Source of the DNA: a virus
IMG/VR virus record: IMGVR_UViG_3300022602_000028
Reading direction: 5' to 3' (one strand)
Length of the DNA stretch: 64,000 nucleotides
In this document: positions 1 through 64,000 of the stretch, piece by piece
Numbering within the stretch: the first letter of the stretch is position 1
How the letters are laid out: each line of letters begins with the position of its first letter
Made by a program: the position numbers and the translations under genes
The notes under the pieces: model-generated
Seen by the model: only the letters and a program-made list of their open reading frames with translations
Told to the model about the DNA's origin: nothing
The model's database searches: none

Positions 1-1
1 A

Positions 2-2146
2 TACTATGTTAAAGCAGTTAGCCCATTAACTAATCAGATTAGTGTAAGTTCAACTTATTTTGGTGCTGATTTTGCAGTAACTGGTACAGTAGCTAGCCCA
101 ACAACTGGTAGTTTTATAGCAACTAGTAGCGCAACATACGGTAGTTTAACTAGCGGTACACCTTATTATGTAAGTAGTATTCCTGCTCCAGGATATGTAA
201 CTTTAGCAACCAATGCTACATTAGCAACTCCAGTAGCATTAAGTATGGGTAACGGAGTTTGGACTATTAGTAGCAACGGAATTATCGGCGGTATTAATAG
301 CGGACAAGTTTACTATGTAGTCAGTGGCGGTGCTAATACTACTATTAGCCCAAGCCCAAGTTTAACTCCTGTATTACAATTAACTAGTGGAACAGCTAAC
401 TGGACAACTAGTGTAAGTAGTAGTTTTGGTGGTTTGGCATATTCATCAAGTAGTGCTAACTATTACATAACAGAAATTATTAGTAGTACACAACTAGCAT
501 TAAGTACCAGCTATTTTGGCCCTAACACCCAGTTAGCTACTGCTACTGGTGGTAGTGTAACAGTTACTACTGGCGGAACATTTGGCGGATTAACATCTGG
601 TTCAACTTATTATGTTGCAAGTATTACTGGTAACCAAGTTACTCTAAGTACAAGTGCAACATTAACTCCAACGATAACTGTAACCAATGGTAACAGTGCT
701 TGGACTAGTTTAATTGGTACTACATCAAGTGCTGGTGCAAGTAGCCCAGATGGAATTAACTGGACAATACGTGCATTGCCAAGTAATAGTTGGTCAGGAG
801 TGACATTTGGTAACCCAAATAGCGTTCCTACATGGAGCTTGATTGGTACTAATAGTACTGTAGCATCAACTATACCAAACTTTACTACTGCGCAAGCTCG
901 TGTAACTATTGCAAGTAACACAATCGCTAGTTTTAGAATGATTGAACCCGGTTCAGGATACACTAGTACTCCAACAATTACTATTACAGATCCAAACGTA
1001 ACTAGTGCGGCTACATGGAGTATAAGAATTGGTGCTGGCGCATTAGGTCAACCTAGCTTTACTAATAGAGGAACTGGATACAGTAGCCCAACAGCCACAG
1101 TTAGCAGTTCAGTTGGTTATGCAGATAGCTATCAAGTTGGACAATATTTCAACGTACAAAACTTACCAAGTTTGCCTGTAGCAGGTAGCAACGTAGTATT
1201 AGCAGGCAATGCTATCTATTATAAACTGGTATTGTACAGTAGTGCTATTGGTACACAAGCAATATTCACTGGTTATATTAGTGGAACTACATTGTATGTA
1301 ACCAATAACGTTGGACAGACAATTACTGCTGGTATGTACTTACAAGCATTTGGTATTACAACTCCTGTAAGCATTACAGGTTCTGCATTAACAGGTAGCG
1401 GAGTAAGCACAACAAGTAGTTGGACTATTACTAATAATACTAACGGTAATATTGGAACAAGTAGCGCACCTGTAAGTATCACAGCTGGTACATATAGTGC
1501 TACGTTCCAAATTAATCCAGTGTTTACTGCGGCTAATGCTCCGGTTCACGGAACAGTAGTAACTTCAAGAATATTGTACAGTCAAGTACGTTTAACAGGC
1601 CATGATTTCTTGAGTATCGGTACTGGTAATATTGTAACAACAAATTATCCAAATACTCCAACTCAGTTAGCTAATACAGCTAATCAAACTGTTCAAAACG
1701 GAGGAGGTCGCGTATTCTTTACAAGTACAGACCAAGACGGTAACTTTAACGTTGGTAATTTGTTCAGCGTACAACAAAGTACTGGTGTAGCAACTTTAAA
1801 TGCTAACGCATTTAACTTAGCTGGACTACAGACTTTGACATTAGGTAGCGTAGCGTTAGGTAACAGTAACACTACAATTACACAATTTAGCACTGATGGT
1901 ACATTCTCAGCTAATTCGGACAATATTGTTCCGACTCAAAAGGCTATTAGAACGTACATTACTAGCCAAATTGGTGGCGGAGCAAGCTCAATCAACGTAA
2001 ATACACTGATTGCAGGATACGTACAAATTACTGGTCAGACGATAAGTAATACTAACAACACACAAATCAACGTGCGTAATAAGATGTATTTTAAACAGGG
2101 TGTAGATGGTAGTCCCTTAGCTTTAAACTACTTCTTATTAAAATAA
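2..2146 (+). CDS. Large Ser/Thr/Gly-rich tail fibre or baseplate-associated structural protein, 5'-truncated by the window
   Basis: Frame is open from base 2 (YYVKAVSPLTNQ...) into the listed ORF 245..2146. Repeated GGLTSGSTYYV-type modules; C-terminal GHDFLSIGTG...GGGRVFFTSTDQDGNF block typical of large myophage virion proteins. Confidence 0.75.
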   Translation, partial: YYVKAVSPLTNQISVSSTYFGADFAVTGTVASPTTGSFIATSSATYGSLTSGTPYYVSSIPAPGYVTLATNATLATPVALSMGNGVWTISSNGIIGGINSGQVYYVVSGGANTTISPSPSLTPVLQLTSGTANWTTSVSSSFGGLAYSSSSANYYITEIISSTQLALSTSYFGPNTQLATATGGSVTVTTGGTFGGLTSGSTYYVASITGNQVTLSTSATLTPTITVTNGNSAWTSLIGTTSSAGASSPDGINWTIRALPSNSWSGVTFGNPNSVPTWSLIGTNSTVASTIPNFTTAQARVTIASNTIASFRMIEPGSGYTSTPTITITDPNVTSAATWSIRIGAGALGQPSFTNRGTGYSSPTATVSSSVGYADSYQVGQYFNVQNLPSLPVAGSNVVLAGNAIYYKLVLYSSAIGTQAIFTGYISGTTLYVTNNVGQTITAGMYLQAFGITTPVSITGSALTGSGVSTTSSWTITNNTNGNIGTSSAPVSITAGTYSATFQINPVFTAANAPVHGTVVTSRILYSQVRLTGHDFLSIGTGNIVTTNYPNTPTQLANTANQTVQNGGGRVFFTSTDQDGNFNVGNLFSVQQSTGVATLNANAFNLAGLQTLTLGSVALGNSNTTITQFSTDGTFSANSDNIVPTQKAIRTYITSQIGGGASSINVNTLIAGYVQITGQTISNTNNTQINVRNKMYFKQGVDGSPLALNYFLLK

Positions 2147-2160
2147 TTGGAGAAACATAA

Positions 2161-2481
2161 ATGGCAACAGGAAGATTAGGTATTCAAGATTTAGCGGCAA
2201 CTACAAATACAACTTTGTATACTTGCCCGGCAGGTTATTTTAGCGTAGCCAGTGTGACAATTTGTAACAGAAATGCAACATCAGTTACAGTTCGTCTAGC
2301 ATTGACTAGTAGTGCTACAGTTACCGATAACTCATATTTAGAATATGGTACAACAATTCCAGCAAACAGCGTATTAGAACGTACAGGTCTAGTATTATCT
2401 GCTGGCCAATTACTTGTAGTTTACTCAAGTAGTTCATCAGTTGACGCAGTAGCGTACGGAATTGAAACAAGTATCACTTAA
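2161..2481 (+). CDS. Small virion/tail-fibre-associated protein
   Basis: 106 aa, GGAG SD, beta-rich (TTLYTCPAG...SVTVRLAL...SSVDAVAYGIE), located between fibre genes. Confidence 0.6.
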   Translation: MATGRLGIQDLAATTNTTLYTCPAGYFSVASVTICNRNATSVTVRLALTSSATVTDNSYLEYGTTIPANSVLERTGLVLSAGQLLVVYSSSSSVDAVAYGIETSIT

Positions 2482-2494
2482 TTAGGGGAATAGA

Positions 2495-4150
2495 ATGGGT
2501 CGTTTTGTACCAATTAGTTTTAACACGGTCGGCTTAGAAAAACGTGCTCCAAAAGTTTCTGCGGCTGGTTCAGTAGCGGGAGCAAAGAGCTACTATGACG
2601 GCACACAATGCTGGCAATATAAAGTAGTGTATGATCGTCCAGGATGCTATTGTTTTGTAGTTCCAACGACTGCACTTTGTGCAAGAACAGTTATTGTAGG
2701 CGGTGGTGGCAAACCAATGTGTACAAATGGTAACTGTTGCGGATTTGCTGGAGCAGGCGGAGCATATAGTGAAAAATTTCACTCAGTTACCGGCGGCACT
2801 ACTTATTTTACAATCTGTGTAGGTCGCCAACAACAAAATTCTTCAGTAGCATGTAATGGTAGTGCTGTTCATACAGCGGGTGGTGCATCATATTGCACAC
2901 CAGGTACAGCAAGTGGTGGAGATTTTAACAGTAGTGGCGGCCTTGCTGGTTATAACTGTAATTATTGCGCTGGCTCGGTAAGTCATTATTGCGGAGCTTG
3001 TATCTATACTAATACAACAACATGTTGCGGTTATTGCTTAGTGTTTTCATATACAGATGCACAACATGGTGATACCAATGGTTGCTGTTTAGCTGCCTAT
3101 GCTGGCGGCGGAAGTGCTGGTAGTCCTCGTGCTTGCCAAGGCGGTTGCGGAATGACTGTTTGTAATTCAGGAACCATTAACCACGGAGCTACAGCAGGCG
3201 GCGGTGGTGGTATTGGCGGATTTATTAACGGAAACACATCTACTTATGTATGGGAATTTACTTGCTGTAACTGTGTTTGCCCATGGTTTGACGGCAATGT
3301 CGGCGGCAATTGTCAGTATTGGCGTATCGATTATCCCACAGGCGCAGGTGGTGGCGGTGGAAGTCACAGTTCCCAACCACCTAACTGTCGTAGTTGGGAA
3401 GGTGTGTGCGGAGCTATGTGGTGGGTTGGCGGATGTGGCGGACGAGGCGGCGCCAATGTTAGTCCTAAAGAAGGCGCTCCAAACGTTTATGAATTAACTT
3501 ATCGTTGTCGTTATAACGATAGCTATGGTCAAAGTTGCCCACATTGGAATATGAAATTCCAACCTAAACTTAACGATCCTTGTCGTTATCCATGGTGGGA
3601 TGTTTGTAATATCTCTGGTGCAGGTGCTCCAGGATTTATGAATGAAACTACATATTTCTTCTGTTGCCAGTCAACATTACTAGATGGTTTCTTTGGTCGC
3701 CCAAGTAATGCAGGTGAAGGTGGCGGTACAGGTGGTTGGGTAATGCGTTGTTGCAACATGGATCAGATGGGTGCAATGGTTCCTAAATTTCCTAATAGTC
3801 CAGCTGACGGTATTAACTGGACACTATTATGTTGTTTAGGTAGTCAAGCAGATCCTTTTAGATGTGATGCGGCTTATACACTTAAAGATAAACTATTCAG
3901 CGGCGCAATGACTTGCGCAGGTATTTTAGGAGGTTCAGGTGGCACAGGAGTTTGCTTCTATACTAGTAAAGCAGGATTCGGTGGCGGTGGTGGAACAGCA
4001 AAATGCCATATAACATGTGTATGTTGGGGCGGAAGTTATGACTGTTGCAACGGTTCAGGAGCTCCATTAGCATTTCCACCGTGTTATTTAGATAATTTAG
4101 TTAGCAATGCGGGCTCAGGCTACGCAATCGTATATTGGAAGGAAGCATAA
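2495..4150 (+). CDS. Cys/Gly-rich putative tail adhesin (glycine-rich domain), paralog 1
   Basis: 551 aa, about 49 Cys by manual count; many GGGGG/GGxGG runs; C-terminal AGSGYAIVYW typical of phage glycine-rich fibre-tip domains. Confidence 0.6.
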   Translation: MGRFVPISFNTVGLEKRAPKVSAAGSVAGAKSYYDGTQCWQYKVVYDRPGCYCFVVPTTALCARTVIVGGGGKPMCTNGNCCGFAGAGGAYSEKFHSVTGGTTYFTICVGRQQQNSSVACNGSAVHTAGGASYCTPGTASGGDFNSSGGLAGYNCNYCAGSVSHYCGACIYTNTTTCCGYCLVFSYTDAQHGDTNGCCLAAYAGGGSAGSPRACQGGCGMTVCNSGTINHGATAGGGGGIGGFINGNTSTYVWEFTCCNCVCPWFDGNVGGNCQYWRIDYPTGAGGGGGSHSSQPPNCRSWEGVCGAMWWVGGCGGRGGANVSPKEGAPNVYELTYRCRYNDSYGQSCPHWNMKFQPKLNDPCRYPWWDVCNISGAGAPGFMNETTYFFCCQSTLLDGFFGRPSNAGEGGGTGGWVMRCCNMDQMGAMVPKFPNSPADGINWTLLCCLGSQADPFRCDAAYTLKDKLFSGAMTCAGILGGSGGTGVCFYTSKAGFGGGGGTAKCHITCVCWGGSYDCCNGSGAPLAFPPCYLDNLVSNAGSGYAIVYWKEA

Positions 4151-4151
4151 A

Positions 4152-5795
4152 ATGGGACGTTATATAAGTACAGGTTCTACTCAAATTGGAACAAACTGTT
4201 GTATAGCTTATACAACAACAACTTGCCAGCAGTATCCTGGATTTCAATACTCATATGATCTTAATCAATGTTTTCAAAACAGAGTAATGGTTACTAAACC
4301 AGGAAGCTATTCTTTTGTGCTACCACTAACTAGTACTGGTTGTATTCGTGCAATCGCAGTTGGTGGCGGCGGAAAAGCCTGCTGTAGTGATTTTTATTGT
4401 AATTTTGCTGGGTCGGGCGGTGGATATGCTGAAAGCGTACATTGCGTAGCACCAGGTTGTACATTTACTATCGTAGTAGGTCGTCAGCAAGCTAGTACAA
4501 CAATCAGTTATACTTGCTTAGGCGGAACTGCTCAAACTGTAACAGGAGGCGGCGCAACCGGTCGCACACCTGGAGTAGGCTCAGGCGGAAATTTAATGAA
4601 TAGTACTGGTGGATGCGGTGGTTGGGGACGTAACTATCAAGAAGTTAACGGTACATGCCCAAGTACTTGTATATGTTTTTGCAATACAACTTGCTGTGGA
4701 TATTGTATCATTTACGGTTGTAATTGCCAACAATCTACCTCACAAGATTATTGCGCACACTATTTTCCAGGAGGCGGCAGTGCTGGTAGCTTTATGTTCC
4801 CATGCGGTGGTTGCGGTGGTACAGTGTGTAATAAAGGCGGTACAACAACTAACAATAACAACGGTGGCTCAATGGCCGGCGGTGGCGGCGGCATTGGATA
4901 TATTAACAGATGCTGTAGTATCACTGCATTCTGCGGATGCATCTGTTCTATGTACGGTAACAGCCAACAGCCTTGCGTATGCGGCCCGACAACCGTACAA
5001 GGTGGCGGCGGAACACGTTATGCTTATTTGAACTCAGCTTGCGAACAAACCATGTGGAACGGTTTATGTGAAGGCGGAGTTTGGCGCATGGGCGCAGGTG
5101 GATGGGGTGGTTGTGATAACCAAGAAGGCCGTCCAGACACAATGTATTGGACATGTGCGCTATGCATGTGTACAGGACGTAGTGAGTTTGATGTATGTTG
5201 CGGTATTGCTCCTAAAAAATGGCCATGGTTTGATATTATGGAAATGGCAGGTAGTGGAAGTTCTGGTAAAGGTATTGGCTATTGTCGTCAGCAGATTAAC
5301 CAGGATAACTACTGGACTAGTACTAACGGTAAACAAATGGGTGGTATACCTGAAGATTCGGGCGAAGGCGCAGGAACAGGTGGAGCAATATATCCAGGAT
5401 TATGTGATGCATATTATGTAAACTGGCCATGCTTGCCAAGTAGTGTTCAAACTGGCGGTATTGACTGGAATCAAGTTTGTTGTTTTGGCGTAAATAACAC
5501 TTACAACGATATTTATGATTGCTGTCAATCTAGTCGTAACCTAGTAGTAGGACATATTAGCCAAGCTGGCACATTAGGCGGAAGCGGCGGTATCGGTGTA
5601 CATGGATTTGCAAGTAAAGCAGGATTTGGCGGAGGCGCTGGCGCTTACAAATATTTTGTTCACTGTATTTGTTGGGGAACAGGATATGATTGCTGTGGCG
5701 GTTCAGGACCACTATTGGCATTCCCACCCTGCATATTAGATAATATTGCCAGCAATGCTGGTTCAGGTTTAGCAATAATTTATTGGAAAGATTAA
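4152..5795 (+). CDS. Cys/Gly-rich putative tail adhesin, paralog 2
   Basis: Start moved to ATG 4152 (MGRYIS, matching MGRFVP of paralog 1, 1 nt after its stop). About 52 Cys; shares NTTCCGYC, SKAGFGGG and CxCWGxxYDCCxGSGxxLAFPPCxLDN with paralog 1. Confidence 0.6.
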   Translation: MGRYISTGSTQIGTNCCIAYTTTTCQQYPGFQYSYDLNQCFQNRVMVTKPGSYSFVLPLTSTGCIRAIAVGGGGKACCSDFYCNFAGSGGGYAESVHCVAPGCTFTIVVGRQQASTTISYTCLGGTAQTVTGGGATGRTPGVGSGGNLMNSTGGCGGWGRNYQEVNGTCPSTCICFCNTTCCGYCIIYGCNCQQSTSQDYCAHYFPGGGSAGSFMFPCGGCGGTVCNKGGTTTNNNNGGSMAGGGGGIGYINRCCSITAFCGCICSMYGNSQQPCVCGPTTVQGGGGTRYAYLNSACEQTMWNGLCEGGVWRMGAGGWGGCDNQEGRPDTMYWTCALCMCTGRSEFDVCCGIAPKKWPWFDIMEMAGSGSSGKGIGYCRQQINQDNYWTSTNGKQMGGIPEDSGEGAGTGGAIYPGLCDAYYVNWPCLPSSVQTGGIDWNQVCCFGVNNTYNDIYDCCQSSRNLVVGHISQAGTLGGSGGIGVHGFASKAGFGGGAGAYKYFVHCICWGTGYDCCGGSGPLLAFPPCILDNIASNAGSGLAIIYWKD

Positions 5796-5805
5796 GGAGA
5801 ATTAA

Positions 5806-6417
5806 ATGACACAATGGGCTAGAATGATTGCCGACGATAACGGCGTTTTCGAAGTAACTCAACTTCACGACGAAGATCCAACAGGGATATGGCATCCTGA
5901 TGAATTAGAAAACTGGAGAGAAGTTTCTGACACTACTGCTATCGGTGATAAACTAGATGCAGATGGTACTTGGCACAAAGGCGGTGACTGGACTGCTAAA
6001 GTGATTGCAGAAGCATCTAAGCTAATTGATGCACCTCCTTTAAATCCAATTCGCAAGCCTCACGGCCATGTAACTAAAGTAGAATTAGTTAATCCAGGTT
6101 CAAATTATGAAACTCCGGCAGTTCGTCAACAATACAATATTGGCGACGGCGCAGGATTAGTAGTAGAAGTAGATTTTGATCCGGTTACTGAAACAGCTAC
6201 TGGCACTCCTATCATACATGATGGCGGTTGGAACTATGTAGTAGGACAAGAATTTCAAATCAAGACAGGCTTTGGACGTGATTGGGACAGAAAAAATCCA
6301 AACTATGCAACTGTAAGAATTACAGAAGTAGTTGATGATCCAGATTTTAAACAAAATCCAGGAGCTATCGGATTCGATCCGACACAACACATTCCCGGTC
6401 CTGCACCTAAAGAGTAA
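5806..6417 (+). CDS. Probable tail-fibre accessory/assembly protein
   Basis: AGGAG SD, directly after the adhesin pair; N-terminal WARMIADDNGVFEV...W...IGDKLD pattern resembles small fibre-associated proteins. Confidence 0.4.
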   Translation: MTQWARMIADDNGVFEVTQLHDEDPTGIWHPDELENWREVSDTTAIGDKLDADGTWHKGGDWTAKVIAEASKLIDAPPLNPIRKPHGHVTKVELVNPGSNYETPAVRQQYNIGDGAGLVVEVDFDPVTETATGTPIIHDGGWNYVVGQEFQIKTGFGRDWDRKNPNYATVRITEVVDDPDFKQNPGAIGFDPTQHIPGPAPKE

Positions 6418-6434
6418 TCACTATTACCTTACAC

Positions 6435-6472
6435 AAGAACCTTGCTGTGCTATATAGTACAGTGAGGTTTTT
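6435..6472 (+). promoter_or_regulatory. Long RNA hairpin with T-tract covering the RBS of ORF 6475; promoter-like -10 in its loop
   Basis: AACCTTGCTGTGCT-ATAT-AGTACAGTGAGGTT: 14 bp with 3 G.U pairs, extendable to about 17 bp; GAGG (6464-6467) lies in the 3' arm; CTTACA-17nt-TATATA overlaps it. Confidence 0.55.
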
Positions 6473-6474
6473 TA

Positions 6475-7152
6475 ATGAGTGAACATATCGAATTTTTCCC
6501 TATCATTGCTGGTATAGAAAAAATAGAACCAATTTTGCCTGCCGGCAAAAATCCACAACAAATTCCGTTTGAGAATGAAAGTCACAGTATGCGCGGTTGT
6601 CCGGGGATACGTGACATAATGTCTACAGGGTATGTGGTTCGACTATGGCAGGATATTCGAATTACATACGACGGTCAAAATGGTATAAACGCTAGCGCGG
6701 CTCCGATGACAGATCACGATGGCAATCCGTTTGATATGCTACAATTTCATGATGAACGTACCTTTGCAGGATATTCATTTGGCGAAGAATATTTTAATTT
6801 TTCTATGAAATTAAGATGCCCATGGTATGTACGTACCAAAAAAGACACATCTATACTAACTGTGCCCGTTTTTTATAACGAGTCTCCTTATTTTACTGTA
6901 TCGAGCGGAGTTATTAACAGTGGTGAATATCCAATGTTATTAGCACAAGTTATATTAAGAAAATTTCAAGGCGAAATCATACTTAAAAAAGGTACGCCAT
7001 TGATACAACTAATAGCAATTAAAAAACAACCTGAAATAAAGATGTATGACACTGATGCGCCAGTTAAAAAAACAGTACAAATTTTAAGAAATTGGCTAGT
7101 TAGCAAAACACATGCGGCTTCTCAATATAGAAATATAGGAAAAATATTATGA
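6475..7152 (+). CDS. Hypothetical protein, possible dUTPase-like beta-clip fold
   Basis: 225 aa; motifs GCPGIRDIMSTGYVV and IILKKGTPLIQLI. Confidence 0.4.
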   Translation: MSEHIEFFPIIAGIEKIEPILPAGKNPQQIPFENESHSMRGCPGIRDIMSTGYVVRLWQDIRITYDGQNGINASAAPMTDHDGNPFDMLQFHDERTFAGYSFGEEYFNFSMKLRCPWYVRTKKDTSILTVPVFYNESPYFTVSSGVINSGEYPMLLAQVILRKFQGEIILKKGTPLIQLIAIKKQPEIKMYDTDAPVKKTVQILRNWLVSKTHAASQYRNIGKIL

Positions 7153-7718
7153 TGCAAGAACAAGACTTTATAGCAGTCTGGCCTAATTTAGTTCGAAGAG
7201 AATTATGCGAAGTTTTGATAGAAGATTTTCATCGTCAACGTCCTAGTGATTTAATTGATACAAAAAAACAAGGATTAAAAGATAGATTACCGTTGCATAG
7301 AGAAGATTTTGCATTTTTTTTAAATTATCATAGTAAGTATGTAGGCGAAATACAAAATAAACTATGGGAAGTATTAGAAGAATACGTCAGTCATTTTCAA
7401 CAATTACAAGAAGTTCCGCTGTGGACTAGCGATATTAAAATGCAATTGACCAAGCCTGGTGGAGGATACCACTCATGGCACTATGAAAATTCTGGATATA
7501 ATTGTGCTCAACGTGAACTAGTATGGATGATTTATCTTAACGACATGCCCGAAGGCGAGGCTGAGACTGAATTTTTACATCAAAAAAGAAGAATACGTCC
7601 TACTCAAGGTACAGTGGTAGTGTGGCCAGCAGGTTTCACACATGTACATCGCGGACTTACTGCGTTAACACAAGACAAATATATTTTAACCGGTTGGTAT
7701 ATTAGAATTCCAAGATAA
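7149..7718 (+). CDS. 2OG-Fe(II) oxygenase (prolyl-4-hydroxylase-like)
   Basis: GYHSWHYE (HxE), VWMIYLND, GETEF-like AETEF, HVHRG, KYILTGW. Confidence 0.85.
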   Translation: MMQEQDFIAVWPNLVRRELCEVLIEDFHRQRPSDLIDTKKQGLKDRLPLHREDFAFFLNYHSKYVGEIQNKLWEVLEEYVSHFQQLQEVPLWTSDIKMQLTKPGGGYHSWHYENSGYNCAQRELVWMIYLNDMPEGEAETEFLHQKRRIRPTQGTVVVWPAGFTHVHRGLTALTQDKYILTGWYIRIPR

Positions 7719-7719
7719 A

Positions 7720-8442
7720 ATGAAGACTATATATTATTCATCTTGTGTTCCACCTGAATTGTATAACAACGATTTTATGTTATACCAAGAGCCGGATAGT
7801 TTGTATAAAGATATTTTAAAAAATAAAAACAAACAAAACGATTTTAATAATTACATGGATTGTCCAGCATTTTTAAAATCTACAAATAACACGTTCATAG
7901 TTCGTAATCCTTGGACTACAACTATAACTATCGATTATGCCACTGGTAAATTTTTAAATCAATATGGCCAAGAAGATGCAATTTCTGAACACTTTACACC
8001 TAAACCTATATCACGTGTACAGCCATTATTTAATGTCTATCATAATTTTTTATTTTTTAGTGAAGAAGATATGGAAATATCAACTTTTCCTGCGTACATG
8101 CATACTAGTGAATTTCAAACTAAATGTACGTATATTCCGGGAACATTTAATATTGCCAAATGGTTACGCCCAGTAGAAGGTGCATTTGAGTTGCAATCTA
8201 ACACAAATAATCTACAACTTAAAACAGGAGATCCGTTGTATTATATAAAGTTTAACACTAGTGAACCTGTTAAATTTGTTAGGTTTGATCTCACAGCGGA
8301 GTTATGGAATATGGCCCAAGGTTGTGTGTTTCATAAAAAATATCAACCTAATAAATCATTGTCCTACTTATACAAATTATTTTTCCATTCAGGACGACAG
8401 AAACTTGTATTAAAAAAAATTAAAGAAAATATAATAAAATGA
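7720..8442 (+). CDS. Hypothetical protein, same putative family as ORF 6475
   Basis: 240 aa; MDCPAFLKSTNNTFIV and LKTGDPLYYIKF parallel the motifs in 6475..7152. Confidence 0.4.
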   Translation: MKTIYYSSCVPPELYNNDFMLYQEPDSLYKDILKNKNKQNDFNNYMDCPAFLKSTNNTFIVRNPWTTTITIDYATGKFLNQYGQEDAISEHFTPKPISRVQPLFNVYHNFLFFSEEDMEISTFPAYMHTSEFQTKCTYIPGTFNIAKWLRPVEGAFELQSNTNNLQLKTGDPLYYIKFNTSEPVKFVRFDLTAELWNMAQGCVFHKKYQPNKSLSYLYKLFFHSGRQKLVLKKIKENIIK

Positions 8443-9209
8443 AAAAAATATTATACGCAATGGGCGACAGCTTTACATTTGGAATGGAGTGTCTTGGCGA
8501 TTTTGATAGAACATTAGGTAATATAGAGTTGGCATTTCCCAAATATGTTAGTGATTATATGAACTGTGAAAAATATATCAATAATTCATATAACGGCGCT
8601 AGTAATGATTTTATTTTTAAAAGAACCATTTTTGATTTAATGGAATTAGAACGTCAAGGTGTTGATCCTAAAGATGTTTTTGTTATTGTTGGTTGGAGCA
8701 GTTTACATAGAATAGAAATCGACGGATCTCGATGGTTGGAACAGATTCCAGATTTTATGGCAGGCGACTTAAAAAATGATCCGTCTTGGCCCAGAGAGTA
8801 TACTGATTTTGGAGTTATATTTGCTAATCCAGGATCAGGCATTAGACTAACAGTAAAAGATACTGTTATTAGTATAGATCGAGATGTGATTCCATTTTGC
8901 ACTCATTTTTTATGGACAGATGTTGTTCAAATTGAAACCCAAGAAGCAAGAATTATTGCATTGCACGAACTATTAAAAGCCAAAGGATACGATCATGTGT
9001 TTGCCAGTATGTGCCATCCTTTTTTGAAAACCAGAAACATAGACAGCGAGAATAAAAACTTTTATAATATAACAACATCTAGTTTTTATGATTTTGCCAT
9101 AGTGAATTATCCAACAGAATTACGCAAACACAATCATTTTACAACTGTTGTACATGAAAAATATGCCGAAAAACTGTTTGAATATATTACAAAAAATTGT
9201 ATTTCGTAA
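8439..9209 (+). CDS. SGNH/GDSL hydrolase-like protein
   Basis: LYAMGDSFTFG (block I), NGASND (block II), C-terminal HNHF...H...AEKL. Confidence 0.7.
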   Translation: MKKILYAMGDSFTFGMECLGDFDRTLGNIELAFPKYVSDYMNCEKYINNSYNGASNDFIFKRTIFDLMELERQGVDPKDVFVIVGWSSLHRIEIDGSRWLEQIPDFMAGDLKNDPSWPREYTDFGVIFANPGSGIRLTVKDTVISIDRDVIPFCTHFLWTDVVQIETQEARIIALHELLKAKGYDHVFASMCHPFLKTRNIDSENKNFYNITTSSFYDFAIVNYPTELRKHNHFTTVVHEKYAEKLFEYITKNCIS

Positions 9210-9233
9210 TTGCAGGTTTGGTATTTTAACTAC

Positions 9234-9241
9234 TATAAATA
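9234..9241 (+). promoter_or_regulatory. T4-type late promoter TATAAATA upstream of the GT9/carbamoyltransferase pair
   Basis: Exact TATAAATA in the intergenic gap, followed by AAGGA SD and ATG 9268. Confidence 0.65.
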
Positions 9242-9267
9242 ATTAACTACGTATATTAAAGGATATT

Positions 9268-10191
9268 ATGAAAAAAGTTGTGTTTATTAACGGCGGAGCT
9301 GGTAGAGTTATAGCAAGTATTCCCGCCTTAGAAGAAGCAAACAAGCGAGGATTGCTTGCTGGTATTGTTTGCGAAGGCGGCTTAGAGATTTTTTTAGGGC
9401 ATCCTACACTACAAAAAATAGCCTTTGATGTAAATCATAAAGGTATTTTTGAAAATCTTATTAAAGATAACGAATGTGTTTCGACAGAACCGTATAGAGA
9501 TCACGAATATTATAATCAACGTAGCAGTTTGCAACAAAGTTTCTGGTGGGAAATACTAGCAGAACGTACTGATCAAAATCGTAAACCAACATTAGTCCTG
9601 AGCAAAACTGAGGAAATGAACGCTATTGGTATTATGACACAAGTGCGTCAACAGCATCAAAAAGAAAAAACGATTGTTATCCAGCCGTTTGGTCGCAGTA
9701 GTGTTATGGGCCCAGGTGTTGTATTTGATCCTAGCAGTCGTAGTATTGAACAAACTACGTTTATTGAATTAGTAGGCGAATTAAGCAAAGACTACAATAT
9801 GGTTTACATGGGCGAACATAAGCTAGATGTAATGAATCTCCCTTTATTCCAACCTCAAGATCGTGTTGATCTACGCACATGGGCGGCTGTTATTGAAAGC
9901 GCCGATTATTTTATCGGATGCGATAGTGTGGGACAACATATTGCTTATGCATTTGATAAACCAGGTACAGTAGTTTGTGGTAGTACTTTCCCTATCAACA
10001 CAACATATCCAGAACATTTTAATATTATTGAAAAGAAAGGTGCCGAACGAGTATATAGCCCAATTAGAATCGCTGGATTTGCTAGCGAAGAAGCAGATAG
10101 ACTTAACGATACAATAATGGATTTTAGCAAAGACGAACTAAAACAAGTCATTGCTAGTATTCGAGACCATATCAAGAAGACAACCAAATAA
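9268..10191 (+). CDS. GT9-like glycosyltransferase (ADP-heptose:LPS heptosyltransferase fold)
   Basis: GGAGRVIASIPAL at the N-terminus; ADYFIGCDSVGQHIAYAFDKPGTVVCGST matches the GT9 DSG..HxAxAxxxP motif. Confidence 0.7.
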   Translation: MKKVVFINGGAGRVIASIPALEEANKRGLLAGIVCEGGLEIFLGHPTLQKIAFDVNHKGIFENLIKDNECVSTEPYRDHEYYNQRSSLQQSFWWEILAERTDQNRKPTLVLSKTEEMNAIGIMTQVRQQHQKEKTIVIQPFGRSSVMGPGVVFDPSSRSIEQTTFIELVGELSKDYNMVYMGEHKLDVMNLPLFQPQDRVDLRTWAAVIESADYFIGCDSVGQHIAYAFDKPGTVVCGSTFPINTTYPEHFNIIEKKGAERVYSPIRIAGFASEEADRLNDTIMDFSKDELKQVIASIRDHIKKTTK

Positions 10192-10199
10192 GGAAAACC

Positions 10200-11909
10200 A
10201 TGTATCTTTTAGGAATTAATATCGGGCATAATGGAAGCACAGCCCTTTTTAAAGACAGTGAATTAATATTTTACGTCGAAGAGGAACGTTTAACTAGGCA
10301 AAAATACGATGGTAATCCGTTTGCAGGAATAGATTTAGCATTTACGCATACTGACCATATAGATTTTTTAGTTATTTGTTCTACATCGAATAATTTTCCA
10401 ATTACTCCATGGAGTCAAGAAGATGTATACACTTCTGTAGTTAGGAAAAAACAACCAGGTAGACATTTTCAAACAGTTCCAGCAGGCGACATGCATCATA
10501 TGACACATGCGCTAACTGCATTTTATAATAGTGGATTTGATGATGCGGCAGCTTTGGTCATCGATGGCGCTGGCAGCGGTTGCACTGTAGATGAATTTAA
10601 AACATTAACATGGGAAGTTGAATCTATATGGGACTTGTCTTATCCAGCAAACTGTCGAGCAGTATATAAACAATATGGTGCTAATCATTGCGATAGTTTT
10701 GCATTAGAAGAAGATGATGTGCCTATTGAGATTTCCGACGGCCACGGACTTACTAAAGCCTACGAAGCAGTAACACAGTTTTTAGGGTTTCATCCAATCG
10801 AAGCTGGTAAGACTATGGGTCTCGCGCCTTATGGAAAACCAAACGATTCCATTAAAATTAACGATGGTAGATTTACTAATCGTAGTTTTATTAAACCACG
10901 TTTCCCAGCAGGAAATTTCATCCGTGCCGATTTAGATGCAGAGCTAGCTCAGTTAAATGATAAAAAAGAATGGCATGAAGACGAAAGTCTAGTAGGCGAG
11001 TATAGAAAAGATCTTGCGTATGCTGTACAAAAAGCTGCCGAAGAGAGAGTATTTGGTTTGATCCGCAAGACAATCGAAATGACTGGAAAGAAAAAGATTG
11101 TTATGGCCGGAGGCTTTGGTCTAAATTGTGTGGCTAATTATGAGTATCTTAAAGAATTTCCAGATGTAGAATTTTATCACGAACCTATCAGTCATGATGG
11201 CGGAAATGCAATCGGTGTTTGCCAATACATTTATCGTAGTGTTACAGAAGACATGGTTAAAACTCCATTGACTAGTTTGTATCTCGGACCTGTTGATCCT
11301 AAACAGTATGATGATATCGATTATACTGGGTTTGTAACTAAAGACACTACTGCAACTGAAGTGGCACAACTAATTGCCAATGGTAATATTGTTTGTTTAT
11401 ATCAAGGACGTAGCGAAGCTGGTCCCCGAGCATTAGGTAATAGAAGTATTGTTTACGATCCAACTGTATTGAATGGTAAAGATATTGTTAATGAAGTAAA
11501 ACGCAGAGAGTGGTTTAGACCATTTGCAGGATCTGTACTAGCAGAACATGCTAATGATTGGTTTGATTTCCGATCTCGTAGTGATAGTCCGTTTATGATG
11601 TATGCAGTAGATGTTAAAGAAGATAAGCAAAGTATTATTCCTGCCATCACACACGTAGATGGTACTTGCCGTATTCAAACAGTAACAGCAGAACAAAACC
11701 CTAACTATTATGAATTGATTAGTGAATTTAATAAAATTAAAAATGTTCCTATCTTGTTTAATACAAGTTTTAATCTAGCAGGAGATCCTCTAGTTGAAAC
11801 CGTAAAACAAGCCTTAGAAACACTAGCTAATTCAGATTTAAAATATCTTTGGTTGCCCGAGCTAGGAAAACTAATCAGCAAAAGTGACTTTGAAGAAGTT
11901 AATCAGTAA
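10200..11909 (+). CDS. Carbamoyltransferase, NodU/CmcH/TobZ family, full two-domain
   Basis: HHMTHA, IDGAG, AGGFGLNCVAN (Kae1-like N domain) and EAGPRALGNRS, KRREWFRPFA, HVDGTCRIQTV, NTSFN (YrdC-like C domain). Confidence 0.92.
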   Translation: MYLLGINIGHNGSTALFKDSELIFYVEEERLTRQKYDGNPFAGIDLAFTHTDHIDFLVICSTSNNFPITPWSQEDVYTSVVRKKQPGRHFQTVPAGDMHHMTHALTAFYNSGFDDAAALVIDGAGSGCTVDEFKTLTWEVESIWDLSYPANCRAVYKQYGANHCDSFALEEDDVPIEISDGHGLTKAYEAVTQFLGFHPIEAGKTMGLAPYGKPNDSIKINDGRFTNRSFIKPRFPAGNFIRADLDAELAQLNDKKEWHEDESLVGEYRKDLAYAVQKAAEERVFGLIRKTIEMTGKKKIVMAGGFGLNCVANYEYLKEFPDVEFYHEPISHDGGNAIGVCQYIYRSVTEDMVKTPLTSLYLGPVDPKQYDDIDYTGFVTKDTTATEVAQLIANGNIVCLYQGRSEAGPRALGNRSIVYDPTVLNGKDIVNEVKRREWFRPFAGSVLAEHANDWFDFRSRSDSPFMMYAVDVKEDKQSIIPAITHVDGTCRIQTVTAEQNPNYYELISEFNKIKNVPILFNTSFNLAGDPLVETVKQALETLANSDLKYLWLPELGKLISKSDFEEVNQ

Positions 11910-12477
11910 ACAAGTCGTTATTTAGATCGCCTTCGATCAAATAATTGTAATTTAGCGTAACTCTCCAATCGGATAACTCTGTTGGAGAGTTTGCTTTATG
12001 CATATAGCAAGCTGGAAATACTACGATCCTGCCAGCTTTAGGTTCGACAGAAGCCGCTATTGATCCATCTCCGTGATAAAATTCAGTGGCTCCTGTGCTG
12101 TCATATACATAATATAACATTGCCCACATATTAGGTTTAGGACTATCATTATGTAAACTTGCCACATTTCCAGTATTCATGCCGTTTACTCGAATACGTG
12201 TTAAGTCTCTGAGAACAGCAGTCGAATCGATAGTTTTAAGAACATGTTTCATAAAATACTCATTAAGAGTACGTACAAATTCAGGATTACCGTGATACCA
12301 ACCACCTTGCCTGTTGTCAAATAACATTGCACCAAACAACCATCCTAGTTCAGGTTTTGCAGTATCGCCATAGTGGAACGGATAATATCTATAGTTTGAA
12401 AAGTCTGTTTTTCCGTATTCTACTAACCATTCTTGTATATCGTCTAAAACGATAATTTTATCAAGATTAATTTTCAT
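11899..12477 (-). CDS. 2OG-Fe(II) oxygenase
   Basis: SLHND (HxD), MLYYV, GATEF, HKANSP, WRVTLNYN. Confidence 0.8.
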   Translation of the reverse strand: MKINLDKIIVLDDIQEWLVEYGKTDFSNYRYYPFHYGDTAKPELGWLFGAMLFDNRQGGWYHGNPEFVRTLNEYFMKHVLKTIDSTAVLRDLTRIRVNGMNTGNVASLHNDSPKPNMWAMLYYVYDSTGATEFYHGDGSIAASVEPKAGRIVVFPACYMHKANSPTELSDWRVTLNYNYLIEGDLNNDLFTD

Positions 12478-13052
12478 AGAGATTCTGCAAATTCCAATAG
12501 ACTAGAAAATTCTTGTGCTTTTACATTGTTGGTTAGTTCAAATGCTTTAGTTTTAAGAACACTTCCTGCAGGTTTAATTAGAACAGGAGTAGCTTTGACT
12601 TTTAATGCGGCTTTGACATCGTTTAAATCCGCACCAATGTAATAGCTTTCTTCCCATACTACCATATTTTCATTTTGCGCACGTTCAAACATGCCCGGAT
12701 TAGGTTTTACAAACGGGTCAGTCTTATCTGTACTTGGTGCATAATATGCATTTTTAATTCTTGCACCTACTGAATCTGCGATTTCTTTTGTAGCACCTAA
12801 GATATTTTCAAAATCAACTATTTCTAAATTCTTAGTCTTGTTTGGTGGCTGTCCTGCAATAATTAAGAAATCATAACCCTTTCTAGTTAAAATGCCCAGG
12901 GCAGTTTCTACACCTTCAGCTATTGAAAGTTTGTTACCCGGAGTAAAAGGAGTAGTATTATTGTAAATTACTCCAAATAGCGTTAATCCTATTACTTTTC
13001 TACTGGCTTGCATTTGCCAAATTTCTTTAAAATACTCAGTATACCGACCCAT
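12474..13052 (-). CDS. GmhB/HisB-N-like HAD-fold protein with degenerate catalytic motif
   Basis: AEGVETALGILTRKGYDFLII, YYAP, FVKPNPGMF, YIGADLNDVKAA follow the GmhB pattern, but motif I DxDG reads TLFG. Confidence 0.7.
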   Translation of the reverse strand: MGRYTEYFKEIWQMQASRKVIGLTLFGVIYNNTTPFTPGNKLSIAEGVETALGILTRKGYDFLIIAGQPPNKTKNLEIVDFENILGATKEIADSVGARIKNAYYAPSTDKTDPFVKPNPGMFERAQNENMVVWEESYYIGADLNDVKAALKVKATPVLIKPAGSVLKTKAFELTNNVKAQEFSSLLEFAESL

Positions 13053-13145
13053 ACAAAACTCCTCGTGTTACAGTAATTTAGCATATTTTTCAGCCCGCGA
13101 CAATAATATTGACTATGAATAAATACACAGTACTGATGAGACTAT

Positions 13146-14180
13146 ATGAACTTCACTGATTTCTTCACAAGAGGGTTTTCAAACACTCTTAAATTCAAAA
13201 ATCAAGCAAACTTCTCCTTTAGAGGAACTGCTGTTACTGTAACCGCCAACACGGTGATCGATAGTTGGAACTTACAAGATTTTAGTAGTGCAACTTACGA
13301 AATTGTGATGGAGTACGGCACTGACGATGTAGAACACGTTAATATTATAGCTAGTGCTCGCGCAAATCAAGCAAGCGTAACGGTATTTGGAAGAACAAAT
13401 TTAGGTCGAGACTTGGTGCAATTTACAGCTACAGTAGACAACAATGTAGTTAAAATTATTGCAAATCCATTTTATGCCACTGATACTGTAACTCCATTGG
13501 CAGGAATTAAAGTTATCTACAAAGCTACATACAGCGAACGAGTGCTAAAATTAAGCGTTCCGCAAACAGTAGGCGAAACAAGCTCTCTCGGTGGAGCTCA
13601 AGGTTTACAATTAAACTGGAATAATAGTAATTTACCTAATGGATTTTTATCGATAACAGAATCTGGGCTTATTGAAATTGGAGCAATTACAAACGTAGCA
13701 GTGCCCGGTCAAACTACGTTGTCAGCGGCTTTTATTCTCGACAGCTTGGCAATTACAAATAGTGATAATTCGATATCGCTAACAACAGATTCTATAGGGC
13801 GAATTTTATCATTTACAGCTAGCAATTATCCTAGTATAGGAGTTACTGGTGCATTTACTAGTAGCCTTTCAGGCACTACTAATACTATAGATCGAACAAC
13901 TATTGGATCTATTGCTCCAACATACGGACAATTTACTGTGTTAGGATCAACGGGTGCTACAACATTCTCAGGAAATACAATCATTAGACCAACTGGAACT
14001 GGAACAGTGACAATGTCATCAGCAACAACTGGTAGCATGGATAATGTGTTGATAGGATCAGTAACACCTGCAAGCGGAAGATTTTCAAATTTAACTCTTA
14101 ATACAGAAACACAAGTTGGTAATAATCTTATTAATCTTAATGCTGTTAAAAAAATACTATTGCTAGGAGCAATTAAATGA
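13146..14180 (+). CDS. Virion structural/fibre-like protein
   Basis: Thr/Ser-rich with two IGxxxPxxGxFxxL repeats; TAAATA upstream near 13120. Confidence 0.6.
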   Translation: MNFTDFFTRGFSNTLKFKNQANFSFRGTAVTVTANTVIDSWNLQDFSSATYEIVMEYGTDDVEHVNIIASARANQASVTVFGRTNLGRDLVQFTATVDNNVVKIIANPFYATDTVTPLAGIKVIYKATYSERVLKLSVPQTVGETSSLGGAQGLQLNWNNSNLPNGFLSITESGLIEIGAITNVAVPGQTTLSAAFILDSLAITNSDNSISLTTDSIGRILSFTASNYPSIGVTGAFTSSLSGTTNTIDRTTIGSIAPTYGQFTVLGSTGATTFSGNTIIRPTGTGTVTMSSATTGSMDNVLIGSVTPASGRFSNLTLNTETQVGNNLINLNAVKKILLLGAIK

Positions 14181-14701
14181 GTGCATATACATACATAGCA
14201 GTTTCAGGACAAAATACAATTGGTCTGAACGCAACAACAAACACGTTAACACTGGTTGGCGGAAACGGCATAGTTCTTACTACTAATTCTTCAACAAATA
14301 CTGTTAATATTGCAGTGAGCCCAACGTTAAGTTTGTCTACTTTAAATGTTACTAATACGTTAAACATTAATCCTTCAACCGCTGGCACATTGGATAATAT
14401 TACTATTGGTAGCATTACTCCTCGCCCTGCAACATTTACCACATTAACCGCAACTGCAACTACAACTATATCTCCTGCTAATTTTCCAGTAACCATTAGT
14501 CCTACTGGTTCAGGATCAATAATTATTAATCCTGCAACTACTGGAACGTTAGACAACGTTGCTATTGGAGCAACTACTGCGGCCGCTGGAACATTTACCA
14601 CTGTAAGTATAACTAGTACACAACAATTTGCCAGCAATAGTGCAGTGACTAAAAACTTTGCCACAGCACTTGCGGCAGCTTATGGCATAGCGATGGCTTA
14701 A
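14177..14701 (+). CDS. Fibre-like structural protein
   Basis: Two LDNxxIGxxTPxxxTFTT repeats; ATGA overlap with the upstream gene. Confidence 0.6.
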   Translation: MSAYTYIAVSGQNTIGLNATTNTLTLVGGNGIVLTTNSSTNTVNIAVSPTLSLSTLNVTNTLNINPSTAGTLDNITIGSITPRPATFTTLTATATTTISPANFPVTISPTGSGSIIINPATTGTLDNVAIGATTAAAGTFTTVSITSTQQFASNSAVTKNFATALAAAYGIAMA

Positions 14702-14702
14702 T

Positions 14703-15473
14703 ATGAGTTCAGTAACTAAATTATTTCGTAGTCAAAATGGATTTACTAGTCCATATTTTGTAGTAGATTCTAATGGAAATTTAATTGCCAGTAGTCTTGT
14801 AGTTACTGGTAATAGGATTGAAATCAGTGCAGGTTGTTATATAAGCTATAACGGAAGACCTTTATTAACTAATACTAGTTTATCTAGTAGCGTAGTTAAT
14901 ATTCCGGGAACACTAACTAGTTTAACAGTAGGTGGTATAACTACTCTTACAGGGGCATTGACAGCAAGCGGTGGAGTTATTTCGGTAACAGGCACTGCCG
15001 GGAGCACATTAGATAATGTAACTATTGGTTCAGTTACTCCGGCTGCCGCAACATTTACAGCCCTAACAACTACTGGAAATACATCATTTGGCGGTACTAG
15101 TTCGTTTACAATTAATAATACTGGATCTGTTACTATTAGTCCTACAGGAACTATAACACTAGGTACTCCTGGACAAATTAAGATCCTAGCAGGTAATATT
15201 CAGGCGATTACTCAAAATCAAACAATTAATTTCAGCCCAACTGGTACAGGAAATGTTGTAATTAACCCAACTGGATTAGGTTCCGTAGACAATATGACTA
15301 TAGGTTTAACAACTCCTGCCGCTGGTCAAATGACAACATTAACACTAACAGCTAATAACGAGTCTTACTGGAACGCTGTTAGTAACCCCACTAACCCTAG
15401 AAGTCAAGCAACTACTAAAAGATACGCAGAACAAGCCGCATGGGCCATAGGATTCTTCACAAGATCAATCTAA
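14703..15473 (+). CDS. Fibre-like structural protein
   Basis: LDNVTIGSVTPAAATFTAL and VDNMTIGLTTPAAGQMTTL repeats; C-terminal ATTKRYAE. Confidence 0.6.
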   Translation: MSSVTKLFRSQNGFTSPYFVVDSNGNLIASSLVVTGNRIEISAGCYISYNGRPLLTNTSLSSSVVNIPGTLTSLTVGGITTLTGALTASGGVISVTGTAGSTLDNVTIGSVTPAAATFTALTTTGNTSFGGTSSFTINNTGSVTISPTGTITLGTPGQIKILAGNIQAITQNQTINFSPTGTGNVVINPTGLGSVDNMTIGLTTPAAGQMTTLTLTANNESYWNAVSNPTNPRSQATTKRYAEQAAWAIGFFTRSI

Positions 15474-15519
15474 TGCCCAATGCAATGATAAATAATACTA
15501 GATAATCGGAGAGCAATAA

Positions 15520-18500
15520 ATGGCCAAAAGTCAGATTAGACAATACGTTTTTACACCAGGGGCAGCCGGTGTAGGCACAATTCAGGTACCTGGAAAAGTT
15601 GACCTTCAACAACTTTTGGTAATTACCAATACTACAAGAAACGTTATACTTTATAACTTTGCTGATGTAACCTATGCAGGTACAACAGTTGCAATAACTC
15701 GTGCAAACGATATTACTAACTGGTTTAATACATTAGATAACACCGACGGTATTACAACTATTACCCTGCCTGTTAGCACAGTGGGTCAAAGTAGTACAGA
15801 TACATTGCAAATTTTCTTCGAAAAACCAGAACTAATTACTCGTCCATGGGATATGGGTACCGATGGCTTTGAACGTACTCGTGTAAGTCCTCCGCAAAGT
15901 ATGATTGACGCTGACTTTGAGTATGGTATTCAGCCTACCAAGTGGTTAACAATCAGTCAAGAACGCGGTTATCCAAGCATTTATGAAATTCCAGGAACAG
16001 ATACTACTGTAAGTGCAATTATTACAGATGCTAGTATTGGTACAGGCGGCGCCGCCACATCACAAAGTTTAATTACAGTAACTACGGTAGCCGCTCACGG
16101 ATTAAGTATAGGTAATGCTATCACTTTGGCAGGATTAGATTCTAGTATTACTGGTTTTGAACGTGCCCAAGGATCATTTGTTGTTTATGCTGTGCCTAGT
16201 GCAACAAGTTTTACATTTTATGCTAAAGGCAAAGTAGGTTATAGCAACGGTGATAGTTTATACACTGTGGCTGCACAATTACGTTTAGGTGGATTTTACA
16301 CAGGATCTAACATTAATGCAGTTATCAATGCTACAGCGTTAGCCACAACTAGTTCTGGTAACTATGTAACATTAACTACCACAACTGGTATGACTGCCGG
16401 TTCAAGTATTGTTTTTAATACAATAAGAACAAATGCAGTAGCTACTAACAGCGTTACACAAATTATTACATTAGGTACAAACATTGGTATGCAACCAGGT
16501 ATGCCATTATCATTTAGTGGTACAAGTTTTGGCGGTATTGCAACAGGTACAACTTATTATGTGGTCAGTATCCAACCAGGTGCTACACAAGATAACGTTA
16601 GTATCACAATGAGTATTAACCCAAGTTTAACACCAGTATTCATTCCAACAGTAACAACAACTGGCGGTAACATGAACGTAGTTGGTGGTGCAAATTTTGG
16701 TAACTTAGTAGCTGGCACACAATACTATATTGGTACTGTAGCTAACAGTACTCAAGTTACAGTCAGTAACAACGTTTTGTTTACAACAACAATTAACGCA
16801 ACTAGTGCTGTAAACAACAGTGTAAGTTTAGGAACTACTACTAACATTACAGTAGGCGAGTTATTTACTGTTACTAGTGGATCAACAATTGGTAACTTAG
16901 CTCAGGGTACTTATTATGTTGTTAGTATTTTAGACGGTTCAAACGTAACAATTAGTAGCAGTAGTACATTATCTCCAGTGTTCACACAAACAACTGCATA
17001 TGGTTCTATGACAGTGTCATTAGGACAAGTATTAGCATTAACTACTGTAACAGCAGGTAACGGTTATTTGTCAGCGATCAGCACAGGTCAACCAACATTT
17101 ACCTACAGTAATACTGCATCAAGTCCTAGTGCTAACTTTACAGCATCATTGACCAGTGGATCAACTGGTCAGCTTGTAGTTACAGCAGTGGCTAGCGGTG
17201 CATTAGCAATTGGCCAAGGTATTCAAACTACTGGACAAACAGTTCCTAGCGGTTGCGTAATTACAGCACAAGTTAGCGGTACTGCTGGACAAGCAGGTAC
17301 ATATACTGTAAACGTTACTAACGGAAGTGTTAGTTCAACTAACACATTTTATAGTGTATCAGTAGCTCCTACAATTACTGTAAACACCTATGTTAATCAT
17401 GGATTTGTACCAGGACAAACTATTAACGTAGTTGTTACAAGTGATAATGGTACAAACAATCATACACTAGCACAAGGTCCGTACTACGTTGAAAACGTTA
17501 CAAGTTTAACAACATTCACGTATACTGCTCGCGGTATTGGTACAATACAGCCAACTACAACTATTATTGGATCGTTATATGCTCGCGTTGATAGTTTTTT
17601 CCAACATAGACCATTCGATGGCGGCGTACAACTAGGAACAGGAAACCCTGCACACGGATTGCAAGCAATTCGTATGAGTAAAAAGTATATTCGTTATCAA
17701 TCTGGTAAAGGTATTAACTTTAATACTGGATTGTTAATGGCTCCAAATTACTTTGTACGTAGCGTTACTGCCAACGGTACAGCAATTGGATCAGTAATTA
17801 CTATTGTAACAGACGATGTGGATCATGGTTGTCAAATTGGTGCTCGTGTAAGTTTACAAGGTGTATTGACTTTGGGTTTTAATGGAACTTATACTGTAAC
17901 TGGTATTGTAGATGAACGTACACTACAAGTAATAGCCTTTCAAACACTAGGTGCAATCAGCCCAACGACAGGTGCAAGTATCCAAGATCCTTGTTTATTA
18001 AGTTTTGTCGGTTGGACAGGCGCAACTGTTCGATCAGGTACATATGATGAACAAAACGGTGTATTCTTTGAATTTGACGGCTCACAAGCGTATGTGGTTA
18101 AACGTGCTAGTACATTCCAATTAGCTGGTACTGTTAGCGTAGTTGCTGGTAGCGGTCAAGTTATTGGTATTAATTCACGTTTTGCTACACAATTAGTAGC
18201 AGGCGATCGCGTTGTTATGCGCGGTATGACACACGTTGTTACTCAAGTTGTTAGCCCTACTTTAATGTATGTTAATCCACAGTGGCGCGGCGCAACAAGT
18301 ATAAACGGTATTAAAATTACAAAAACTATCGACTATAAAATTCCTCAATCACAGTGGAATAAGGATCGATTTGACGGTACTAGCAGTCCATTTAATCCAA
18401 GTGGATATTTAATGACACCATCTAAAATGCAGATGGTGGGTATGCAATGGACATGGTACGGTGCTGGATCTATTGACTGGATGATGCGTGGTGATGATGG

Positions 18501-20040
18501 TAACTACAAATTTGTTCATCGTTTGCGTAATAACAACTTAAACAACGAAGGCTGGATGCGTACTGGTAACATGCCTGTTCGTTATGAAGTGCAAAACGAA
18601 GGTGCAAGAAGTTATATAGTAGGCGCTGGTATGGGAAGCGGTGATCTTACAATGAGCCTATGGGATACTACATTTTTCCCAGTACCTGCTAGCGGATATA
18701 CACAATCAGTATATGTAGATAATGAAATTATCACTTATACTAATAAAACAAATGCGTATGCAACTGCCACTACTAGCGTTGGAAGTTTAGTTATTTTATC
18801 TAATACAACTAACATGGTTGCCAATCAGCCAATTGTATTCAACAATTCACAAGGCCTTGGCTTAGGTAATATTGCAACCGGTACAACATATTATGTATTA
18901 GGTGCTCCAACAGTATTCACTGGTACAATCTTAGGTGTTACTTATACCAATGCTCCAGCTATTCAAATTTCTACTATAGCAGGATCAGGATTAGTAACGC
19001 AAGCAAATGCAGTAGCTACAACACAATTTAATGGATTGCAAACTACTGGTTCATTGTTAGGTTGTAGTAGAGCACAAACTACTACATTATGGGCAACTGG
19101 TGGATATCGTACATTTGGTGCTGGTTCAGCAACAGCTCATGCGGCTAATACTGGTGTCATCTTAGTTGCTCCTACGGCAAGTCCTGTTGTAAGCCATTGG
19201 GGTGCCGCGTTTGTACAAGACGGCGGATTTGATACAGATCGTTCATATATTTTCAGTTATCAATCACCTAACATTACAATTACAACTAAGAAAACTTGTG
19301 CGTTTGCTGTGCGTCAAGCACCTAGCGTAAGTAATGCGCTAACAGGTGATTTAGGCTTACGCGAATTGATTAATCGTGCTAGTTTCTTATTACAAGCGCT
19401 GGATATTACAGCGGGTACTGGTGGTGCTAACGCGGCGTTGGTTATTGAAGGTGTTATTAATCCAAGTAACTATCCAACTGATTTAAGTAAGATTCCGTTC
19501 TACAGTTTAAACAGTACTACACTGCCAACAGGACAACCGAGTTTCAGTCAAGTTGCTCCAGGTGCAGGCATTACGTTTGCTAACTCAGCTACTAATATTA
19601 CTACAGTAACTAATACTGGTATTAATACTATTGGTGGCACATCATTTACTGTTTCTAATACTAATGGTATCCGTGTAGGTGATGACGTGTATTGCCCAAC
19701 TGTTACTTCCGCGTTCTTTAGTTTAACTAAAGTAGCGTCTATTAACGGAACTACTATTACTTTAACAACAGGTGTTGCGGCAGCAGTGGCAAGCAGTACT
19801 GTAATTTACTTCTCACGTAATACAGCGGCTACACCAGGCGAAACAATTTTCTCATTCATTGGTTCTCCGGCTAACAAAGACTCGTTGGATCTTTCATTAT
19901 TGAAAGAATTGACTAATACACCAATCGGTGGTCGCGGATGTTACCCAAATGGTCCAGACGTATTGTTTATTAACGTTTACATTACACAAGGTACTGTTAT
20001 TGCTAACTTGGTTCTACGTTGGGGCGAAGCGCAAGCGTAA
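15520..20040 (+). CDS. 1506-aa virion structural protein (tail fibre/baseplate-like)
   Basis: TAAATA and GGAG upstream; repeated HGxxxG..V...GxYxV modules and GTTYYV repeats; Thr/Gly/Ser-rich. Confidence 0.7.
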   Translation: MAKSQIRQYVFTPGAAGVGTIQVPGKVDLQQLLVITNTTRNVILYNFADVTYAGTTVAITRANDITNWFNTLDNTDGITTITLPVSTVGQSSTDTLQIFFEKPELITRPWDMGTDGFERTRVSPPQSMIDADFEYGIQPTKWLTISQERGYPSIYEIPGTDTTVSAIITDASIGTGGAATSQSLITVTTVAAHGLSIGNAITLAGLDSSITGFERAQGSFVVYAVPSATSFTFYAKGKVGYSNGDSLYTVAAQLRLGGFYTGSNINAVINATALATTSSGNYVTLTTTTGMTAGSSIVFNTIRTNAVATNSVTQIITLGTNIGMQPGMPLSFSGTSFGGIATGTTYYVVSIQPGATQDNVSITMSINPSLTPVFIPTVTTTGGNMNVVGGANFGNLVAGTQYYIGTVANSTQVTVSNNVLFTTTINATSAVNNSVSLGTTTNITVGELFTVTSGSTIGNLAQGTYYVVSILDGSNVTISSSSTLSPVFTQTTAYGSMTVSLGQVLALTTVTAGNGYLSAISTGQPTFTYSNTASSPSANFTASLTSGSTGQLVVTAVASGALAIGQGIQTTGQTVPSGCVITAQVSGTAGQAGTYTVNVTNGSVSSTNTFYSVSVAPTITVNTYVNHGFVPGQTINVVVTSDNGTNNHTLAQGPYYVENVTSLTTFTYTARGIGTIQPTTTIIGSLYARVDSFFQHRPFDGGVQLGTGNPAHGLQAIRMSKKYIRYQSGKGINFNTGLLMAPNYFVRSVTANGTAIGSVITIVTDDVDHGCQIGARVSLQGVLTLGFNGTYTVTGIVDERTLQVIAFQTLGAISPTTGASIQDPCLLSFVGWTGATVRSGTYDEQNGVFFEFDGSQAYVVKRASTFQLAGTVSVVAGSGQVIGINSRFATQLVAGDRVVMRGMTHVVTQVVSPTLMYVNPQWRGATSINGIKITKTIDYKIPQSQWNKDRFDGTSSPFNPSGYLMTPSKMQMVGMQWTWYGAGSIDWMMRGDDGNYKFVHRLRNNNLNNEGWMRTGNMPVRYEVQNEGARSYIVGAGMGSGDLTMSLWDTTFFPVPASGYTQSVYVDNEIITYTNKTNAYATATTSVGSLVILSNTTNMVANQPIVFNNSQGLGLGNIATGTTYYVLGAPTVFTGTILGVTYTNAPAIQISTIAGSGLVTQANAVATTQFNGLQTTGSLLGCSRAQTTTLWATGGYRTFGAGSATAHAANTGVILVAPTASPVVSHWGAAFVQDGGFDTDRSYIFSYQSPNITITTKKTCAFAVRQAPSVSNALTGDLGLRELINRASFLLQALDITAGTGGANAALVIEGVINPSNYPTDLSKIPFYSLNSTTLPTGQPSFSQVAPGAGITFANSATNITTVTNTGINTIGGTSFTVSNTNGIRVGDDVYCPTVTSAFFSLTKVASINGTTITLTTGVAAAVASSTVIYFSRNTAATPGETIFSFIGSPANKDSLDLSLLKELTNTPIGGRGCYPNGPDVLFINVYITQGTVIANLVLRWGEAQA

Positions 20041-20060
20041 AAATTGTTCGTTGCAGTAAT

Positions 20061-20088
20061 AAAAAAGCCGCTAAATGCGGCTTTTTTT
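20061..20088. terminator. Bidirectional intrinsic terminator
   Basis: AAAAAAGCCGC-TAAAT-GCGGCTTTTTTT between convergent genes. Confidence 0.85.
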
Positions 20089-20536
20089 ATAAGTTATCTA
20101 CTATATCTATAATAGTTTGTATTTTAGTCTGTATTACTCGATTCCGAAGACTAAGATCTAATCCTTTGTGTATAGGTTTAGGAAAACGTGACAAAGTAAA
20201 CCATCCCCATGCACTATGCTCGTCGCTTAATATAGGAACAAATTCATCTTCTACTACACAAAAATAAGTATGAAAATTAAAAACAGCGTCGTTGCTGGTA
20301 AATTTTTCTAAAGGCAAGGCTTTTTTTATAACGGGTAATGATCCTAATTCTTCTTCAATTTCACGTTGTAGTCCTTGCCATGGATTTTCGTGAGCCAGAT
20401 TAGTGCCGCCTACCAGTCCCCAAGTATCAGCATGTTTACCATGATTTTTTTGTAACAGTAAAAATCGTCGTGTAGATTTGGCACATATTAACGCACCGCT
20501 ACAAATAATTTTATCTGTTATAGTTCTAGTCTCCAT
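20087..20536 (-). CDS. NUDIX hydrolase
   Basis: Nudix box GGTNLAHENPWQGLQREIEEELG. Confidence 0.88.
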   Translation of the reverse strand: METRTITDKIICSGALICAKSTRRFLLLQKNHGKHADTWGLVGGTNLAHENPWQGLQREIEEELGSLPVIKKALPLEKFTSNDAVFNFHTYFCVVEDEFVPILSDEHSAWGWFTLSRFPKPIHKGLDLSLRNRVIQTKIQTIIDIVDNL

Positions 20537-21987
20537 TGCCCGGCCCTATATTCACCTTCAAAGCTCTTAACCCACGAAACGCCGTTCCATAAGTATTGAA
20601 CTCCAGTGTATATATTCGTTTGCCAGATCATAGTAGTAGTTTCTTGAGCACTATGAAATATTACATTCCACTGTGTACCAGTGTATTCGATAATATCATT
20701 AGCTACTGCTACTAATGGTCCCCAAGCACTAGCATATTTTCCATCAGCAATACTTGCGGCATCTCCAATATCTTCGATAATAAGATATCTTGTTCCTGCG
20801 ATTGCCGAACTAGGATTATACGTCAATGGATTAACAATAGCATCAAATGTACCTGGACTGTTTGGTCTGTACCCTGAAGCCGGATTGTAATGAGTAACAT
20901 CTGTATCTAAAAATCCGTTACTATCGATTCCGGTATTTGTTACTAGAGTATCAAGGTCCCAGTTAATCATTAATACTGTAGTATCTACAGGATTCAATGC
21001 AACAGTTCCTGCAATTTCAGTCCCAGTTTCTTGTATTAAATAAATTCTACTACTACCAGCAACATATTGTCCAGGATATTGTGAAAACACTTCTGCCCAA
21101 TCGATTAATGGACCTTGTTTTACACTAATATCTAAACTAGGTTCTCTTGGAATAACACTTTCGCTTTCTCCTAGTATTCTAGCTTGACCATTATATACTT
21201 GGATTCCAAAACTACTTATAGTTGTTACTTGTTGAGTTAATAAGTTAGTTAAAATTATATTGCCTTCTTGCTCTGGATCGGATCCGAGACCTTCAATATA
21301 GCCATACCCGTCTTGAGTCATAGCACCATCATTATAAAAACTAGTAATAATCTTCTTAATAATTCCAAGATGTTTTACCTTAGCTGGAGGACTGATCCAT
21401 ATCGGTGTTTCTACAGTAATAGTAGCTATGTCGATTGGAGTGTCTGTTCCAACTGGCACACTTCTACTACTCCAATTAATATCATTTAAATTTAATACGG
21501 TAAGACTAGTCCAATCTATATAGTTGTCAGTTGTTTGTAATTCTAAACTAGGATTAAACAATACTAGTATTTGTTCAAGTATTTGCAATTTTTGATCTGT
21601 ATTTGCTGACCAAATATCTATTTTCATTTGCAATTCGAATGGAGTAGGCATTATACGTTCAACTGTATAGTTTCTGCCTTGGTTATTTGTGTAAGCTCCA
21701 CTAGCTACATCGCGCTCGCGAATATGTACCTTGCCTACATAAGTTGCATCAGCTAGTCTATTACGATCTAGTTTAAGTTCTTTAACGTATACTGCAATTC
21801 TAGGAACGCTGTTGATTTTATTTTCGCTGTTATTTTTTATAATATTAGCAACTTGACGATCAACATCTCCATACATTACCGGAACTTGATGTAAGGTTCC
21901 ATCGCCATATTTGACTACGAAATTACTAAGTACTCTTATTGTCTGCGTTATATAACGTCTTATTTGGCCATCGTAAAAATGTTGCAT
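20518..21987 (-). CDS. gp15: Tail terminator/sheath stabiliser (T4 gp15-like) with C-terminal extension
   Basis: FYDGQIRRYI...VPVMYG...VPRIAV...MPTPFELQMKIDIW...QILEQILVLFNP. Confidence 0.75.
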   Translation of the reverse strand: MQHFYDGQIRRYITQTIRVLSNFVVKYGDGTLHQVPVMYGDVDRQVANIIKNNSENKINSVPRIAVYVKELKLDRNRLADATYVGKVHIRERDVASGAYTNNQGRNYTVERIMPTPFELQMKIDIWSANTDQKLQILEQILVLFNPSLELQTTDNYIDWTSLTVLNLNDINWSSRSVPVGTDTPIDIATITVETPIWISPPAKVKHLGIIKKIITSFYNDGAMTQDGYGYIEGLGSDPEQEGNIILTNLLTQQVTTISSFGIQVYNGQARILGESESVIPREPSLDISVKQGPLIDWAEVFSQYPGQYVAGSSRIYLIQETGTEIAGTVALNPVDTTVLMINWDLDTLVTNTGIDSNGFLDTDVTHYNPASGYRPNSPGTFDAIVNPLTYNPSSAIAGTRYLIIEDIGDAASIADGKYASAWGPLVAVANDIIEYTGTQWNVIFHSAQETTTMIWQTNIYTGVQYLWNGVSWVKSFEGEYRAGQWRLEL

Positions 21988-23432
21988 TATAAATCTGCCC
22001 TAGGTTTAAGTGCTTGCGATAAACTTTGACGTTGGTCATCTCTGGTGTTATACATAGTAACTACCCAAGTGCCTGCAAATGAAATTGTTTGTTGAGTATT
22101 GTTAATTAACGGTAATGTAATTCGAACATTATTACTAGCTATTCCAGTAACCGGATTAACATATCGATACGAACTTATCATATTAGGATATTCTGCAATG
22201 GAGTATTCCATTGTGTAAGTATCTAACTTTAGTACAATATAATTGCTAGTTGTGTATGCTATTCTAGTATTAACTACACTATCACCAACTGCTAAAATTA
22301 CCTGGTCGCTGGCTATAGCATTGTTGTAAGTATAGTTATTGTTATTAATAAATCCAGTTTTGAGTGTAGATCTTGTATCGTTGTTAGTCATGGTCATTCT
22401 GACAGAATCTTCCATCTTAACCCATCGCACTCCGTCAAATTTAAAAAGTCTATTAGGCATAAAATCAGTTCTTAAAAAGAAATCATCAGTAGCAGGAGAG
22501 CTAGGAAATTGTATACCAAAGCCAAATTCGTAACCATTAACCGGAAATCCATCGCCTAGTAGATAACCACTATAGCCAGTTCTTTGTGGAATAGCATTAA
22601 CACTTGATGAATTAGTGTTTGCATTAATATTGTCAGCGGTAAGATCTGTTTCGTCTGCATTTCTTAATAATGGTTTACCTGTGTCGGGATCTACTGCTAG
22701 TGTATAAAATTGTCTAGTTTCATAACCACTTAACGGAGCATCTGCTTCTGCTTGTGCAACAACTTGGGCATTTATTGCTAGCTCTTGTGTTCGTGTACTT
22801 AACAAATCTCGGAGACTAGTATTTGCTACCGGATCGCCGTTAGCATCAACTGCTGGTTGATTTAATATGTCTGCAAACTGTTGACTGTCTACTACTTTCT
22901 TACATTTTAGTCTGTACAAATGTGGATACCACGTTACGCTAAATCCTTCGGTTGCACGTCCTACATCTTCGATAACATAATACCTGGGTAATGTAAAATC
23001 AAAATCATTAAGCGCAAAATCATCTCGCAAATGTGGCAATTCAAACACATCTCCGCTCATAGGTTTGCGACCAATAGTATTAATAATATCATTAATGTGT
23101 ACAGTCATATAAATTGTATCACTATCAATGAATAATCCAAATTGACTCAAATTAAAATCAATATTTGCCACGTTATAATGACCGCGTAATCTGTAAATTT
23201 CAGTATCGTATTTTCTATCCCGATTTTCTAAGAATAATAAATCTTGGATATTTGTAGGATTCAAAGCACCGTAAACTGGCTGATCCGCAGTTCCTGAAGT
23301 TTTTAGTGCTGGACCCATGTATTTGTGCAAATACACATCAGTGCCTCCAACTTGGAACATTTCGCTGGCTTGACGATCTATAAACTTATAGTCGTTACCC
23401 TTTTCTGGTTTGTATAAAGATAAACGTGGCAT
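21987..23432 (-). CDS. gp14: Neck/head-closure protein (T4 gp14-like)
   Basis: Start moved to ATG 23432 (MPRLSLYKP), 5 nt after TAAATA; LFLENRDRKYD, SQFGLF, GRKPMSGDVFELP motifs. Confidence 0.65.
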   Translation of the reverse strand: MPRLSLYKPEKGNDYKFIDRQASEMFQVGGTDVYLHKYMGPALKTSGTADQPVYGALNPTNIQDLLFLENRDRKYDTEIYRLRGHYNVANIDFNLSQFGLFIDSDTIYMTVHINDIINTIGRKPMSGDVFELPHLRDDFALNDFDFTLPRYYVIEDVGRATEGFSVTWYPHLYRLKCKKVVDSQQFADILNQPAVDANGDPVANTSLRDLLSTRTQELAINAQVVAQAEADAPLSGYETRQFYTLAVDPDTGKPLLRNADETDLTADNINANTNSSSVNAIPQRTGYSGYLLGDGFPVNGYEFGFGIQFPSSPATDDFFLRTDFMPNRLFKFDGVRWVKMEDSVRMTMTNNDTRSTLKTGFINNNNYTYNNAIASDQVILAVGDSVVNTRIAYTTSNYIVLKLDTYTMEYSIAEYPNMISSYRYVNPVTGIASNNVRITLPLINNTQQTISFAGTWVVTMYNTRDDQRQSLSQALKPRADL

Positions 23433-23436
23433 AGTG

Positions 23437-23458
23437 ATATTTATCGTATGATAAATAT
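23437..23458. promoter_or_regulatory. Back-to-back divergent late promoters
   Basis: Perfect inverted repeat ATATTTATC-GTAT-GATAAATAT gives GATAAATAT on both strands between gp14 (-) and gp13 (+). Confidence 0.7.
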
Positions 23459-23473
23459 GTATGGAGAACTTAT

Positions 23474-24259
23474 ATGGACGATCTACCATCATCAACGCAA
23501 TCTGATTCCACAATCGAACGAAATAAAGTGTTTAGCTATGTAAAACAGATGCTAGGCGACGGTATGATTGAAGTAGAATTAGACCCAGTACATTACGAAA
23601 CTGCCCTTGACCGTGCATTAAACCGTTATCGTCAAAAAAGTCCTAATGCTGTTGAAGAAAGTTATAGTTTTCTTGAACTTATTCAGGATCAAAATGAGTA
23701 CAGATTACCAGATGAAATTATTACAGTACGTCAAGTATTTCGCCGTGCGATTGGTAGCCGCACCGGCATGGGCGCTGGTGGTACTTTGTTTGAACCCTTT
23801 AACTTGGCATATACAAATACATATTTGATGTCAGGAAGTATGATGGGCGGTTTAGCTACATACGAACTATTCAGCGGATATCAAAAACTTGTAGGCCGTA
23901 TGTTTGGTAGTTATATAGAATTTCTCTGGAAACCTACCACGCATATATTAAATATTTTACAACGCCCATTTAGTCAAGGCGAACAAATTTTAATTCAAAG
24001 TTATAATTTTAGACCAGATTGGGTATTGTTACAAGATATCTATGCCAAACAATGGCTTAAAGATTATACTCTAGCAGTTTGTAAACAAATGTTAGGCGAA
24101 GCACGTAGCAAGTTTGGAGCCATTGCAGGCCCAGGCTCTCCAATTACTTTAAATGGTACTGCATTGTTAGGAGCCGCTAAAGAAGAATTAGTTGCTTTAG
24201 ATAAAGAATTGGACACATACGTAGCTGGCGGATCTGGCTATTACTTTGTATTAGGTTAA
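23474..24259 (+). CDS. gp13: Neck protein (T4 gp13-like)
   Basis: LGDGMIEVELD; QWLKDYTLAVCKQMLGEARSKF...GPG..ITLNG. Confidence 0.8.
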   Translation: MDDLPSSTQSDSTIERNKVFSYVKQMLGDGMIEVELDPVHYETALDRALNRYRQKSPNAVEESYSFLELIQDQNEYRLPDEIITVRQVFRRAIGSRTGMGAGGTLFEPFNLAYTNTYLMSGSMMGGLATYELFSGYQKLVGRMFGSYIEFLWKPTTHILNILQRPFSQGEQILIQSYNFRPDWVLLQDIYAKQWLKDYTLAVCKQMLGEARSKFGAIAGPGSPITLNGTALLGAAKEELVALDKELDTYVAGGSGYYFVLG

Positions 24260-24267
24260 GAAATTTC

Positions 24268-24296
24268 TTGACCTTGTAATAAAACTGTTATATACT
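24268..24296 (+). promoter_or_regulatory. sigma70-type promoter
   Basis: TTGACC-17nt-TATACT upstream of the dNMP kinase. Confidence 0.7.
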
Positions 24297-24317
24297 AGAG
24301 CTAACTTAGGGGGCTCT

Positions 24318-24953
24318 ATGATTATAGGTGTGTGCGGTTTTATTGGTTCAGGCAAAGATACTATTGCAGATTATCTTACTAACTTTCACGGTTTTCGTCG
24401 AGAATCGTTTGCAAATAGTCTTAAAGATGCAGTAGCACAAGTGTTTGGTTGGGACCGAACTATGCTAGAAGGACGCACAAAACAAGCCCGTGAATGGCGC
24501 GAACAAGTAGATCCTTGGTGGGCAGAACGTTTAAATATGCCCGATCTAACACCTCGATGGGTATTACAATACTGGGGCACTGAAGTTTGTCGTAAGGCTT
24601 TCCATGACGATATTTGGATTGCTAGTTTGGAAAATAAACTACGCAACAGCAAAGATGACATTGTTATTAGTGACTGCCGTTTTCCTAATGAAATTAAATC
24701 AATCAAAGATGCTGGAGGAATAGTTATTCGTGTTGTACGTGGCCCAGAACCCGACTGGTATCGAGATGCCGCAGATATGAATGCTGGTGATAAATGCATG
24801 AATTATATGCTGGCTAAAACTCGTATGCAAAAATTAGGTATTCATGCTAGCGAAACAGCATGGGTAGGAACAAAATTTGATTATGTGTTTGCCAACAATG
24901 GCAGTATAGATGATTTATATGATCAAGTAAAACAACTTATAAGTCCGGAATAA
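24318..24953 (+). CDS. Deoxynucleoside monophosphate kinase (T4 gp1-like)
   Basis: P-loop GFIGSGKDT; RWVLQYWGTEVCR; VISDCRFPNE. Confidence 0.88.
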   Translation: MIIGVCGFIGSGKDTIADYLTNFHGFRRESFANSLKDAVAQVFGWDRTMLEGRTKQAREWREQVDPWWAERLNMPDLTPRWVLQYWGTEVCRKAFHDDIWIASLENKLRNSKDDIVISDCRFPNEIKSIKDAGGIVIRVVRGPEPDWYRDAADMNAGDKCMNYMLAKTRMQKLGIHASETAWVGTKFDYVFANNGSIDDLYDQVKQLISPE

Positions 24954-25263
24954 GATCCCCCTGTTTCCATCTAATTCCTTCTTTATGCAATACCCTGGCA
25001 CAATTAGCGCATACTGTTTTTAAATTTGCCGGTCGACAATTATTAAGATCTCCATCTACATGAAATGGAGCAAATATTTCTTTATGCGGACTCTTGTATC
25101 CGCATTTATCGCATGTATTTTTAACAACATAACCGGCACGTTTCCACCTAGGTTCTTTAACTCCTCGGGAACATAGCCCGCACTGACTTCTATAAAAAGC
25201 CTGTCCGTTTTTATAATAGTTAATCGATAACGGTGCTCTACCGCAAGAACATAGTGGTCTCAT
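24937..25263 (-). CDS. Zn-binding, degenerate HNH-like protein
   Basis: Four CxxC-type pairs; FHVDGDLNNCRPANLKTVCANC, with Ala at the position of the final His. Confidence 0.6.
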   Translation of the reverse strand: MRPLCSCGRAPLSINYYKNGQAFYRSQCGLCSRGVKEPRWKRAGYVVKNTCDKCGYKSPHKEIFAPFHVDGDLNNCRPANLKTVCANCARVLHKEGIRWKQGDLIPDL

Positions 25264-25367
25264 ATTCTATTTAAGCCTTTTTACGACCTTTTCATAGCTT
25301 ATAACTGAGCCAAAAAAGCAAAATGCCATAAATACATTAACAACATGTATTCATGGAGATCATATAA

Positions 25368-28300
25368 ATGGCAACATTAAATTCACCAGGCGTAAGCGTA
25401 ACAGTAGTAGATGAATCATTCTACACCCCAGCGGCAGCTGGCACTGTACCGTTATTCATTGTAGCGTCTGAACAAGATAAACAAAACGGTGCTGGAACAG
25501 GAATTGCACCTGGAACCCAACAAGCAAACGCTGGAACAGTATATTTACTAACTAGCCAAAAAGATTTATCGGATACATTTGGTATTCCGACATTTAAAAC
25601 AGATGCACAAAACAATCCTATTCACGCTGGTGAGCAAAATGAATATGGTTTGGAAGCCGCATACAGTTTTTTAGGTGTAAGCAATCGTGCGTATGTAGTA
25701 CGTGCTGATGTAGATTTAGATAGCCTAACAGGCACAACAACTGCACCATACGGCGAGCCATCCGATGGAACATATTGGTTTGATACAACAGATACTAAAT
25801 TCGGTGTTTTTCAATGGAATGCCGCTCCAGCTACAACAACTGGTGGTCAAACATTTACTGAACAACAAAGTTTGAATAATTTGGCTGTAATTACAGACAC
25901 TACTAAAGTAGATACAGCAGGCTCACTTGGACTTGCCGGAGCTCCATTACCAAGTATTGGACAGTTAGGCGATTACGTAATCGTTGCAACAACTACATTA
26001 AACAAATTATGGTTTAAAAAATATGCAAACTCAACACCTGGCGGTACATGGGTTGAAGTAGGATCTCCAGCATGGGCCGCAAGTTGGCCTGCGGCAACTG
26101 GTACGATTGCTACTGGTTCTATTACTTTACTAACTGGCGATGCGTTAGTAATCAATGGTACTAGTATTACTAGTGTAACAACATTAACTGCTTTAATTAC
26201 TGCAATTAATTCTAATAGTACATTAACTGCGGCGGGAATTACAGCTTCAAACATTAATGGCTATTTAAATTTATTTACTAACGGTACAAACACAAATAAT
26301 GCTTCTTATACTGGTGCTATTACACTTAGCGGATCTACAGTAGCTAAAGTTGGATTAAACTCAACAATTTATTTGGCTCCTCAATTACAATTAAGTCCAC
26401 ATACTAGTGTTCCGTTATTTAAAATTACTGATAACCAATCAACTAATAACGGTGCTCCAACTGGTTCAGTTTGGATCAAGACTACTAGTGCAGATTACGG
26501 TGCAGATTGGATTATCAAAAAATATTCTGCTAGTACAAACACATGGTCTAGCCTAACTACTCAACTAGCCTTAAGTGGAAGCCATGCAATTTATGCCTAC
26601 GACCCAACAGGTGGTGGAATTAATTTAGCTATTGGTCAAGTTTACGTAAAATACAACGATGACGAAGGCGTTCCAGCATTAGGTCATTTTAAAATTTATA
26701 TTCGTAGCGCAACTGGTCCAAATACTATTACAAGTAGTTCTATATCATCAAGTACATTTACTGCTGGTGTAAACACATTTTCAGTTAGAGAAAGTGTTGT
26801 AGGCCAAGCGGCATTAGCTACACCTTATATAGTTACACCAACTGCGGCAAGCGGTACAGGTACAGTTGCTACACTAACTGTACCCACTATGTCTACAGCA
26901 TACCTTGTAGGGCAGTATATTACAGTAAGTGGCATGGTTCCAGCTGGATATAATGGTACTTATGTAGTAACAGCATCTACTACAACTAGTGTTAGCTATG
27001 CGAACACTACTACAGGTTCATTAACAACTATTGGACAAATTAATAGCGGAGTGCTTGTTTCATTCACAGCAACTGGCGCAACTACTGATGCGGCATTAAT
27101 GTCGGCTGCTTTTAACGCCGCAATGCCAGCAGGTACAAATTTAATTGCTAGTGTTTCTAATTCAAATCAACTAGTAATTACACACGGATTAGGAGGTGAG
27201 ATTAGATTCAATGATGGTGCTAATACACCAATTGGAAAAATCTTTACTCCACTAAGTAATGGTGTAGGCACAACTAATTTCTATGCTAATCCAAATGCTA
27301 ATTTAACAACACAGTATGTTGCTAGTTTATGGAGTCCAGTGAACAGTGCAGGTACAGCAGTAGCTCCTGCTAGTGCAAGTGCTCCTACAACAACTCCAGT
27401 TAATGGTACAATATGGTACAATAATTACATCGATGATGTAGATGTTTTAGTTAATAATGGATCAAGTTGGGTAGGTTATTTAACAGTTGCTGGTAAAGCA
27501 GTAAATCAATTGTATGGTTCAAGCACAACAGATCCAAACGGCCCAATTGTTAGTGCCAGTCAGCCAACAGTACAAAGCGACGGCACTCCATTAGCCCACG
27601 GTGATTTGTGGATTGATACAAGTGATTTAGAAAATTATCCATTAATTTACAAGTATAACTACTTGACTAAGAAATGGTTATTGATTAGTAATGCAGATCA
27701 TACTAGTGAAAATGGTGTTATATTTGCAGATGCTCGTTGGAGTACAGATGGCGGTGTTGCTAATGGCAATACACCTAGTGCTATCGTAGATTTGTTAAAC
27801 AGCAGTTTTGTAGATTTTGACGCACCAGATCCTACACTATATCCAAAAGGAATGTTATTGTGGAATCTACGTCGTAGCGGATTTAATGTATTAGAATATG
27901 TAACAAATTATGTAGATGTTAATGCACGTAATCCACGTCAGTCTAATTCTCCAATGACTACTTATTATCCAAATCGTTGGGTAACACATGCCGCTAATCA
28001 AGTTAACGGTTCCGGAGCATTTGGTCGCAAAGCAGTTCGCGAAGTAGTATTGGCTGCGTTGAACGCAACAATCCAAGGTAATCAACAAATTCGTGACGAA
28101 GAATCACGTGTGTTTAACTTGATTGCTTGCCCTGGTTATCCAGAAACAATTAGCGAACTAGTAGGATTAAATGCAGACCGTGGTTATACAGCATTTGTAG
28201 TCGGCGATAGCCCTGCACGTTTAACACCAGATGCTACAAGTTTAAGCAACTGGGGTAACAACGTAAACAATGCAGTAGTAGATGGCGACCAAGGTTTAAT

Positions 28301-28976
28301 TACAACAGATCCGTATCTTGGTGTATTTTATCCATGGGGTTACACTACAGACTTGTTAGGCAACAATATTGTTGTTCCACCCAGTCACATGATTTTACGT
28401 ACTATTGCATTAAGCGATAACGTAAGCTATCCTTGGTTTGCTCCAGCAGGAACACGTCGTGGCGGAATTACAAATGCTAGCTCAGTAGGCTATGTTGATT
28501 CAGCAACTGGCGAGTTCGTAGCAACAGCATTAAACACTGGACAACGTGATACACTTGCTAGTATTCATGTAAACCCAATCACATACTTAACAGGTATTGG
28601 ATTAGTAAATTATGGTCAGTACACACGTCAATTGACTGCAAGTAGTTTAGATAGAATTAACGTAGCACGTTTAGTTGTTTATCTACGCCGTCAGTTCTCA
28701 CAATTAGCAAAACCATATATATTTGAACCAAACGACACAATTACACGTAATCAAATTAAACAAGCGGCTGAACAGCTATTGTTAGAATTAGTTGGACAAC
28801 GTGCATTGTACGATTATCTAGTAGTGTGCGATACAAGTAATAACACACCTGCAAGAATCGATAGAAGCGAATTGTATTTAGATGTTGCTATTGAGCCAGT
28901 GAAAGCTGTTGAATTCATCTACATTCCATTACGTTTAAAAAATACCGGTGGCATTAAAGCTACTGGTGGTGTATAA
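25368..28976 (+). CDS. gp18: Tail sheath protein (gp18-like), enlarged to 1202 aa
   Basis: LNSPGVSVTVVDES N-terminus; C-terminal WFAPAGTRRG, LDRINVARL, FEPND, CDTSNNTPARIDRSEL, IEPVKAVEFIYI. Confidence 0.95.
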   Translation: MATLNSPGVSVTVVDESFYTPAAAGTVPLFIVASEQDKQNGAGTGIAPGTQQANAGTVYLLTSQKDLSDTFGIPTFKTDAQNNPIHAGEQNEYGLEAAYSFLGVSNRAYVVRADVDLDSLTGTTTAPYGEPSDGTYWFDTTDTKFGVFQWNAAPATTTGGQTFTEQQSLNNLAVITDTTKVDTAGSLGLAGAPLPSIGQLGDYVIVATTTLNKLWFKKYANSTPGGTWVEVGSPAWAASWPAATGTIATGSITLLTGDALVINGTSITSVTTLTALITAINSNSTLTAAGITASNINGYLNLFTNGTNTNNASYTGAITLSGSTVAKVGLNSTIYLAPQLQLSPHTSVPLFKITDNQSTNNGAPTGSVWIKTTSADYGADWIIKKYSASTNTWSSLTTQLALSGSHAIYAYDPTGGGINLAIGQVYVKYNDDEGVPALGHFKIYIRSATGPNTITSSSISSSTFTAGVNTFSVRESVVGQAALATPYIVTPTAASGTGTVATLTVPTMSTAYLVGQYITVSGMVPAGYNGTYVVTASTTTSVSYANTTTGSLTTIGQINSGVLVSFTATGATTDAALMSAAFNAAMPAGTNLIASVSNSNQLVITHGLGGEIRFNDGANTPIGKIFTPLSNGVGTTNFYANPNANLTTQYVASLWSPVNSAGTAVAPASASAPTTTPVNGTIWYNNYIDDVDVLVNNGSSWVGYLTVAGKAVNQLYGSSTTDPNGPIVSASQPTVQSDGTPLAHGDLWIDTSDLENYPLIYKYNYLTKKWLLISNADHTSENGVIFADARWSTDGGVANGNTPSAIVDLLNSSFVDFDAPDPTLYPKGMLLWNLRRSGFNVLEYVTNYVDVNARNPRQSNSPMTTYYPNRWVTHAANQVNGSGAFGRKAVREVVLAALNATIQGNQQIRDEESRVFNLIACPGYPETISELVGLNADRGYTAFVVGDSPARLTPDATSLSNWGNNVNNAVVDGDQGLITTDPYLGVFYPWGYTTDLLGNNIVVPPSHMILRTIALSDNVSYPWFAPAGTRRGGITNASSVGYVDSATGEFVATALNTGQRDTLASIHVNPITYLTGIGLVNYGQYTRQLTASSLDRINVARLVVYLRRQFSQLAKPYIFEPNDTITRNQIKQAAEQLLLELVGQRALYDYLVVCDTSNNTPARIDRSELYLDVAIEPVKAVEFIYIPLRLKNTGGIKATGGV

Positions 28977-28991
28977 TTAGGAGAACATCAA

Positions 28992-29648
28992 ATGTCAGTC
29001 GCATCATTATCAAGATTTACAGTACCATTAGCTTCGGACCAAAGTTCAGCAACTCAGGGCATGTTAATGCCCAAGTTGAAATATCGTTTTAGAATTAGTT
29101 TTGAAAACTTTGGAACAGACAATGCTACTACAGAATTAACAAAACAAGTAGCAGAAGCCGCTCGTCCACAAGTTTCATTCGAAGACAAAACTATCGAAGT
29201 TTATAATAGTAAAATTCACTATGCTGGTAAACCAACATGGCAGAAGATGACTATCAAACTACGTGACGATGTTACAAATGCGGTTACTAAACTAGTTGGT
29301 CAACAAGTTCAAAAACAGTTTGATTTCTTTGAACAATCTAGCGCAACAAGCGCAGGTGATTACAAGTTCACTATGCGTATCGAAATGTTAGACGGATCAA
29401 ACGGTGCAGACGGAGATCCTACTAAGTCTTTAGAAACTTGGGTTCTATACGGTTGCTATGTTCAAGAAACTAATTTTGAAACATTGGCATATAACAGTTC
29501 AGATCCAATGATGATTACATTGGGCATACAATACGACAATGCACAACAAACTGCTCCAGCAGGATTGGCGTTTGGTGCTCAAGGATTTACACAAGGTCGC
29601 GGTACAGCGGCTACAGGTGGTGGCGCACAAGCTAGTACATCGTTCTAA
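28992..29648 (+). CDS. gp19: Tail tube protein (gp19-like)
   Basis: Follows the sheath; PKLKYRFRI, YAGKPTWQKMTIKLRDD, ETWVLYGC. Confidence 0.85.
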   Translation: MSVASLSRFTVPLASDQSSATQGMLMPKLKYRFRISFENFGTDNATTELTKQVAEAARPQVSFEDKTIEVYNSKIHYAGKPTWQKMTIKLRDDVTNAVTKLVGQQVQKQFDFFEQSSATSAGDYKFTMRIEMLDGSNGADGDPTKSLETWVLYGCYVQETNFETLAYNSSDPMMITLGIQYDNAQQTAPAGLAFGAQGFTQGRGTAATGGGAQASTSF

Positions 29649-29649
29649 T

Positions 29650-29674
29650 AAAAGCCCGCTTAGGCGGGTTTTTT
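29650..29674 (+). terminator. Intrinsic terminator
   Basis: AAAAGCCCGC-TTAG-GCGGGTTTTTT. Confidence 0.85.
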
Positions 29675-29710
29675 ATTGAATAGCCATTAACTACCCATAT
29701 TAAGATCACG

Positions 29711-29718
29711 TATAAATA
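29711..29718 (+). promoter_or_regulatory. Late promoter TATAAATA, 5 nt before ATG 29724
   Basis: TATAAATA-ATAGT-ATG with no SD. Confidence 0.7.
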
Positions 29719-29723
29719 ATAGT

Positions 29724-30710
29724 ATGGCATTTACACCCTCAAATCAATTAGTTGCAGATTCGTTCGTTAATCTACGAGACTGGGAACACGCGGCTCGACT
29801 ATTCGTAGATGATCAGTTTAGACTGGCACCTAAATGGAATTTTGGATTTCATGTAGCTTTTAATATTAACCCTGCATGTTGTAAAAATACTTCATTATTA
29901 CAAGCATTTGGTCAAGAAGTAAACATGCTAGTTAAAAGTATAGATTTACCTAAGTTTACGGTAACTGTTGACCAAGTTAATCAATACAACAGAAAAAAAC
30001 AAATACAAACACATCATAAATTTAATGATGTTGTGGTTAAATTCCATGATGATAATATGAGTTTAATCAATCAAATATGGCAAAATTATTATAGTTACTA
30101 TTATGCAGATAGTACCAGTGCTCAACAAACCGGAGCCTACAATAGAAACGCAACTAGAAGTAGTGATTTTATTACTACTCCTTACGGGTTTGATAATGGC
30201 TCTACTGTACCATTCTTTAACTATATAAAGATTTATCAGATGGCTCGTCACGAGTGGATTAGCTATACTTTAGTAAACCCTATAATTAAATCTTGGGATC
30301 ATCAAAATCTTGCTTATGCTGGTAATACTCCTCATGATTTTGCAATGACATTATCATTTGAAGCAGTAACTTATGACATGGGGTTAGTTACCGATGGAAC
30401 TGTTGAAGGATTTGCGCAAACACATTACGATCTTACTCCGGGCCCGTTACAAGGCCAATCTACAGGAACTAGTGTAAGCCCGTCCTTTGTTCAAACAACT
30501 ACACCATTAGATCCAACATCGGTATTAGCTAATAATGCCAACACTGTAAATAACTATCAAAATCCATTAATGCCGGCTTTGCCAACAGTAAATGCAACAA
30601 TTCCTTTTGCCGGTAGTCCTTCAAACCCAAGCGGATTACAAGGCGTAGCATTTCCGACTAGTAACACAGCAACTAATACAACTGTAGCAACTCCAGTTAA
30701 TTTAGTCTAA
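29724..30710 (+). CDS. Tail-tube-like baseplate/tube initiator protein
   Basis: VKSIDLPKFTV...NQYNRK...VVVKFHDDN pattern of the gp19/gp54-like superfamily. Confidence 0.6.
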   Translation: MAFTPSNQLVADSFVNLRDWEHAARLFVDDQFRLAPKWNFGFHVAFNINPACCKNTSLLQAFGQEVNMLVKSIDLPKFTVTVDQVNQYNRKKQIQTHHKFNDVVVKFHDDNMSLINQIWQNYYSYYYADSTSAQQTGAYNRNATRSSDFITTPYGFDNGSTVPFFNYIKIYQMARHEWISYTLVNPIIKSWDHQNLAYAGNTPHDFAMTLSFEAVTYDMGLVTDGTVEGFAQTHYDLTPGPLQGQSTGTSVSPSFVQTTTPLDPTSVLANNANTVNNYQNPLMPALPTVNATIPFAGSPSNPSGLQGVAFPTSNTATNTTVATPVNLV

Positions 30711-30726
30711 CTAATAGAGAAACAAG

Positions 30727-31086
30727 ATGCCAGGAAATTTACCTACTATAATAGATAACACTGATACTAAATCTTTTTTTGATAAATTTTTTGTTAATCA
30801 AATAAGTTTTCCAGCCAACGAAATTGATATTACAGTGGCATTTTTTACCAAACGAGGATTTGATATAGAAAGCGCACGTAGTACAGCTATAGTGGTGTTA
30901 AATCAAGCAAAAGCAGATAATGTAAATGTCTTTGATTTGTTAAACAGTTTAAAATCATTAACAGATGTGCAGTTAAGTCAAATAGTTGCACAAATTCTAA
31001 ATACGTATAGAGAAAAAGTAAGTTTACTAGGTTATAGAGTAGCCCCAATTGTAAACACTTACGAAAGTAGAAATATTTTAATCTAA
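30727..31086 (+). CDS. Hypothetical protein in the tail/head module
   Basis: 119-aa ORF packed within the operon. Confidence 0.6.
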   Translation: MPGNLPTIIDNTDTKSFFDKFFVNQISFPANEIDITVAFFTKRGFDIESARSTAIVVLNQAKADNVNVFDLLNSLKSLTDVQLSQIVAQILNTYREKVSLLGYRVAPIVNTYESRNILI

Positions 31087-31087
31087 A

Positions 31088-31516
31088 ATGGCTAACAAGT
31101 TTGCAAAGGGCAAATTTGTAATGGCCCATCCAGAAAAATATGTAGGAACAAAGATTCCGTTTTATCGTAGTAGTTGGGAATGGACATTTATGCGATTCTG
31201 CGACAACAATGATAATGTACACAAGTGGGCTAGCGAAGCTGTACAAATTCCCTACAGAGATCCATTAACTGGCAAACAAACTGTTTATGTTCCTGATTTT
31301 TTTATACAGTATGTAGATGCTAAAAATCGAATATTGGTAGAATTAATAGAAATTAAACCTGCTAGTCAGACTATATTAGAACGTGTAGGAAAAAACAAAT
31401 ATAATCAAGCACAGTATGTAAAAAATCAAGCCAAATGGGCTGCCGCTAATTTATGGTGCAAACAGCAAGGAATCAGGTTTAGAATTCTAAATGAAAATGA
31501 TTTGTTCCAAATGTAA
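31088..31516 (+). CDS. gp4: Head completion nuclease (T4 gp4 / TnsA-like PD-(D/E)xK)
   Basis: YRSSWE, WASE, IPY, YVPDF, IEIKP, KWAAA. Confidence 0.85.
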   Translation: MANKFAKGKFVMAHPEKYVGTKIPFYRSSWEWTFMRFCDNNDNVHKWASEAVQIPYRDPLTGKQTVYVPDFFIQYVDAKNRILVELIEIKPASQTILERVGKNKYNQAQYVKNQAKWAAANLWCKQQGIRFRILNENDLFQM

Positions 31517-31532
31517 AGCTGATAAGTAATGT

Positions 31533-32015
31533 ATGACTAAAAAATTAGAAGAAATTTTAAATTTACCTACAAGCAAAAAAATTGTTAAGCAGGAAGAAAA
31601 AGAAGCTAAGAAAGCTGAAATCGCTCAGCCATTTATTCGCGACATGAGTGAATTTGATAAAATATCAGCCGCACTACCCCAAGTTAAAGGCTTGGGTGAT
31701 ATTGCCGACGGTGAGCTAGATGATTTAGCTTTGAAAGCTACAAATGCCTACGAAGACATTATGGATTTAGGCATGAACGTTGAAGCCAGATATAGTGCTA
31801 GATTGTTTGAAGTAGCCGCCGGTATGCTAGGGCATGCAATATCCGCTAAAAGTGCTAAACTAGATAAAAAACTTAAAATGATAGATCTTCAGTTGAAAAA
31901 GCAAAAATTAGACAATGACGCCAACGGAGTCGACGATAGTGTTACTATTCAAGGCGATGGCGTTATTATTTCAGATCGCAATAGTTTGTTAGAAAAACTA
32001 AAGCAAATGAAATAA
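31533..32015 (+). CDS. Helical protein, candidate small terminase subunit
   Basis: 160 aa, coiled-coil character, upstream of the large terminase; TAAGTA 4 nt before ATG. Confidence 0.4.
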   Translation: MTKKLEEILNLPTSKKIVKQEEKEAKKAEIAQPFIRDMSEFDKISAALPQVKGLGDIADGELDDLALKATNAYEDIMDLGMNVEARYSARLFEVAAGMLGHAISAKSAKLDKKLKMIDLQLKKQKLDNDANGVDDSVTIQGDGVIISDRNSLLEKLKQMK

Positions 32016-32035
32016 ATACAGTACTGGGACCTAAT

Positions 32036-32692
32036 ATGAAATCATTTAAAGAATACTTAACAGAAAGCAAAAAAGTTTACGAATTTAAGATCAAAATTGC
32101 GGGCGATTGCCCTAAGGATTCTGTTGCTAAAATTAAAGAAGCATTAGCTTGCTATAAAGTTGAATCTTGTTCGGCTGGAAAAAGTACTCCTATTACAGAA
32201 AAACAAGTTGATTTTCCAAAATTAGAAAATGTTGGAGCGACAGTTTTTGACATAGTTGTCGGTTATCCAACAACTAACGCACAGATCCGTGAAGCAGTTG
32301 CTAAAAAATTAAAAATTGCAATGGCAGAAATTCGTGTACGTAGTAGCTATGAAGAGGAAGAACTTGCACTTAATCATCAATATGATGAAAAATCAGGTAA
32401 AGCATATTTAGGCACAGATTATGAAGCAAGCGACCATCAAGATTTAGTAGGCGAGCAACATAAGTTAAGTTTCCTAAAAGATATTCATTCAATGAGTCGA
32501 GAATTAGAAGAAGTAACTGGCACTAATGATCAATTATTTCCTAAGCCTGCAAAAGGAAAAACACAAGATATGCAATCTGTTGTAACTGAGAAATCAGGAA
32601 TGACTAGCATAATTGGAACCAAACAAAATAAATTAACACCTTATGCCAATAGTGTTAAAAACAGCCTAAACGTAGCGGCTAAAGGAAAATAA
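32036..32692 (+). CDS. Hypothetical late protein, probable internal head protein
   Basis: MKSFKEYLTES N-terminus (LxE site); TAAATA upstream. Confidence 0.45.
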   Translation: MKSFKEYLTESKKVYEFKIKIAGDCPKDSVAKIKEALACYKVESCSAGKSTPITEKQVDFPKLENVGATVFDIVVGYPTTNAQIREAVAKKLKIAMAEIRVRSSYEEEELALNHQYDEKSGKAYLGTDYEASDHQDLVGEQHKLSFLKDIHSMSRELEEVTGTNDQLFPKPAKGKTQDMQSVVTEKSGMTSIIGTKQNKLTPYANSVKNSLNVAAKGK

Positions 32693-32693
32693 A

Positions 32694-33524
32694 ATGGATA
32701 TCAAAGATATTTACAAACGTGTCAGAGCAATCGACGAAAATCAATCAGTAGAAGAGTGCGGCGACATGATGCCTCTTCCAGCAATAGCTCATGCTCCTAG
32801 CCAATCAGATTCAGTCACTATGAATGTTAGTATGAACGGCAGTGGCCCTGGCGGCATCCGTGATTTAATGGGTATCTTACGTAATATCGAGCACGGCGAA
32901 AATCCAGCAAATGATGCCGGCGGACACGATGAATTAGATGCATTATTTGGTGAACCAGAAACTCATGGAGCAGACGAATTGTTAGGTGCTAGTTCTGCAA
33001 TGGGAGAAGAATACGGAAACAGTATGCAAGGCGCTAGTGGGGAAATTAAATACAATGCGTCTACAGTTACTAATTTAGGTTCAAATGACGGTCGTGCTGG
33101 AACTAAAGCACGTAAAGTCAACGGCGGTGAAAATCCAATGCACGAATCATTAGTTAATCGTCTAGATGAATTATATCAAGAAGTTAAAAGTAGAGAAGTA
33201 GACGAGTCCGCAAAATGGCGTGATCCTAAGCATAAAGATAAGTTATATACACAGGAACCTCGAGATCCTGATGATTATTATCAAAGCGATGACGATTATT
33301 ACAATCCAAAACCAGATGACTATCCTGGCGCTAAAAATCTCAAAGGCGGCGGCGAGTATGACCATAACGATCCGTTGAGACAAGGATATGGACGCTATGG
33401 TGTAGGTTCTTTGAATACACACGGCAAGCGTAAAGGCATGCCCAGCAGAGATCATATCCGTAGCTTAAAAGGTAGTATCAAAGACGCTCACGGAACTCAT
33501 CCTACTCCAAAACTTCCAAAGTAA
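32694..33524 (+). CDS. Acidic low-complexity protein, probable internal head protein
   Basis: Multiple IDE/VEE/VDE sites; Asp/Gly-rich. Confidence 0.45.
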   Translation: MDIKDIYKRVRAIDENQSVEECGDMMPLPAIAHAPSQSDSVTMNVSMNGSGPGGIRDLMGILRNIEHGENPANDAGGHDELDALFGEPETHGADELLGASSAMGEEYGNSMQGASGEIKYNASTVTNLGSNDGRAGTKARKVNGGENPMHESLVNRLDELYQEVKSREVDESAKWRDPKHKDKLYTQEPRDPDDYYQSDDDYYNPKPDDYPGAKNLKGGGEYDHNDPLRQGYGRYGVGSLNTHGKRKGMPSRDHIRSLKGSIKDAHGTHPTPKLPK

Positions 33525-33538
33525 ATCTTTACTTTGCC

Positions 33539-33566
33539 AAATAGGCTCTTCGGAGCCTATTTTTTT
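33539..33566 (+). terminator. Intrinsic terminator with UUCG loop
   Basis: AAATAGGCTC-TTCG-GAGCCTATTTTTTT. Confidence 0.9.
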
Positions 33567-33580
33567 CAGTAAATAACAAT

Positions 33581-35176
33581 ATGGCAAAATCATTAGACGG
33601 CGTCTTAACAAAGAAAGCCCATACCAAGGAAACGTTTACAGAAGAACAAGTTCAACACTTGTTAAAGTGTGCCGATCCGGTAGAGGGTTATATGCACTTT
33701 GTCAAAAACTTCTTTCACATACAACATCCTGTCAAAGGTAAGATGAAGTTTGAACCATACGATTATCAAATAAGGTTGCTACATAGTTATCATGATTATC
33801 GTTTCAATATTAACATGATGCCGCGGCAAAGTGGTAAAACAACATGTGCCGCTGGATATCTATTATGGTACGCAATGTTCCATCCTGATCAAACAGTTCT
33901 AGTTGCCGCACACAAATACACAGGCTCACAGGAAATTATGCAACGTATTCGTTATGGATACGAATTGTGCCCCGACTTTATTCGTGCGGGTGTTGTAAAC
34001 TACAACAAAGGTTCAATGGAGTTTGAAAATGGTTCAAGAATTGTATCAGCTACTACTACCGGCAATACTGGTCGTGGTATGTCAATATCCTTATTATACT
34101 GTGACGAGTTTGCGTTCGTTCAGCCTAATATCGCAGAAGAGTTTTGGACTTCAATCAGTCCGACACTAGCAACTGGTGGTAAAGCAATTATCACATCAAC
34201 GCCTAATAGTGATGAAGATACTTTTGCTACTATCTGGAAAGAGTCACAAGATTTATTTGACGAGTTTGGAAATGAAAGATTGGATCACATGGGTCGAAAT
34301 GGGTTCCATGGATTCCGTGCCGAGTGGCATGAACATCCAGACCGTGACGATGAATGGAAACGTGTTGAATTAGGACGCATCGGTGAAGAACGTTTCCGCC
34401 GAGAATACGGATGCGAATTCTTGATTTATGATGAAACTTTAGTTAGCAGTCTTAAGTTAACTGATATGCTAGGTCGTGATCCATTGTTTAGAATGGGGCA
34501 AGTCCGATGGTACAAAAAACCGACTCCAGGAAATACATATCTAGTAGGTTTAGATCCTAGTTTAGGTACAGGCGGCGACTACGCAGGTATACAAGTTTTT
34601 GAATTGCCCAGCATGACCCAATGTGCAGAATGGCAACATAATTTAACGATTGTACAAGACCAGGTTAAAATATTTAGGGATGTTATACGATACATACAAA
34701 CAGAAATTGGCGAAGATTTCCGTAATAGCATCTACTGGAGTGTGGAGAATAACACGTTAGGAGAAGCGGCTTTAATTGTTATTTCTAACTTAGGAGAAGA
34801 TACATTTCCAGGATTATTCCTAAGTGAACCAGTACGTAAAGGACATATTCGCAAATTCCGTAAAGGATTTAATACTACACACGGTAGCAAAATATCTGCT
34901 TGTAGTAGATTAAAGTATTTTGTAGAAGAAGATGTAATGACAATTTACAGTAAAACTCTTATAAGTGAACTTAAAACATTTATTGCCGCTGGAGTTACTT
35001 TTAAAGCTAAAGAGGGTCAGCATGATGACTTAGTAGCGGCTTTGCTGTTAATTGTACGTATGATTGCTGTACTAGCGGAATGGGATCCAGCAGTATTTGA
35101 ACGATTAAGTTTAGAAGCTGGACTAGAAGACGACTGGGTAGAACCATTGCCCATATACATATCCTCAAACATCTGA
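33581..35176 (+). CDS. gp17: Terminase large subunit (gp17-like)
   Basis: Walker A PRQSGKT, Walker B LYCDEF, STPN, nuclease GLDPS and HDDLV. Confidence 0.95.
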   Translation: MAKSLDGVLTKKAHTKETFTEEQVQHLLKCADPVEGYMHFVKNFFHIQHPVKGKMKFEPYDYQIRLLHSYHDYRFNINMMPRQSGKTTCAAGYLLWYAMFHPDQTVLVAAHKYTGSQEIMQRIRYGYELCPDFIRAGVVNYNKGSMEFENGSRIVSATTTGNTGRGMSISLLYCDEFAFVQPNIAEEFWTSISPTLATGGKAIITSTPNSDEDTFATIWKESQDLFDEFGNERLDHMGRNGFHGFRAEWHEHPDRDDEWKRVELGRIGEERFRREYGCEFLIYDETLVSSLKLTDMLGRDPLFRMGQVRWYKKPTPGNTYLVGLDPSLGTGGDYAGIQVFELPSMTQCAEWQHNLTIVQDQVKIFRDVIRYIQTEIGEDFRNSIYWSVENNTLGEAALIVISNLGEDTFPGLFLSEPVRKGHIRKFRKGFNTTHGSKISACSRLKYFVEEDVMTIYSKTLISELKTFIAAGVTFKAKEGQHDDLVAALLLIVRMIAVLAEWDPAVFERLSLEAGLEDDWVEPLPIYISSNI

Positions 35177-35186
35177 TAAATATAAC

Positions 35187-38066
35187 ATGGAATCAAATTT
35201 AGATAAAATCGCATTAGATTTGTATGATAAAATACAAACAAAGTTTCCCGATGTAGAAATTGGGGACGAGCAAGCCAATGTTTTAAGCAAAAAAGAAGAC
35301 ATTCCTAAGGCTAGATTTTTTGAGTTTGAATACAAAGAAAACGATAAAGTACTAGGTACTATTGCAATTACATTAGATGCAGAAGATGGTGTAATTGTAC
35401 AAATCAGTAGAGAAATTGTCGATAGTAAACATCACGGGGCATACAAATTTATACGTGGCTTCAGGCGTTTTGCTAAAGATAGATTATTAAATTTTGACAT
35501 AAAAAATATTGGAAAAAGCAATCTAGACAAAAGAGATTATGCTTTCCAATCCAAAGCTAAGGAAGAACCGATGAACCCTATTATGGAAAACAAAATGTTT
35601 GGTACCTCTCGTATGAGTTATCAAGATTTAGGAGAAGCAAGACTAGTTGTAAAACATAGTCAAGCAATTAATCCAGATCTTCCAGCAGGTCGTACAATGC
35701 ATATTGAAAATATTTACATTGAAAATGCAAGTGGGGAACGTTTCCGTTATCCGCACAAACATTTAAATGGTGCTCGTGCATTAGCAGAACATATCAAAGC
35801 CGGCGGAAATCCATATGACGGTATTGGCAAACACATTACTGGTCTAAGTGAAGAACTAGCACAGTTGCGTAAGTTCAAAGGTTATGTTGGTCGTAACGCA
35901 AATTTAGCAGAAGCAATGGGCGGCATTACTGACATTGTATTTGAACGTATTGAAACTATTAAAAAAGAAGTTGCCATGTTGCAACGCCCTGCATATTATT
36001 CACAATTTGCAGAATCATTTGAAGCATATGAAGAAGAAATGATTCCTGAAGAAATTGTTAGCGACCTAGTTGATCGTTTGACAATTCGTACATTTAATGA
36101 AGATCTTAAATCGGCTTTTCCTTATATTTTCCGTTTGGTAGATGAAAGCAGTATTCCAGTTAAAGAACTTGAACCAGAAGATTTATTAACCGACGCTTAT
36201 AATCCAAATTCAGTGGCCGCACAACACGCACGTGATTTAAAAGCACATCACAGAGCAGAACTTAAAAAGAAAGCAGATGCAGGTGACGAACGTGCAAAGG
36301 CAATGTTGAAACATGCCGAAGAACGAGACGAAGCTCAGCGTCGAGAGTTTGACGCTCGTATGGAACGTGAAAGTTATACTCCAGAAGATCAGTTTGAAAG
36401 TTTCATGAATAACATTTATAATGAAAACATGAACGCAGACGATCACGTTGGAATTTTTAGTAGCGACAGTGATATTAGAGATCAAGCAATAAAAGATTTA
36501 AATGAGTTGTTATCAAGTGATAAATTTAAAGGTGGTGCGGCTGGAAATGCTAACGTTGCAATGGATCTAAAAGATTTAGTGCCAAATGCAATTATAGGTA
36601 AATTGGCCACCTTAGATCCAACTTTAGATGTTCATAGCGCATTACAAATGGCATTACAAGACGAAGCCGAACACAATATTGATTTGCAAGATACCTTAGA
36701 TCAAATTGATTTTACTACCGGTGGAGATCAAACAGATGGTCAAGATGTTTCGGCGGCCGGGCCTGCTCCTGATGCAAGTGCTCCTCTAGCACCCGCTCCT
36801 GATGCAAGTGCTCCTCCAGCACCCGCTCCTGATGCAAGTGCTCCTCCAGCACCAGAAGAAGCACCTCCAGCACCTGCTCCTATAGCAGAAGATGAAGAGC
36901 CACCGTTTGACGGCCCGTACACAAAAGCTCGTGGCGATATTACAGACAAGAGTGGTGCAACACATACTGGACACAGTCATGCTAAACATTTGGCCAAGCA
37001 AGGACTGATCAAAGCAATACATGCGGCAAAGAAAGCTGGTGCTGATCTAGATACTGAACTGGATTTTGGTCACAGCAAAAAAACCTTGCATGACACTATA
37101 AAAGAATGTGGTATGAAACCTCAGGATTTTGGATTTGAACCCCAACAGCATGGTATCGAAGAAATTATGCAAAGCATCAGTGGTTTTTGGAATCGTGATG
37201 CAGAAAGCCAAGGACTGCACGAAGGTAATTTTACCAAAGGCGGTACATGGGTTAAGAGTCATGTTATCAGCAATTTTAAAAATGGCGCATACGAACATGC
37301 CTCTCCTGATGATGTACGACACGTGTGTAAATTGATTGATCAAATAGATCCTCCTAGCAGTACCAATCATGAGCAAGCGCACATTTTGAAATTGGCAGGT
37401 GTACCGCACACAGCACATGAAGTAGATGAAGATAATCCAGGCATGGGAGATTATGGCGATTCATGGAGTTCCGATGACGATAGTAGTTCTGATTCGGATA
37501 ATCCCGATTCTGCCGCAGACTATCGAAACGGCATGGATATAGCTAGCGATCAATTTCCTAAAGATAATAGTGAATTAGATCATCACGAAAAACAACAAGT
37601 ACAACAAGCGATACAACAAAATGCTCCAATGTCAAATATTGCAAAAATGATGCAAGACTTTGGAATTCAAATGCCCCACTTACCAGGTTTGAACGGCGAG
37701 GAAGGCGAAGAACTAAGATTCGATGATATGGGCCCGCAGATACAAAAATGGGTTCAAAACATGACCAAAAGTATGCCTAATGCAACTAGCACCGACACAT
37801 CTTCTGGAATGGTCAATGGACAACCTGCAAGTTTCAACGATGCCAGGTCACAGTTTGATAGAATGATGGGAGCAATGGGCGGCCAGGGCACACAAGGTAT
37901 GGATTTTAAACCAGCTGATCAAGCTAATCTATTACAAGTAGATAATCCAGAATATGTTGCACGTCGTGCGGCAGCCTTACAAAAACCAGGTGCAGTAGTT
38001 GGACACACTACTGTAAGCGAAAACTCAGAATTGACAGCAATGTTGAAGATTGCTGGACTAAGATAA
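35187..38066 (+). CDS. 959-aa protein: globular N-terminus with acidic, low-complexity C-terminal modules; probable internal virion protein
   Basis: TAAATA 4 nt before ATG; many xxE sites; Pro/Ala repeat; ends ELTAMLKIAGLR. Confidence 0.55.
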   Translation: MESNLDKIALDLYDKIQTKFPDVEIGDEQANVLSKKEDIPKARFFEFEYKENDKVLGTIAITLDAEDGVIVQISREIVDSKHHGAYKFIRGFRRFAKDRLLNFDIKNIGKSNLDKRDYAFQSKAKEEPMNPIMENKMFGTSRMSYQDLGEARLVVKHSQAINPDLPAGRTMHIENIYIENASGERFRYPHKHLNGARALAEHIKAGGNPYDGIGKHITGLSEELAQLRKFKGYVGRNANLAEAMGGITDIVFERIETIKKEVAMLQRPAYYSQFAESFEAYEEEMIPEEIVSDLVDRLTIRTFNEDLKSAFPYIFRLVDESSIPVKELEPEDLLTDAYNPNSVAAQHARDLKAHHRAELKKKADAGDERAKAMLKHAEERDEAQRREFDARMERESYTPEDQFESFMNNIYNENMNADDHVGIFSSDSDIRDQAIKDLNELLSSDKFKGGAAGNANVAMDLKDLVPNAIIGKLATLDPTLDVHSALQMALQDEAEHNIDLQDTLDQIDFTTGGDQTDGQDVSAAGPAPDASAPLAPAPDASAPPAPAPDASAPPAPEEAPPAPAPIAEDEEPPFDGPYTKARGDITDKSGATHTGHSHAKHLAKQGLIKAIHAAKKAGADLDTELDFGHSKKTLHDTIKECGMKPQDFGFEPQQHGIEEIMQSISGFWNRDAESQGLHEGNFTKGGTWVKSHVISNFKNGAYEHASPDDVRHVCKLIDQIDPPSSTNHEQAHILKLAGVPHTAHEVDEDNPGMGDYGDSWSSDDDSSSDSDNPDSAADYRNGMDIASDQFPKDNSELDHHEKQQVQQAIQQNAPMSNIAKMMQDFGIQMPHLPGLNGEEGEELRFDDMGPQIQKWVQNMTKSMPNATSTDTSSGMVNGQPASFNDARSQFDRMMGAMGGQGTQGMDFKPADQANLLQVDNPEYVARRAAALQKPGAVVGHTTVSENSELTAMLKIAGLR
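36765..36854 (+). repeat. 3 x 30-nt in-frame tandem repeat encoding APDASAP(L/P)AP
   Basis: GCTCCTGATGCAAGTGCTCCTC(T/C)AGCACC(C/A) three times. Confidence 0.95.
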
Positions 38067-38075
38067 GGAATTGAT

Positions 38076-38855
38076 ATGACACGTATTACAGAACAACAGT
38101 TACGCGAGAATGCTCAAAGTTTACAAGAAAAACTTGTTACAGAGTATGGCTGGAATCCCAGTTCATGGTTCAACGGCCGTCCTATGGGCGATGCTACTTC
38201 ACGTGATGATGTACGCACTCAGGATGCACAAAAGAATAGTCAAGGCGGTGCAAGCTCTGCACTAGTTCAAAATCGCGAACAACTTGCACCCGGAACTACT
38301 GCATCTGAAACAGGTAGTGACGGCATTGTATACGGTGTAGATGATAAAGGTCAACGTACATATCAATTAGATCCAGCACAACAAAAATGGGTCAAGATGG
38401 CTACTCCTGCTCCAGCAGAAAATCCAGAGTTACAAGGACAACCGGCAGCTCCAGAAGCACCGCCGGCAGCTCCAGAAGCACCAGCGGCAGTAACTCCAGC
38501 GGCAGCCCCTGCTAGTCCATATGTTGTTAAGAAAGGCGATAATTTAACTAATATTGCCAAAGGTATGGGAACTACCCTACAAGATTTATTGAAAGCAAAT
38601 CCGCAATTCCAAAAAAATCCCAATCTAATTTATCCCGGACAGAAAGTTAATCCGCCGGGCGCATCAGCTCCTGCGGCACCAACAGCGCCTGCGGCTGGAC
38701 AAAAAGAAGCCCCGCAAGGCTTTACCAAACCAACTCCTCCAGGCACAGTGCCTACACCACCTGCTACACAAGGTCAGTATATTAAAGTCGAGTCAACTGT
38801 ATACAAAGAAGATCAAAGTTTGGCAAGAATTATTAGTTTAGCTCGCGGACGTTAA
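38076..38855 (+). CDS. LysM-domain protein with Pro/Ala-rich linkers
   Basis: YVVKKGDNLTNIAKGMGTTLQDLLKANPQFQKNPNLIYPGQKV is a clear LysM. Confidence 0.85.
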   Translation: MTRITEQQLRENAQSLQEKLVTEYGWNPSSWFNGRPMGDATSRDDVRTQDAQKNSQGGASSALVQNREQLAPGTTASETGSDGIVYGVDDKGQRTYQLDPAQQKWVKMATPAPAENPELQGQPAAPEAPPAAPEAPAAVTPAAAPASPYVVKKGDNLTNIAKGMGTTLQDLLKANPQFQKNPNLIYPGQKVNPPGASAPAAPTAPAAGQKEAPQGFTKPTPPGTVPTPPATQGQYIKVESTVYKEDQSLARIISLARGR

Positions 38856-38891
38856 TCGAGTAAAATACTCACATTTAGGGCAAGATTTCTC

Positions 38892-38937
38892 TTGCAAACA
38901 TAAATAAAAGCGTATACAATAACATGTATGCGCTTTT
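38892..38937 (+). promoter_or_regulatory. Overlapping sigma70 promoter, late promoter and terminator hairpin upstream of gp32
   Basis: TTGCAA-17nt-TACAAT (38892-38920); TAAATA at 38901; hairpin AAAAGCGTATACA-ATAACA-TGTATGCGCTTTT. Confidence 0.65.
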
Positions 38938-39017
38938 TGTTTAGTAGGTTCTAAACAAATATAGGCAAATAAAATCGCAGAAATGCAAAACAAAGGCTAT
39001 TAATAGGAGAAACAATT

Positions 39018-40007
39018 ATGGCATCTTTAGCAGAAATCAGAGCAAAACTTAAGGCAGCAGAATCGAAAGGTTCAGACAACAATCGTTCAGGTGGAGATAA
39101 ATCAATTTATCCATTCTGGAATCTCAAAGAAGGTGGCGAATCTACACTTAGATTTTTACCAGATGGTAACACCGACAACACTTTTTTCTGGGTAGAACGT
39201 GCAATGATCAAATTGCCATTCGCTGGAATCAAAGGTGAATCAGAAAGCAAACCAGTAACAGTACAAGTTCCATGCGTAGAAATGTATGGCGACACATGTC
39301 CTATTCTTTCAGAAGTGCGTGGATGGTTTAAAGATCCAGCATTGGAAGATATGGGTCGTAAATACTGGAAAAAGCGTTCATACATTTTCCAAGGCTTTGT
39401 TGTAGAAGACGGCTTAGGCGAAAAGAGTGATGAGCAACCTGAAAATCCAATCCGTAGATTTATCATTGGTCCCCAAATCTTTACAAGTATCCGTGCGGCA
39501 CTTGTTGATCCAGAATTGGAAGATTTACCAACAGACTTAGTACACGGTTTAGATTATCGCATGAAGAAATCTAGCAAAGGTGGTTACGCTGACTACTCAA
39601 CTTCAAGTTGGGCACGTCGTGAGCGTCCATTAAGCGATGAAGAAAATGCGGCTATTCAACAACATGGCTTGTTTAACTTGTCAGATTTCTTGCCTAAGAA
39701 ACCAGGCGAAGTTGAATTGAAAGTTATGAAAGAAATGTTTGAAGCAAGTGTTGACGGCGAGCCATATGACATGGATCGTTGGGGACAATATTTCAAACCA
39801 GCTGGAATGAGCCAAAATACTGGCGATCCTAACAAAGCAACTCCTAAAGCTACTCCAGCACCTGTAGCAAATGACAACGATGAAGATGATACACCAACAC
39901 CTGTAGCAAAAACTACTGCGCCAGCACCAAAAGCTGAAGCAAGTGCCGCCGGTGATTCACGTGCCCAAGATATCTTGGCAATGATTCGTAATCGTCAAAA
40001 GCAATAA
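39018..40007 (+). CDS. gp32: Single-stranded DNA-binding protein (gp32-like)
   Basis: LRFLPDGN, VPCVEMYGDTCPIL, RKYWKKRSY, YADYSTSSW; low-complexity tail. Confidence 0.9.
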   Translation: MASLAEIRAKLKAAESKGSDNNRSGGDKSIYPFWNLKEGGESTLRFLPDGNTDNTFFWVERAMIKLPFAGIKGESESKPVTVQVPCVEMYGDTCPILSEVRGWFKDPALEDMGRKYWKKRSYIFQGFVVEDGLGEKSDEQPENPIRRFIIGPQIFTSIRAALVDPELEDLPTDLVHGLDYRMKKSSKGGYADYSTSSWARRERPLSDEENAAIQQHGLFNLSDFLPKKPGEVELKVMKEMFEASVDGEPYDMDRWGQYFKPAGMSQNTGDPNKATPKATPAPVANDNDEDDTPTPVAKTTAPAPKAEASAAGDSRAQDILAMIRNRQKQ

Positions 40008-40078
40008 ACAATAAACACGGCTAGGGCCTCTGCAACTTAGTTGTACGCCCGAGCTATCTATAAAAATAGGAGAAATAT

Positions 40079-40270
40079 ATGTCTAAATTAAGCAAACTAA
40101 GTAAGGTAAATGAATCTATTACTATTAATCGTTATGATAATGGTTTTATGGTTGAAGTCGGCGGTCGCGATGATGAAAACGATTGGAAGACTGCTAAGAT
40201 TCTTTGTAATACAGAAGAAGAAATGCTTGCTGTAGTACAAGAGTGGAATACAATGGACGTGGATAACTAA
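40079..40270 (+). CDS. Small acidic hypothetical protein
   Basis: 63 aa with AGGAG SD. Confidence 0.7.
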   Translation: MSKLSKLSKVNESITINRYDNGFMVEVGGRDDENDWKTAKILCNTEEEMLAVVQEWNTMDVDN

Positions 40271-40271
40271 T

Positions 40272-41324
40272 ATGGCCACTAAAGCGTTCGATTTATCAAA
40301 GTTTAGAAAAACTTTGACCAAGAGCATTGACGGTCTTGGAGTAGGATTTAATGATCCTACGGATTGGATTAGCACTGGCAATTATACACTTAACTATCTT
40401 ATCAGCGGCGACTTTCATAAAGGTGTACCGTTAGGTAAGGTTACTGTATTTGCTGGAGAATCCGGTGCAGGTAAAAGTTTTATCTGTTCAGGCAATCTGG
40501 TGCGTAACGCACAACAACAAGGCATTTATGTTATTTTAGTCGATACAGAAAATGCGTTAGATGAAGCATGGTTACATGCACTAGGTGTAGATACAAGTGA
40601 GGAAAAACTCCTTAAACTCAACATGGCAATGATCGATGATGTGGCAAAAACCATTCACGAGTTCATGAAAGAGTATAAAGAAATGACCGAACGTCCTAAA
40701 GTCTTATTTGTCATAGACTCATTGGGTATGTTGCTTACCCCTACCGATATCAATCAGTTTGAAGCGGGAGATTTAAAGGGCGACATGGGTCGTAAACCTA
40801 AAGCACTAACAGCACTTGTTCGTAATTGCGTCAATATGTTTGGTAATTACAATGTAGGAATGGTGTGTACTAATCATACATACGCAAGCCAAGACATGTT
40901 TGATCCAGATGACAAAATTTCAGGTGGACAGGGATTTGTTTATGCAAGTTCTATTGTAGTTGCCATGAAAAAGTTGAAATTGAAAGAAGACGAAGATGGT
41001 AACAAAGTATCGGACGTAATGGGTATTCGTGCAAGTTGCAAGATTATGAAAACTCGTTACAGTAAACCTTTTGAAACTGTACAAATTAAGATTCCATATG
41101 AAACAGGTATGAATCCTTACAGTGGCATGGTCGATATGTTAGAAAAACAAGGCATCCTTGTACAACAGGGCAACAGATTAAAATATGTTGATCCTACTAC
41201 TGGGGAAGAAACCTTATTATACCGAAAAGAATGGAAAGATGATAAATTAGATATGATAATGGCAAATTATCACATTAAACCTACAACAACCATTCCCGAG
41301 GAGACAGAAGAAAATGTTGAATGA
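40272..41324 (+). CDS. uvsX: RecA-like recombinase UvsX
   Basis: STGNYTLNYLISG, Walker A AGESGAGKS, FVIDSLG, NHTY, ISGG. Confidence 0.93.
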   Translation: MATKAFDLSKFRKTLTKSIDGLGVGFNDPTDWISTGNYTLNYLISGDFHKGVPLGKVTVFAGESGAGKSFICSGNLVRNAQQQGIYVILVDTENALDEAWLHALGVDTSEEKLLKLNMAMIDDVAKTIHEFMKEYKEMTERPKVLFVIDSLGMLLTPTDINQFEAGDLKGDMGRKPKALTALVRNCVNMFGNYNVGMVCTNHTYASQDMFDPDDKISGGQGFVYASSIVVAMKKLKLKEDEDGNKVSDVMGIRASCKIMKTRYSKPFETVQIKIPYETGMNPYSGMVDMLEKQGILVQQGNRLKYVDPTTGEETLLYRKEWKDDKLDMIMANYHIKPTTTIPEETEENVE

Positions 41325-41550
41325 AACACAAATTAGTGATATCTGGTTAAACTTTGTCGAATATATTGATAAAAAGCAACTTGAAACAGTAGCAGAACGT
41401 TATGTCGATTTGCTAGCTGATTTTGGCATGCCAGACAAGGTTTTTAAAGGTGCTATTGGTGTAGATGAAATTCTTGACCAAGCTATTGAATATTATCTTA
41501 ATGATGATATTGATAGTGAGGAAGATGACGTACAAGAATTGGACTTTTAA
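41314..41550 (+). CDS. Small acidic hypothetical protein
   Basis: 78 aa, overlaps both neighbours in the operon. Confidence 0.65.
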   Translation: MLNETQISDIWLNFVEYIDKKQLETVAERYVDLLADFGMPDKVFKGAIGVDEILDQAIEYYLNDDIDSEEDDVQELDF

Positions 41551-42005
41551 TGGGTTGGTATTCTAAGATTGCTAAGGATATTTCGCATATTCCCGATGCT
41601 GTGGCTTATTTTGAACAAGAACTAGTCGAAGCACGGGATGAAGTGAAGTTGCGAGGAAATGTTGAAAAGGCCAGTGCTAGTATGCCTGGTACGGTTGAAC
41701 ATAGATTTGGTCAATTACAAGAAATCGAGGCAATTTTAGAATATCTTAACATCGAACTACGTAGATTAAAAAGTGGTTTCTTTAGAAAATATCTTGAAAA
41801 CTATCAACGTGCTCTTAGTAGTAAAGATTGTGAAAAATACGTAGACGGCGAAGCAGATGTTGTCGATATGGAAAAAATTATTAATGAATTTGCTCTGTTA
41901 CGCAACAAATGGCTCGGTGTTATTAAAGGTCTTGACCAGAAACAATGGCAAATTACAAATATTGTAAAATTACGTGTTGCTGGAATGGAAGATGCAACCA
42001 TCTAA
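41550..42005 (+). CDS. uvsY: Recombination mediator UvsY-like
   Basis: KYLENYQRALSSKDCEKYVDGEAD...RNKWLGVIKGLDQKQWQI...KLRVAGMED. Confidence 0.8.
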   Translation: MGWYSKIAKDISHIPDAVAYFEQELVEARDEVKLRGNVEKASASMPGTVEHRFGQLQEIEAILEYLNIELRRLKSGFFRKYLENYQRALSSKDCEKYVDGEADVVDMEKIINEFALLRNKWLGVIKGLDQKQWQITNIVKLRVAGMEDATI

Positions 42006-42028
42006 CTAATTTACTCAAAATGCTGACC

Positions 42029-42062
42029 ATAGGCCTTAAATAATATTGAGGCCTATTTTTTT
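42029..42062 (+). terminator. Intrinsic terminator with TAAATA spanning the stem end and loop
   Basis: ATAGGCCTT-AAATAATATT-GAGGCCTAT followed by a T run. Confidence 0.75.
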
Positions 42063-42070
42063 CTAACCGG

Positions 42071-42099
42071 TTGACCTTTGATACATGTTAGTGTATACT
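42071..42099 (+). promoter_or_regulatory. sigma70-type promoter for the helicase/replication operon
   Basis: TTGACC-17nt-TATACT. Confidence 0.75.
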
Positions 42100-42108
42100 T
42101 ACTGAATA

Positions 42109-43299
42109 ATGACTATAGATAATTTATTACTAAAAATTGTGAATTTTTCTTCCAAACCTTTGGAGGAATTACTAGCACCGAGAGACTGTAATGTGTTAAG
42201 GAACTTGGCATCTAACATTAACAGTCATTTATTTGTAACTGAAAACCAAAGTCGACTAATAATTAAAATTCTTGGTGAAAATTCGGAAAAATTGTCGGAT
42301 TTTAAAGATGAAATTTTAGAGCAAATTGCGGTACCTTCTTGGTCAAAACCATTTCGCCATATAGAACAAATAAGAAAATTTTATATTAAAAAGAATGACG
42401 AGCATGAACTTGCACTTTTTGTAGAAATGACATTTTCTCAAGAAATTCGTAAAATTTTGCAAAATTTAGCAAAACAGCTAGATGGGCTGGTAGTAGCTCA
42501 TAATACAAAATCTTGGACTTGTACACTTACTGAACAAAATCTTGTTATGCTGTATGAAGCGTTAGAACCATTAAAGTTTGATATCGACGAGACCATAAAA
42601 AACCACTATTTGACCATAAAATCTTGGTCGAAAAGTGAGGTTGAAAAACAGTTCATTATCAGTAACATTGAACATGTTAATTTTCAAAAAGCCATTACTG
42701 CTGACTTAGGTATCGAAACCAGCATTGATCAAAACATCATTAATGACCGTAGTATGCGATATAAGTATACCACCGAAAATCCCCGAAATTTCGGTGAAAA
42801 TTTGACCGAAAATATCGCTAATCGTACTAGTACTAAAATTTGGGTTGATAAAAATCAACACACGTTGACCGAAGTTTTTGATAGTTTGTTAAAATTGAGA
42901 AGATTGCCAGTTATGGTAGTTTTTGATAGTTTTAGCAATTCTAAATATTTGGAAAATCTGGAAATTTTGTCGGAAGCCATGAAAAATGTCGGTATCGACG
43001 ATGGTGTCGGTATTTACTTTAGATTGCCTAATGACGATATTGGAAAAAAATTCAATAATTTTATTGCAGAAAATCATTATAACAAACGCCTCGATGATAC
43101 CTTAATTGTTGCGGCTGTTAGTAGTGGAAAAATACCAAAATTTTTCCTAAAAAACGCATGGCAACCTATGAGTGTAATTGGACTTGATACAAAGATGGGG
43201 TTGCGTCACGGTAAGACTTCAGTGTATACTAACTGCTGTGATTTAATTATAGAGTATGCAGAAGAAAAAAGTATGCTAGAAGGACGTAAGATTTTATGA
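42109..43299 (+). CDS. Hypothetical protein upstream of UvsW
   Basis: 396-aa ORF, ATGA overlap with uvsW; no recognisable motif. Confidence 0.7.
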   Translation: MTIDNLLLKIVNFSSKPLEELLAPRDCNVLRNLASNINSHLFVTENQSRLIIKILGENSEKLSDFKDEILEQIAVPSWSKPFRHIEQIRKFYIKKNDEHELALFVEMTFSQEIRKILQNLAKQLDGLVVAHNTKSWTCTLTEQNLVMLYEALEPLKFDIDETIKNHYLTIKSWSKSEVEKQFIISNIEHVNFQKAITADLGIETSIDQNIINDRSMRYKYTTENPRNFGENLTENIANRTSTKIWVDKNQHTLTEVFDSLLKLRRLPVMVVFDSFSNSKYLENLEILSEAMKNVGIDDGVGIYFRLPNDDIGKKFNNFIAENHYNKRLDDTLIVAAVSSGKIPKFFLKNAWQPMSVIGLDTKMGLRHGKTSVYTNCCDLIIEYAEEKSMLEGRKIL

Positions 43300-44765
43300 C
43301 AGTAAAATTAGTCATTAGAGATGAAGTTAATATTAAATTTGAAGGTTTAAATTTAGAAGCTCGTAAAAAGCTAGCTAATACTTTCAAATATGAAAATCCA
43401 ACTGCACGATATCAACCGGCATACAAATTAGGTCGGTGGGATGGCAAAGTTAGTATGTTTGGGTTAGGCGGTAATGGCTATCTTAGCCAACTAGAAAAAT
43501 GTCTAGAAATACTATCTAACATGGATATTGATATAGACGAACTTGATGATTTACGTACAAATAATAAAATTGAATTCGAAGAAATAACAACACAATACTG
43601 GGCAGATCAAGGCAAGGTGTGGCCCGAAGGTCATAGATTTGCTGGACAACCGATTGTCTTACGTGATGATCAAGTTGATGTAGTAAACAGATTTTTCACC
43701 AATACACAAGCGTTACAAGAAGTTGCTACTGGTGCTGGAAAAACTATTATGACAGCAACATTAAGTCATTGTGCTGAGAAATATGGACGTACTATTGTTA
43801 TTGTGCCTAATAAAGATTTAGTTACGCAAACTGAAGAAGACTATGTTAATGTTGGATTAGATGTCGGTGTATATTACGGAGATCGCAAGGATCTTAATAA
43901 AACACATACCATTTGTACTTGGCAAAGTCTTAATATTTTAGATAAAAAATCTAAAAACTGGGATGAGAATATTGCATTAACACTTGCAGAATTCCTTGAT
44001 GGAGTTAAAACTGTTATTGTCGACGAAGTTCATATGGCCAAAGCAGAAGTACTTAAAAATTTACTTACACAGAACTTGTGTAATGCACCTATTCGCTGGG
44101 GATTAACTGGAACTGTACCGAAAGATGAATATGAATCCGCTCCTATATTTGCTAGCATTGGCCCAGTAGTAGGCGGCATCAAGGCGCACGAATTGCAAGA
44201 GATGGGAATACTTAGTAACTTACATGTTAACATTGTACAGTTGATTGATTTACCAGAATTTAAAACTTATCAGGAAGAATTAAAATATCTTGTCACTAAC
44301 AAAGATAGAATGATTTATTTTAGCAAACTTATAAAAGGCTTATCAGATTCAGGCAATACATTGATTCTAGTTAACAGGATCGATACAGGCAAATTATTAA
44401 CAGAAATGATAGAAGGCGCAGTGTTTATTTCAGGCGAAGTTAAAGGTACCAAACGTAAAGAAGAATACAAAGAACATGCGACTAACGATAATAAAGTTAC
44501 TGTAGCAACTTACGGTGTTGCCGCCGTTGGAATTAACATACCTAGGATTTTTAATTTAGTTCTGTTAGAACCAGGAAAATCATTTGTTCGTGTTATCCAA
44601 AGTATCGGTAGGGGAATTCGTAAAGCAGAAGATAAAGACTTTGTACAAATTTGGGACATAACTTCGACTTGTAAATTTGCAAAACGCCACCTCACTACGA
44701 GGAAGAAATTTTACAAGGACGCCAAATATCCTTTTACAATTGAAAAGATAGATTGGCAAAAATAA
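43296..44765 (+). CDS. uvsW: SF2 DNA helicase UvsW-like
   Basis: VATGAGKT, VDEVH, GLTGT, GINIP, QSIGRGIR. Confidence 0.93.
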   Translation: MTVKLVIRDEVNIKFEGLNLEARKKLANTFKYENPTARYQPAYKLGRWDGKVSMFGLGGNGYLSQLEKCLEILSNMDIDIDELDDLRTNNKIEFEEITTQYWADQGKVWPEGHRFAGQPIVLRDDQVDVVNRFFTNTQALQEVATGAGKTIMTATLSHCAEKYGRTIVIVPNKDLVTQTEEDYVNVGLDVGVYYGDRKDLNKTHTICTWQSLNILDKKSKNWDENIALTLAEFLDGVKTVIVDEVHMAKAEVLKNLLTQNLCNAPIRWGLTGTVPKDEYESAPIFASIGPVVGGIKAHELQEMGILSNLHVNIVQLIDLPEFKTYQEELKYLVTNKDRMIYFSKLIKGLSDSGNTLILVNRIDTGKLLTEMIEGAVFISGEVKGTKRKEEYKEHATNDNKVTVATYGVAAVGINIPRIFNLVLLEPGKSFVRVIQSIGRGIRKAEDKDFVQIWDITSTCKFAKRHLTTRKKFYKDAKYPFTIEKIDWQK

Positions 44766-44771
44766 GGAATT

Positions 44772-45278
44772 ATGAATATATTAACGTTAGATAACCATAC
44801 ATTTTCATTAAATAATCTTCCAGATGAAGTTGATGAAAATACTAGATTTGCTGTATTAGATAACAGCGATCCGAAAGAACCAGATTTTTTCTTCATGCCG
44901 TTAATTTTTCTAGAAAGTTTTAATGCACCTGCAATGGTAATAAGAATTGGAGATGATGAAGTAACAATGCCAATCGATTGGTGTATTGCAGTTGGAGATA
45001 GTAGTGCGGCTAGTGATATAGAAATATTACCATTAACTAGTTTAAATGATCGTGGATTTGATGCATTAATTTTTAATCCGTTGAGTAGTTTTAGAGTAGA
45101 GTTTAAGCGAATTGAAATTGTTAATTTTTATAATGATGTTAAATGGTATTTTCCTAAGATGAAAAACGGGCAGTTGTTAGCAGTTCCTACATCTGGGGGA
45201 TCGAAGCCAAACTGTGCATATTTTGTTAAAGAAATTGCTAGACAAAACGAAATTATATTATTAGACAAATTATTATAA
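44772..45278 (+). CDS. Beta-rich hypothetical protein
   Basis: 168 aa with AAGGA SD, directly after uvsW. Confidence 0.65.
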   Translation: MNILTLDNHTFSLNNLPDEVDENTRFAVLDNSDPKEPDFFFMPLIFLESFNAPAMVIRIGDDEVTMPIDWCIAVGDSSAASDIEILPLTSLNDRGFDALIFNPLSSFRVEFKRIEIVNFYNDVKWYFPKMKNGQLLAVPTSGGSKPNCAYFVKEIARQNEIILLDKLL

Positions 45279-45288
45279 GGAATACATC

Positions 45289-45933
45289 ATGGCATTAAAG
45301 ATTGCATATTTTCAACCTATCATACTATTACAAGATACAGTTCCTCCTGTAGAATTTAGCAAAATTTATAATCTTGTCGAATCGGCTCATCAGCATACAG
45401 AGTTAAATGATTCAGAAAATCCGTTATTAAGTATAAAAGGCGGTAATCAAGTTCAAGTTTATCCTAACGAGTTAGGAGTAGATGTAGGCTGGTTGATTAA
45501 ATGGTTTGAAGAAGCATGTCAAGGTTATATTGAATTGGTCATTGCGCAATCGGGTACTGATGAATTAAAATATGTAGAACCTAAAGTAACTAGTATATGG
45601 ACTATTCGACAAACAGAAGGTGACTATCAAGCAATGCATCATCATCCAGGTGGACACATTAGCGGTAATGTATATGTGACTGCACCTGCTTATGAAGATG
45701 ATAAAAAAAATGTAGATGGAAATATATATTTTAGATTGCCACAGCCTAAAGATTTAACAAAATTTATGATGCATGATAGCTGGAAACATGATGGAGATCC
45801 CGGTACGTTTGTTATATTTCCTAGCTATTTGCCACATACTGTTTATCCTTGGAAAGGCGCCGGTTATCGTACAGTTTTAGCGTTTGATGCAATGTTAGTT
45901 CCTAAACAGGAGTTACTGAATGGGCAAACTTAA
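45289..45933 (+). CDS. Putative 2OG-Fe(II) oxygenase (HxH type)
   Basis: IWTIRQ..GDYQAMHHHP..HISGNVY; VIFPSYLPHTVYP; RTVLAF. Confidence 0.8.
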   Translation: MALKIAYFQPIILLQDTVPPVEFSKIYNLVESAHQHTELNDSENPLLSIKGGNQVQVYPNELGVDVGWLIKWFEEACQGYIELVIAQSGTDELKYVEPKVTSIWTIRQTEGDYQAMHHHPGGHISGNVYVTAPAYEDDKKNVDGNIYFRLPQPKDLTKFMMHDSWKHDGDPGTFVIFPSYLPHTVYPWKGAGYRTVLAFDAMLVPKQELLNGQT

Positions 45934-46207
45934 ACCTGGTGCAACTTATATATATGAGCGTGACAAAGATGTTACTTACGCTCGAGAATTCGGAGCAGAC
46001 CCGGGTACAAGATTTGCGATTGGCTATGGATATGATCCTGAAGAATCAAAAAGATTCGATGTTAGAAGAACTTCTGGTCAGCAAGAACTAGATGATCATA
46101 ATGAATGGATTAAGATCAGGTTAGCCGGAAAAACCAATCCCGCTTTACAAAAAGCCATTGATCGTGTTAAAATGTTATATAAACTAAGCATGGAAAAATA
46201 TGAGTGA
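45920..46207 (+). CDS. Hypothetical protein
   Basis: 95 aa, overlaps both neighbours. Confidence 0.65.
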   Translation: MGKLKPGATYIYERDKDVTYAREFGADPGTRFAIGYGYDPEESKRFDVRRTSGQQELDDHNEWIKIRLAGKTNPALQKAIDRVKMLYKLSMEKYE

Positions 46208-46679
46208 AAAAGTAGAGCTTAAAGAAAAACTTGCGGCAGTAGATCAAAACGTTCGTGAATTGTGGGATGCAATGGATGCTGATCAGCAAAAAGCTCTTAA
46301 AAGTGAATTCTACATTCTTAATCGTTATGTCAGCAATGTGCAAGGACAAAAACGAGAAGTACAAGAACATTTTGTCTTAACTGTAAATGAGTTCTTTAAT
46401 AAGAATTGGAATAGTATACAAAAACATCCTAAATTATTATGGCAACTTTTGTGCATGTGTAGTTATAATGGTAATACTGTATTTTTTCATCAGTGGTTAG
46501 GGCATAAAAAGAAAACAGGCAATGGCGGCAAAAAAGTAAAGTTTTTAGAAGAAATATATCCTACTCATAAAATAGACGAATTAGAATTAATGGCAGAACT
46601 TTCTACAGATAAAGACTTAAAAGATCTTGGCAGACGTCATGGTATGGATGAAGCAACACTTGCAAAGAAACTAAAATGA
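46200..46679 (+). CDS. Possible clamp-loader small subunit (gp62-like)
   Basis: FYILNRYVS...NEFFN..W..IQKHPKLLWQLL resembles gp62-type YMINRxLS; replication context. Confidence 0.4.
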   Translation: MSEKVELKEKLAAVDQNVRELWDAMDADQQKALKSEFYILNRYVSNVQGQKREVQEHFVLTVNEFFNKNWNSIQKHPKLLWQLLCMCSYNGNTVFFHQWLGHKKKTGNGGKKVKFLEEIYPTHKIDELELMAELSTDKDLKDLGRRHGMDEATLAKKLK

Positions 46680-47371
46680 TGGCATTAGTTAGTCAACCTT
46701 TTTCTTGCGATTATTGTAATAAAGGGTTTATGCACGAAAAAACTTTGTTTGTGCATGTGTGCGAACAAAAACGAAGAGCACTAGCTCGAAATGAAAAACA
46801 TGTCTTGTTAGCATTTGATGCATTTCAAAAGTTTTATAAGCAAGCACAGCCACATAGCAAACAGGAAAAAACATATGAAGATTTTTGTAAAAGTCCTTAT
46901 TATAACGCTTTTATTAAGTTTGGTAGTTTTGTCAGTAACGTTAATCCTCTCTACCCGGAAAGATTTACCAATTATATTGTCACCAGTGGAGTCAAACTTG
47001 ACCACTGGTGCAGAGACGAACTCTACGACCTTTATGTCGTCGACCTTGTCCGAAGAGAAACCGTCGAAACAGCACTCCAAAGATCGATCCAAACAATGAT
47101 GTCTTGGGCGGACGAGCATAACGCACAATGGAATCATTATTTTTTATACGCAAGTCTAAGTCGTGCTTGCTATGATATTAAGGATGGAAAAATAAGTCCT
47201 TGGCTAATATTAAATAGTTCTAGTGGTAAAGAGATGCTAAAGAAATTTAATGACGAACAATTAAGTCACATACAAAGTATCATAGATCCTCCATTCTGGC
47301 TTAATAAATTTAAAAAACACCCAGCTGATGCGTTACTGGTCAAAGATGTAGTAAAGGAAAGCGGTATATGA
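46676..47371 (+). CDS. Hypothetical replication-module protein with N-terminal zinc finger
   Basis: CDYCNKGFMHEKTLFVHVC (C2HC-type). Confidence 0.6.
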   Translation: MMALVSQPFSCDYCNKGFMHEKTLFVHVCEQKRRALARNEKHVLLAFDAFQKFYKQAQPHSKQEKTYEDFCKSPYYNAFIKFGSFVSNVNPLYPERFTNYIVTSGVKLDHWCRDELYDLYVVDLVRRETVETALQRSIQTMMSWADEHNAQWNHYFLYASLSRACYDIKDGKISPWLILNSSSGKEMLKKFNDEQLSHIQSIIDPPFWLNKFKKHPADALLVKDVVKESGI

Positions 47372-47532
47372 ATTCACCTATAACTCGTTTATTATCGGAT
47401 GGTACTATTTTGGAAGAAATTCCAGAACAGAATCGATGCCCAGATATATGGAAATTGATAAATCCAGAAACCGAAAATATTTACAACCCTGAGAAGGATG
47501 AACCTAAGATATGGATTCATACAGATTATTAA
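47368..47532 (+). CDS. 54-aa hypothetical protein (not in the ORF track)
   Basis: MNSPITRLLSDG...IWIHTDY*; ATGA overlap upstream, and its stop abuts ATG 47533. Confidence 0.55.
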   Translation: MNSPITRLLSDGTILEEIPEQNRCPDIWKLINPETENIYNPEKDEPKIWIHTDY

Positions 47533-48105
47533 ATGCCTGATATTGATATAGATTTTGCAGATCGCAATAAAGCTCTAGACATAATAAAGCATGTCGATGC
47601 GTCTTTGGATGGAACTTTTAAAAAGCACAACACTGGTATATATTGTACTAACATTCCTTATAATCCGCTAACTGGAATAAGTACTATTGATTACAAAACT
47701 GCTGAAGAGCGTGGATATTTTAAATTAGATTTCTTAAATGTTGGCGTATATGAAGGCGTTCGTGATAAACAACATCTTAATAAATTATTGGAGACAGAGC
47801 CCTTATGGGATCTATTACTAGAAGACGATTTCGTGAACAAACTCTTTCACGTCAACGGGCATGGTTCTATATTGAGACAAGTCAAACCTATCTCGATAGA
47901 ACAATTGGCCGCAGTTTTGGCTATGATTCGCCCTGCGAAACGTTATCTGATAGGGAAAGATTGGACTACGATAATGATGGAAGTTTGGACACGTCCGGAC
48001 AATGATGAATACTATTTTAAGAAAGCTCACGCTATTGCCTACGCACACGTGATAGTAGTACAAATGAATTTAATTTGTGAACAGTTAACGGACTTTTCGA
48101 ACTAG
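47533..48105 (+). CDS. dnaE: Minimal DNA polymerase III alpha (family C) catalytic core
   Basis: MPDIDIDF, KHNTG, GYFKLDFL, MIRPA and YFKKAHAIAYA correspond to DnaE PDxDxDF, HAGG, GLxKxDFL, LxRPG and YGFNKSHxxAY. Confidence 0.85.
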   Translation: MPDIDIDFADRNKALDIIKHVDASLDGTFKKHNTGIYCTNIPYNPLTGISTIDYKTAEERGYFKLDFLNVGVYEGVRDKQHLNKLLETEPLWDLLLEDDFVNKLFHVNGHGSILRQVKPISIEQLAAVLAMIRPAKRYLIGKDWTTIMMEVWTRPDNDEYYFKKAHAIAYAHVIVVQMNLICEQLTDFSN

Positions 48106-48459
48106 CTGTACACTTTTACGTTTTACACGTTTCATACTCATATTCATAACATTAACCACAGGGCCTAGAATTATACGAGTATCCTTGCTATTAAATGTTT
48201 TAATGGCATATGAAAACGGATATATTTGTTGCCTACAAAATATATTAATAGGAAATTGACGATTACTTTCCCACCACCAAGTTTCGCCTATTTCTAAAAA
48301 TACAGCTTTTTCTTCGGCAGTTTTAATGGCATTTAAATCATAGAAGCTAGTAACAAACTGATCCTGATTGATTATGATGCCTACATATTCATCATCACCG
48401 TAGTTTAATACGCTAATAAAGGGTAAATTTTGTTCAATGTTGTCTCTTAGTTTTGCCAT
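48085..48459 (-). CDS. Hypothetical protein
   Basis: 124 aa with a basic C-terminus (KRVKRKSVQLVRK). Confidence 0.65.
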   Translation of the reverse strand: MAKLRDNIEQNLPFISVLNYGDDEYVGIIINQDQFVTSFYDLNAIKTAEEKAVFLEIGETWWWESNRQFPINIFCRQQIYPFSYAIKTFNSKDTRIILGPVVNVMNMSMKRVKRKSVQLVRKVR

Positions 48460-48483
48460 AAATATAGTAAAGGATTTGTGCTA

Positions 48484-49584
48484 ATGCAAAAAATTCAAAG
48501 TTATTTATATCCAAACCGTATCATTGTTACCGCTGATTTGGCTGGATTTTCTACGGAGTATAAAAACGTGTATCAGAGAAATATAAAAATATATAAAGGC
48601 ATTAATAACGTCATCGAATTTGATATTAAGAATGCTGATCAAAAACGTATTGATCTTACTACATTATCTCTAATGAGATTAAATGTTATGGACATCAGTG
48701 GCAACGCATTGCCAAATAGTCCATATACCGTAACTCCACTATCTATTTTAACGGCTACTGGGACTGGAGCAACTGTGTATGCTACTACCGGACAATCCAC
48801 CACAACAACTATTACATTACCAACTGCAAATGTAACCGGCGCATTTACAACAAACAGCACACTAACTGTTTCAGCTGGAATTATCGGAACTGTTACTATT
48901 TCGGCAGTAACTCAAGATATCGATTCGGCAACAACTAGTCTTACTGTTAATTTTGCAAATCAAACAATTGCCGGCGCTACTAGTGTATCTCTATCTAGCA
49001 CAACAGAACCGTTAAAAGGTTTAGCCAGTGCTACTATACCTGCCGCTGATACCTCAGGCCTCGACGTTCAATCATTGCGTTATAGCATTACCGCTGTTGA
49101 TTCAAATAGCAATCCATTGCTAATGTATGTGGATAGCAGATTTGGAGCAGTGGGTACTATTGATCTTGCAGGATCTGCAGTTCCAATAACTCGTCCAGCA
49201 CAAGTACTAACTGAATTTACCCAAGATATTAATTATATGGGAACTGTAGTTAATCGTAGCAGTGCTATACCTTGCAAATTTTACGAAGCCGTTCCAACTG
49301 CTACATTAAATTTTTCAATCAACGTAACCGGGTTCCAAGGCCAAATATATTTGGAAGGAACTACAGATATGACTATTGCTGTCAATTCTTTCCTAAATGC
49401 TAGTCAATTATATTCAAATACAATTAGCACTCCAACGACAACTACAGTAACTTGGACAAATGTTCCGGTTAATGATTTTAATTATTTTAGAGTAAGTTGG
49501 ATCAATAGTAGTGTCTACAGTATTACTCCAACTAATCTAAACGGATCTATTGGAACGGTTAATAAGATAACCGTTAGCCATTGA
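48484..49584 (+). CDS. Thr-rich late protein, probably structural
   Basis: TAAATA (48459-48464) plus AAGGA SD favour ATG 48484 (MQKIQSYLYPN); beta/Thr-rich. Confidence 0.55.
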   Translation: MQKIQSYLYPNRIIVTADLAGFSTEYKNVYQRNIKIYKGINNVIEFDIKNADQKRIDLTTLSLMRLNVMDISGNALPNSPYTVTPLSILTATGTGATVYATTGQSTTTTITLPTANVTGAFTTNSTLTVSAGIIGTVTISAVTQDIDSATTSLTVNFANQTIAGATSVSLSSTTEPLKGLASATIPAADTSGLDVQSLRYSITAVDSNSNPLLMYVDSRFGAVGTIDLAGSAVPITRPAQVLTEFTQDINYMGTVVNRSSAIPCKFYEAVPTATLNFSINVTGFQGQIYLEGTTDMTIAVNSFLNASQLYSNTISTPTTTTVTWTNVPVNDFNYFRVSWINSSVYSITPTNLNGSIGTVNKITVSH

Positions 49585-49609
49585 TTTAATTCAGGCAGTC
49601 TGTTATAAT
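49581..49609 (+). promoter_or_regulatory. sigma70-type promoter for the primase operon
   Basis: TTGATT-17nt-TATAAT. Confidence 0.7.
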
Positions 49610-49614
49610 AAGGC

Positions 49615-50586
49615 ATGAGCCTAATTGCGGACACCCTCTTAACATATTTGCCCGGAAAGCGTAAACACACTCCAAGCGGTTGGATTGGGTTTAATGCCGT
49701 GTGTTGCGATGATAAACGCCAACGTGGCGGATTTATTGTTAACGGCGGAGATGCTGTTAGTTATCATTGCTTTAATTGTGGATTCAAATGTAGTTGGCAA
49801 CCTGGCAGACATATCAGTCAAAAGATGAATAAGTTCATGCGGGATTTAAATATTCCCGATGACATCATTGCACAGTTAAGATTAGAAGCACTTAGACTAG
49901 ATGACAATAACACTACAGAAATTCGAAACATAATTCCAAAGTTTGATGTTCGTGCATTGCCCATGGACAGTCAACTGATTACAGACTTATTGTCCGATCC
50001 TCCAGAGAAACTTATACCTGTATTAGAATACATGGTCAATAGAAAAATCTATCCTGAAGATTTTCCTTTCTATTGGACACCCAAAGTTGGATTCAGCAAT
50101 AGACTTATTATTCCATTTTTGTTTAATAATGAAATTGTAGGGTGGACCGCTAGGACTACAGGAGATGCTACACCCAAGTATTTGAGTGAACAACAACCAG
50201 GTTATGTTTTTAATTTAGATAATCAAAAAGATAATCGTGAATTCGTAATTGTTAGCGAAGGTCCGTTTGATGCGCTAAGTATTGATGGCTGTGCATTACT
50301 CGGAGCAGAGATTAAAGACAGCCAAAACTGGTTGTTAAAACAATTAGGCAAAGAGCTTGTCTTAGTTCCTGATAGAGATCACGAAGGTCCTAAAACAGTA
50401 GAGCAAGCAATTGAGTTAGGGTGGAGTGTTAGCATGCCCGCATGGCCTAGTGGTGTTAAAGATATAAATGATGCAATAATTAAGATAGGTCGTCTTGCTA
50501 CACTATGGTTAATTAGAGATGCAACAGAATCTAACGAATTAAAAATTCGTTTAAAAATGAAAAATTGGTTTAAGGATATACAATAA
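49615..50586 (+). CDS. DNA primase (Zn ribbon plus TOPRIM; gp61/DnaG-like)
   Basis: VCCDDK...YHCFNCGF; IVSEGPFDALS; LVPDRD; KDIND. Confidence 0.9.
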   Translation: MSLIADTLLTYLPGKRKHTPSGWIGFNAVCCDDKRQRGGFIVNGGDAVSYHCFNCGFKCSWQPGRHISQKMNKFMRDLNIPDDIIAQLRLEALRLDDNNTTEIRNIIPKFDVRALPMDSQLITDLLSDPPEKLIPVLEYMVNRKIYPEDFPFYWTPKVGFSNRLIIPFLFNNEIVGWTARTTGDATPKYLSEQQPGYVFNLDNQKDNREFVIVSEGPFDALSIDGCALLGAEIKDSQNWLLKQLGKELVLVPDRDHEGPKTVEQAIELGWSVSMPAWPSGVKDINDAIIKIGRLATLWLIRDATESNELKIRLKMKNWFKDIQ

Positions 50587-50999
50587 TGGAAAGTGGATTA
50601 ATTGTACTAGGGATTATAGTATTTCTTGTAATTTTATTTCCATGGCAAGCCGCAGGTTTTTTTGCTGTCGTTGCTATTGCTTGGTATTTACATAACGAAC
50701 ACGAAAAAGCAGAAACTGCCAAACGAGCTGAAGAAGAACGATTAAAACACGAAGCTTATGTAAAAGATTTAATTCGCAGATTTGGAAAAGTCAATGCAGA
50801 TAGAATACTTGTAGGTGATATATGGGTTGGTCAAACACAGGAAATGCTGTTAGAATCTCGTGGACACCCTGGTTATATACAGCAACATCAGCTTAAAACC
50901 AAATACAAAGAAGTTTGGAGTTTTGATCGTGTAGGCAAGGGAAAGTACAGTACAAGCGTAACTTTAGAAAATAACATAGTAACAAGTTATAAAATTTAA
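50586..50999 (+). CDS. Membrane-anchored protein with SmpA/BamE-like C-terminal pattern
   Basis: Two hydrophobic N-terminal segments, then IWVGQTQEMLLESRGHP...EVWSF...VTLENNIVTSY. Confidence 0.5.
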   Translation: MESGLIVLGIIVFLVILFPWQAAGFFAVVAIAWYLHNEHEKAETAKRAEEERLKHEAYVKDLIRRFGKVNADRILVGDIWVGQTQEMLLESRGHPGYIQQHQLKTKYKEVWSFDRVGKGKYSTSVTLENNIVTSYKI

Positions 51000-51008
51000 G
51001 GATATAAA

Positions 51009-51122
51009 ATGAGAAAAATTATTTGGTGGTTAATGACACCTTATCGTAGATATAAAGAAAAAAAATTGTATGAAGCTAGATTAGCAGAATTACGTAAACG
51101 TGATCCATTTATCTACAAATGA
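51009..51122 (+). CDS. 37-aa basic peptide ending RKRDPFIYK (not in the ORF track)
   Basis: MRKIIWWLMTPYRRYKEKKLYEARLAELRKRDPFIYK*; ATGA-coupled to the next gene. Confidence 0.6.
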   Translation: MRKIIWWLMTPYRRYKEKKLYEARLAELRKRDPFIYK

Positions 51123-52063
51123 TACTTTGGGGAATAAACGCTCTTAATCACGGTTCTAGTCTCGCCGTATTCAAAGAGGGTAAACTAGTATCGCAGACTA
51201 CTAGTACAGCTGACATCTTATCAAATGATCAAACTGTAAATGCGTTAAACTATCATGGCGCACCAGATCGTATCTTTTGGTATGAACGTCCGTGGGTTAA
51301 GAAAGCAAGACAACTCTACGCAGGACAATATAAAACTGCATTAGACATGTCTACATTACCTAAACGACATCTAACTCAATTTAAATATGCAAAAGTATCT
51401 TATACTCCTCATCATGCTAGTCACGCTGCCGCTGGCTATTATACAAGTCCATTTAATCATTGCGCGATTGTTGTGCTCGATGCGATCGGAGAATTTGAAT
51501 GTGCTACCATATGGGAAGGGCACCACGGTGAAATGAAAAAAGTGTGGAGTCGTAGTTATCCACATAGTTTGGGATTATTCTATAGTGCATTTACGCAACT
51601 AGTAGGACTTACTCCGATTAAAGATGAATACTTATTGCAAAAGATGGCAGAACAAGGAGACAAGTGGCGCTATTTTAAAGAAGTTAATAGTTACATAAAC
51701 GGCACAGTTAATTTGAATTATAATTTTCACAGAGGTGTGTTAAACTGGCCGTATCCTATTAATAATTTACAAGATCAGTGTGATATAGCGGCCGCAGTAC
51801 AAGATGCATTTGAAGTGCAAATTGGGTTGGTAACGAGCTTGGCAAAAGAATTAACAGGTGCAGACTGTTTGGTTTACATGGGCGGGTGTGCCATGAATAG
51901 CCAGGCAAATAAACGGTATGTTGAACCTATGTTTAAGTATCGTTGGAGCCTTCCTAATCCGGGGGATCCAAGCAGTAGTATAGGTGCAGTACTATATCAT
52001 ACCAAACAGAGAGTATGGGATTACAAGTGGGATCCTGTCAAACACATTGAAATTAAAGTATAA
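51119..52063 (+). CDS. Carbamoyltransferase N-terminal (Kae1-like) domain only
   Basis: HHASHAAAGYY, LDAIGE, SLGLFYS, GGCAMN, PGDPSSSIGA; no GPRALGNRS C-domain. Confidence 0.85.
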   Translation: MILWGINALNHGSSLAVFKEGKLVSQTTSTADILSNDQTVNALNYHGAPDRIFWYERPWVKKARQLYAGQYKTALDMSTLPKRHLTQFKYAKVSYTPHHASHAAAGYYTSPFNHCAIVVLDAIGEFECATIWEGHHGEMKKVWSRSYPHSLGLFYSAFTQLVGLTPIKDEYLLQKMAEQGDKWRYFKEVNSYINGTVNLNYNFHRGVLNWPYPINNLQDQCDIAAAVQDAFEVQIGLVTSLAKELTGADCLVYMGGCAMNSQANKRYVEPMFKYRWSLPNPGDPSSSIGAVLYHTKQRVWDYKWDPVKHIEIKV

Positions 52064-52080
52064 AGATAATATAATAACAC

Positions 52081-53502
52081 ATGGCACAAAATATAAATTA
52101 TGGATATGAAGTACAGAAATTGTACTTGGAAATGATGCTGAGTGACGCAGAAACTTTTGTGCGTTGCCAAAGCATTTTTGATCACACATTGTTTGATCGC
52201 AAATTACAAGACTCTGCTGAATTTATCAACAAGTATGTAGAAGAGTATAGTGTACTACCTACATTTGACATTGTAAACGCGTCAACTAACAGTAATCTAA
52301 AGACACCCGAGGGCGTAAAAGAAGCCAACTACGATTGGGTGTTAAATGATTTTGAAACTTTTATTAGACACAAAGGACTCGAGCGAGCAATCTTAGAATC
52401 AGCAGACTTGTTGGAAAAAGGCGAGTATGGTCCAGTAGAAGAAAAGATTAAAAAAGCAGTACAAGTGGGCTTACAACGTGATATGGGCACTGATTATTTT
52501 GAAGACCCTAGAGCACGTCTTGCACGTATTAAAGACAAGAACGGACAAATATCGACAGGTTGGAAAAGCATTGATGATAAACTATATGGAGGTTTTAATC
52601 GTGGTGAGCTTAATATTTGGGCTGGTGGCTCAGGCGCTGGCAAGAGTCTTTTCTTGGCTAATCTTGGGGTCAACTATGCTCTTGCTGGGCTTAATGTATT
52701 ATATCTCACATTAGAGTTGAGTGAGGATTTGGTCTGTATGCGTATTGATGCAATGACCACTGGAATCCCTACAAGAGAGATTTTTAAGAACTTAGATGAC
52801 GTTGAAATGAAGGTCAAAGTTATTGGTAAAAAGTCGGGAAAATTGCAGGTAAAATACATGCCATCGGGTAAGACTGCCAACGACATTCGTGCGTATATGA
52901 AAGAGTATGAAGTCAAAATGGGACACAAGATCGATGTGTTGCTAGTTGACTACATGGACTTGATTATGCCTTTGAGCAAACGTATCAGTGCTGAAAACTT
53001 GTTCGTCAAAGACAAGTATGTATCGGAAGAATTACGAAATTTAGCAGTGGAAAAGAACTGTGTGTTTGTAACTGCGGCACAGTTGAATCGTGGTGCTGTT
53101 GAAGAAGTTGAGTTTGATCACAGTCATATTTCAGGCGGACTATCCAAGATTCAAACAGCAGATAACGTGTTTGGTATCTTTACAAGTCGTGCTATGCGTG
53201 AGCGTGGACGTTATCAAATTCAGCTGATGAAAACACGTTCGAGTAGTGGTGTTGGTATGAAAATTGATTTGGAATTTAATATTGATACACTACGTATTTC
53301 AGACTTAGATGAACAAGATGGTTATGGATCAGGATCTGCTAGTGCCGGTAGCGTACTGTTAAACAGTATCAAACAAAGACAAACAGTAAATCCAACAACC
53401 GGTGAAATCGCCGACGGAGCTCCTGCACCTAAGATTCATGCTAAAGTAGAAAGTAGTAAACTAAGAGAATTATTAAATAATTTGCCAGGCGATGATATTT
53501 GA
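52081..53502 (+). CDS. gp41: Replicative helicase DnaB/gp41-like
   Basis: STGWKSIDDKLYGG, Walker A GGSGAGKS, LLVDYMD, TAAQLNR, QLMKTR. Confidence 0.93.
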   Translation: MAQNINYGYEVQKLYLEMMLSDAETFVRCQSIFDHTLFDRKLQDSAEFINKYVEEYSVLPTFDIVNASTNSNLKTPEGVKEANYDWVLNDFETFIRHKGLERAILESADLLEKGEYGPVEEKIKKAVQVGLQRDMGTDYFEDPRARLARIKDKNGQISTGWKSIDDKLYGGFNRGELNIWAGGSGAGKSLFLANLGVNYALAGLNVLYLTLELSEDLVCMRIDAMTTGIPTREIFKNLDDVEMKVKVIGKKSGKLQVKYMPSGKTANDIRAYMKEYEVKMGHKIDVLLVDYMDLIMPLSKRISAENLFVKDKYVSEELRNLAVEKNCVFVTAAQLNRGAVEEVEFDHSHISGGLSKIQTADNVFGIFTSRAMRERGRYQIQLMKTRSSSGVGMKIDLEFNIDTLRISDLDEQDGYGSGSASAGSVLLNSIKQRQTVNPTTGEIADGAPAPKIHAKVESSKLRELLNNLPGDDI

Positions 53503-53559
53503 AATTGATGAAATTTCAATCAAAGAGATAAGTACCTATATAATAACCAGGTAGCGACC

Positions 53560-54006
53560 ATGCAATTACATCATATCCGAGACATCAGTGATCCTCTGAC
53601 CAGACTTATCAAGGACGACCCAGTACGTCCACATATTCCTTTAGAACAACGTATCAACGAAGCCGCTGAAATTTTAATTCTTAAAGCAGGAGAAGAAGTA
53701 CTAGCCGCTACTTGTATGCAATGGTTGAGCGACATTCCTTCTACTGAGGAAGATTTAATTAACATGGGTAAAGACCGCAATACCGCAGTATTTTATACTA
53801 TTTGGAGTTACAGTCCTGGAGCTGGTCAGGAGCTAATCAAGCAGGCCGCACGTTGGATTTTGGACGAGTACAAGGAAGTTAAAAACATTGTAACGCTAAG
53901 TCCTCAGACCCCTATGGCACGCCGTTTTCATTTAAAGAATGGCGCTGAAGTTTACAAAGAAAATTCTACTAGTGTAAACTATCGTTACTACACAAAACAA
54001 GATTAA
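53560..54006 (+). CDS. GNAT-fold protein resembling the malonyl-CoA decarboxylase catalytic domain
   Basis: AVFYTIWSYSPGAGQELI...IVTLSP...RRFHLKNGA; GATAAGTA upstream. Confidence 0.5.
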   Translation: MQLHHIRDISDPLTRLIKDDPVRPHIPLEQRINEAAEILILKAGEEVLAATCMQWLSDIPSTEEDLINMGKDRNTAVFYTIWSYSPGAGQELIKQAARWILDEYKEVKNIVTLSPQTPMARRFHLKNGAEVYKENSTSVNYRYYTKQD

Positions 54007-54548
54007 TAACTGTCTAGCGGTATACTAATATTACCGGCTAGCACTATACGTTCTGTAGATGCTTGGCTCGGAGGAACAGCATGATTCATCCAACCAGGGA
54101 ACATGATCAGCATGCCAGTATTTGGAATAATTTCTTGCTCTATATCTGTTAGCAGTAATGGAGCAATGTTATCTCCAATAGCTTGCAGATAATAAACAAA
54201 ACTGATTTGAGCTTGTCTGTGTTGATGCGTTTTAGTAAAATCTTTTTGATTGTATATAGCGCCCCACATGTCGAATATACTATATTGAAATGGCCCGGGA
54301 ACACCACCTAGCATATTACTCCACGTATCAATAAGATTTGCATTTAAAAAATTAAAAAAATCCTGGTAAGGATCTTGATCTTGGGGCAGTTTTAATCGCC
54401 AGTTGGTCATATAGGCCTGTACATTAGTCTGTCTAGTTTGACTGCCGCCTTCGGCACGAATCATATCAATAGTGGCAATATTGAATGCCATATTGTCATA
54501 CTGATAGATATTAAAAAATTTACTAGTGGGTAAAGTTAATTCTTGCAT
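54003..54548 (-). CDS. Putative 2OG-Fe(II) oxygenase, tandem paralog 3
   Basis: MWGAIY..KD...HQH...ISFVYYL...MFPGWMNHAVP...RIVLAGN. Confidence 0.85.
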   Translation of the reverse strand: MQELTLPTSKFFNIYQYDNMAFNIATIDMIRAEGGSQTRQTNVQAYMTNWRLKLPQDQDPYQDFFNFLNANLIDTWSNMLGGVPGPFQYSIFDMWGAIYNQKDFTKTHQHRQAQISFVYYLQAIGDNIAPLLLTDIEQEIIPNTGMLIMFPGWMNHAVPPSQASTERIVLAGNISIPLDSY

Positions 54549-55111
54549 TACATTGCTATTTCACAGTTACCCGCTAGCACAATGCGCTCGCTACTATCAC
54601 CGGGTTCAAATTTAGGAACGCTATGCCCTAGCCAACTAGGAAACATAATTAGTTGCCCAGTAGCTGGTATAATTTCGTATCCAGTATTATCAAAAACTAA
54701 AGGCGAGTTTTTGCCTGTAGTTTGATCAGCTTGTAGATAATAAACCCAACTGGTTCTACTGGGTCCATGTGTATGATAGTCTGCCCAGTCGCCCTGTTGA
54801 TATATAGCACCCCACATACTGCTAATGCGATATCTTAAAGGTTCTGGAGGAGCAGTTTCACACAATAAATTACCCCAAGCATCTTCTAAACTTTTTTTTA
54901 AGAAACTAAAAAATCTGCTCTGCGGATCAGCATTATGATCTATTTTTAATGCCCAAGTAACCGCGGCTTGAACATTGCTGGGTCGCCTGTTTCTTACAGC
55001 TTCATCTCTAATTATCTTGATCAAAGCTTCATCAGATTCTGGATCATGCACTTGATAAATGTTCACAAAGCGTTTAAGATAAAAATCAATACGGGCGTTT
55101 GGGTCTATCAT
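54548..55111 (-). CDS. Putative 2OG-Fe(II) oxygenase, tandem paralog 2
   Basis: MWGAIY..GD...HTH...SWVYYL...MFPSWLGHSVP...RIVLAGN. Confidence 0.85.
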   Translation of the reverse strand: MIDPNARIDFYLKRFVNIYQVHDPESDEALIKIIRDEAVRNRRPSNVQAAVTWALKIDHNADPQSRFFSFLKKSLEDAWGNLLCETAPPEPLRYRISSMWGAIYQQGDWADYHTHGPSRTSWVYYLQADQTTGKNSPLVFDNTGYEIIPATGQLIMFPSWLGHSVPKFEPGDSSERIVLAGNCEIAM

Positions 55112-55710
55112 AGCATCTCAATGTTGCCAGCTAAAACGATACGATCATTCACGCTGAGTGGTTTGTAAGGAGGCACATGATGTGTAAGCCATCCTGGGCA
55201 CATGACCAGCATGCCGGTCTTGGGTGTAATACTGTAGTCAATTTCATCAAATACCAAAGGACTAGAATCTATAGGATCTGCCATGAGATAATAGACAAAA
55301 CTTATTTGAGTGGGCGCATGACTATGCGATTGAGTATAGTCGCCATCTTTATAAATTGCACCCCACATGTTGGCAAATCTATAGCGTATTTTTTCTTTAG
55401 TAACGCCCGATAGCTTGTGTATGCTTGTGGTCAAACTATTGTTGATAAAGGCAAAAAAATCACTGTAAGGTTCTGCGTTATGATCTAGTTTAAGTATCCA
55501 ATCGGTCATATAGGCTTTAACCACAGTTTCTCTAGTAAGAGTACCGCCTTCTTCTCTGATAGCTCGTATGATAGCTTCATTGCAGGCCTTGTTGTCGTAT
55601 TGATAAATGTTGATAAATCTAGTCATGTTAAATGTAACACGACGAATTGGTTCTGGTTGCAAGGCTTTAATCTTATTATATGCTAGCGGAGTAAGAGGTA
55701 TCTTAGGCAT
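55108..55710 (-). CDS. Putative 2OG-Fe(II) oxygenase, tandem paralog 1
   Basis: MWGAIY..GD...HSH...ISFVYYL...CPGWLTHHVP...RIVLAGN. Confidence 0.85.
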   Translation of the reverse strand: MPKIPLTPLAYNKIKALQPEPIRRVTFNMTRFINIYQYDNKACNEAIIRAIREEGGTLTRETVVKAYMTDWILKLDHNAEPYSDFFAFINNSLTTSIHKLSGVTKEKIRYRFANMWGAIYKDGDYTQSHSHAPTQISFVYYLMADPIDSSPLVFDEIDYSITPKTGMLVMCPGWLTHHVPPYKPLSVNDRIVLAGNIEML

Positions 55711-56398
55711 GATGTTCTTGATATCTATGTTTTAATACAGTGTATATATCTTGTGCCCACTGCTTGTGAGCGGATTCCGGATAGTGTCCGTACTTTTGGC
55801 AAGGAGCATATTGGTCCATGTGATTAGTCCATAAACTTCCCCAGGGCATTAGGTTAGTCATGTGATCTATATCAACATGATATCTCTTGGGAAGCCCACT
55901 GAGGGGAAATGGTTCTATATGAAAGAAACAAAAATCGATATTGCGCAGTCTAAAAAATCCATTTAGTGTATGTTGGTTTATCATCCAAGTTAGTACAGTT
56001 TTAGGATCTCTACTTAGATGATTAACATAAGATTCTCTGACTTGTTTGTTTATATGGGGTTTGGTAATTTCGTAAGGATTTAATAAACTTTGCTCTTCGA
56101 CATTTTCAGGATTAATATAAACTACTCTATTCCATTTGGTCCATTGTACTATGCACAAGGTGTTCAAGTGCGGGGGAATTTTAGTCAAGGTATGATGCAC
56201 TAGTTCGTGATAAATGTTATCATTGCTGTTGCCATTAACAGCAAGATTATCCACACGCTTGACACCTAGTATTTGGCCCAAGTGAGCGGCCCAGCTGTGA
56301 TTAGGGTTTTCGGGATTATTAGTATCGCCGTCTATTATAGTTTCAGCACCAAACGTGTGACTACACCCGTTAACTAAAAGTATATCGTATTGTCTCAT
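55703..56398 (-). CDS. SGNH/GDSL hydrolase-like protein
   Basis: LVNGCSHTFG, NLAVNGNSND, IVQWT, YGHYPESAHKQWA. Confidence 0.7.
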   Translation of the reverse strand: MRQYDILLVNGCSHTFGAETIIDGDTNNPENPNHSWAAHLGQILGVKRVDNLAVNGNSNDNIYHELVHHTLTKIPPHLNTLCIVQWTKWNRVVYINPENVEEQSLLNPYEITKPHINKQVRESYVNHLSRDPKTVLTWMINQHTLNGFFRLRNIDFCFFHIEPFPLSGLPKRYHVDIDHMTNLMPWGSLWTNHMDQYAPCQKYGHYPESAHKQWAQDIYTVLKHRYQEHHA

Positions 56399-56402
56399 GG
56401 AA

Positions 56403-56449
56403 TATTTATAAATCGGTGTCGAACCAAAATTATTATTAGACTATAAATA
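56403..56449. promoter_or_regulatory. Divergent pair of exact TATAAATA late promoters
   Basis: Minus-strand TATAAATA at 56403-56410, 4 nt before ATG 56398; plus-strand TATAAATA at 56442-56449, 4 nt before ATG 56454. Confidence 0.75.
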
Positions 56450-56453
56450 TTTA

Positions 56454-56714
56454 ATGCCACAGCACATGCCACTATGGGATTATGCTCCTTGCTTGCACGA
56501 TTTCGATTATCTTGCAGATGTAGACTGGCCGCATCGGACATTGGAACAAATTGATTGGATTGATGGAATTGTGCAGATTGAACAGTGGCTACTACAATAT
56601 ACAGGGCCCAAATACAGTAGATGGACTTGGGCCACTGCTCGCGAAGTTTATCACGTTGGTGTAGCGTTTAAGTACGATCGACACCGCACTTTATTTTTAC
56701 TACACTGGACTTAG
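56454..56714 (+). CDS. Trp-rich hypothetical protein
   Basis: 86 aa directly after a late promoter. Confidence 0.6.
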   Translation: MPQHMPLWDYAPCLHDFDYLADVDWPHRTLEQIDWIDGIVQIEQWLLQYTGPKYSRWTWATAREVYHVGVAFKYDRHRTLFLLHWT

Positions 56715-57229
56715 GCAGCTGGGGTTGCTGTAGTATCCTTGTCTGCGGGTGTATCTGTTGTCGCTGTAGCATCAGGTGTATCTGTACTAGCGTCTGTACT
56801 AGCACCATCTAATGGCTTGTGTTCGCCATTAGGATGAATACCCTGATTGTGTGGAATATTCAAGTGTTGATTATCCAGTGGTGATATAATATCAGGAATA
56901 CGCTGGGCAATTTGATGCGGTTTAGCAGTATGCTGGAATGTATCACTGTGACGTTGGAACAAGTCCAAGTCGTCAGCTATGGCTAGGATAGCGTTCATGT
57001 CAGCTTCAATACCTTTACGGGTAAAATCAGCTTGGCAACTGTCAATCCATTCTTGACGAATTTCATCAGAATCTTTTTGATTGTGATGATGTAGATCTAC
57101 TTGACGTAGGTGCTTTTGGCATATATCTTGTAGGGCTGTAGTGTAAAAAGGCAAACTGTGTAGTCTACCTGGAAACTCAGCCACACGTTGATGGAATCGT
57201 GGTGTATCAATTGTTAAATGTGGATCCAT
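56711..57229 (-). CDS. Hypothetical protein
   Basis: 172 aa, AGGAG SD, low-complexity Thr/Asp tail. Confidence 0.6.
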   Translation of the reverse strand: MDPHLTIDTPRFHQRVAEFPGRLHSLPFYTTALQDICQKHLRQVDLHHHNQKDSDEIRQEWIDSCQADFTRKGIEADMNAILAIADDLDLFQRHSDTFQHTAKPHQIAQRIPDIISPLDNQHLNIPHNQGIHPNGEHKPLDGASTDASTDTPDATATTDTPADKDTTATPAA

Positions 57230-57319
57230 TAAAATCTATCTCCTTGGTAGCATAATATGTTATTATTTATGCCGTTAGTCTTGGAGTCGGGCATGATAAA
57301 TATTGTTTTAGGACACGAG

Positions 57320-58237
57320 ATGGCCATTTTTACCGCTAGTCAAGCTACCACAGCCGTTCAACAATTAGTCAGCACTACAGCGGCACAAGCCTATGCCAAT
57401 CTCATTGCGAACTATCAGGGCATATTTGATCTCATAGCAGAGCAAAGTCAACTGGGGCTAGTTTCCATCACTTGGAGCATGAGCCTTACGGACTACAACT
57501 TGATCCAGCCCGTACTGGTAGCCAATGGTTATACAGTCAGCACATGGCCCAGTGGGTTAACAGGCACTACACACAGCACGGTCACTATCAGTTGGCCTAG
57601 TGCGCCTGTTCAAGTGACTAGTTACCCGCAGATTAGTCAAATAACTCCCGCTAGTATATCGGGCACACAAAACGTATATTTCAGTGCAGTATTCCAAGCA
57701 GTGGGCGGAACTGCACCTTATACATATACTATTACGGGCACAATCCCCCAAGGATTAGCTTGGAGCACTTTGACCAATGTTAGTCAAATAACCCTATCAG
57801 GAACACCCACACAAGCAGGAGTAGAGTATTCAGGATTTACAATCACTGCTAGGGATGCTAATGCACAGACCGCGAGCCAAACAGTCAACTGGGAAATACT
57901 ATTAAGTACTCAGTTAACTGTAGCAACACAGTCAGCAGGAGCTGAATCTCTAGTATACACACCCAGCACGGGCGTATTGTCATTTACTCCGTATCTCTTG
58001 CCCACAAGTACAACAACGACCTTGGGCGGAGTTAAGATTGATAATACCAGTATAACAGTAAACGGACAGGGTCAAATACAGTATCAATTGCCCACAGCTA
58101 CAACAGCAACCTTGGGCGCAGTACGTGTGGACGGCACTAGTATACAAGCACAATCGGGCGTTATTAGTCTAGTACAGACTACTTTGGACACTAGAATACG
58201 TGCAATCAGCGCGGCGTTCAGTGTAGCTATGACCTAA
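57320..58237 (+). CDS. Structural protein with putative Ig (He_PIG-like) domain and fibre repeats
   Basis: Start moved to 57320 (TAAATA plus AGGA SD). GGTAPYTYTITGTIPQGL...LSGTPT; two LPTxTTxTLGxVx(I/V)D repeats. Confidence 0.65.
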   Translation: MAIFTASQATTAVQQLVSTTAAQAYANLIANYQGIFDLIAEQSQLGLVSITWSMSLTDYNLIQPVLVANGYTVSTWPSGLTGTTHSTVTISWPSAPVQVTSYPQISQITPASISGTQNVYFSAVFQAVGGTAPYTYTITGTIPQGLAWSTLTNVSQITLSGTPTQAGVEYSGFTITARDANAQTASQTVNWEILLSTQLTVATQSAGAESLVYTPSTGVLSFTPYLLPTSTTTTLGGVKIDNTSITVNGQGQIQYQLPTATTATLGAVRVDGTSIQAQSGVISLVQTTLDTRIRAISAAFSVAMT

Positions 58238-58331
58238 GCGAAGCGCCGGAAAAATTTTAAATTTGCGAAGCAGAGCGGAAAAAAATTACACTAGCTACGA
58301 AGTAGCAAGCGGTAAAACGCGAACTAGCGTT
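58238..58331 (+). other. Cluster of C(GAA)G mini-hairpins and A-tracts
   Basis: GC-GAA-GC 58238-58244; TGC-GAA-GCA 58264-58272; GCTAC-GAA-GTAGC 58294-58306; AACGC-GAACTA-GCGTT 58316-58331. Confidence 0.6.
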
Positions 58332-58359
58332 AGTGCGTAGGACGCCAGATAAATACACC

Positions 58360-59241
58360 ATGAGAGCACAAGAATTTATTATACGAGAAACAGAAGCGGC
58401 TAGACCCACGTACAAGCCCACCATGGACACAGCCAGCACCTTTAACATCAAAATACGTGACACCGGCCCGCAAGAAGGACAAATAGCCCCTGAAATCCTA
58501 GCACTAAAAGGCGTGGACAAGATGTATGATCTGGGCCGAGTTACTGGCCAATTTGTTAAAGATCTCATGAGAAAGTATCCACAAACTTTCCCAGGTGCAG
58601 ACAAGGAACCCAAACCAGGTGCTAAACCAGGCACAGCACAAGCGGGCGATTTGGATATCTACATGCGTGAAATCAGCTACAATAGACAAAACATACTCAA
58701 AGACCTAACCAGCAACAACGAATCAGCACACTTTGACAATAGATTCTTCTATCCTGGCAGACCTTTTGATGACGATGCACTACAGGGATTCCGTGGTGAT
58801 GAACGCACTGGCAGAGTGGAAAATACTGCCAAAAAGTTTGATCCCAAAGACATGACATTTTATCTACGTGCTTACAAATGGGCAGTGGACAATCAAGTGG
58901 TTCAGCCAGTGCCAGCTGAGCAATGGGCCATGATAGCACTAGTAGAAGGTCGTGATGACTTTGGTTTCAATGCTGGAAAATGGCAGGAAGAAGTTAGGAA
59001 GAATCCAGCCAGTGCCAACATGGATGAGAAAGTAAAAAGCATGGGTCTTATCAATACTGAACAGCGTTATTTTGTGTGCTTGCTAGCGGCCAAACAACGA
59101 CTACAGAAAGGTGGCATGCCGTTTTATCAAGCGTGGAATGGCGGTACACAAAACTTGGGACGTTATCAAGCACAACAACTGGCCATAAAAGATCCCCGCA
59201 ATGCGCCCCTATTGGCGTTTATACACAGCGTAATAGGTTAA
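58360..59241 (+). CDS. Late protein with possible lysozyme-like/transglycosylase C-terminal domain
   Basis: Start moved to 58360 (TAAATA-CACC-ATG). WAMIALVEGRDDFG and FYQAWNGG resemble SLT motifs I and III. Confidence 0.45.
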   Translation: MRAQEFIIRETEAARPTYKPTMDTASTFNIKIRDTGPQEGQIAPEILALKGVDKMYDLGRVTGQFVKDLMRKYPQTFPGADKEPKPGAKPGTAQAGDLDIYMREISYNRQNILKDLTSNNESAHFDNRFFYPGRPFDDDALQGFRGDERTGRVENTAKKFDPKDMTFYLRAYKWAVDNQVVQPVPAEQWAMIALVEGRDDFGFNAGKWQEEVRKNPASANMDEKVKSMGLINTEQRYFVCLLAAKQRLQKGGMPFYQAWNGGTQNLGRYQAQQLAIKDPRNAPLLAFIHSVIG

Positions 59242-59344
59242 GCCAACTGAGAAAAGGTTCTAGCCTAGATTAAATTTTCTAGCGCAAAAAAATTTTGACC
59301 AGTACTTATAGTTCTCATGGGGTTGTTTTTAGGGTAAATACTCG

Positions 59345-59704
59345 ATGCGTATATATGAAATAACCCAACAAGATCCAGTATTTGGCGATCCAACACTAAT
59401 GGCTACACTAGCACTTTACTTGCCAAAAGACACTATACATGCACTGTACATGCAGAGTCCTTATACTCCGGGCAGTGGGAATGAACGTTGGCGTGGCAAG
59501 TATGATCAGATTGTTGCTAGCGTAAAGCCAGAATTGTCTAAAGACGATCCAAATATCCCACAGGTTATTAGAACTATAGACCGACAGATACCTATAATAG
59601 GTTTGCCCGCATGGATTAAACATGCTGTAGAACAAGCTGATCGGATGTATAAAGATAATAAGGACTCTAGTGTAGAGAATCCTAATTGGGGCATAGTCAA
59701 GTAA
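59345..59704 (+). CDS. Hypothetical late protein
   Basis: TAAATA-CTCG-ATG; MRIYEIT N-terminus. Confidence 0.6.
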   Translation: MRIYEITQQDPVFGDPTLMATLALYLPKDTIHALYMQSPYTPGSGNERWRGKYDQIVASVKPELSKDDPNIPQVIRTIDRQIPIIGLPAWIKHAVEQADRMYKDNKDSSVENPNWGIVK

Positions 59705-59891
59705 CAGTAGAGAATGGGTCCTAGGGGATCCGTTTAGATTGCCCGCGAAAATTTTAAAAGAAGTACTTTTCCTTTCAGGGTGGTGATTTCTAACCTATGG
59801 GCATGCGCTGTTGCAGTTTTACAACAATAAAATAAAATGCATGCCTCCCACCCTCCGACAAAATCTTTTTTCGATTACATGTCCCCCACCC

Positions 59892-59927
59892 AAAAAAAAT
59901 CCCCAAAGAGTATTAGTCTCTGGGGAT
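59892..59927 (-). terminator. Intrinsic terminator of the leftward early transcription unit
   Basis: Minus strand ATCCCCA-GAG...CTC-TT-TGGGGAT followed by T8. Confidence 0.6.
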
Positions 59928-59938
59928 CGAAAAAGGTC

Positions 59939-60000
59939 TTGCCGGGAGCGAATCGGGCTTATGGGACCTTTTAAGGGATGCTGTTGCCCGGAGCGAATCG
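59939..60000. repeat. Two 17-nt direct repeats (16/17 identical), 45 nt apart
   Basis: TTGCCGGGAGCGAATCG (59939-59955) and TTGCCCGGAGCGAATCG (59984-60000). Confidence 0.8.
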
Positions 60001-60038
60001 TTGGCAGCATCCCGTGGGCACTATCCTGTGCCCTTAGC

Positions 60039-60950
60039 TTACCTGTTGCGCATACACGTTACCTCTGCTACTGCTCTCCACTTGCCTGGCATGCTAGCCT
60101 TTAAGTCTGCTATCTTTAGCACAGTACGCAAGCTGAGCTCACGCAAGCGGCTGGTGTTCTCCTTAACAAAGTCCAGCACAAGCTCTTTGTCTAAGTCACT
60201 GAACTCGTATGCATCTAACATGCCATGCTCTCGGATTACCTGCTCAATACGTAGGAGCTTCTCACGCTCTGTATCAATAGTCAAGTCCAAGTAATGGCAA
60301 CGTGACTCCAATGCTTCCAAGTGATCCCTGAGCTTCTTGCTCTTAACGTGATCGAACTTGATGTTGGTAATAAAGATAGCGCCGCCTTTGAACTCGAATG
60401 AGTTGGGCACTCCTTCACTACGCAATAAGCGACTGTCAGTGTTCCAATGGATCATACGCTTCTTGCTCGTATCCAATGCGGCTTTGAGAATGTTCAAACT
60501 CAAGTCATCCATCAGTACGCTGTCACAGTCATCGAACACTAGGATGTTCTTCTTCTCACTGAAGTGATAGAGCTTACTGTAGAGTCCAATGGCACTCATA
60601 GCACCTTTGACCACTTCGTACTTCTTCAGCTTCTGATCATTAGCCACATCAGCGAAGACATCATGCTTTGATAACACCTTCTCAACACCAAAGCTCTTGC
60701 CAACACCTGGAGGGCCTGTCACAATCATAGCACGAACATCACCCTTCTTTACCGCACGAGTCATGTCGTCTAAGATCTCAAAACGCTCGCGTAGGCGTGT
60801 GAGGATTGATTCGTCTGACTCTTGTGCCAGTCTAGCTTCTTTTTCCTTAATTGCCTGTCCGTCCATGTCCAAACTGTAGACATCGACCTTGCTGGGTTTG
60901 GTTGCTGATTTACGTGTAGCCATAGTTTCTAAGTTAATTAGTCTGCTCAA
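60039..60950 (-). CDS. AAA+ ATPase
   Basis: Walker A GPPGVGKS, Walker B LVFDDCD, FITN sensor, ALESRC arginine finger; TTG start with AAGGAG SD (alternative ATG at 60923). Confidence 0.85.
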   Translation of the reverse strand: MSRLINLETMATRKSATKPSKVDVYSLDMDGQAIKEKEARLAQESDESILTRLRERFEILDDMTRAVKKGDVRAMIVTGPPGVGKSFGVEKVLSKHDVFADVANDQKLKKYEVVKGAMSAIGLYSKLYHFSEKKNILVFDDCDSVLMDDLSLNILKAALDTSKKRMIHWNTDSRLLRSEGVPNSFEFKGGAIFITNIKFDHVKSKKLRDHLEALESRCHYLDLTIDTEREKLLRIEQVIREHGMLDAYEFSDLDKELVLDFVKENTSRLRELSLRTVLKIADLKASMPGKWRAVAEVTCMRNR

Positions 60951-61019
60951 AGTTCGCTCCTTGTGAATTAATTAAGTGTTAATTATAACACGGAGTTGCC
61001 TCCGTGTCATGCGTTTTGG

Positions 61020-61340
61020 TTAGTCCAATCTACTGCCTGCATAAGCCTTCAAGCCCAGTGCCTGTAAGTAGGTAGCCAGGGCCTCTGCACCCGCTTCCTT
61101 AACACTCACTGACTGAGTAGGAATCTTTGCTGGATCCCAATAGCTAAGGCACTTGGGTTTGTAGTCCTTGCGGAAGCCGGCTTTGATAAGCTCTTTGGCC
61201 TGCTTGGAATTGGTTCTGTCTACGTAGACATCAACCCAACCAAAACCGCAAGCATCACGCTCGCCAATTTTATTGTACATCTCAACACCTGCGAGATGTG
61301 CTAGTACAAAACCTGCTTTGATTTGATCTGCTGTTACCAT
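61020..61340 (-). CDS. Early hypothetical protein
   Basis: 106 aa, own promoter and AAGGAG SD; DACGFGWV motif. Confidence 0.75.
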   Translation of the reverse strand: MVTADQIKAGFVLAHLAGVEMYNKIGERDACGFGWVDVYVDRTNSKQAKELIKAGFRKDYKPKCLSYWDPAKIPTQSVSVKEAGAEALATYLQALGLKAYAGSRLD

Positions 61341-61384
61341 AAGTATCGCTCCTTATTTGCTGTTGAAGTGTTAATTATACTGTC

Positions 61385-61570
61385 TTACTTACGAGTTGTC
61401 AAGCCGTTGATGCCTGCAAAGAACAAGCCCAAGCCCGCGAGGGCAATCACGGCCAATGTGAACAATTGACTGTCTGGGGCAGTGTCAATTGTGCCTGACA
61501 CTCCATAGACTAGAAAGAATCCTGTGACGGCTACGACTGTGTCGCAGACGGCATATAGTTTATCTGACAT
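61385..61570 (-). CDS. Early small membrane protein with two TM segments
   Basis: 61 aa, two hydrophobic stretches, own promoter and SD. Confidence 0.7.
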   Translation of the reverse strand: MSDKLYAVCDTVVAVTGFFLVYGVSGTIDTAPDSQLFTLAVIALAGLGLFFAGINGLTTRK

Positions 61571-61614
61571 AAGTTTCGCTCCTTATTTGCTGTTGATGTT
61601 AGTATTATACTCTC

Positions 61615-62316
61615 TTACTGGACTTCTGTCAACCGAATTACAAACCCTGAATAATCTTTCTTTGCAGGGCCTTTTGCCTTCAATCCCAGCATAATGCCCT
61701 TAGGGTCTAAGAAGCGCAGGTCAGTTTCGTCTGCTGACGGCACACCCTCTGGGATCCGATCGTAGACAGCAACCACTGACATACCTTGCAAGAGTGCTTC
61801 TGCGACATCACTATCGTTGTTCTCTGCCTTAGAGAACGTCAAGTGGTAGTTAGGATACATTTTAGTCTTACGACCGAGCACCTTAGTGTAGTCGTAGAAC
61901 TGTACATTAGGGAACATTTCAAAGATGTTCTGCCCTGGGATAGCATCGTACTTCTCCCAGCTCAAATCGCTCGTACCATTCAAGCGGAACACGGGAGTCA
62001 ATCCTTTACGCTCTGCGAACTTGATAGCCTTGCGGATGTCTGAGACAAGATCCAGCATGAAGTCTGCACGATTGTTGAAGAAGTATTGGGTCTTGCGAAT
62101 GCGAGCCTTTTGGATCATGTTAGTGTTCTCGCCTTTGCGGAACATGCCACCGCGTCCTGCTTTATTAAGGCAAGCGTCTGTACAACCTTTAGTTCGCTTG
62201 GGGCATACTTCGCGTCCGCTAAGATCAGCAGGTGCAAGGTGTAGGATGAATGATAGATAGCCAAGTTTCGTGCCCTTTTGGATTTTGGGATTCGCTGTAG
62301 ATAATAGTTTGAACAT
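61615..62316 (-). CDS. Gene product 88 (GP88)-like protein with Cys cluster
   Basis: VCPKRTKGCTDACL, FRLNGTSDL, FYDYTK, IMLGLKAKG. Confidence 0.75.
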   Translation of the reverse strand: MFKLLSTANPKIQKGTKLGYLSFILHLAPADLSGREVCPKRTKGCTDACLNKAGRGGMFRKGENTNMIQKARIRKTQYFFNNRADFMLDLVSDIRKAIKFAERKGLTPVFRLNGTSDLSWEKYDAIPGQNIFEMFPNVQFYDYTKVLGRKTKMYPNYHLTFSKAENNDSDVAEALLQGMSVVAVYDRIPEGVPSADETDLRFLDPKGIMLGLKAKGPAKKDYSGFVIRLTEVQ

Positions 62317-62380
62317 AGTTTTCGCTCCAAGTTCGTTGTTGATGTAAGTATTATACCCTCTTTTGGAGGGTATGTCAACC

Positions 62381-62590
62381 TTAGAGTTTAATTAACTCTG
62401 TTGAGCCAATGCTAGCGACTGTAGGGACGATGTTAGTGAAGCTGGCCTGTACAGGGCGAACTTGAGCACGAACAGTGCCTAGTTTCTCAACTACCCCAAT
62501 AACAAGACTACCGGCATTGTGATAGCTGACCATTGCTACACGATCGCCTACTTTGATCTCTTTACCTTGCATGTCTTTTAATTGTGTCAT
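62381..62590 (-). CDS. Early small protein, SH3/KOW-like
   Basis: Start moved to 62590 (SD GGAG); DMQGKEIKVGDRV...GVVEK. Confidence 0.65.
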   Translation of the reverse strand: MTQLKDMQGKEIKVGDRVAMVSYHNAGSLVIGVVEKLGTVRAQVRPVQASFTNIVPTVASIGSTELIKL

Positions 62591-62646
62591 TTTTCGCTCC
62601 TTATTTGCTGTTGATGTTAGTATTATAGCGCCGAAGCGCCATAATG

Positions 62647-62838
62647 TCAAGCACCTAGTGTATCGCTGATCACTAGATAGTCAACACCGCTGTAGGTTTC
62701 TACACCCACTTCGGCCGACGAAACTTCCATACCATACTCCATGTTCATGCTCATGTACACGGGTAGGGTAGGGTCTACTGTAGACAAGATACGGATCAAG
62801 TCTGCAACTCTTAGGGTGTCTGGTCTAATGTTTCTCAT
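62647..62838 (-). CDS. Early small hypothetical protein
   Basis: Start moved to 62838 (SD AGGAG); LRVADLIRILSTVDPTLPV. Confidence 0.65.
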   Translation of the reverse strand: MRNIRPDTLRVADLIRILSTVDPTLPVYMSMNMEYGMEVSSAEVGVETYSGVDYLVISDTLGA

Positions 62839-62917
62839 TGTCTGCTCCTTTTGTTTCTGTATGTATGTATTATAATGCCTTTTGGGCAGACAGTCAAATC
62901 CCATTCACTTTGGAGGG

Positions 62918-63148
62918 TTAATCGTAGTCTTTCTTGCCGCCAAACTGCTCGTTCCATTGATAGCCTGCTAGGTAGGCTTGGACTTCTTGTGGGCTCATTT
63001 GAGCTTCGTTGATACGCTCGCTAGAGCCGGTGTCGCCGATGTAGAAGTGAGGGCTACGGGGACGATGATACCAACTGTCTGCACTGCCTCTATCAAAGGC
63101 TCCACCATGTCGTTGATCATAGTTCTCTCTTGTTTCTAATGTAATCAT
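62918..63148 (-). CDS. Early hypothetical protein
   Basis: RHGGAFDRGSADSWY...AYLAGY; AAGGAG SD. Confidence 0.7.
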   Translation of the reverse strand: MITLETRENYDQRHGGAFDRGSADSWYHRPRSPHFYIGDTGSSERINEAQMSPQEVQAYLAGYQWNEQFGGKKDYD

Positions 63149-63516
63149 ACCATCTCCTTAAAATAACCATAGGGCAAGCCCTGAGTGAAACAGAAATACT
63201 CGTAGTCGCCATTGGCGCCTTCAGCATCCATCAACCATGCAATCACTCGCTGACGGTTGGTGCTGGTGTGCATAAGATTAGCCACACGATCTTCAAATGC
63301 CACAATAGCACGAGCCTCACTGGCCAATTGCTCTTTGTAGTTGGCTTCGATAGTCCGACTCAACTGAACGAACTCAGCTTCAAACTCTGCTTCAGTCCAG
63401 TTGGTAGTATCAATGCCGCGTGGGCGAACGCCATAGGCATCCTTGTACATATCCCAGTATTGGCAGGCATACTGTTCCAGAGTGCTCATCTCTTCCCAAC
63501 TTTTGAATTCGCTCAT
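63145..63516 (-). CDS. Early hypothetical protein
   Basis: 123 aa; YWDMYKDAYGVRPR; own promoter and SD. Confidence 0.75.
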   Translation of the reverse strand: MSEFKSWEEMSTLEQYACQYWDMYKDAYGVRPRGIDTTNWTEAEFEAEFVQLSRTIEANYKEQLASEARAIVAFEDRVANLMHTSTNRQRVIAWLMDAEGANGDYEYFCFTQGLPYGYFKEMV

Positions 63517-63580
63517 TTAGTGCTCCTTTTGTGTCTGTATGTGTCTATTATACTGTATTTTGGCTAGGATGTCAAAGACC

Positions 63581-63781
63581 CTAGGATCTGCCAGGGCTTT
63601 GACTCCAACGGGCGTCATTCTCTATACGAGCACAGGCCACGACCTCGTCGAACATACGCATGAACTCTTCGCTCATATGGCCTTCTCTACGCATGAAGTC
63701 TGCCATCATTTCCATTTCGGAAACGACACGGCTAGTATGGGTTACGACTTCTCTCCATTGTTCTGTTTCGAAACTTGCCAT
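63581..63781 (-). CDS. Early small hypothetical protein
   Basis: 66 aa with own promoter and AAGGAG SD. Confidence 0.65.
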   Translation of the reverse strand: MASFETEQWREVVTHTSRVVSEMEMMADFMRREGHMSEEFMRMFDEVVACARIENDARWSQSPGRS

Positions 63782-63942
63782 GATCTGCTCCTTGTTGCTA
63801 TGTCATAATTATAGCAAGGTTCAACCAAAATGTCAATAACCATACGGATAGAAAGGATATTATTTGTATGGGCACCGGTGCCGTCCATCCCGTCGCCTTC
63901 GAAGTTTGATTATAAGGCCTTTCGAACTTTCAGTCAAGACGA

Positions 63943-63968
63943 AAGGTGTTGCGTTTCCACAACACCTT
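63943..63968 (-). terminator. GAAA-tetraloop hairpin just upstream of the last promoter
   Basis: Minus strand AAGGTGTTGTG-GAAA-CGCAACACCTT, 11 bp with one G.U. Confidence 0.55.
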
Positions 63969-64000
63969 GGGATCAGTTTGCGCGAGCCAGTTCTTCGAAG

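Follow-up and report, generated by a model that had tools for sequence, protein, structure and literature searches.

T4-type late-promoter cores placed 4–5 nt before ATG suggest leaderless messages in a freshwater giant phage and its relatives

Across the 64,000-nt stretch of phage DNA analysed here (the window), the core of a putative gp55-type late promoter, and at a few genes a sigma70-type promoter, is fused to the start codon, an arrangement that probably yields leaderless mRNAs translated independently of a Shine-Dalgarno (SD) sequence. For about ten genes of this class, the AUG is most likely the very 5' end of the message. TAAATA, preferably as ATAAATA, would act as a -10-like core read by host RNA polymerase with a phage gp55-like sigma factor, and transcription would start on the A of the ATG where five nucleotides separate it from the box (N5), or one base earlier than the T4 rule where four do (N4). 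The resulting mRNAs would lack a 5' leader or carry one of 1–2 nt at most, and their translation would need no SD, the 5'-terminal AUG being recognised directly. Other late promoters of this phage would give 16–42-nt leaders with strong SDs, and fusion to start codons would extend to a few promoters of the sigma70 type (primase, helicase, g42109). We infer transcription start positions and translation mode from the motif, its spacing, conservation and insulation, and from the sigma gene found in relatives.

Late boxes at ten start codons

An earlier note on this DNA had listed ten SD-less starts of the form TAA(A/G)TA-N4-5-ATG, and re-reading the window confirmed all ten, seven at N4 and three at N5; the gap from box to ATG contains an SD in 0/10, being too short to fit one. 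The N5 sites precede a 481-aa virion protein (23430..23443, minus strand, box at 23443-23438, gene 23432), the tail tube protein (ATAAATA; 29713..29726, plus strand, gene 29724) and the large terminase, terL (TAAATA; 33570..33583, plus strand, gene 33581). The 481-aa protein, named gp14 in the earlier note, matches phrog_11591, a virion structural protein; its gene is the first of a minus-strand neck/sheath-stabiliser operon, and its promoter stands back to back with that of gene 23474 in a 41-nt intergenic gap. The N4 sites precede a 108-aa HNH-like gene divergent from the sheath gene (TAAATA; 25261..25273, minus strand, gene 25263; the HNH match is weak, E 2e-4), a TerS-like 160-aa gene with the variant box ATAAGTA (31523..31535, plus strand, gene 31533), and a 959-aa virion protein whose ATAAATA overlaps the terL stop (35177..35189, plus strand, gene 35187). 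The remaining four N4 sites belong to a 231-aa accessory gene (ATAAATA; 56396..56408, minus strand, gene 56398) and an 86-aa gene (ATAAATA; 56444..56456, plus strand, gene 56454), which form a divergent pair with a 55-nt gap, and to two genes with no assigned function: one of 293 aa (ATAAATA; 58350..58362, plus strand, gene 58360), within a 924-nt indel cassette (58332-59255), and one of 119 aa (TAAATA; 59335..59347, plus strand, gene 59345). The 231-aa protein, previously labelled SGNH, had no Pfam or PHROG match, and a Pfam search of the accessory proteins returned none. At eight of the ten sites, the ORF has no in-frame start upstream of this ATG, and no convincing SD-led start was found downstream, where the earlier note had considered that true starts might lie.

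About half of the late boxes in the window drive SD-led genes instead, sheath included. The six genes previously described as having leaders with SDs (9268, 15520, 23474, 25368, 48484 and 57320) do carry TAAATA 16–33 nt upstream together with GGAG or AGGA. On the plus strand, ATAAATA is followed by a 16-nt leader with GGAGA at the gp13-like adaptor (23452..23476), 33 nt with GGAGA at the tail sheath (25329..25370), 25 nt with GGAGAG at a 1506-aa virion protein (15489..15522), 17 nt with GGGA at another virion protein (32013..32038), 26 nt with AAAGGA at gene 9268 (9236..9270), 19 nt with AAAGGA at gene 48484 (48459..48486) and 17 nt with AGGA at gene 57320 (57297..57322); on the minus strand, gene 57229 has a 34-nt leader with AAGGAGA (57227..57269). 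Leader and SD are present in 26/26 orthologues of the sheath gene, and box and SD in 49/56 orthologues of the virion gene at 32013..32038. The strong SDs attributed to early genes were likewise found, at 60–64 kb, as TATAAT followed by a AAGGAGCG leader.

Promoter signal and sigma factor

The distance between TAAATA and ATG is bimodal in the window, either N4–5 without an SD or N16–42 with one, and N8–15 is empty. When the 40 nt upstream of each of the 63 gene starts were shuffled 20,000 times, TAAATA-N4/5 was expected at a mean of 0.285 starts (maximum 4), against 9 observed. The histogram of box-to-start distances, proposed earlier as a check, peaks sharply at N4–5 both in the window and in relatives, four large ones of which (G001, G002, G004, G005) were compared; the empty zone recurs in G005, G004 and G002, slightly narrower or with 1–2 strays, and is weak in G001.

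TAAATA behaves as a DNA-level promoter signal, being placed before genes and depleted within them on both strands. Its 57 copies in the window make it the rarest of 15 permutations of its letters (71–144 copies for each of the others) and fall below a Markov expectation of 91–105, yet it opens an ORF at N4–5 nine times, against 0–4 for control permutations. Inside genes it occurs 15 times on the sense strand (35–51 expected) and 20 times on the antisense strand (43–61 expected), while ATAAATA occurs there 0 and 2 times on the two strands (7 and 17 expected), and 16–17 of the 18 ATAAATA copies in the window lie in front of genes. The core is invariant at gene fronts bar the one conserved TAAGTA variant, the bases upstream of it vary, and 14 of 19 TAAATA gene-front sites have the ATAAATA form. 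As a sigma70 hexamer, TAAATA was rejected, the -7 T or the -11 A being missing in every register.

The T4 late box lies at -13..-6 (TATAAATA) and is read by gp55 with gp33 and the gp45 clamp (PMC2988020). In the window, the late box precedes the tube, sheath, terL, adaptor and virion protein genes and has no -35 element, and the evidence supports TAAATA as a T4-type late-promoter core, a variant of the T4 8-mer. A gp55-like sigma, for which the earlier note had suggested a search, is present in relatives G001 and G002 (phmmer with T4 gp55, E 4e-9 and 4e-8; phrog_12791, E 7e-71), with none in the 64-kb window; T4 gp45 had no phmmer match in the window or the four relatives, where the clamp may be too divergent. 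Because the T4 box ends at -6, N5 would put the A of ATG at +1, as previously proposed. At N4 (7/10 window sites), the same rule gives the U of AUG as +1, and placing the start on or next to the A there means assuming a 1-nt shift in start-site choice.

The same layout occurs under sigma70-type promoters. DNA primase (gene 49615) is preceded by TTGATT-17-TATAAT, 5 nt and ATG with no usable SD (49581..49617, plus strand), and a DnaB-like helicase (gene 52081) by TTGAAA-17-TATAAT, 5 nt and ATG with no SD (52047..52083, plus strand). A 396-aa gene (g42109) follows a terminator and has TTGACC-17-TATACT, 9 nt and ATG (42071..42111, plus strand), with N6 in relatives; TATAAT-N6-ATG also forms a peak in relatives, at the canonical sigma70 +1, providing an internal calibration. 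The "leaderless late regulon" of the earlier note therefore stands as a layout at ten late-box genes and falls as a late-only one, because primase and helicase share it. Promoter-fused starts would instead be a general expression style of the phage clade, a likely part of the explanation we favour.

Conservation and insulation

The source phage is an uncultured freshwater giant phage, and the layout is common to dozens of its relatives. Megablast of the window against cultured phages gave no match, and a terL protein search returned metagenomic relatives only, with no cultured member. At six sites, the layout is kept in 83–100% of 11–67 distinct IMG/VR orthologue upstream sequences: in 9/11 for gene 23432 (N4–7), the other two having leader and SD, with a GTG start; in 26/26 for the HNH-like gene (N4 in 15, N5 in 11), where an SD-like AAGG at some orthologues sits upstream of the box; in 40/41 for the tail tube; in 47/51 for the TerS-like gene, whose variant G is conserved in relatives and whose exceptions include two relatives with TAAATA, a leader and AAAGGA; in 63/67 for terL (N5 in 51, N4 in 10, N6 in 2); and in 60/60 for gene 35187 (N4 in 56). 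Exceptions change to the box followed by a 16–25-nt leader with AAGGAG or TGGAGA, one with a GTG start, and orthologues of genes outside the class hardly ever have the box-ATG layout.

Over 260 distinct starts, which are not independent events because only six gene families supply them, spacing is N4 in 110, N5 in 144 and N6–8 in 6, while the spacer sequence itself varies. The start codon is ATG in 260/260 of these, with non-ATG codons in 10/555 at other starts, and a pyrimidine occupies -1 in 249/260 (96%) vs 59% at other genes, in keeping with the pyrimidine(-1)/purine(+1) preference known for transcription start sites. Independent orthologues are nearly lacking for the accessory region that holds the four sites at 56–59 kb: when the 231-aa accessory protein was used to search for its locus, a near-identical 6.3-kb contig was the only match and is the sole comparator for gene 56398, so that the one independent comparison is the gene 56454 orthologue in G004, which starts four codons later, again with TAAATA-N4-ATG.

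Terminators or divergent neighbours insulate several of these promoters. An intrinsic terminator with a 10-bp stem and T7 (33539..33566, plus strand) ends 3 nt before the terL box, and its hairpin is found in ~74/80 relatives with variable sequence; a hairpin with a T-run lies ~40 nt before the tail-tube promoter (29653..29675, given as plus-strand sequence, the hairpin being called on the minus strand). Divergent gene pairs are separated by 41, 55 and 104 nt, and three sites head divergent units. Gene 35187 starts 10 nt past the terL stop with no terminator between, and is therefore probably also on a longer transcript; gene 31533 lies 16 nt past the preceding gene.

Alternative explanations

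Chance occurrence in AT-rich intergenic DNA, or mis-called start codons, is an extremely improbable source of the layout and largely refuted. The 39% GC of the window fits it, as do raw box-ATG counts that in whole relatives are modestly above a reversed-pattern control, but such counts are informative only when limited to ORF-opening ATGs, and the ORF-aware histograms peak sharply at N4–5, with the window at 9 against ~0.29 expected. N-termini and protein lengths are also conserved among relatives, and T4, PA5oct and CBB, of similar or lower GC (measured for T4 and PA5oct), have no N4–5 peak. Slightly less remote, but still very unlikely, is that the motif acts in RNA, as a translational enhancer rich in A and U or as a RegA-like operator, on mRNAs starting further upstream. 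In favour of this are the AU-rich composition of the motif, its overlap with the ribosome footprint and the binding of T4 RegA to AU-rich sequences at start codons; against it, the same hexamer lies 16–42 nt upstream of SD-led late genes, its antisense depletion in genes is as strong as the sense one, it matches the T4 late-box core and relatives carry a sigma reading it, and the terminators 3 nt (terL) and ~40 nt (tail tube) before the box leave little or no room for another promoter, least at terL.

The promoters could also be real but minor or regulatory, most protein coming from read-through or polycistronic mRNAs by coupling or SD-independent internal initiation. The short distances upstream of genes 35187 and 31533, the former without a terminator, are what this would look like; we nevertheless consider it unlikely, given the terminators directly before terL and tail tube and the three divergent units with no same-strand gene upstream, and coupling leaves the 4–5 nt box-ATG distance over 260 distinct sequences unexplained. 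The adaptive ideas of the earlier note, that a leaderless class keeps late genes translated under SD shut-off or holds low-copy proteins down, seem improbable. A nuclease that targets SDs, such as T4 RegB, should in principle spare leaderless mRNAs, but escape from shut-off finds no support when about half of the late promoters drive strong-SD genes and replication genes under sigma70-type promoters have the same layout. Tuning of low-copy proteins fails on the high-copy tail tube, which is in the class while the sheath is SD-led, although T4-type tails need the two in equal numbers. Promoters fused to ATG and giving leaderless mRNAs, the likely core of the earlier reading once its late-only and adaptive parts are set aside, would predict what is seen: a fixed and conserved box-ATG unit, insulation, invariable ATG and a pyrimidine before it.

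Implications and comparison with known systems

More tentatively, and at slightly below an even chance, an abundant, very large and wholly uncultured clade of freshwater jumbo phages may express about 15–20% of its genes from true leaderless mRNAs, including those for the high-copy tail tube, both terminase subunits, primase and replicative helicase, using host sigma70-type and phage gp55-type promoters, with orthologues toggling in the course of evolution between a fused promoter and a leader with SD. If so, a widespread T4-related clade would start its late and some early messages on AUG, unlike T4, and gene callers and promoter finders geared to SDs would mis-annotate such genomes. The start-site rule of a gp55-type polymerase would be readable directly from sequence, and leaderless translation would support high-copy structural proteins in a canonical-SD host. 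This would mean either efficient translation of leaderless mRNAs by a host with canonical SDs and TTGACA/TATAAT promoters, or changes that the phage makes to the translation apparatus. Orthologue pairs with and without leaders offer natural material for comparing the two initiation modes.

In the literature searched, we found no prior description of leaderless mRNAs with T4-like or gp55 late promoters or in jumbo phages. Classical leaderless phage mRNAs, such as lambda cI from PRM and P2 gene V, have a 5'-terminal AUG and are SD-independent; these are single regulatory genes, whereas here 10–13 genes in 64 kb are concerned, high-copy structural ones included. T4 is, to our knowledge, the textbook model of late transcription, with late messages that all have leaders and ribosome-binding sites. 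Its late promoters resemble those described here in the TAAATA core, the lack of a -35 element, the position before virion and packaging genes and the gp55-like sigma found in relatives. Unlike in T4, the first two box positions (TA) are not conserved in this phage and about half of its boxes lie 4–5 nt from ATG, while in T4 the spacing peaks at N28 and every ATAAATA is at least 12 nt away from any ORF-opening ATG.

ATAAATA late promoters have been predicted in the RaK2-like jumbo phages CBB and GAP32 (PMC5259590); neither that paper nor the PA5oct paper mentions leaderless mRNAs. Like this phage, these three have ATAAATA before structural genes, and their terL is related to its terL at the nucleotide level; they encode a gp55-like sigma. 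CBB, however, has two ATAAATA-N4/5-ATG in 378 kb (control, 4), and PA5oct has 2/145 ATAAATA at N5, the bulk lying at N16–32, with no box abutting ATG at its terL and tube orthologues and an SD-led terL. A comparable layout is the experimentally validated leaderless expression from a "-10 region adjacent to ORFs" in Deinococcus-Thermus, with TANNNT at about 6–7 bp (PMC12340547, which also cites promoter work on Thermus phage phiYS40, Sevostyanova 2007). In both systems a -10 element lies at a specific spacing of a few bp from the start codon, there is no ribosome-binding site, and promoter-plus-RBS genes occur alongside. The Deinococcus-Thermus element belongs to the housekeeping sigma, whereas here, as far as sequence tells, it is mostly a phage-sigma late box at 4–5 bp, in a relative of T4 with canonical TTGACA/TATAAT promoters and AAGGAG SDs at its early genes.

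Source phage and gene content

The 64-kb window derives from an uncultured jumbo phage, for which no close cultured phage was found either by nucleotide search against cultured phages or by terL protein search; the terL region of PA5oct-like and RaK2-like phages is only ~66% identical to that of the window at the nucleotide level. Relatives are numerous in IMG/VR, and a set of 80 loci with terL 72-89% identical, one complete 372-kb genome with terminal repeats among them, was kept for comparison. Genes in the window include those for a tail sheath (25368), tail tube (29724), gp13-like adaptor (23474), sheath stabiliser (20518, minus strand), TerS-like protein (31533), terL (33581), gp32-like SSB (39018), UvsX (40272) and primase (49615), along with helicases. 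An early gene cluster occupies 60-64 kb on the minus strand, every gene having a TATAAT box and a AAGGAGCG leader. Within it (60039-63516), at least five early genes share nearly one module, composed of gTATAAT, ~20 nt, AAGGAGCGA and ATG (TTG in one case), which is a repeated early promoter/5'UTR cassette.

Late promoter boxes fused to start codons

An earlier note had listed ten genes in which TAA(A/G)TA precedes the ATG by 4 or 5 nt (N4 or N5) without a Shine-Dalgarno sequence (SD), namely those at 23432, 25263 and 56398 on the minus strand and at 29724, 31533, 33581, 35187, 56454, 58360 and 59345 on the plus strand, and all ten were confirmed in the sequence. TAAATA occurs 57 times on the two strands of the window, about half of the Markov expectation, and each of the remaining 14 permutations of these letters is commoner (71-144 copies). 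Nine copies are followed at 4 or 5 nt by an ATG opening a long ORF, and the tenth site carries TAAGTA. When the 40 nt upstream of each of 63 gene starts were shuffled, a mean of 0.285 and a maximum of 4 such TAAATA sites were obtained in 20,000 trials, against the nine observed. The ATG is the earliest possible in-frame start at 8/10 sites, and no convincing SD-led start was found downstream of the ten ATGs.

TAAATA is a DNA-level promoter signal. Nearly all ATAAATA copies (16-17/18) lie in front of genes, and inside genes TAAATA falls below expectation on the sense strand (15 vs 35-51 expected) and at least as strongly on the antisense strand (20 vs 43-61), with ATAAATA found 0 and 2 times, respectively, vs 7 and 17 expected. 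Antisense avoidance is not what an RNA motif would show. The spacing between box and ORF-opening ATG is bimodal, with nine sites at N4-5 without an SD, ten at N16-42 with one, and none in the window at N8-15; the shortest leaders (N16-17) are just long enough for a transcription start ~5 nt past the box plus an SD with its spacer. The same two-humped histogram is repeated in four large relatives, weakly in the most distant one, with N4+5 counts of 12, 9, 9 and 12. Divergent late-promoter boxes stand back to back at 23438-23457 (41-nt gap) and 56403-56449 (55-nt gap), the former pair having one fused arm (N5) and one SD-led arm (N16).

In T4, the late-promoter 8-mer spans -13 to -6 (PMC2988020), so that TAAATA-N5-ATG would set the A at +1 and N4 would set it at -1. 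N4, which accounts for 7/10 window sites, requires a 1-nt shift relative to the T4 rule. Searches with T4 gp55 recovered a single ORF from each of two relatives (E 4e-9 and 4e-8), the only genomes in which such a sigma was seen; the gp55-like ORF of one large relative (G002 106900-107745, minus strand) gives E 7e-71 against the PHROG annotated 'sigma factor for late transcription'. For CBB and GAP32, ATAAATA had already been put forward as the late promoter (PMC5259590).

Conservation and insulation of fused starts

Comparative evidence is the strongest line of support. Counting distinct orthologue upstream sequences that keep box-N4..8-ATG, in six gene families only, the layout is kept in 9/11 for a 481-aa virion protein (23432), 26/26 for the HNH-like gene (25263), 40/41 for the tail tube (29724), 47/51 for the TerS-like gene, always as the TAAGTA variant (31533), 63/67 for terL (33581) and 60/60 for a 959-aa virion protein (35187). 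Orthologues of the window's SD-led genes are essentially all SD-led too, with one exception among several hundred. Spacer length is fixed across relatives and spacer sequence variable. The few exceptions among fused genes keep the promoter, with TAAATA followed by a 16-25-nt leader containing AAGGAG or TGGAGA, one with GTG. The fused and leader-plus-SD architectures are alternatives that can replace one another, without intermediates. The start codon is ATG in all 260 distinct fused starts, and the -1 base is a pyrimidine in 96% of them vs 59% at other genes, a pattern in keeping with RNA polymerase generally preferring to begin at a purine preceded by a pyrimidine.

Several promoters carry further features. 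The TerS-like gene has ATAAGTA in place of ATAAATA (31523-31528), the G being conserved in 47/51 orthologues, which makes it a candidate for a late promoter kept weak on purpose. Two to three GAAAAGG(G)C-like words directly upstream of the late box of the HNH-like gene (25274-25300, minus strand), conserved in 26 relatives, may represent a regulator binding site. A near-perfect AT-rich palindrome (ATTAACTACGTAGTTAAT type) lies 8-10 nt before the tail-tube late box in many relatives (L002, L012, L033 and others); the window's own copy is degenerate.

Four of the ten sites lie in an accessory region, for which comparison was limited to a 99.8% identical contig and to one orthologue in the large relative G004, whose start is shifted by four codons yet still preceded by TAAATA-N4. 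A 924-nt cassette (58332-59255) carries a single gene, for a 293-aa protein, together with its ATAAATA-N4-ATG. That contig (L100), 99.8% identical elsewhere, has 24 nt in its place, so that promoter and gene form one unit that was recently gained or lost by indel.

Some fused genes are insulated from upstream transcription. The T-run of a strong terminator ends 3 nt before the terL box, and this hairpin is found in ~74/80 relatives with compensating sequence changes; a second terminator precedes the tail-tube promoter by ~40 nt. Divergent units begin with the genes at 23432 and 25263 (both minus strand) and with the pair 56398(-)/56454(+), the intergenic gaps being 41, 104 and 55 nt, and these genes cannot be supplied by an upstream same-strand message. 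The fusion of promoter and start codon is real and conserved, and leaderless expression is its most likely mechanism, a reading that we consider probable.

Sigma70-type fusions and possible roles

The fusions were originally described as a leaderless late regulon; the late-box fusions stand, but the restriction to late genes does not, as three genes are fused to sigma70-type promoters without an SD: primase (49581-49617, TTGATT-17-TATAAT-N5-ATG), a DnaB-like helicase (52047-52083, TTGAAA-17-TATAAT-N5-ATG) and a 396-aa protein gene at 42109 (42071-42111, TTGACC-17-TATACT-N9-ATG; N6 in relatives). A TATAAT-N6-ATG peak is seen in large relatives (7 in G005, 5 in G002) and is not present in T4 or PA5oct. 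Because N6 after TATAAT is exactly the canonical sigma70 +1, these sites calibrate the fused-start argument, and they suggest that leaderless messages would be translated from the start of infection.

Neither role previously put forward for the fused starts agrees with the gene content of the class. Tuning of low-copy virion proteins does not fit the tail tube, which is fused while the sheath is SD-led; T4-type tails need tube and sheath in equal numbers. Escape from a late shut-off of SD-led translation fares no better, since half of the late promoters stand before SD-led genes, making such a general shut-off unlikely.

Comparison with known systems

T4-type late promoters are already established, and no description of one combined with an abutting start codon was found in the searchable literature. 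None of the three cultured comparators (T4, PA5oct and CBB) has the fused class. ATAAATA never comes within less than 12 nt of an ORF-opening ATG in T4, where the spacing peaks at N28. In PA5oct, 2/145 ATAAATA copies are at N5, with the bulk at N16-32, and its terL and tube orthologues, unlike those of the window, have no box adjoining the ATG; CBB has two ATAAATA-N4/5-ATG in 378 kb vs four for the control. In Deinococcus-Thermus, -10 elements abutting start codons and giving rise to leaderless mRNAs are established (PMC12340547, which also cites earlier promoter work on the Thermus phage phiYS40).

Follow-up and report, generated by a model that had tools for sequence, protein, structure and literature searches.

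A 190-residue jumbo-phage protein as the C-terminal unit of a split minimal DNA polymerase III alpha

Polymerases of the C family are large bacterial replicases of more than 1000 residues, and in cyanobacteria one of them, DnaE, is encoded by two distant genes whose products are joined into a full-length DnaE through splicing of the split-intein segments that they carry. A further arrangement was described by Iyer, Anantharaman, Krishnan, Burroughs and Aravind (2021; Viruses 13:63; PMC7824862), who reported a minimal Pol III alpha in the group 2.2 jumbo phages, with RaK2, PA5oct and Atu_ph07 as examples. There two distant genes encode the enzyme, one for an N-terminal protein that binds NTP and one for a C-terminal protein that binds Mg2+ and template; the enzyme was found alongside a classic family B polymerase, and an auxiliary role was suggested for it. 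In the paper on Atu_ph07 (PMC6102473), alpha and epsilon subunits are annotated. No bench or biochemical test of the split family was found in the literature searched.

The ORF at 47533-48105 in the window (the whole 64-kb stretch of DNA analysed here, G+C 38.8%) is the C-terminal unit, hereafter C-unit, of such a split enzyme. The split family has been known since 2021 from sequence analysis, and the window, which belongs to an uncultured freshwater jumbo-phage population, adds one more intact member. This C-unit is like those of Iyer et al. in family profile, length, start at the PDxDxD motif and surrounding gene block, and the relatives of the window phage share both the separate N-terminal unit (N-unit) and the accompanying family B polymerase. 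On the other hand, it differs from the cultured-phage copies in sequence (40-53% identity to those in 96 phage records), in its uncultured freshwater source, and in the presence of a 54-aa ORF after the neighbouring zinc-finger gene.

The C-unit gene runs from an ATG start to a TAG stop, and the motifs of its product follow one another as they do in DnaE: M1-P-D3-I-D5-I-D7-F, H32-x-x-G35, K64-L-D66-F-L, R133-P134 and F162-K-K-A-H166-A-I-A-Y170, among which D3, D5, D7, K64, D66, R133, P134, K163 and H166 are the residues of note. About 55 residues separate the DxD strand from the KxD strand. A HMMER comparison with M. tuberculosis DnaE1, itself weak (E 0.05), placed the motifs colinearly, with MPDIDIDF identical at residues 413-420, KxDFL and RP within 565-664, and KSHA near 780. 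The sole Pfam match was to the finger domain PF17657 (E 0.19; 11.5 bits against a cut-off of 22), and the C-unit alone fell below every Pfam DnaE cut-off, that of PF07733 included. In contrast to these weak scores, PHROG 11778 ("DNA polymerase", 197 positions) matched residues 3-185 on its positions 8-195 with an E-value of 5.9e-68.

An AlphaFold2 model of the C-unit, built on an alignment of 86 homologues, reached a pLDDT of 96.5, and the top 17 Foldseek matches to this model were all Pol III alpha or PolC (probability 1.0). In VIA-align comparisons it superposed on residues 461-841 of Taq Pol III alpha with a Z-score of 9.8 (rmsd 3.8, 186 residues aligned), on residues 400-781 of E. coli DnaE with a Z-score of 8.9 and on PolC with a Z-score of 9.5, compared with 3.0 for the best unrelated chain. 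Pairwise sequence scores being weak, it is the PHROG 11778 profile, the confidence of the model and the restriction of structural matches to the C family that together settle the homology. As the first-pass annotation had proposed, this is an intact ORF carrying DnaE motifs in DnaE order. The absence of PHP, clamp-binding and OB domains, also proposed there, was borne out: 186 of the 190 residues align, spread over a DnaE span of about 380 residues; no Pfam match to PHP was obtained in the C-unit or the neighbouring ORFs, the ORF starting at the catalytic PDxDxD; and the protein ends near the equivalent of E. coli DnaE residue 781, with the thumb, HhH/beta-clamp-binding and OB parts absent. 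Its description as a polymerase stripped to the catalytic core, however, has to be amended, since the N-terminal half of the palm with its GRGSS loop is missing. According to the model, the C-unit comprises the proximal fingers and one half of the catalytic palm, and falls short of a complete catalytic core.

At least six contigs, each assembled independently from a different JGI or ENA metagenome sample, contain the gene with the same nucleotides. For three of these, a full comparison with the window gave about 99.9% identity along some 19 kb, and the protein is present in 42 blocks of the metagenome collection. The identity of the gene in six assemblies, together with flanks that match at about 99.9%, excludes the frameshift or misassembly that had been named as a possible disguise of a full-length dnaE. 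In a library of 1.84 billion representatives the C-unit matched 430 clusters (50%-identity representatives), and the majority of the full-length homologues listed are stand-alone proteins of 185-215 aa. Across 86 representatives of the 50%-identity clusters, D3, D5, D7, H32, G35, K64, D66, R133, P134, K163 and H166 are conserved at 90-100%, with the catalytic residues at 95-100%, and the same key residues are invariant in 81 closer IMG/VR relatives. The median pairwise dN/dS among these 81 relatives is 0.094, a value calculated with dS close to saturation. Judged from these sequences the C-unit is under strong purifying selection; relaxed selection on the catalytic Asp residues, raised earlier as a possible objection, is contradicted by this ratio and by the invariance of the residues.

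The 96 phage records matched by tblastn with the C-unit all belong to RaK2-like, PA5oct-like, Atu_ph07, Phosso, SCTP-2 and similar jumbo phages, and the copy in Sinorhizobium phage Phosso is annotated as "DnaE-like DNA polymerase III alpha". At the nucleotide level, megablast with 8 kb returned no match in the phage collection, and a search of IMG/VR for an exact 41-mer was negative. The link to RaK2-like jumbo phages made in the first-pass annotation was correct, as seen both in these records and in gene order. The block kept in Phosso, RaK2 and PAC2 consists of UvsW, small ORFs, the zinc-finger gene, the C-unit, a reverse gene of about 120 aa, a virion protein, primase and DnaB-type helicase; the position of UvsW corresponds to the same gene order in RaK2 and PAC2, and the place of the reverse gene is the same in all three phages. 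The window contains a T4-type set for recombination and replication, consisting of a gene at the gp32 position, UvsX, UvsW, primase and DnaB. The features of the block are collected in Table 1. The 3' end of the convergent gene overlaps that of the C-unit gene by 21 nt.

Table 1. Features of the C-unit locus in the 64-kb window
Feature	Coordinates	Strand	Basis and remarks
UvsW-type helicase	43296..44765	+	Pfam DEAD/ResIII/Helicase_C on an identical gene; upstream edge of the conserved block
Zinc-finger gene, 231 aa	46676..47371	+	PHROG 11058 (E 7e-63); candidate accessory factor
Linking ORF, 54 aa	47368..47532	+	Sequence; present in only some relatives
C-unit (split minimal Pol III alpha, C-terminal, Mg2+-/template-binding), 190 aa	47533..48105	+	ORF, PHROG 11778, AlphaFold2 model
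Convergent gene, 124 aa	48085..48459	-	PHROG 11637; conserved neighbour
Primase (Toprim-type)	49615..50586	+	Faint Pfam Toprim_2; syntenic to the annotated DNA primase in Phosso, RaK2 and PAC2
DnaB-type replicative helicase	52081..53502	+	Pfam DnaB_C; syntenic with the helicase in Phosso, RaK2 and PAC2

Some further elements of this region were recorded. Just before ORF 42109 there is a promoter-like TTGACC-17-TATACT (42071-42099), preceded by a hairpin resembling a terminator (42029-42056), and the C-unit may lie in a transcription unit spanning 42109-48105; these are consensus matches only, and shuffled sequence yielded overall counts at least as high. Scattered among the replication genes, at 45289-45933 (+), 54003-55710 (-), 51119-52063 (+) and 10200-11909 (+), are two ORFs whose N-termini are similar and four 2OG-Fe(II) oxygenase-like genes, of which three form a tandem array on the minus strand. 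The ORF at 51119 has a carbamoyltransferase-N Pfam match, and it and the oxygenase-like genes may encode enzymes of nucleotide or DNA modification.

The half of the palm that the C-unit lacks was found at a distance in its relatives. A PF07733 search of whole phage records returned one N-unit each, above the curated cut-off, in RaK2, PAC2 and Phosso; these proteins have 169-177 aa, end in ...WGVGRGSSVASY...EFL(K/N)-stop, and their genes are separated from that of the C-unit by 34 kb to more than 200 kb. N-units of 168-176 aa, also above the PF07733 cut-off, were present in the three largest close IMG/VR relatives, whose C-units are 71-77% identical to that of the window, and in one of these, G002, the N-unit is of the 168-aa type with a GRGSS...WREFLR end. 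An N-unit was seen in all six of these large relatives; two smaller IMG/VR relative fragments were also searched and gave none. The N-units carry the GRGSS nucleotide-binding loop of the palm and stop at EFL(K/R/N), exactly where DnaE proceeds into PDxDxD, and it is this GS-loop half that is lacking in the C-unit and in every one of its neighbours. In metagenomes the N-unit family comprises at least 8000 clusters at 90% identity, and among cultured phages it accompanies the C-unit in jumbo phages of enterobacteria, Pseudomonas and Xanthomonas and is also present in phages with a full-length DnaE.

Three N-units used as tblastn queries against the 64-kb window yielded nothing above noise (best E 0.16), and neither these searches nor the profile searches revealed DnaE similarity in an adjacent ORF, in agreement with the earlier reading that no neighbour supplies the missing domains. 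The partners suggested at the time, the ORFs at 46200, 46676 and 42109, can be set aside: they have no DnaE similarity, ORF 42109-43299 having no family match at all, and the partner in the relatives is the distant PF07733-positive protein of about 168-177 aa. ORF 44772-45278, which contains a GGS motif, was considered as an N-unit and dropped, because it has no PF07733 match and belongs to the unrelated PHROG 11279. The metagenomic proteins P0170, P0124, P0406 and P0403 were likewise rejected as the cognate N-unit, as all come from other samples, and a 190-aa ORF upstream of an N-unit in locus L013, examined as a second C-unit, proved to be similar in length and unrelated. By analogy with the relatives, the genome from which the window derives would be expected to encode both an N-unit and a family B polymerase.

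The two halves also occur fused in nature. The protein P0356 (375 aa; locus L110:1066-2193) contains an N-unit and a C-unit in one chain, with a linker of 8 residues, and the match to PF07733 spans the junction between them. It is known from a single 2.4-kb ENA metagenome contig and is the only fused form among the 150 best representatives; no further fusion of N-unit and C-unit was found in IMG/VR. The gene downstream of P0356 in L110 is a weak homologue of the reverse gene that follows the C-unit in the window. Based on a verified alignment (A7) covering both halves, from which the linker was also read, AlphaFold2 predicted a single compact fold (pLDDT 89, pTM 0.87). In this model 343 of the 375 residues superpose on M. 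tuberculosis DnaE1 with a Z-score of 21.6 and 340 residues on Taq Pol III alpha with a Z-score of 20.5, the fold resembling solved DnaE structures that the predictor had already seen, and the next matches after the C family are Cid1, the CCA-adding enzyme and poly(A) polymerases, with Z-scores of 2-3.8. The fusion model supports a composite active site, in which the GS loop would come from the N-unit and the C-unit would contribute the finger motifs, the Lys and the metal ligands. P0356 itself could be either an unsplit ancestral state or a secondary fusion. The DnaE range aligned with this model (m25460717268f) begins at DnaE residue 11-14, inside the PHP domain, and the first ~90 residues of the N-unit, which are poorly conserved, may on the evidence of the model be a vestige of PHP or its linker.

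We consider it likely that the C-unit works as one half of a split mini Pol III, with the separate N-unit as the other half, and that the product is an auxiliary DNA-templated polymerase. In the proposed enzyme the C-unit would supply the beta-strands with the metal-binding D3, D5 and D66 and the adjacent K64, and would add the proximal fingers, in which R133-P134 and K163/H166 would represent the DnaE motifs around the incoming dNTP and the template; on its own it would amount to half an active site. Most likely it pairs non-covalently, without an intein, with the separate N-unit of about 168 aa (end ...WGVGRGSSVASY...EFL(R/K)), from which the nucleotide-phosphate-binding GS loop and the palm helices would come. 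The resulting C-family polymerase core would comprise about 360 residues, be devoid of PHP, thumb, clamp-binding/HhH and OB domains, and serve the replication/recombination module as an auxiliary and probably poorly processive DNA-templated dNTP polymerase rather than as the main replicase. The physical pairing, the catalytic activity and the biological role are what we infer here; it is uncertain that the pair alone, without the thumb and HhH part, would synthesize DNA processively, and the auxiliary role is a guess, as it was in Iyer et al. (2021).

With DnaE and PolC (PDB 2hnh, 3e0d, 5lew, 3f2c) this putative enzyme shares the palm strands bearing three Asp residues and a Lys, in colinear order, and the finger motifs RP and (N/K)K(S/A)H, the likeness in fold being expressed in Z-scores of 9-10 for the C-unit half and 20-21 for the fused form. 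However, DnaE and PolC have more than 1000 residues in one chain, whereas the mini enzyme would have about 360 in two polypeptides, and would do without PHP, thumb, beta-clamp-binding/HhH part, OB fold and tau-binding tail. The intein-split DnaE of cyanobacteria is likewise a C-family polymerase from two distant genes. There are no split-intein segments in the phage proteins, the N-units ending at EFL(K/R/N)-stop and the C-unit beginning at MPDIDIDF. As the N-units stop at EFL(K/R) and the C-unit starts at the catalytic motif, there is no room for an intein; in contrast to the cyanobacterial case, the break falls inside the palm and the product would stay minimal.

The reading as an auxiliary enzyme is based on the relatives, which also encode a family B polymerase and in which the mini enzyme is accordingly not taken for the main replicase. 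The family B polymerase has 890-892 aa in two IMG/VR relatives (G002 and G003) and about 1000 aa (up to 1013) in RaK2 and Phosso, and in PAC2 the match is split over two ORFs; none was found among the window ORFs examined. The PAC2 match (phage vB_Pa-PAC2, PP408249.1, 202949-206726) falls on ORFs of 825 and 379 aa about 2.5 kb apart, which points to interruption of the gene by an insertion, a situation also found in some T4-like phages.

Four other explanations of the 190-aa protein were weighed against the split auxiliary polymerase. One of them, already offered in the first-pass annotation, is a nucleotidyltransferase with a polymerase ancestor that no longer copies DNA, here in two pieces, and that would serve untemplated addition, synthesis of a signalling or anti-defence nucleotide, or RNA tailing. 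The palm indeed has a Pol beta-like fold, and the mini enzyme has in common with Cid1, the CCA-adding enzyme and the poly(A) polymerases, the nearest neighbours of the fused model outside the C family, not only this fold but the GS loop, the DxD strand and a third acidic residue; all the parts that hold primer-template DNA (thumb, HhH, clamp-binding) are missing, and the relatives already possess a family B polymerase. This structural likeness is nevertheless distant compared with the match to DnaE and PolC over about 340 residues, and the finger motifs for dNTP and template (R133-P134 and F-K-K-x-H166-x-x-x-Y), which are DnaE-specific, are 90-100% conserved, a conservation that extends beyond the metal ligands; moreover, the gene always lies between those of the UvsW helicase and of the primase and DnaB. 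We regard loss of DNA copying as unlikely. That the mini Pol III, made of N-unit and C-unit and perhaps more subunits, is the main replicative polymerase seems to us quite improbable. It would fit its universal presence in the group, its place inside the replication module and the great size of the family in metagenomes, with the N-unit and C-unit cluster numbers given above, but the relatives have, besides T4-type gp32, UvsX, UvsW, primase and helicase, an intact family B polymerase of 890-1013 aa, clamp-binding, thumb and proofreading domains are all lacking in the mini enzyme, and a DnaQ-like exonuclease was found in only two of the five relatives searched. The earlier suggestion of a subunit of a split replicase holds as regards the split, and is doubtful as regards the replicase.

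The two remaining explanations would do without a distant partner. Confident folding of the C-unit by itself, and its translational coupling to the upstream zinc-finger gene and not to the N-unit, could be taken to mean that the 190-aa protein acts alone or with its immediate neighbours. Against this, the GS-loop half of the palm is missing from the C-unit and from every neighbour, the N-unit co-occurs in every sufficiently complete relative, and the two are fused in P0356; we hold action without the N-unit to be very improbable. As for a fragment of a full-length dnaE produced by frameshift, assembly error or decay, nothing other than the small size speaks for it, whereas the nucleotide-identical copies in six independent assemblies and the occurrence of the protein in 42 collection blocks, the predominance of homologues of 185-215 aa among the 430 representatives, a dN/dS of about 0.09 with invariant catalytic residues, and flanking ORFs without DnaE similarity in any frame all speak against it, leaving this explanation virtually no weight.

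The split auxiliary polymerase may have a companion in the product of the upstream zinc-finger gene. In this protein a zinc finger of the form C-x2-C-x12-H-x-C stands at the N-terminus and a helical domain comes after it; the finger alone matches solved C2H2 fingers, and for the part beyond it neither a sequence match among solved structures nor a named Atlas cluster was obtained. Phage records containing the gene number 92 and cover the same range of hosts as those of the C-unit; the gene lies directly upstream of the C-unit in about 80 IMG/VR relatives as well as in Phosso, PAC2 and RaK2. The 54-aa ORF is missing from at least 30 relatives, in which the stop of the zinc-finger gene and the start of the C-unit overlap in the sequence TAATG. 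In the window, the start of the 54-aa ORF overlaps the zinc-finger stop (ATGA) and its TAA abuts the C-unit ATG (TAAATG); this small ORF has no family match and is absent wherever the zinc-finger gene abuts the C-unit. One could imagine a three-part enzyme in which the zinc-finger protein replaces the missing thumb/HhH part and tethers the core of N-unit and C-unit to primer-template DNA, an idea we consider doubtful and which, if true, would amount to a minimal modular C-family polymerase unlike any characterised. All phages with the zinc-finger gene and C-unit side by side form one syntenic clade, and the adjacency is for this reason a lead for an accessory DNA-binding subunit, and no proof of binding.

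A two-gene core of about 360 residues, conserved and strongly selected beside a T4-type family B polymerase, raises the question of how small a working C-family polymerase can be, and a second question of why a phage retains a second polymerase. Members of the split family are plentiful in metagenomes from fresh water and the sea, where they form thousands of sequence clusters, and the natural fused form and the constantly adjacent zinc-finger gene are added here as leads. At a distance from the locus, the region 2495-5795 of the window contains two large ORFs (551 and 562 aa) that are very rich in Gly and Cys, with GGG/GSG repeats, in what is apparently a structural region.
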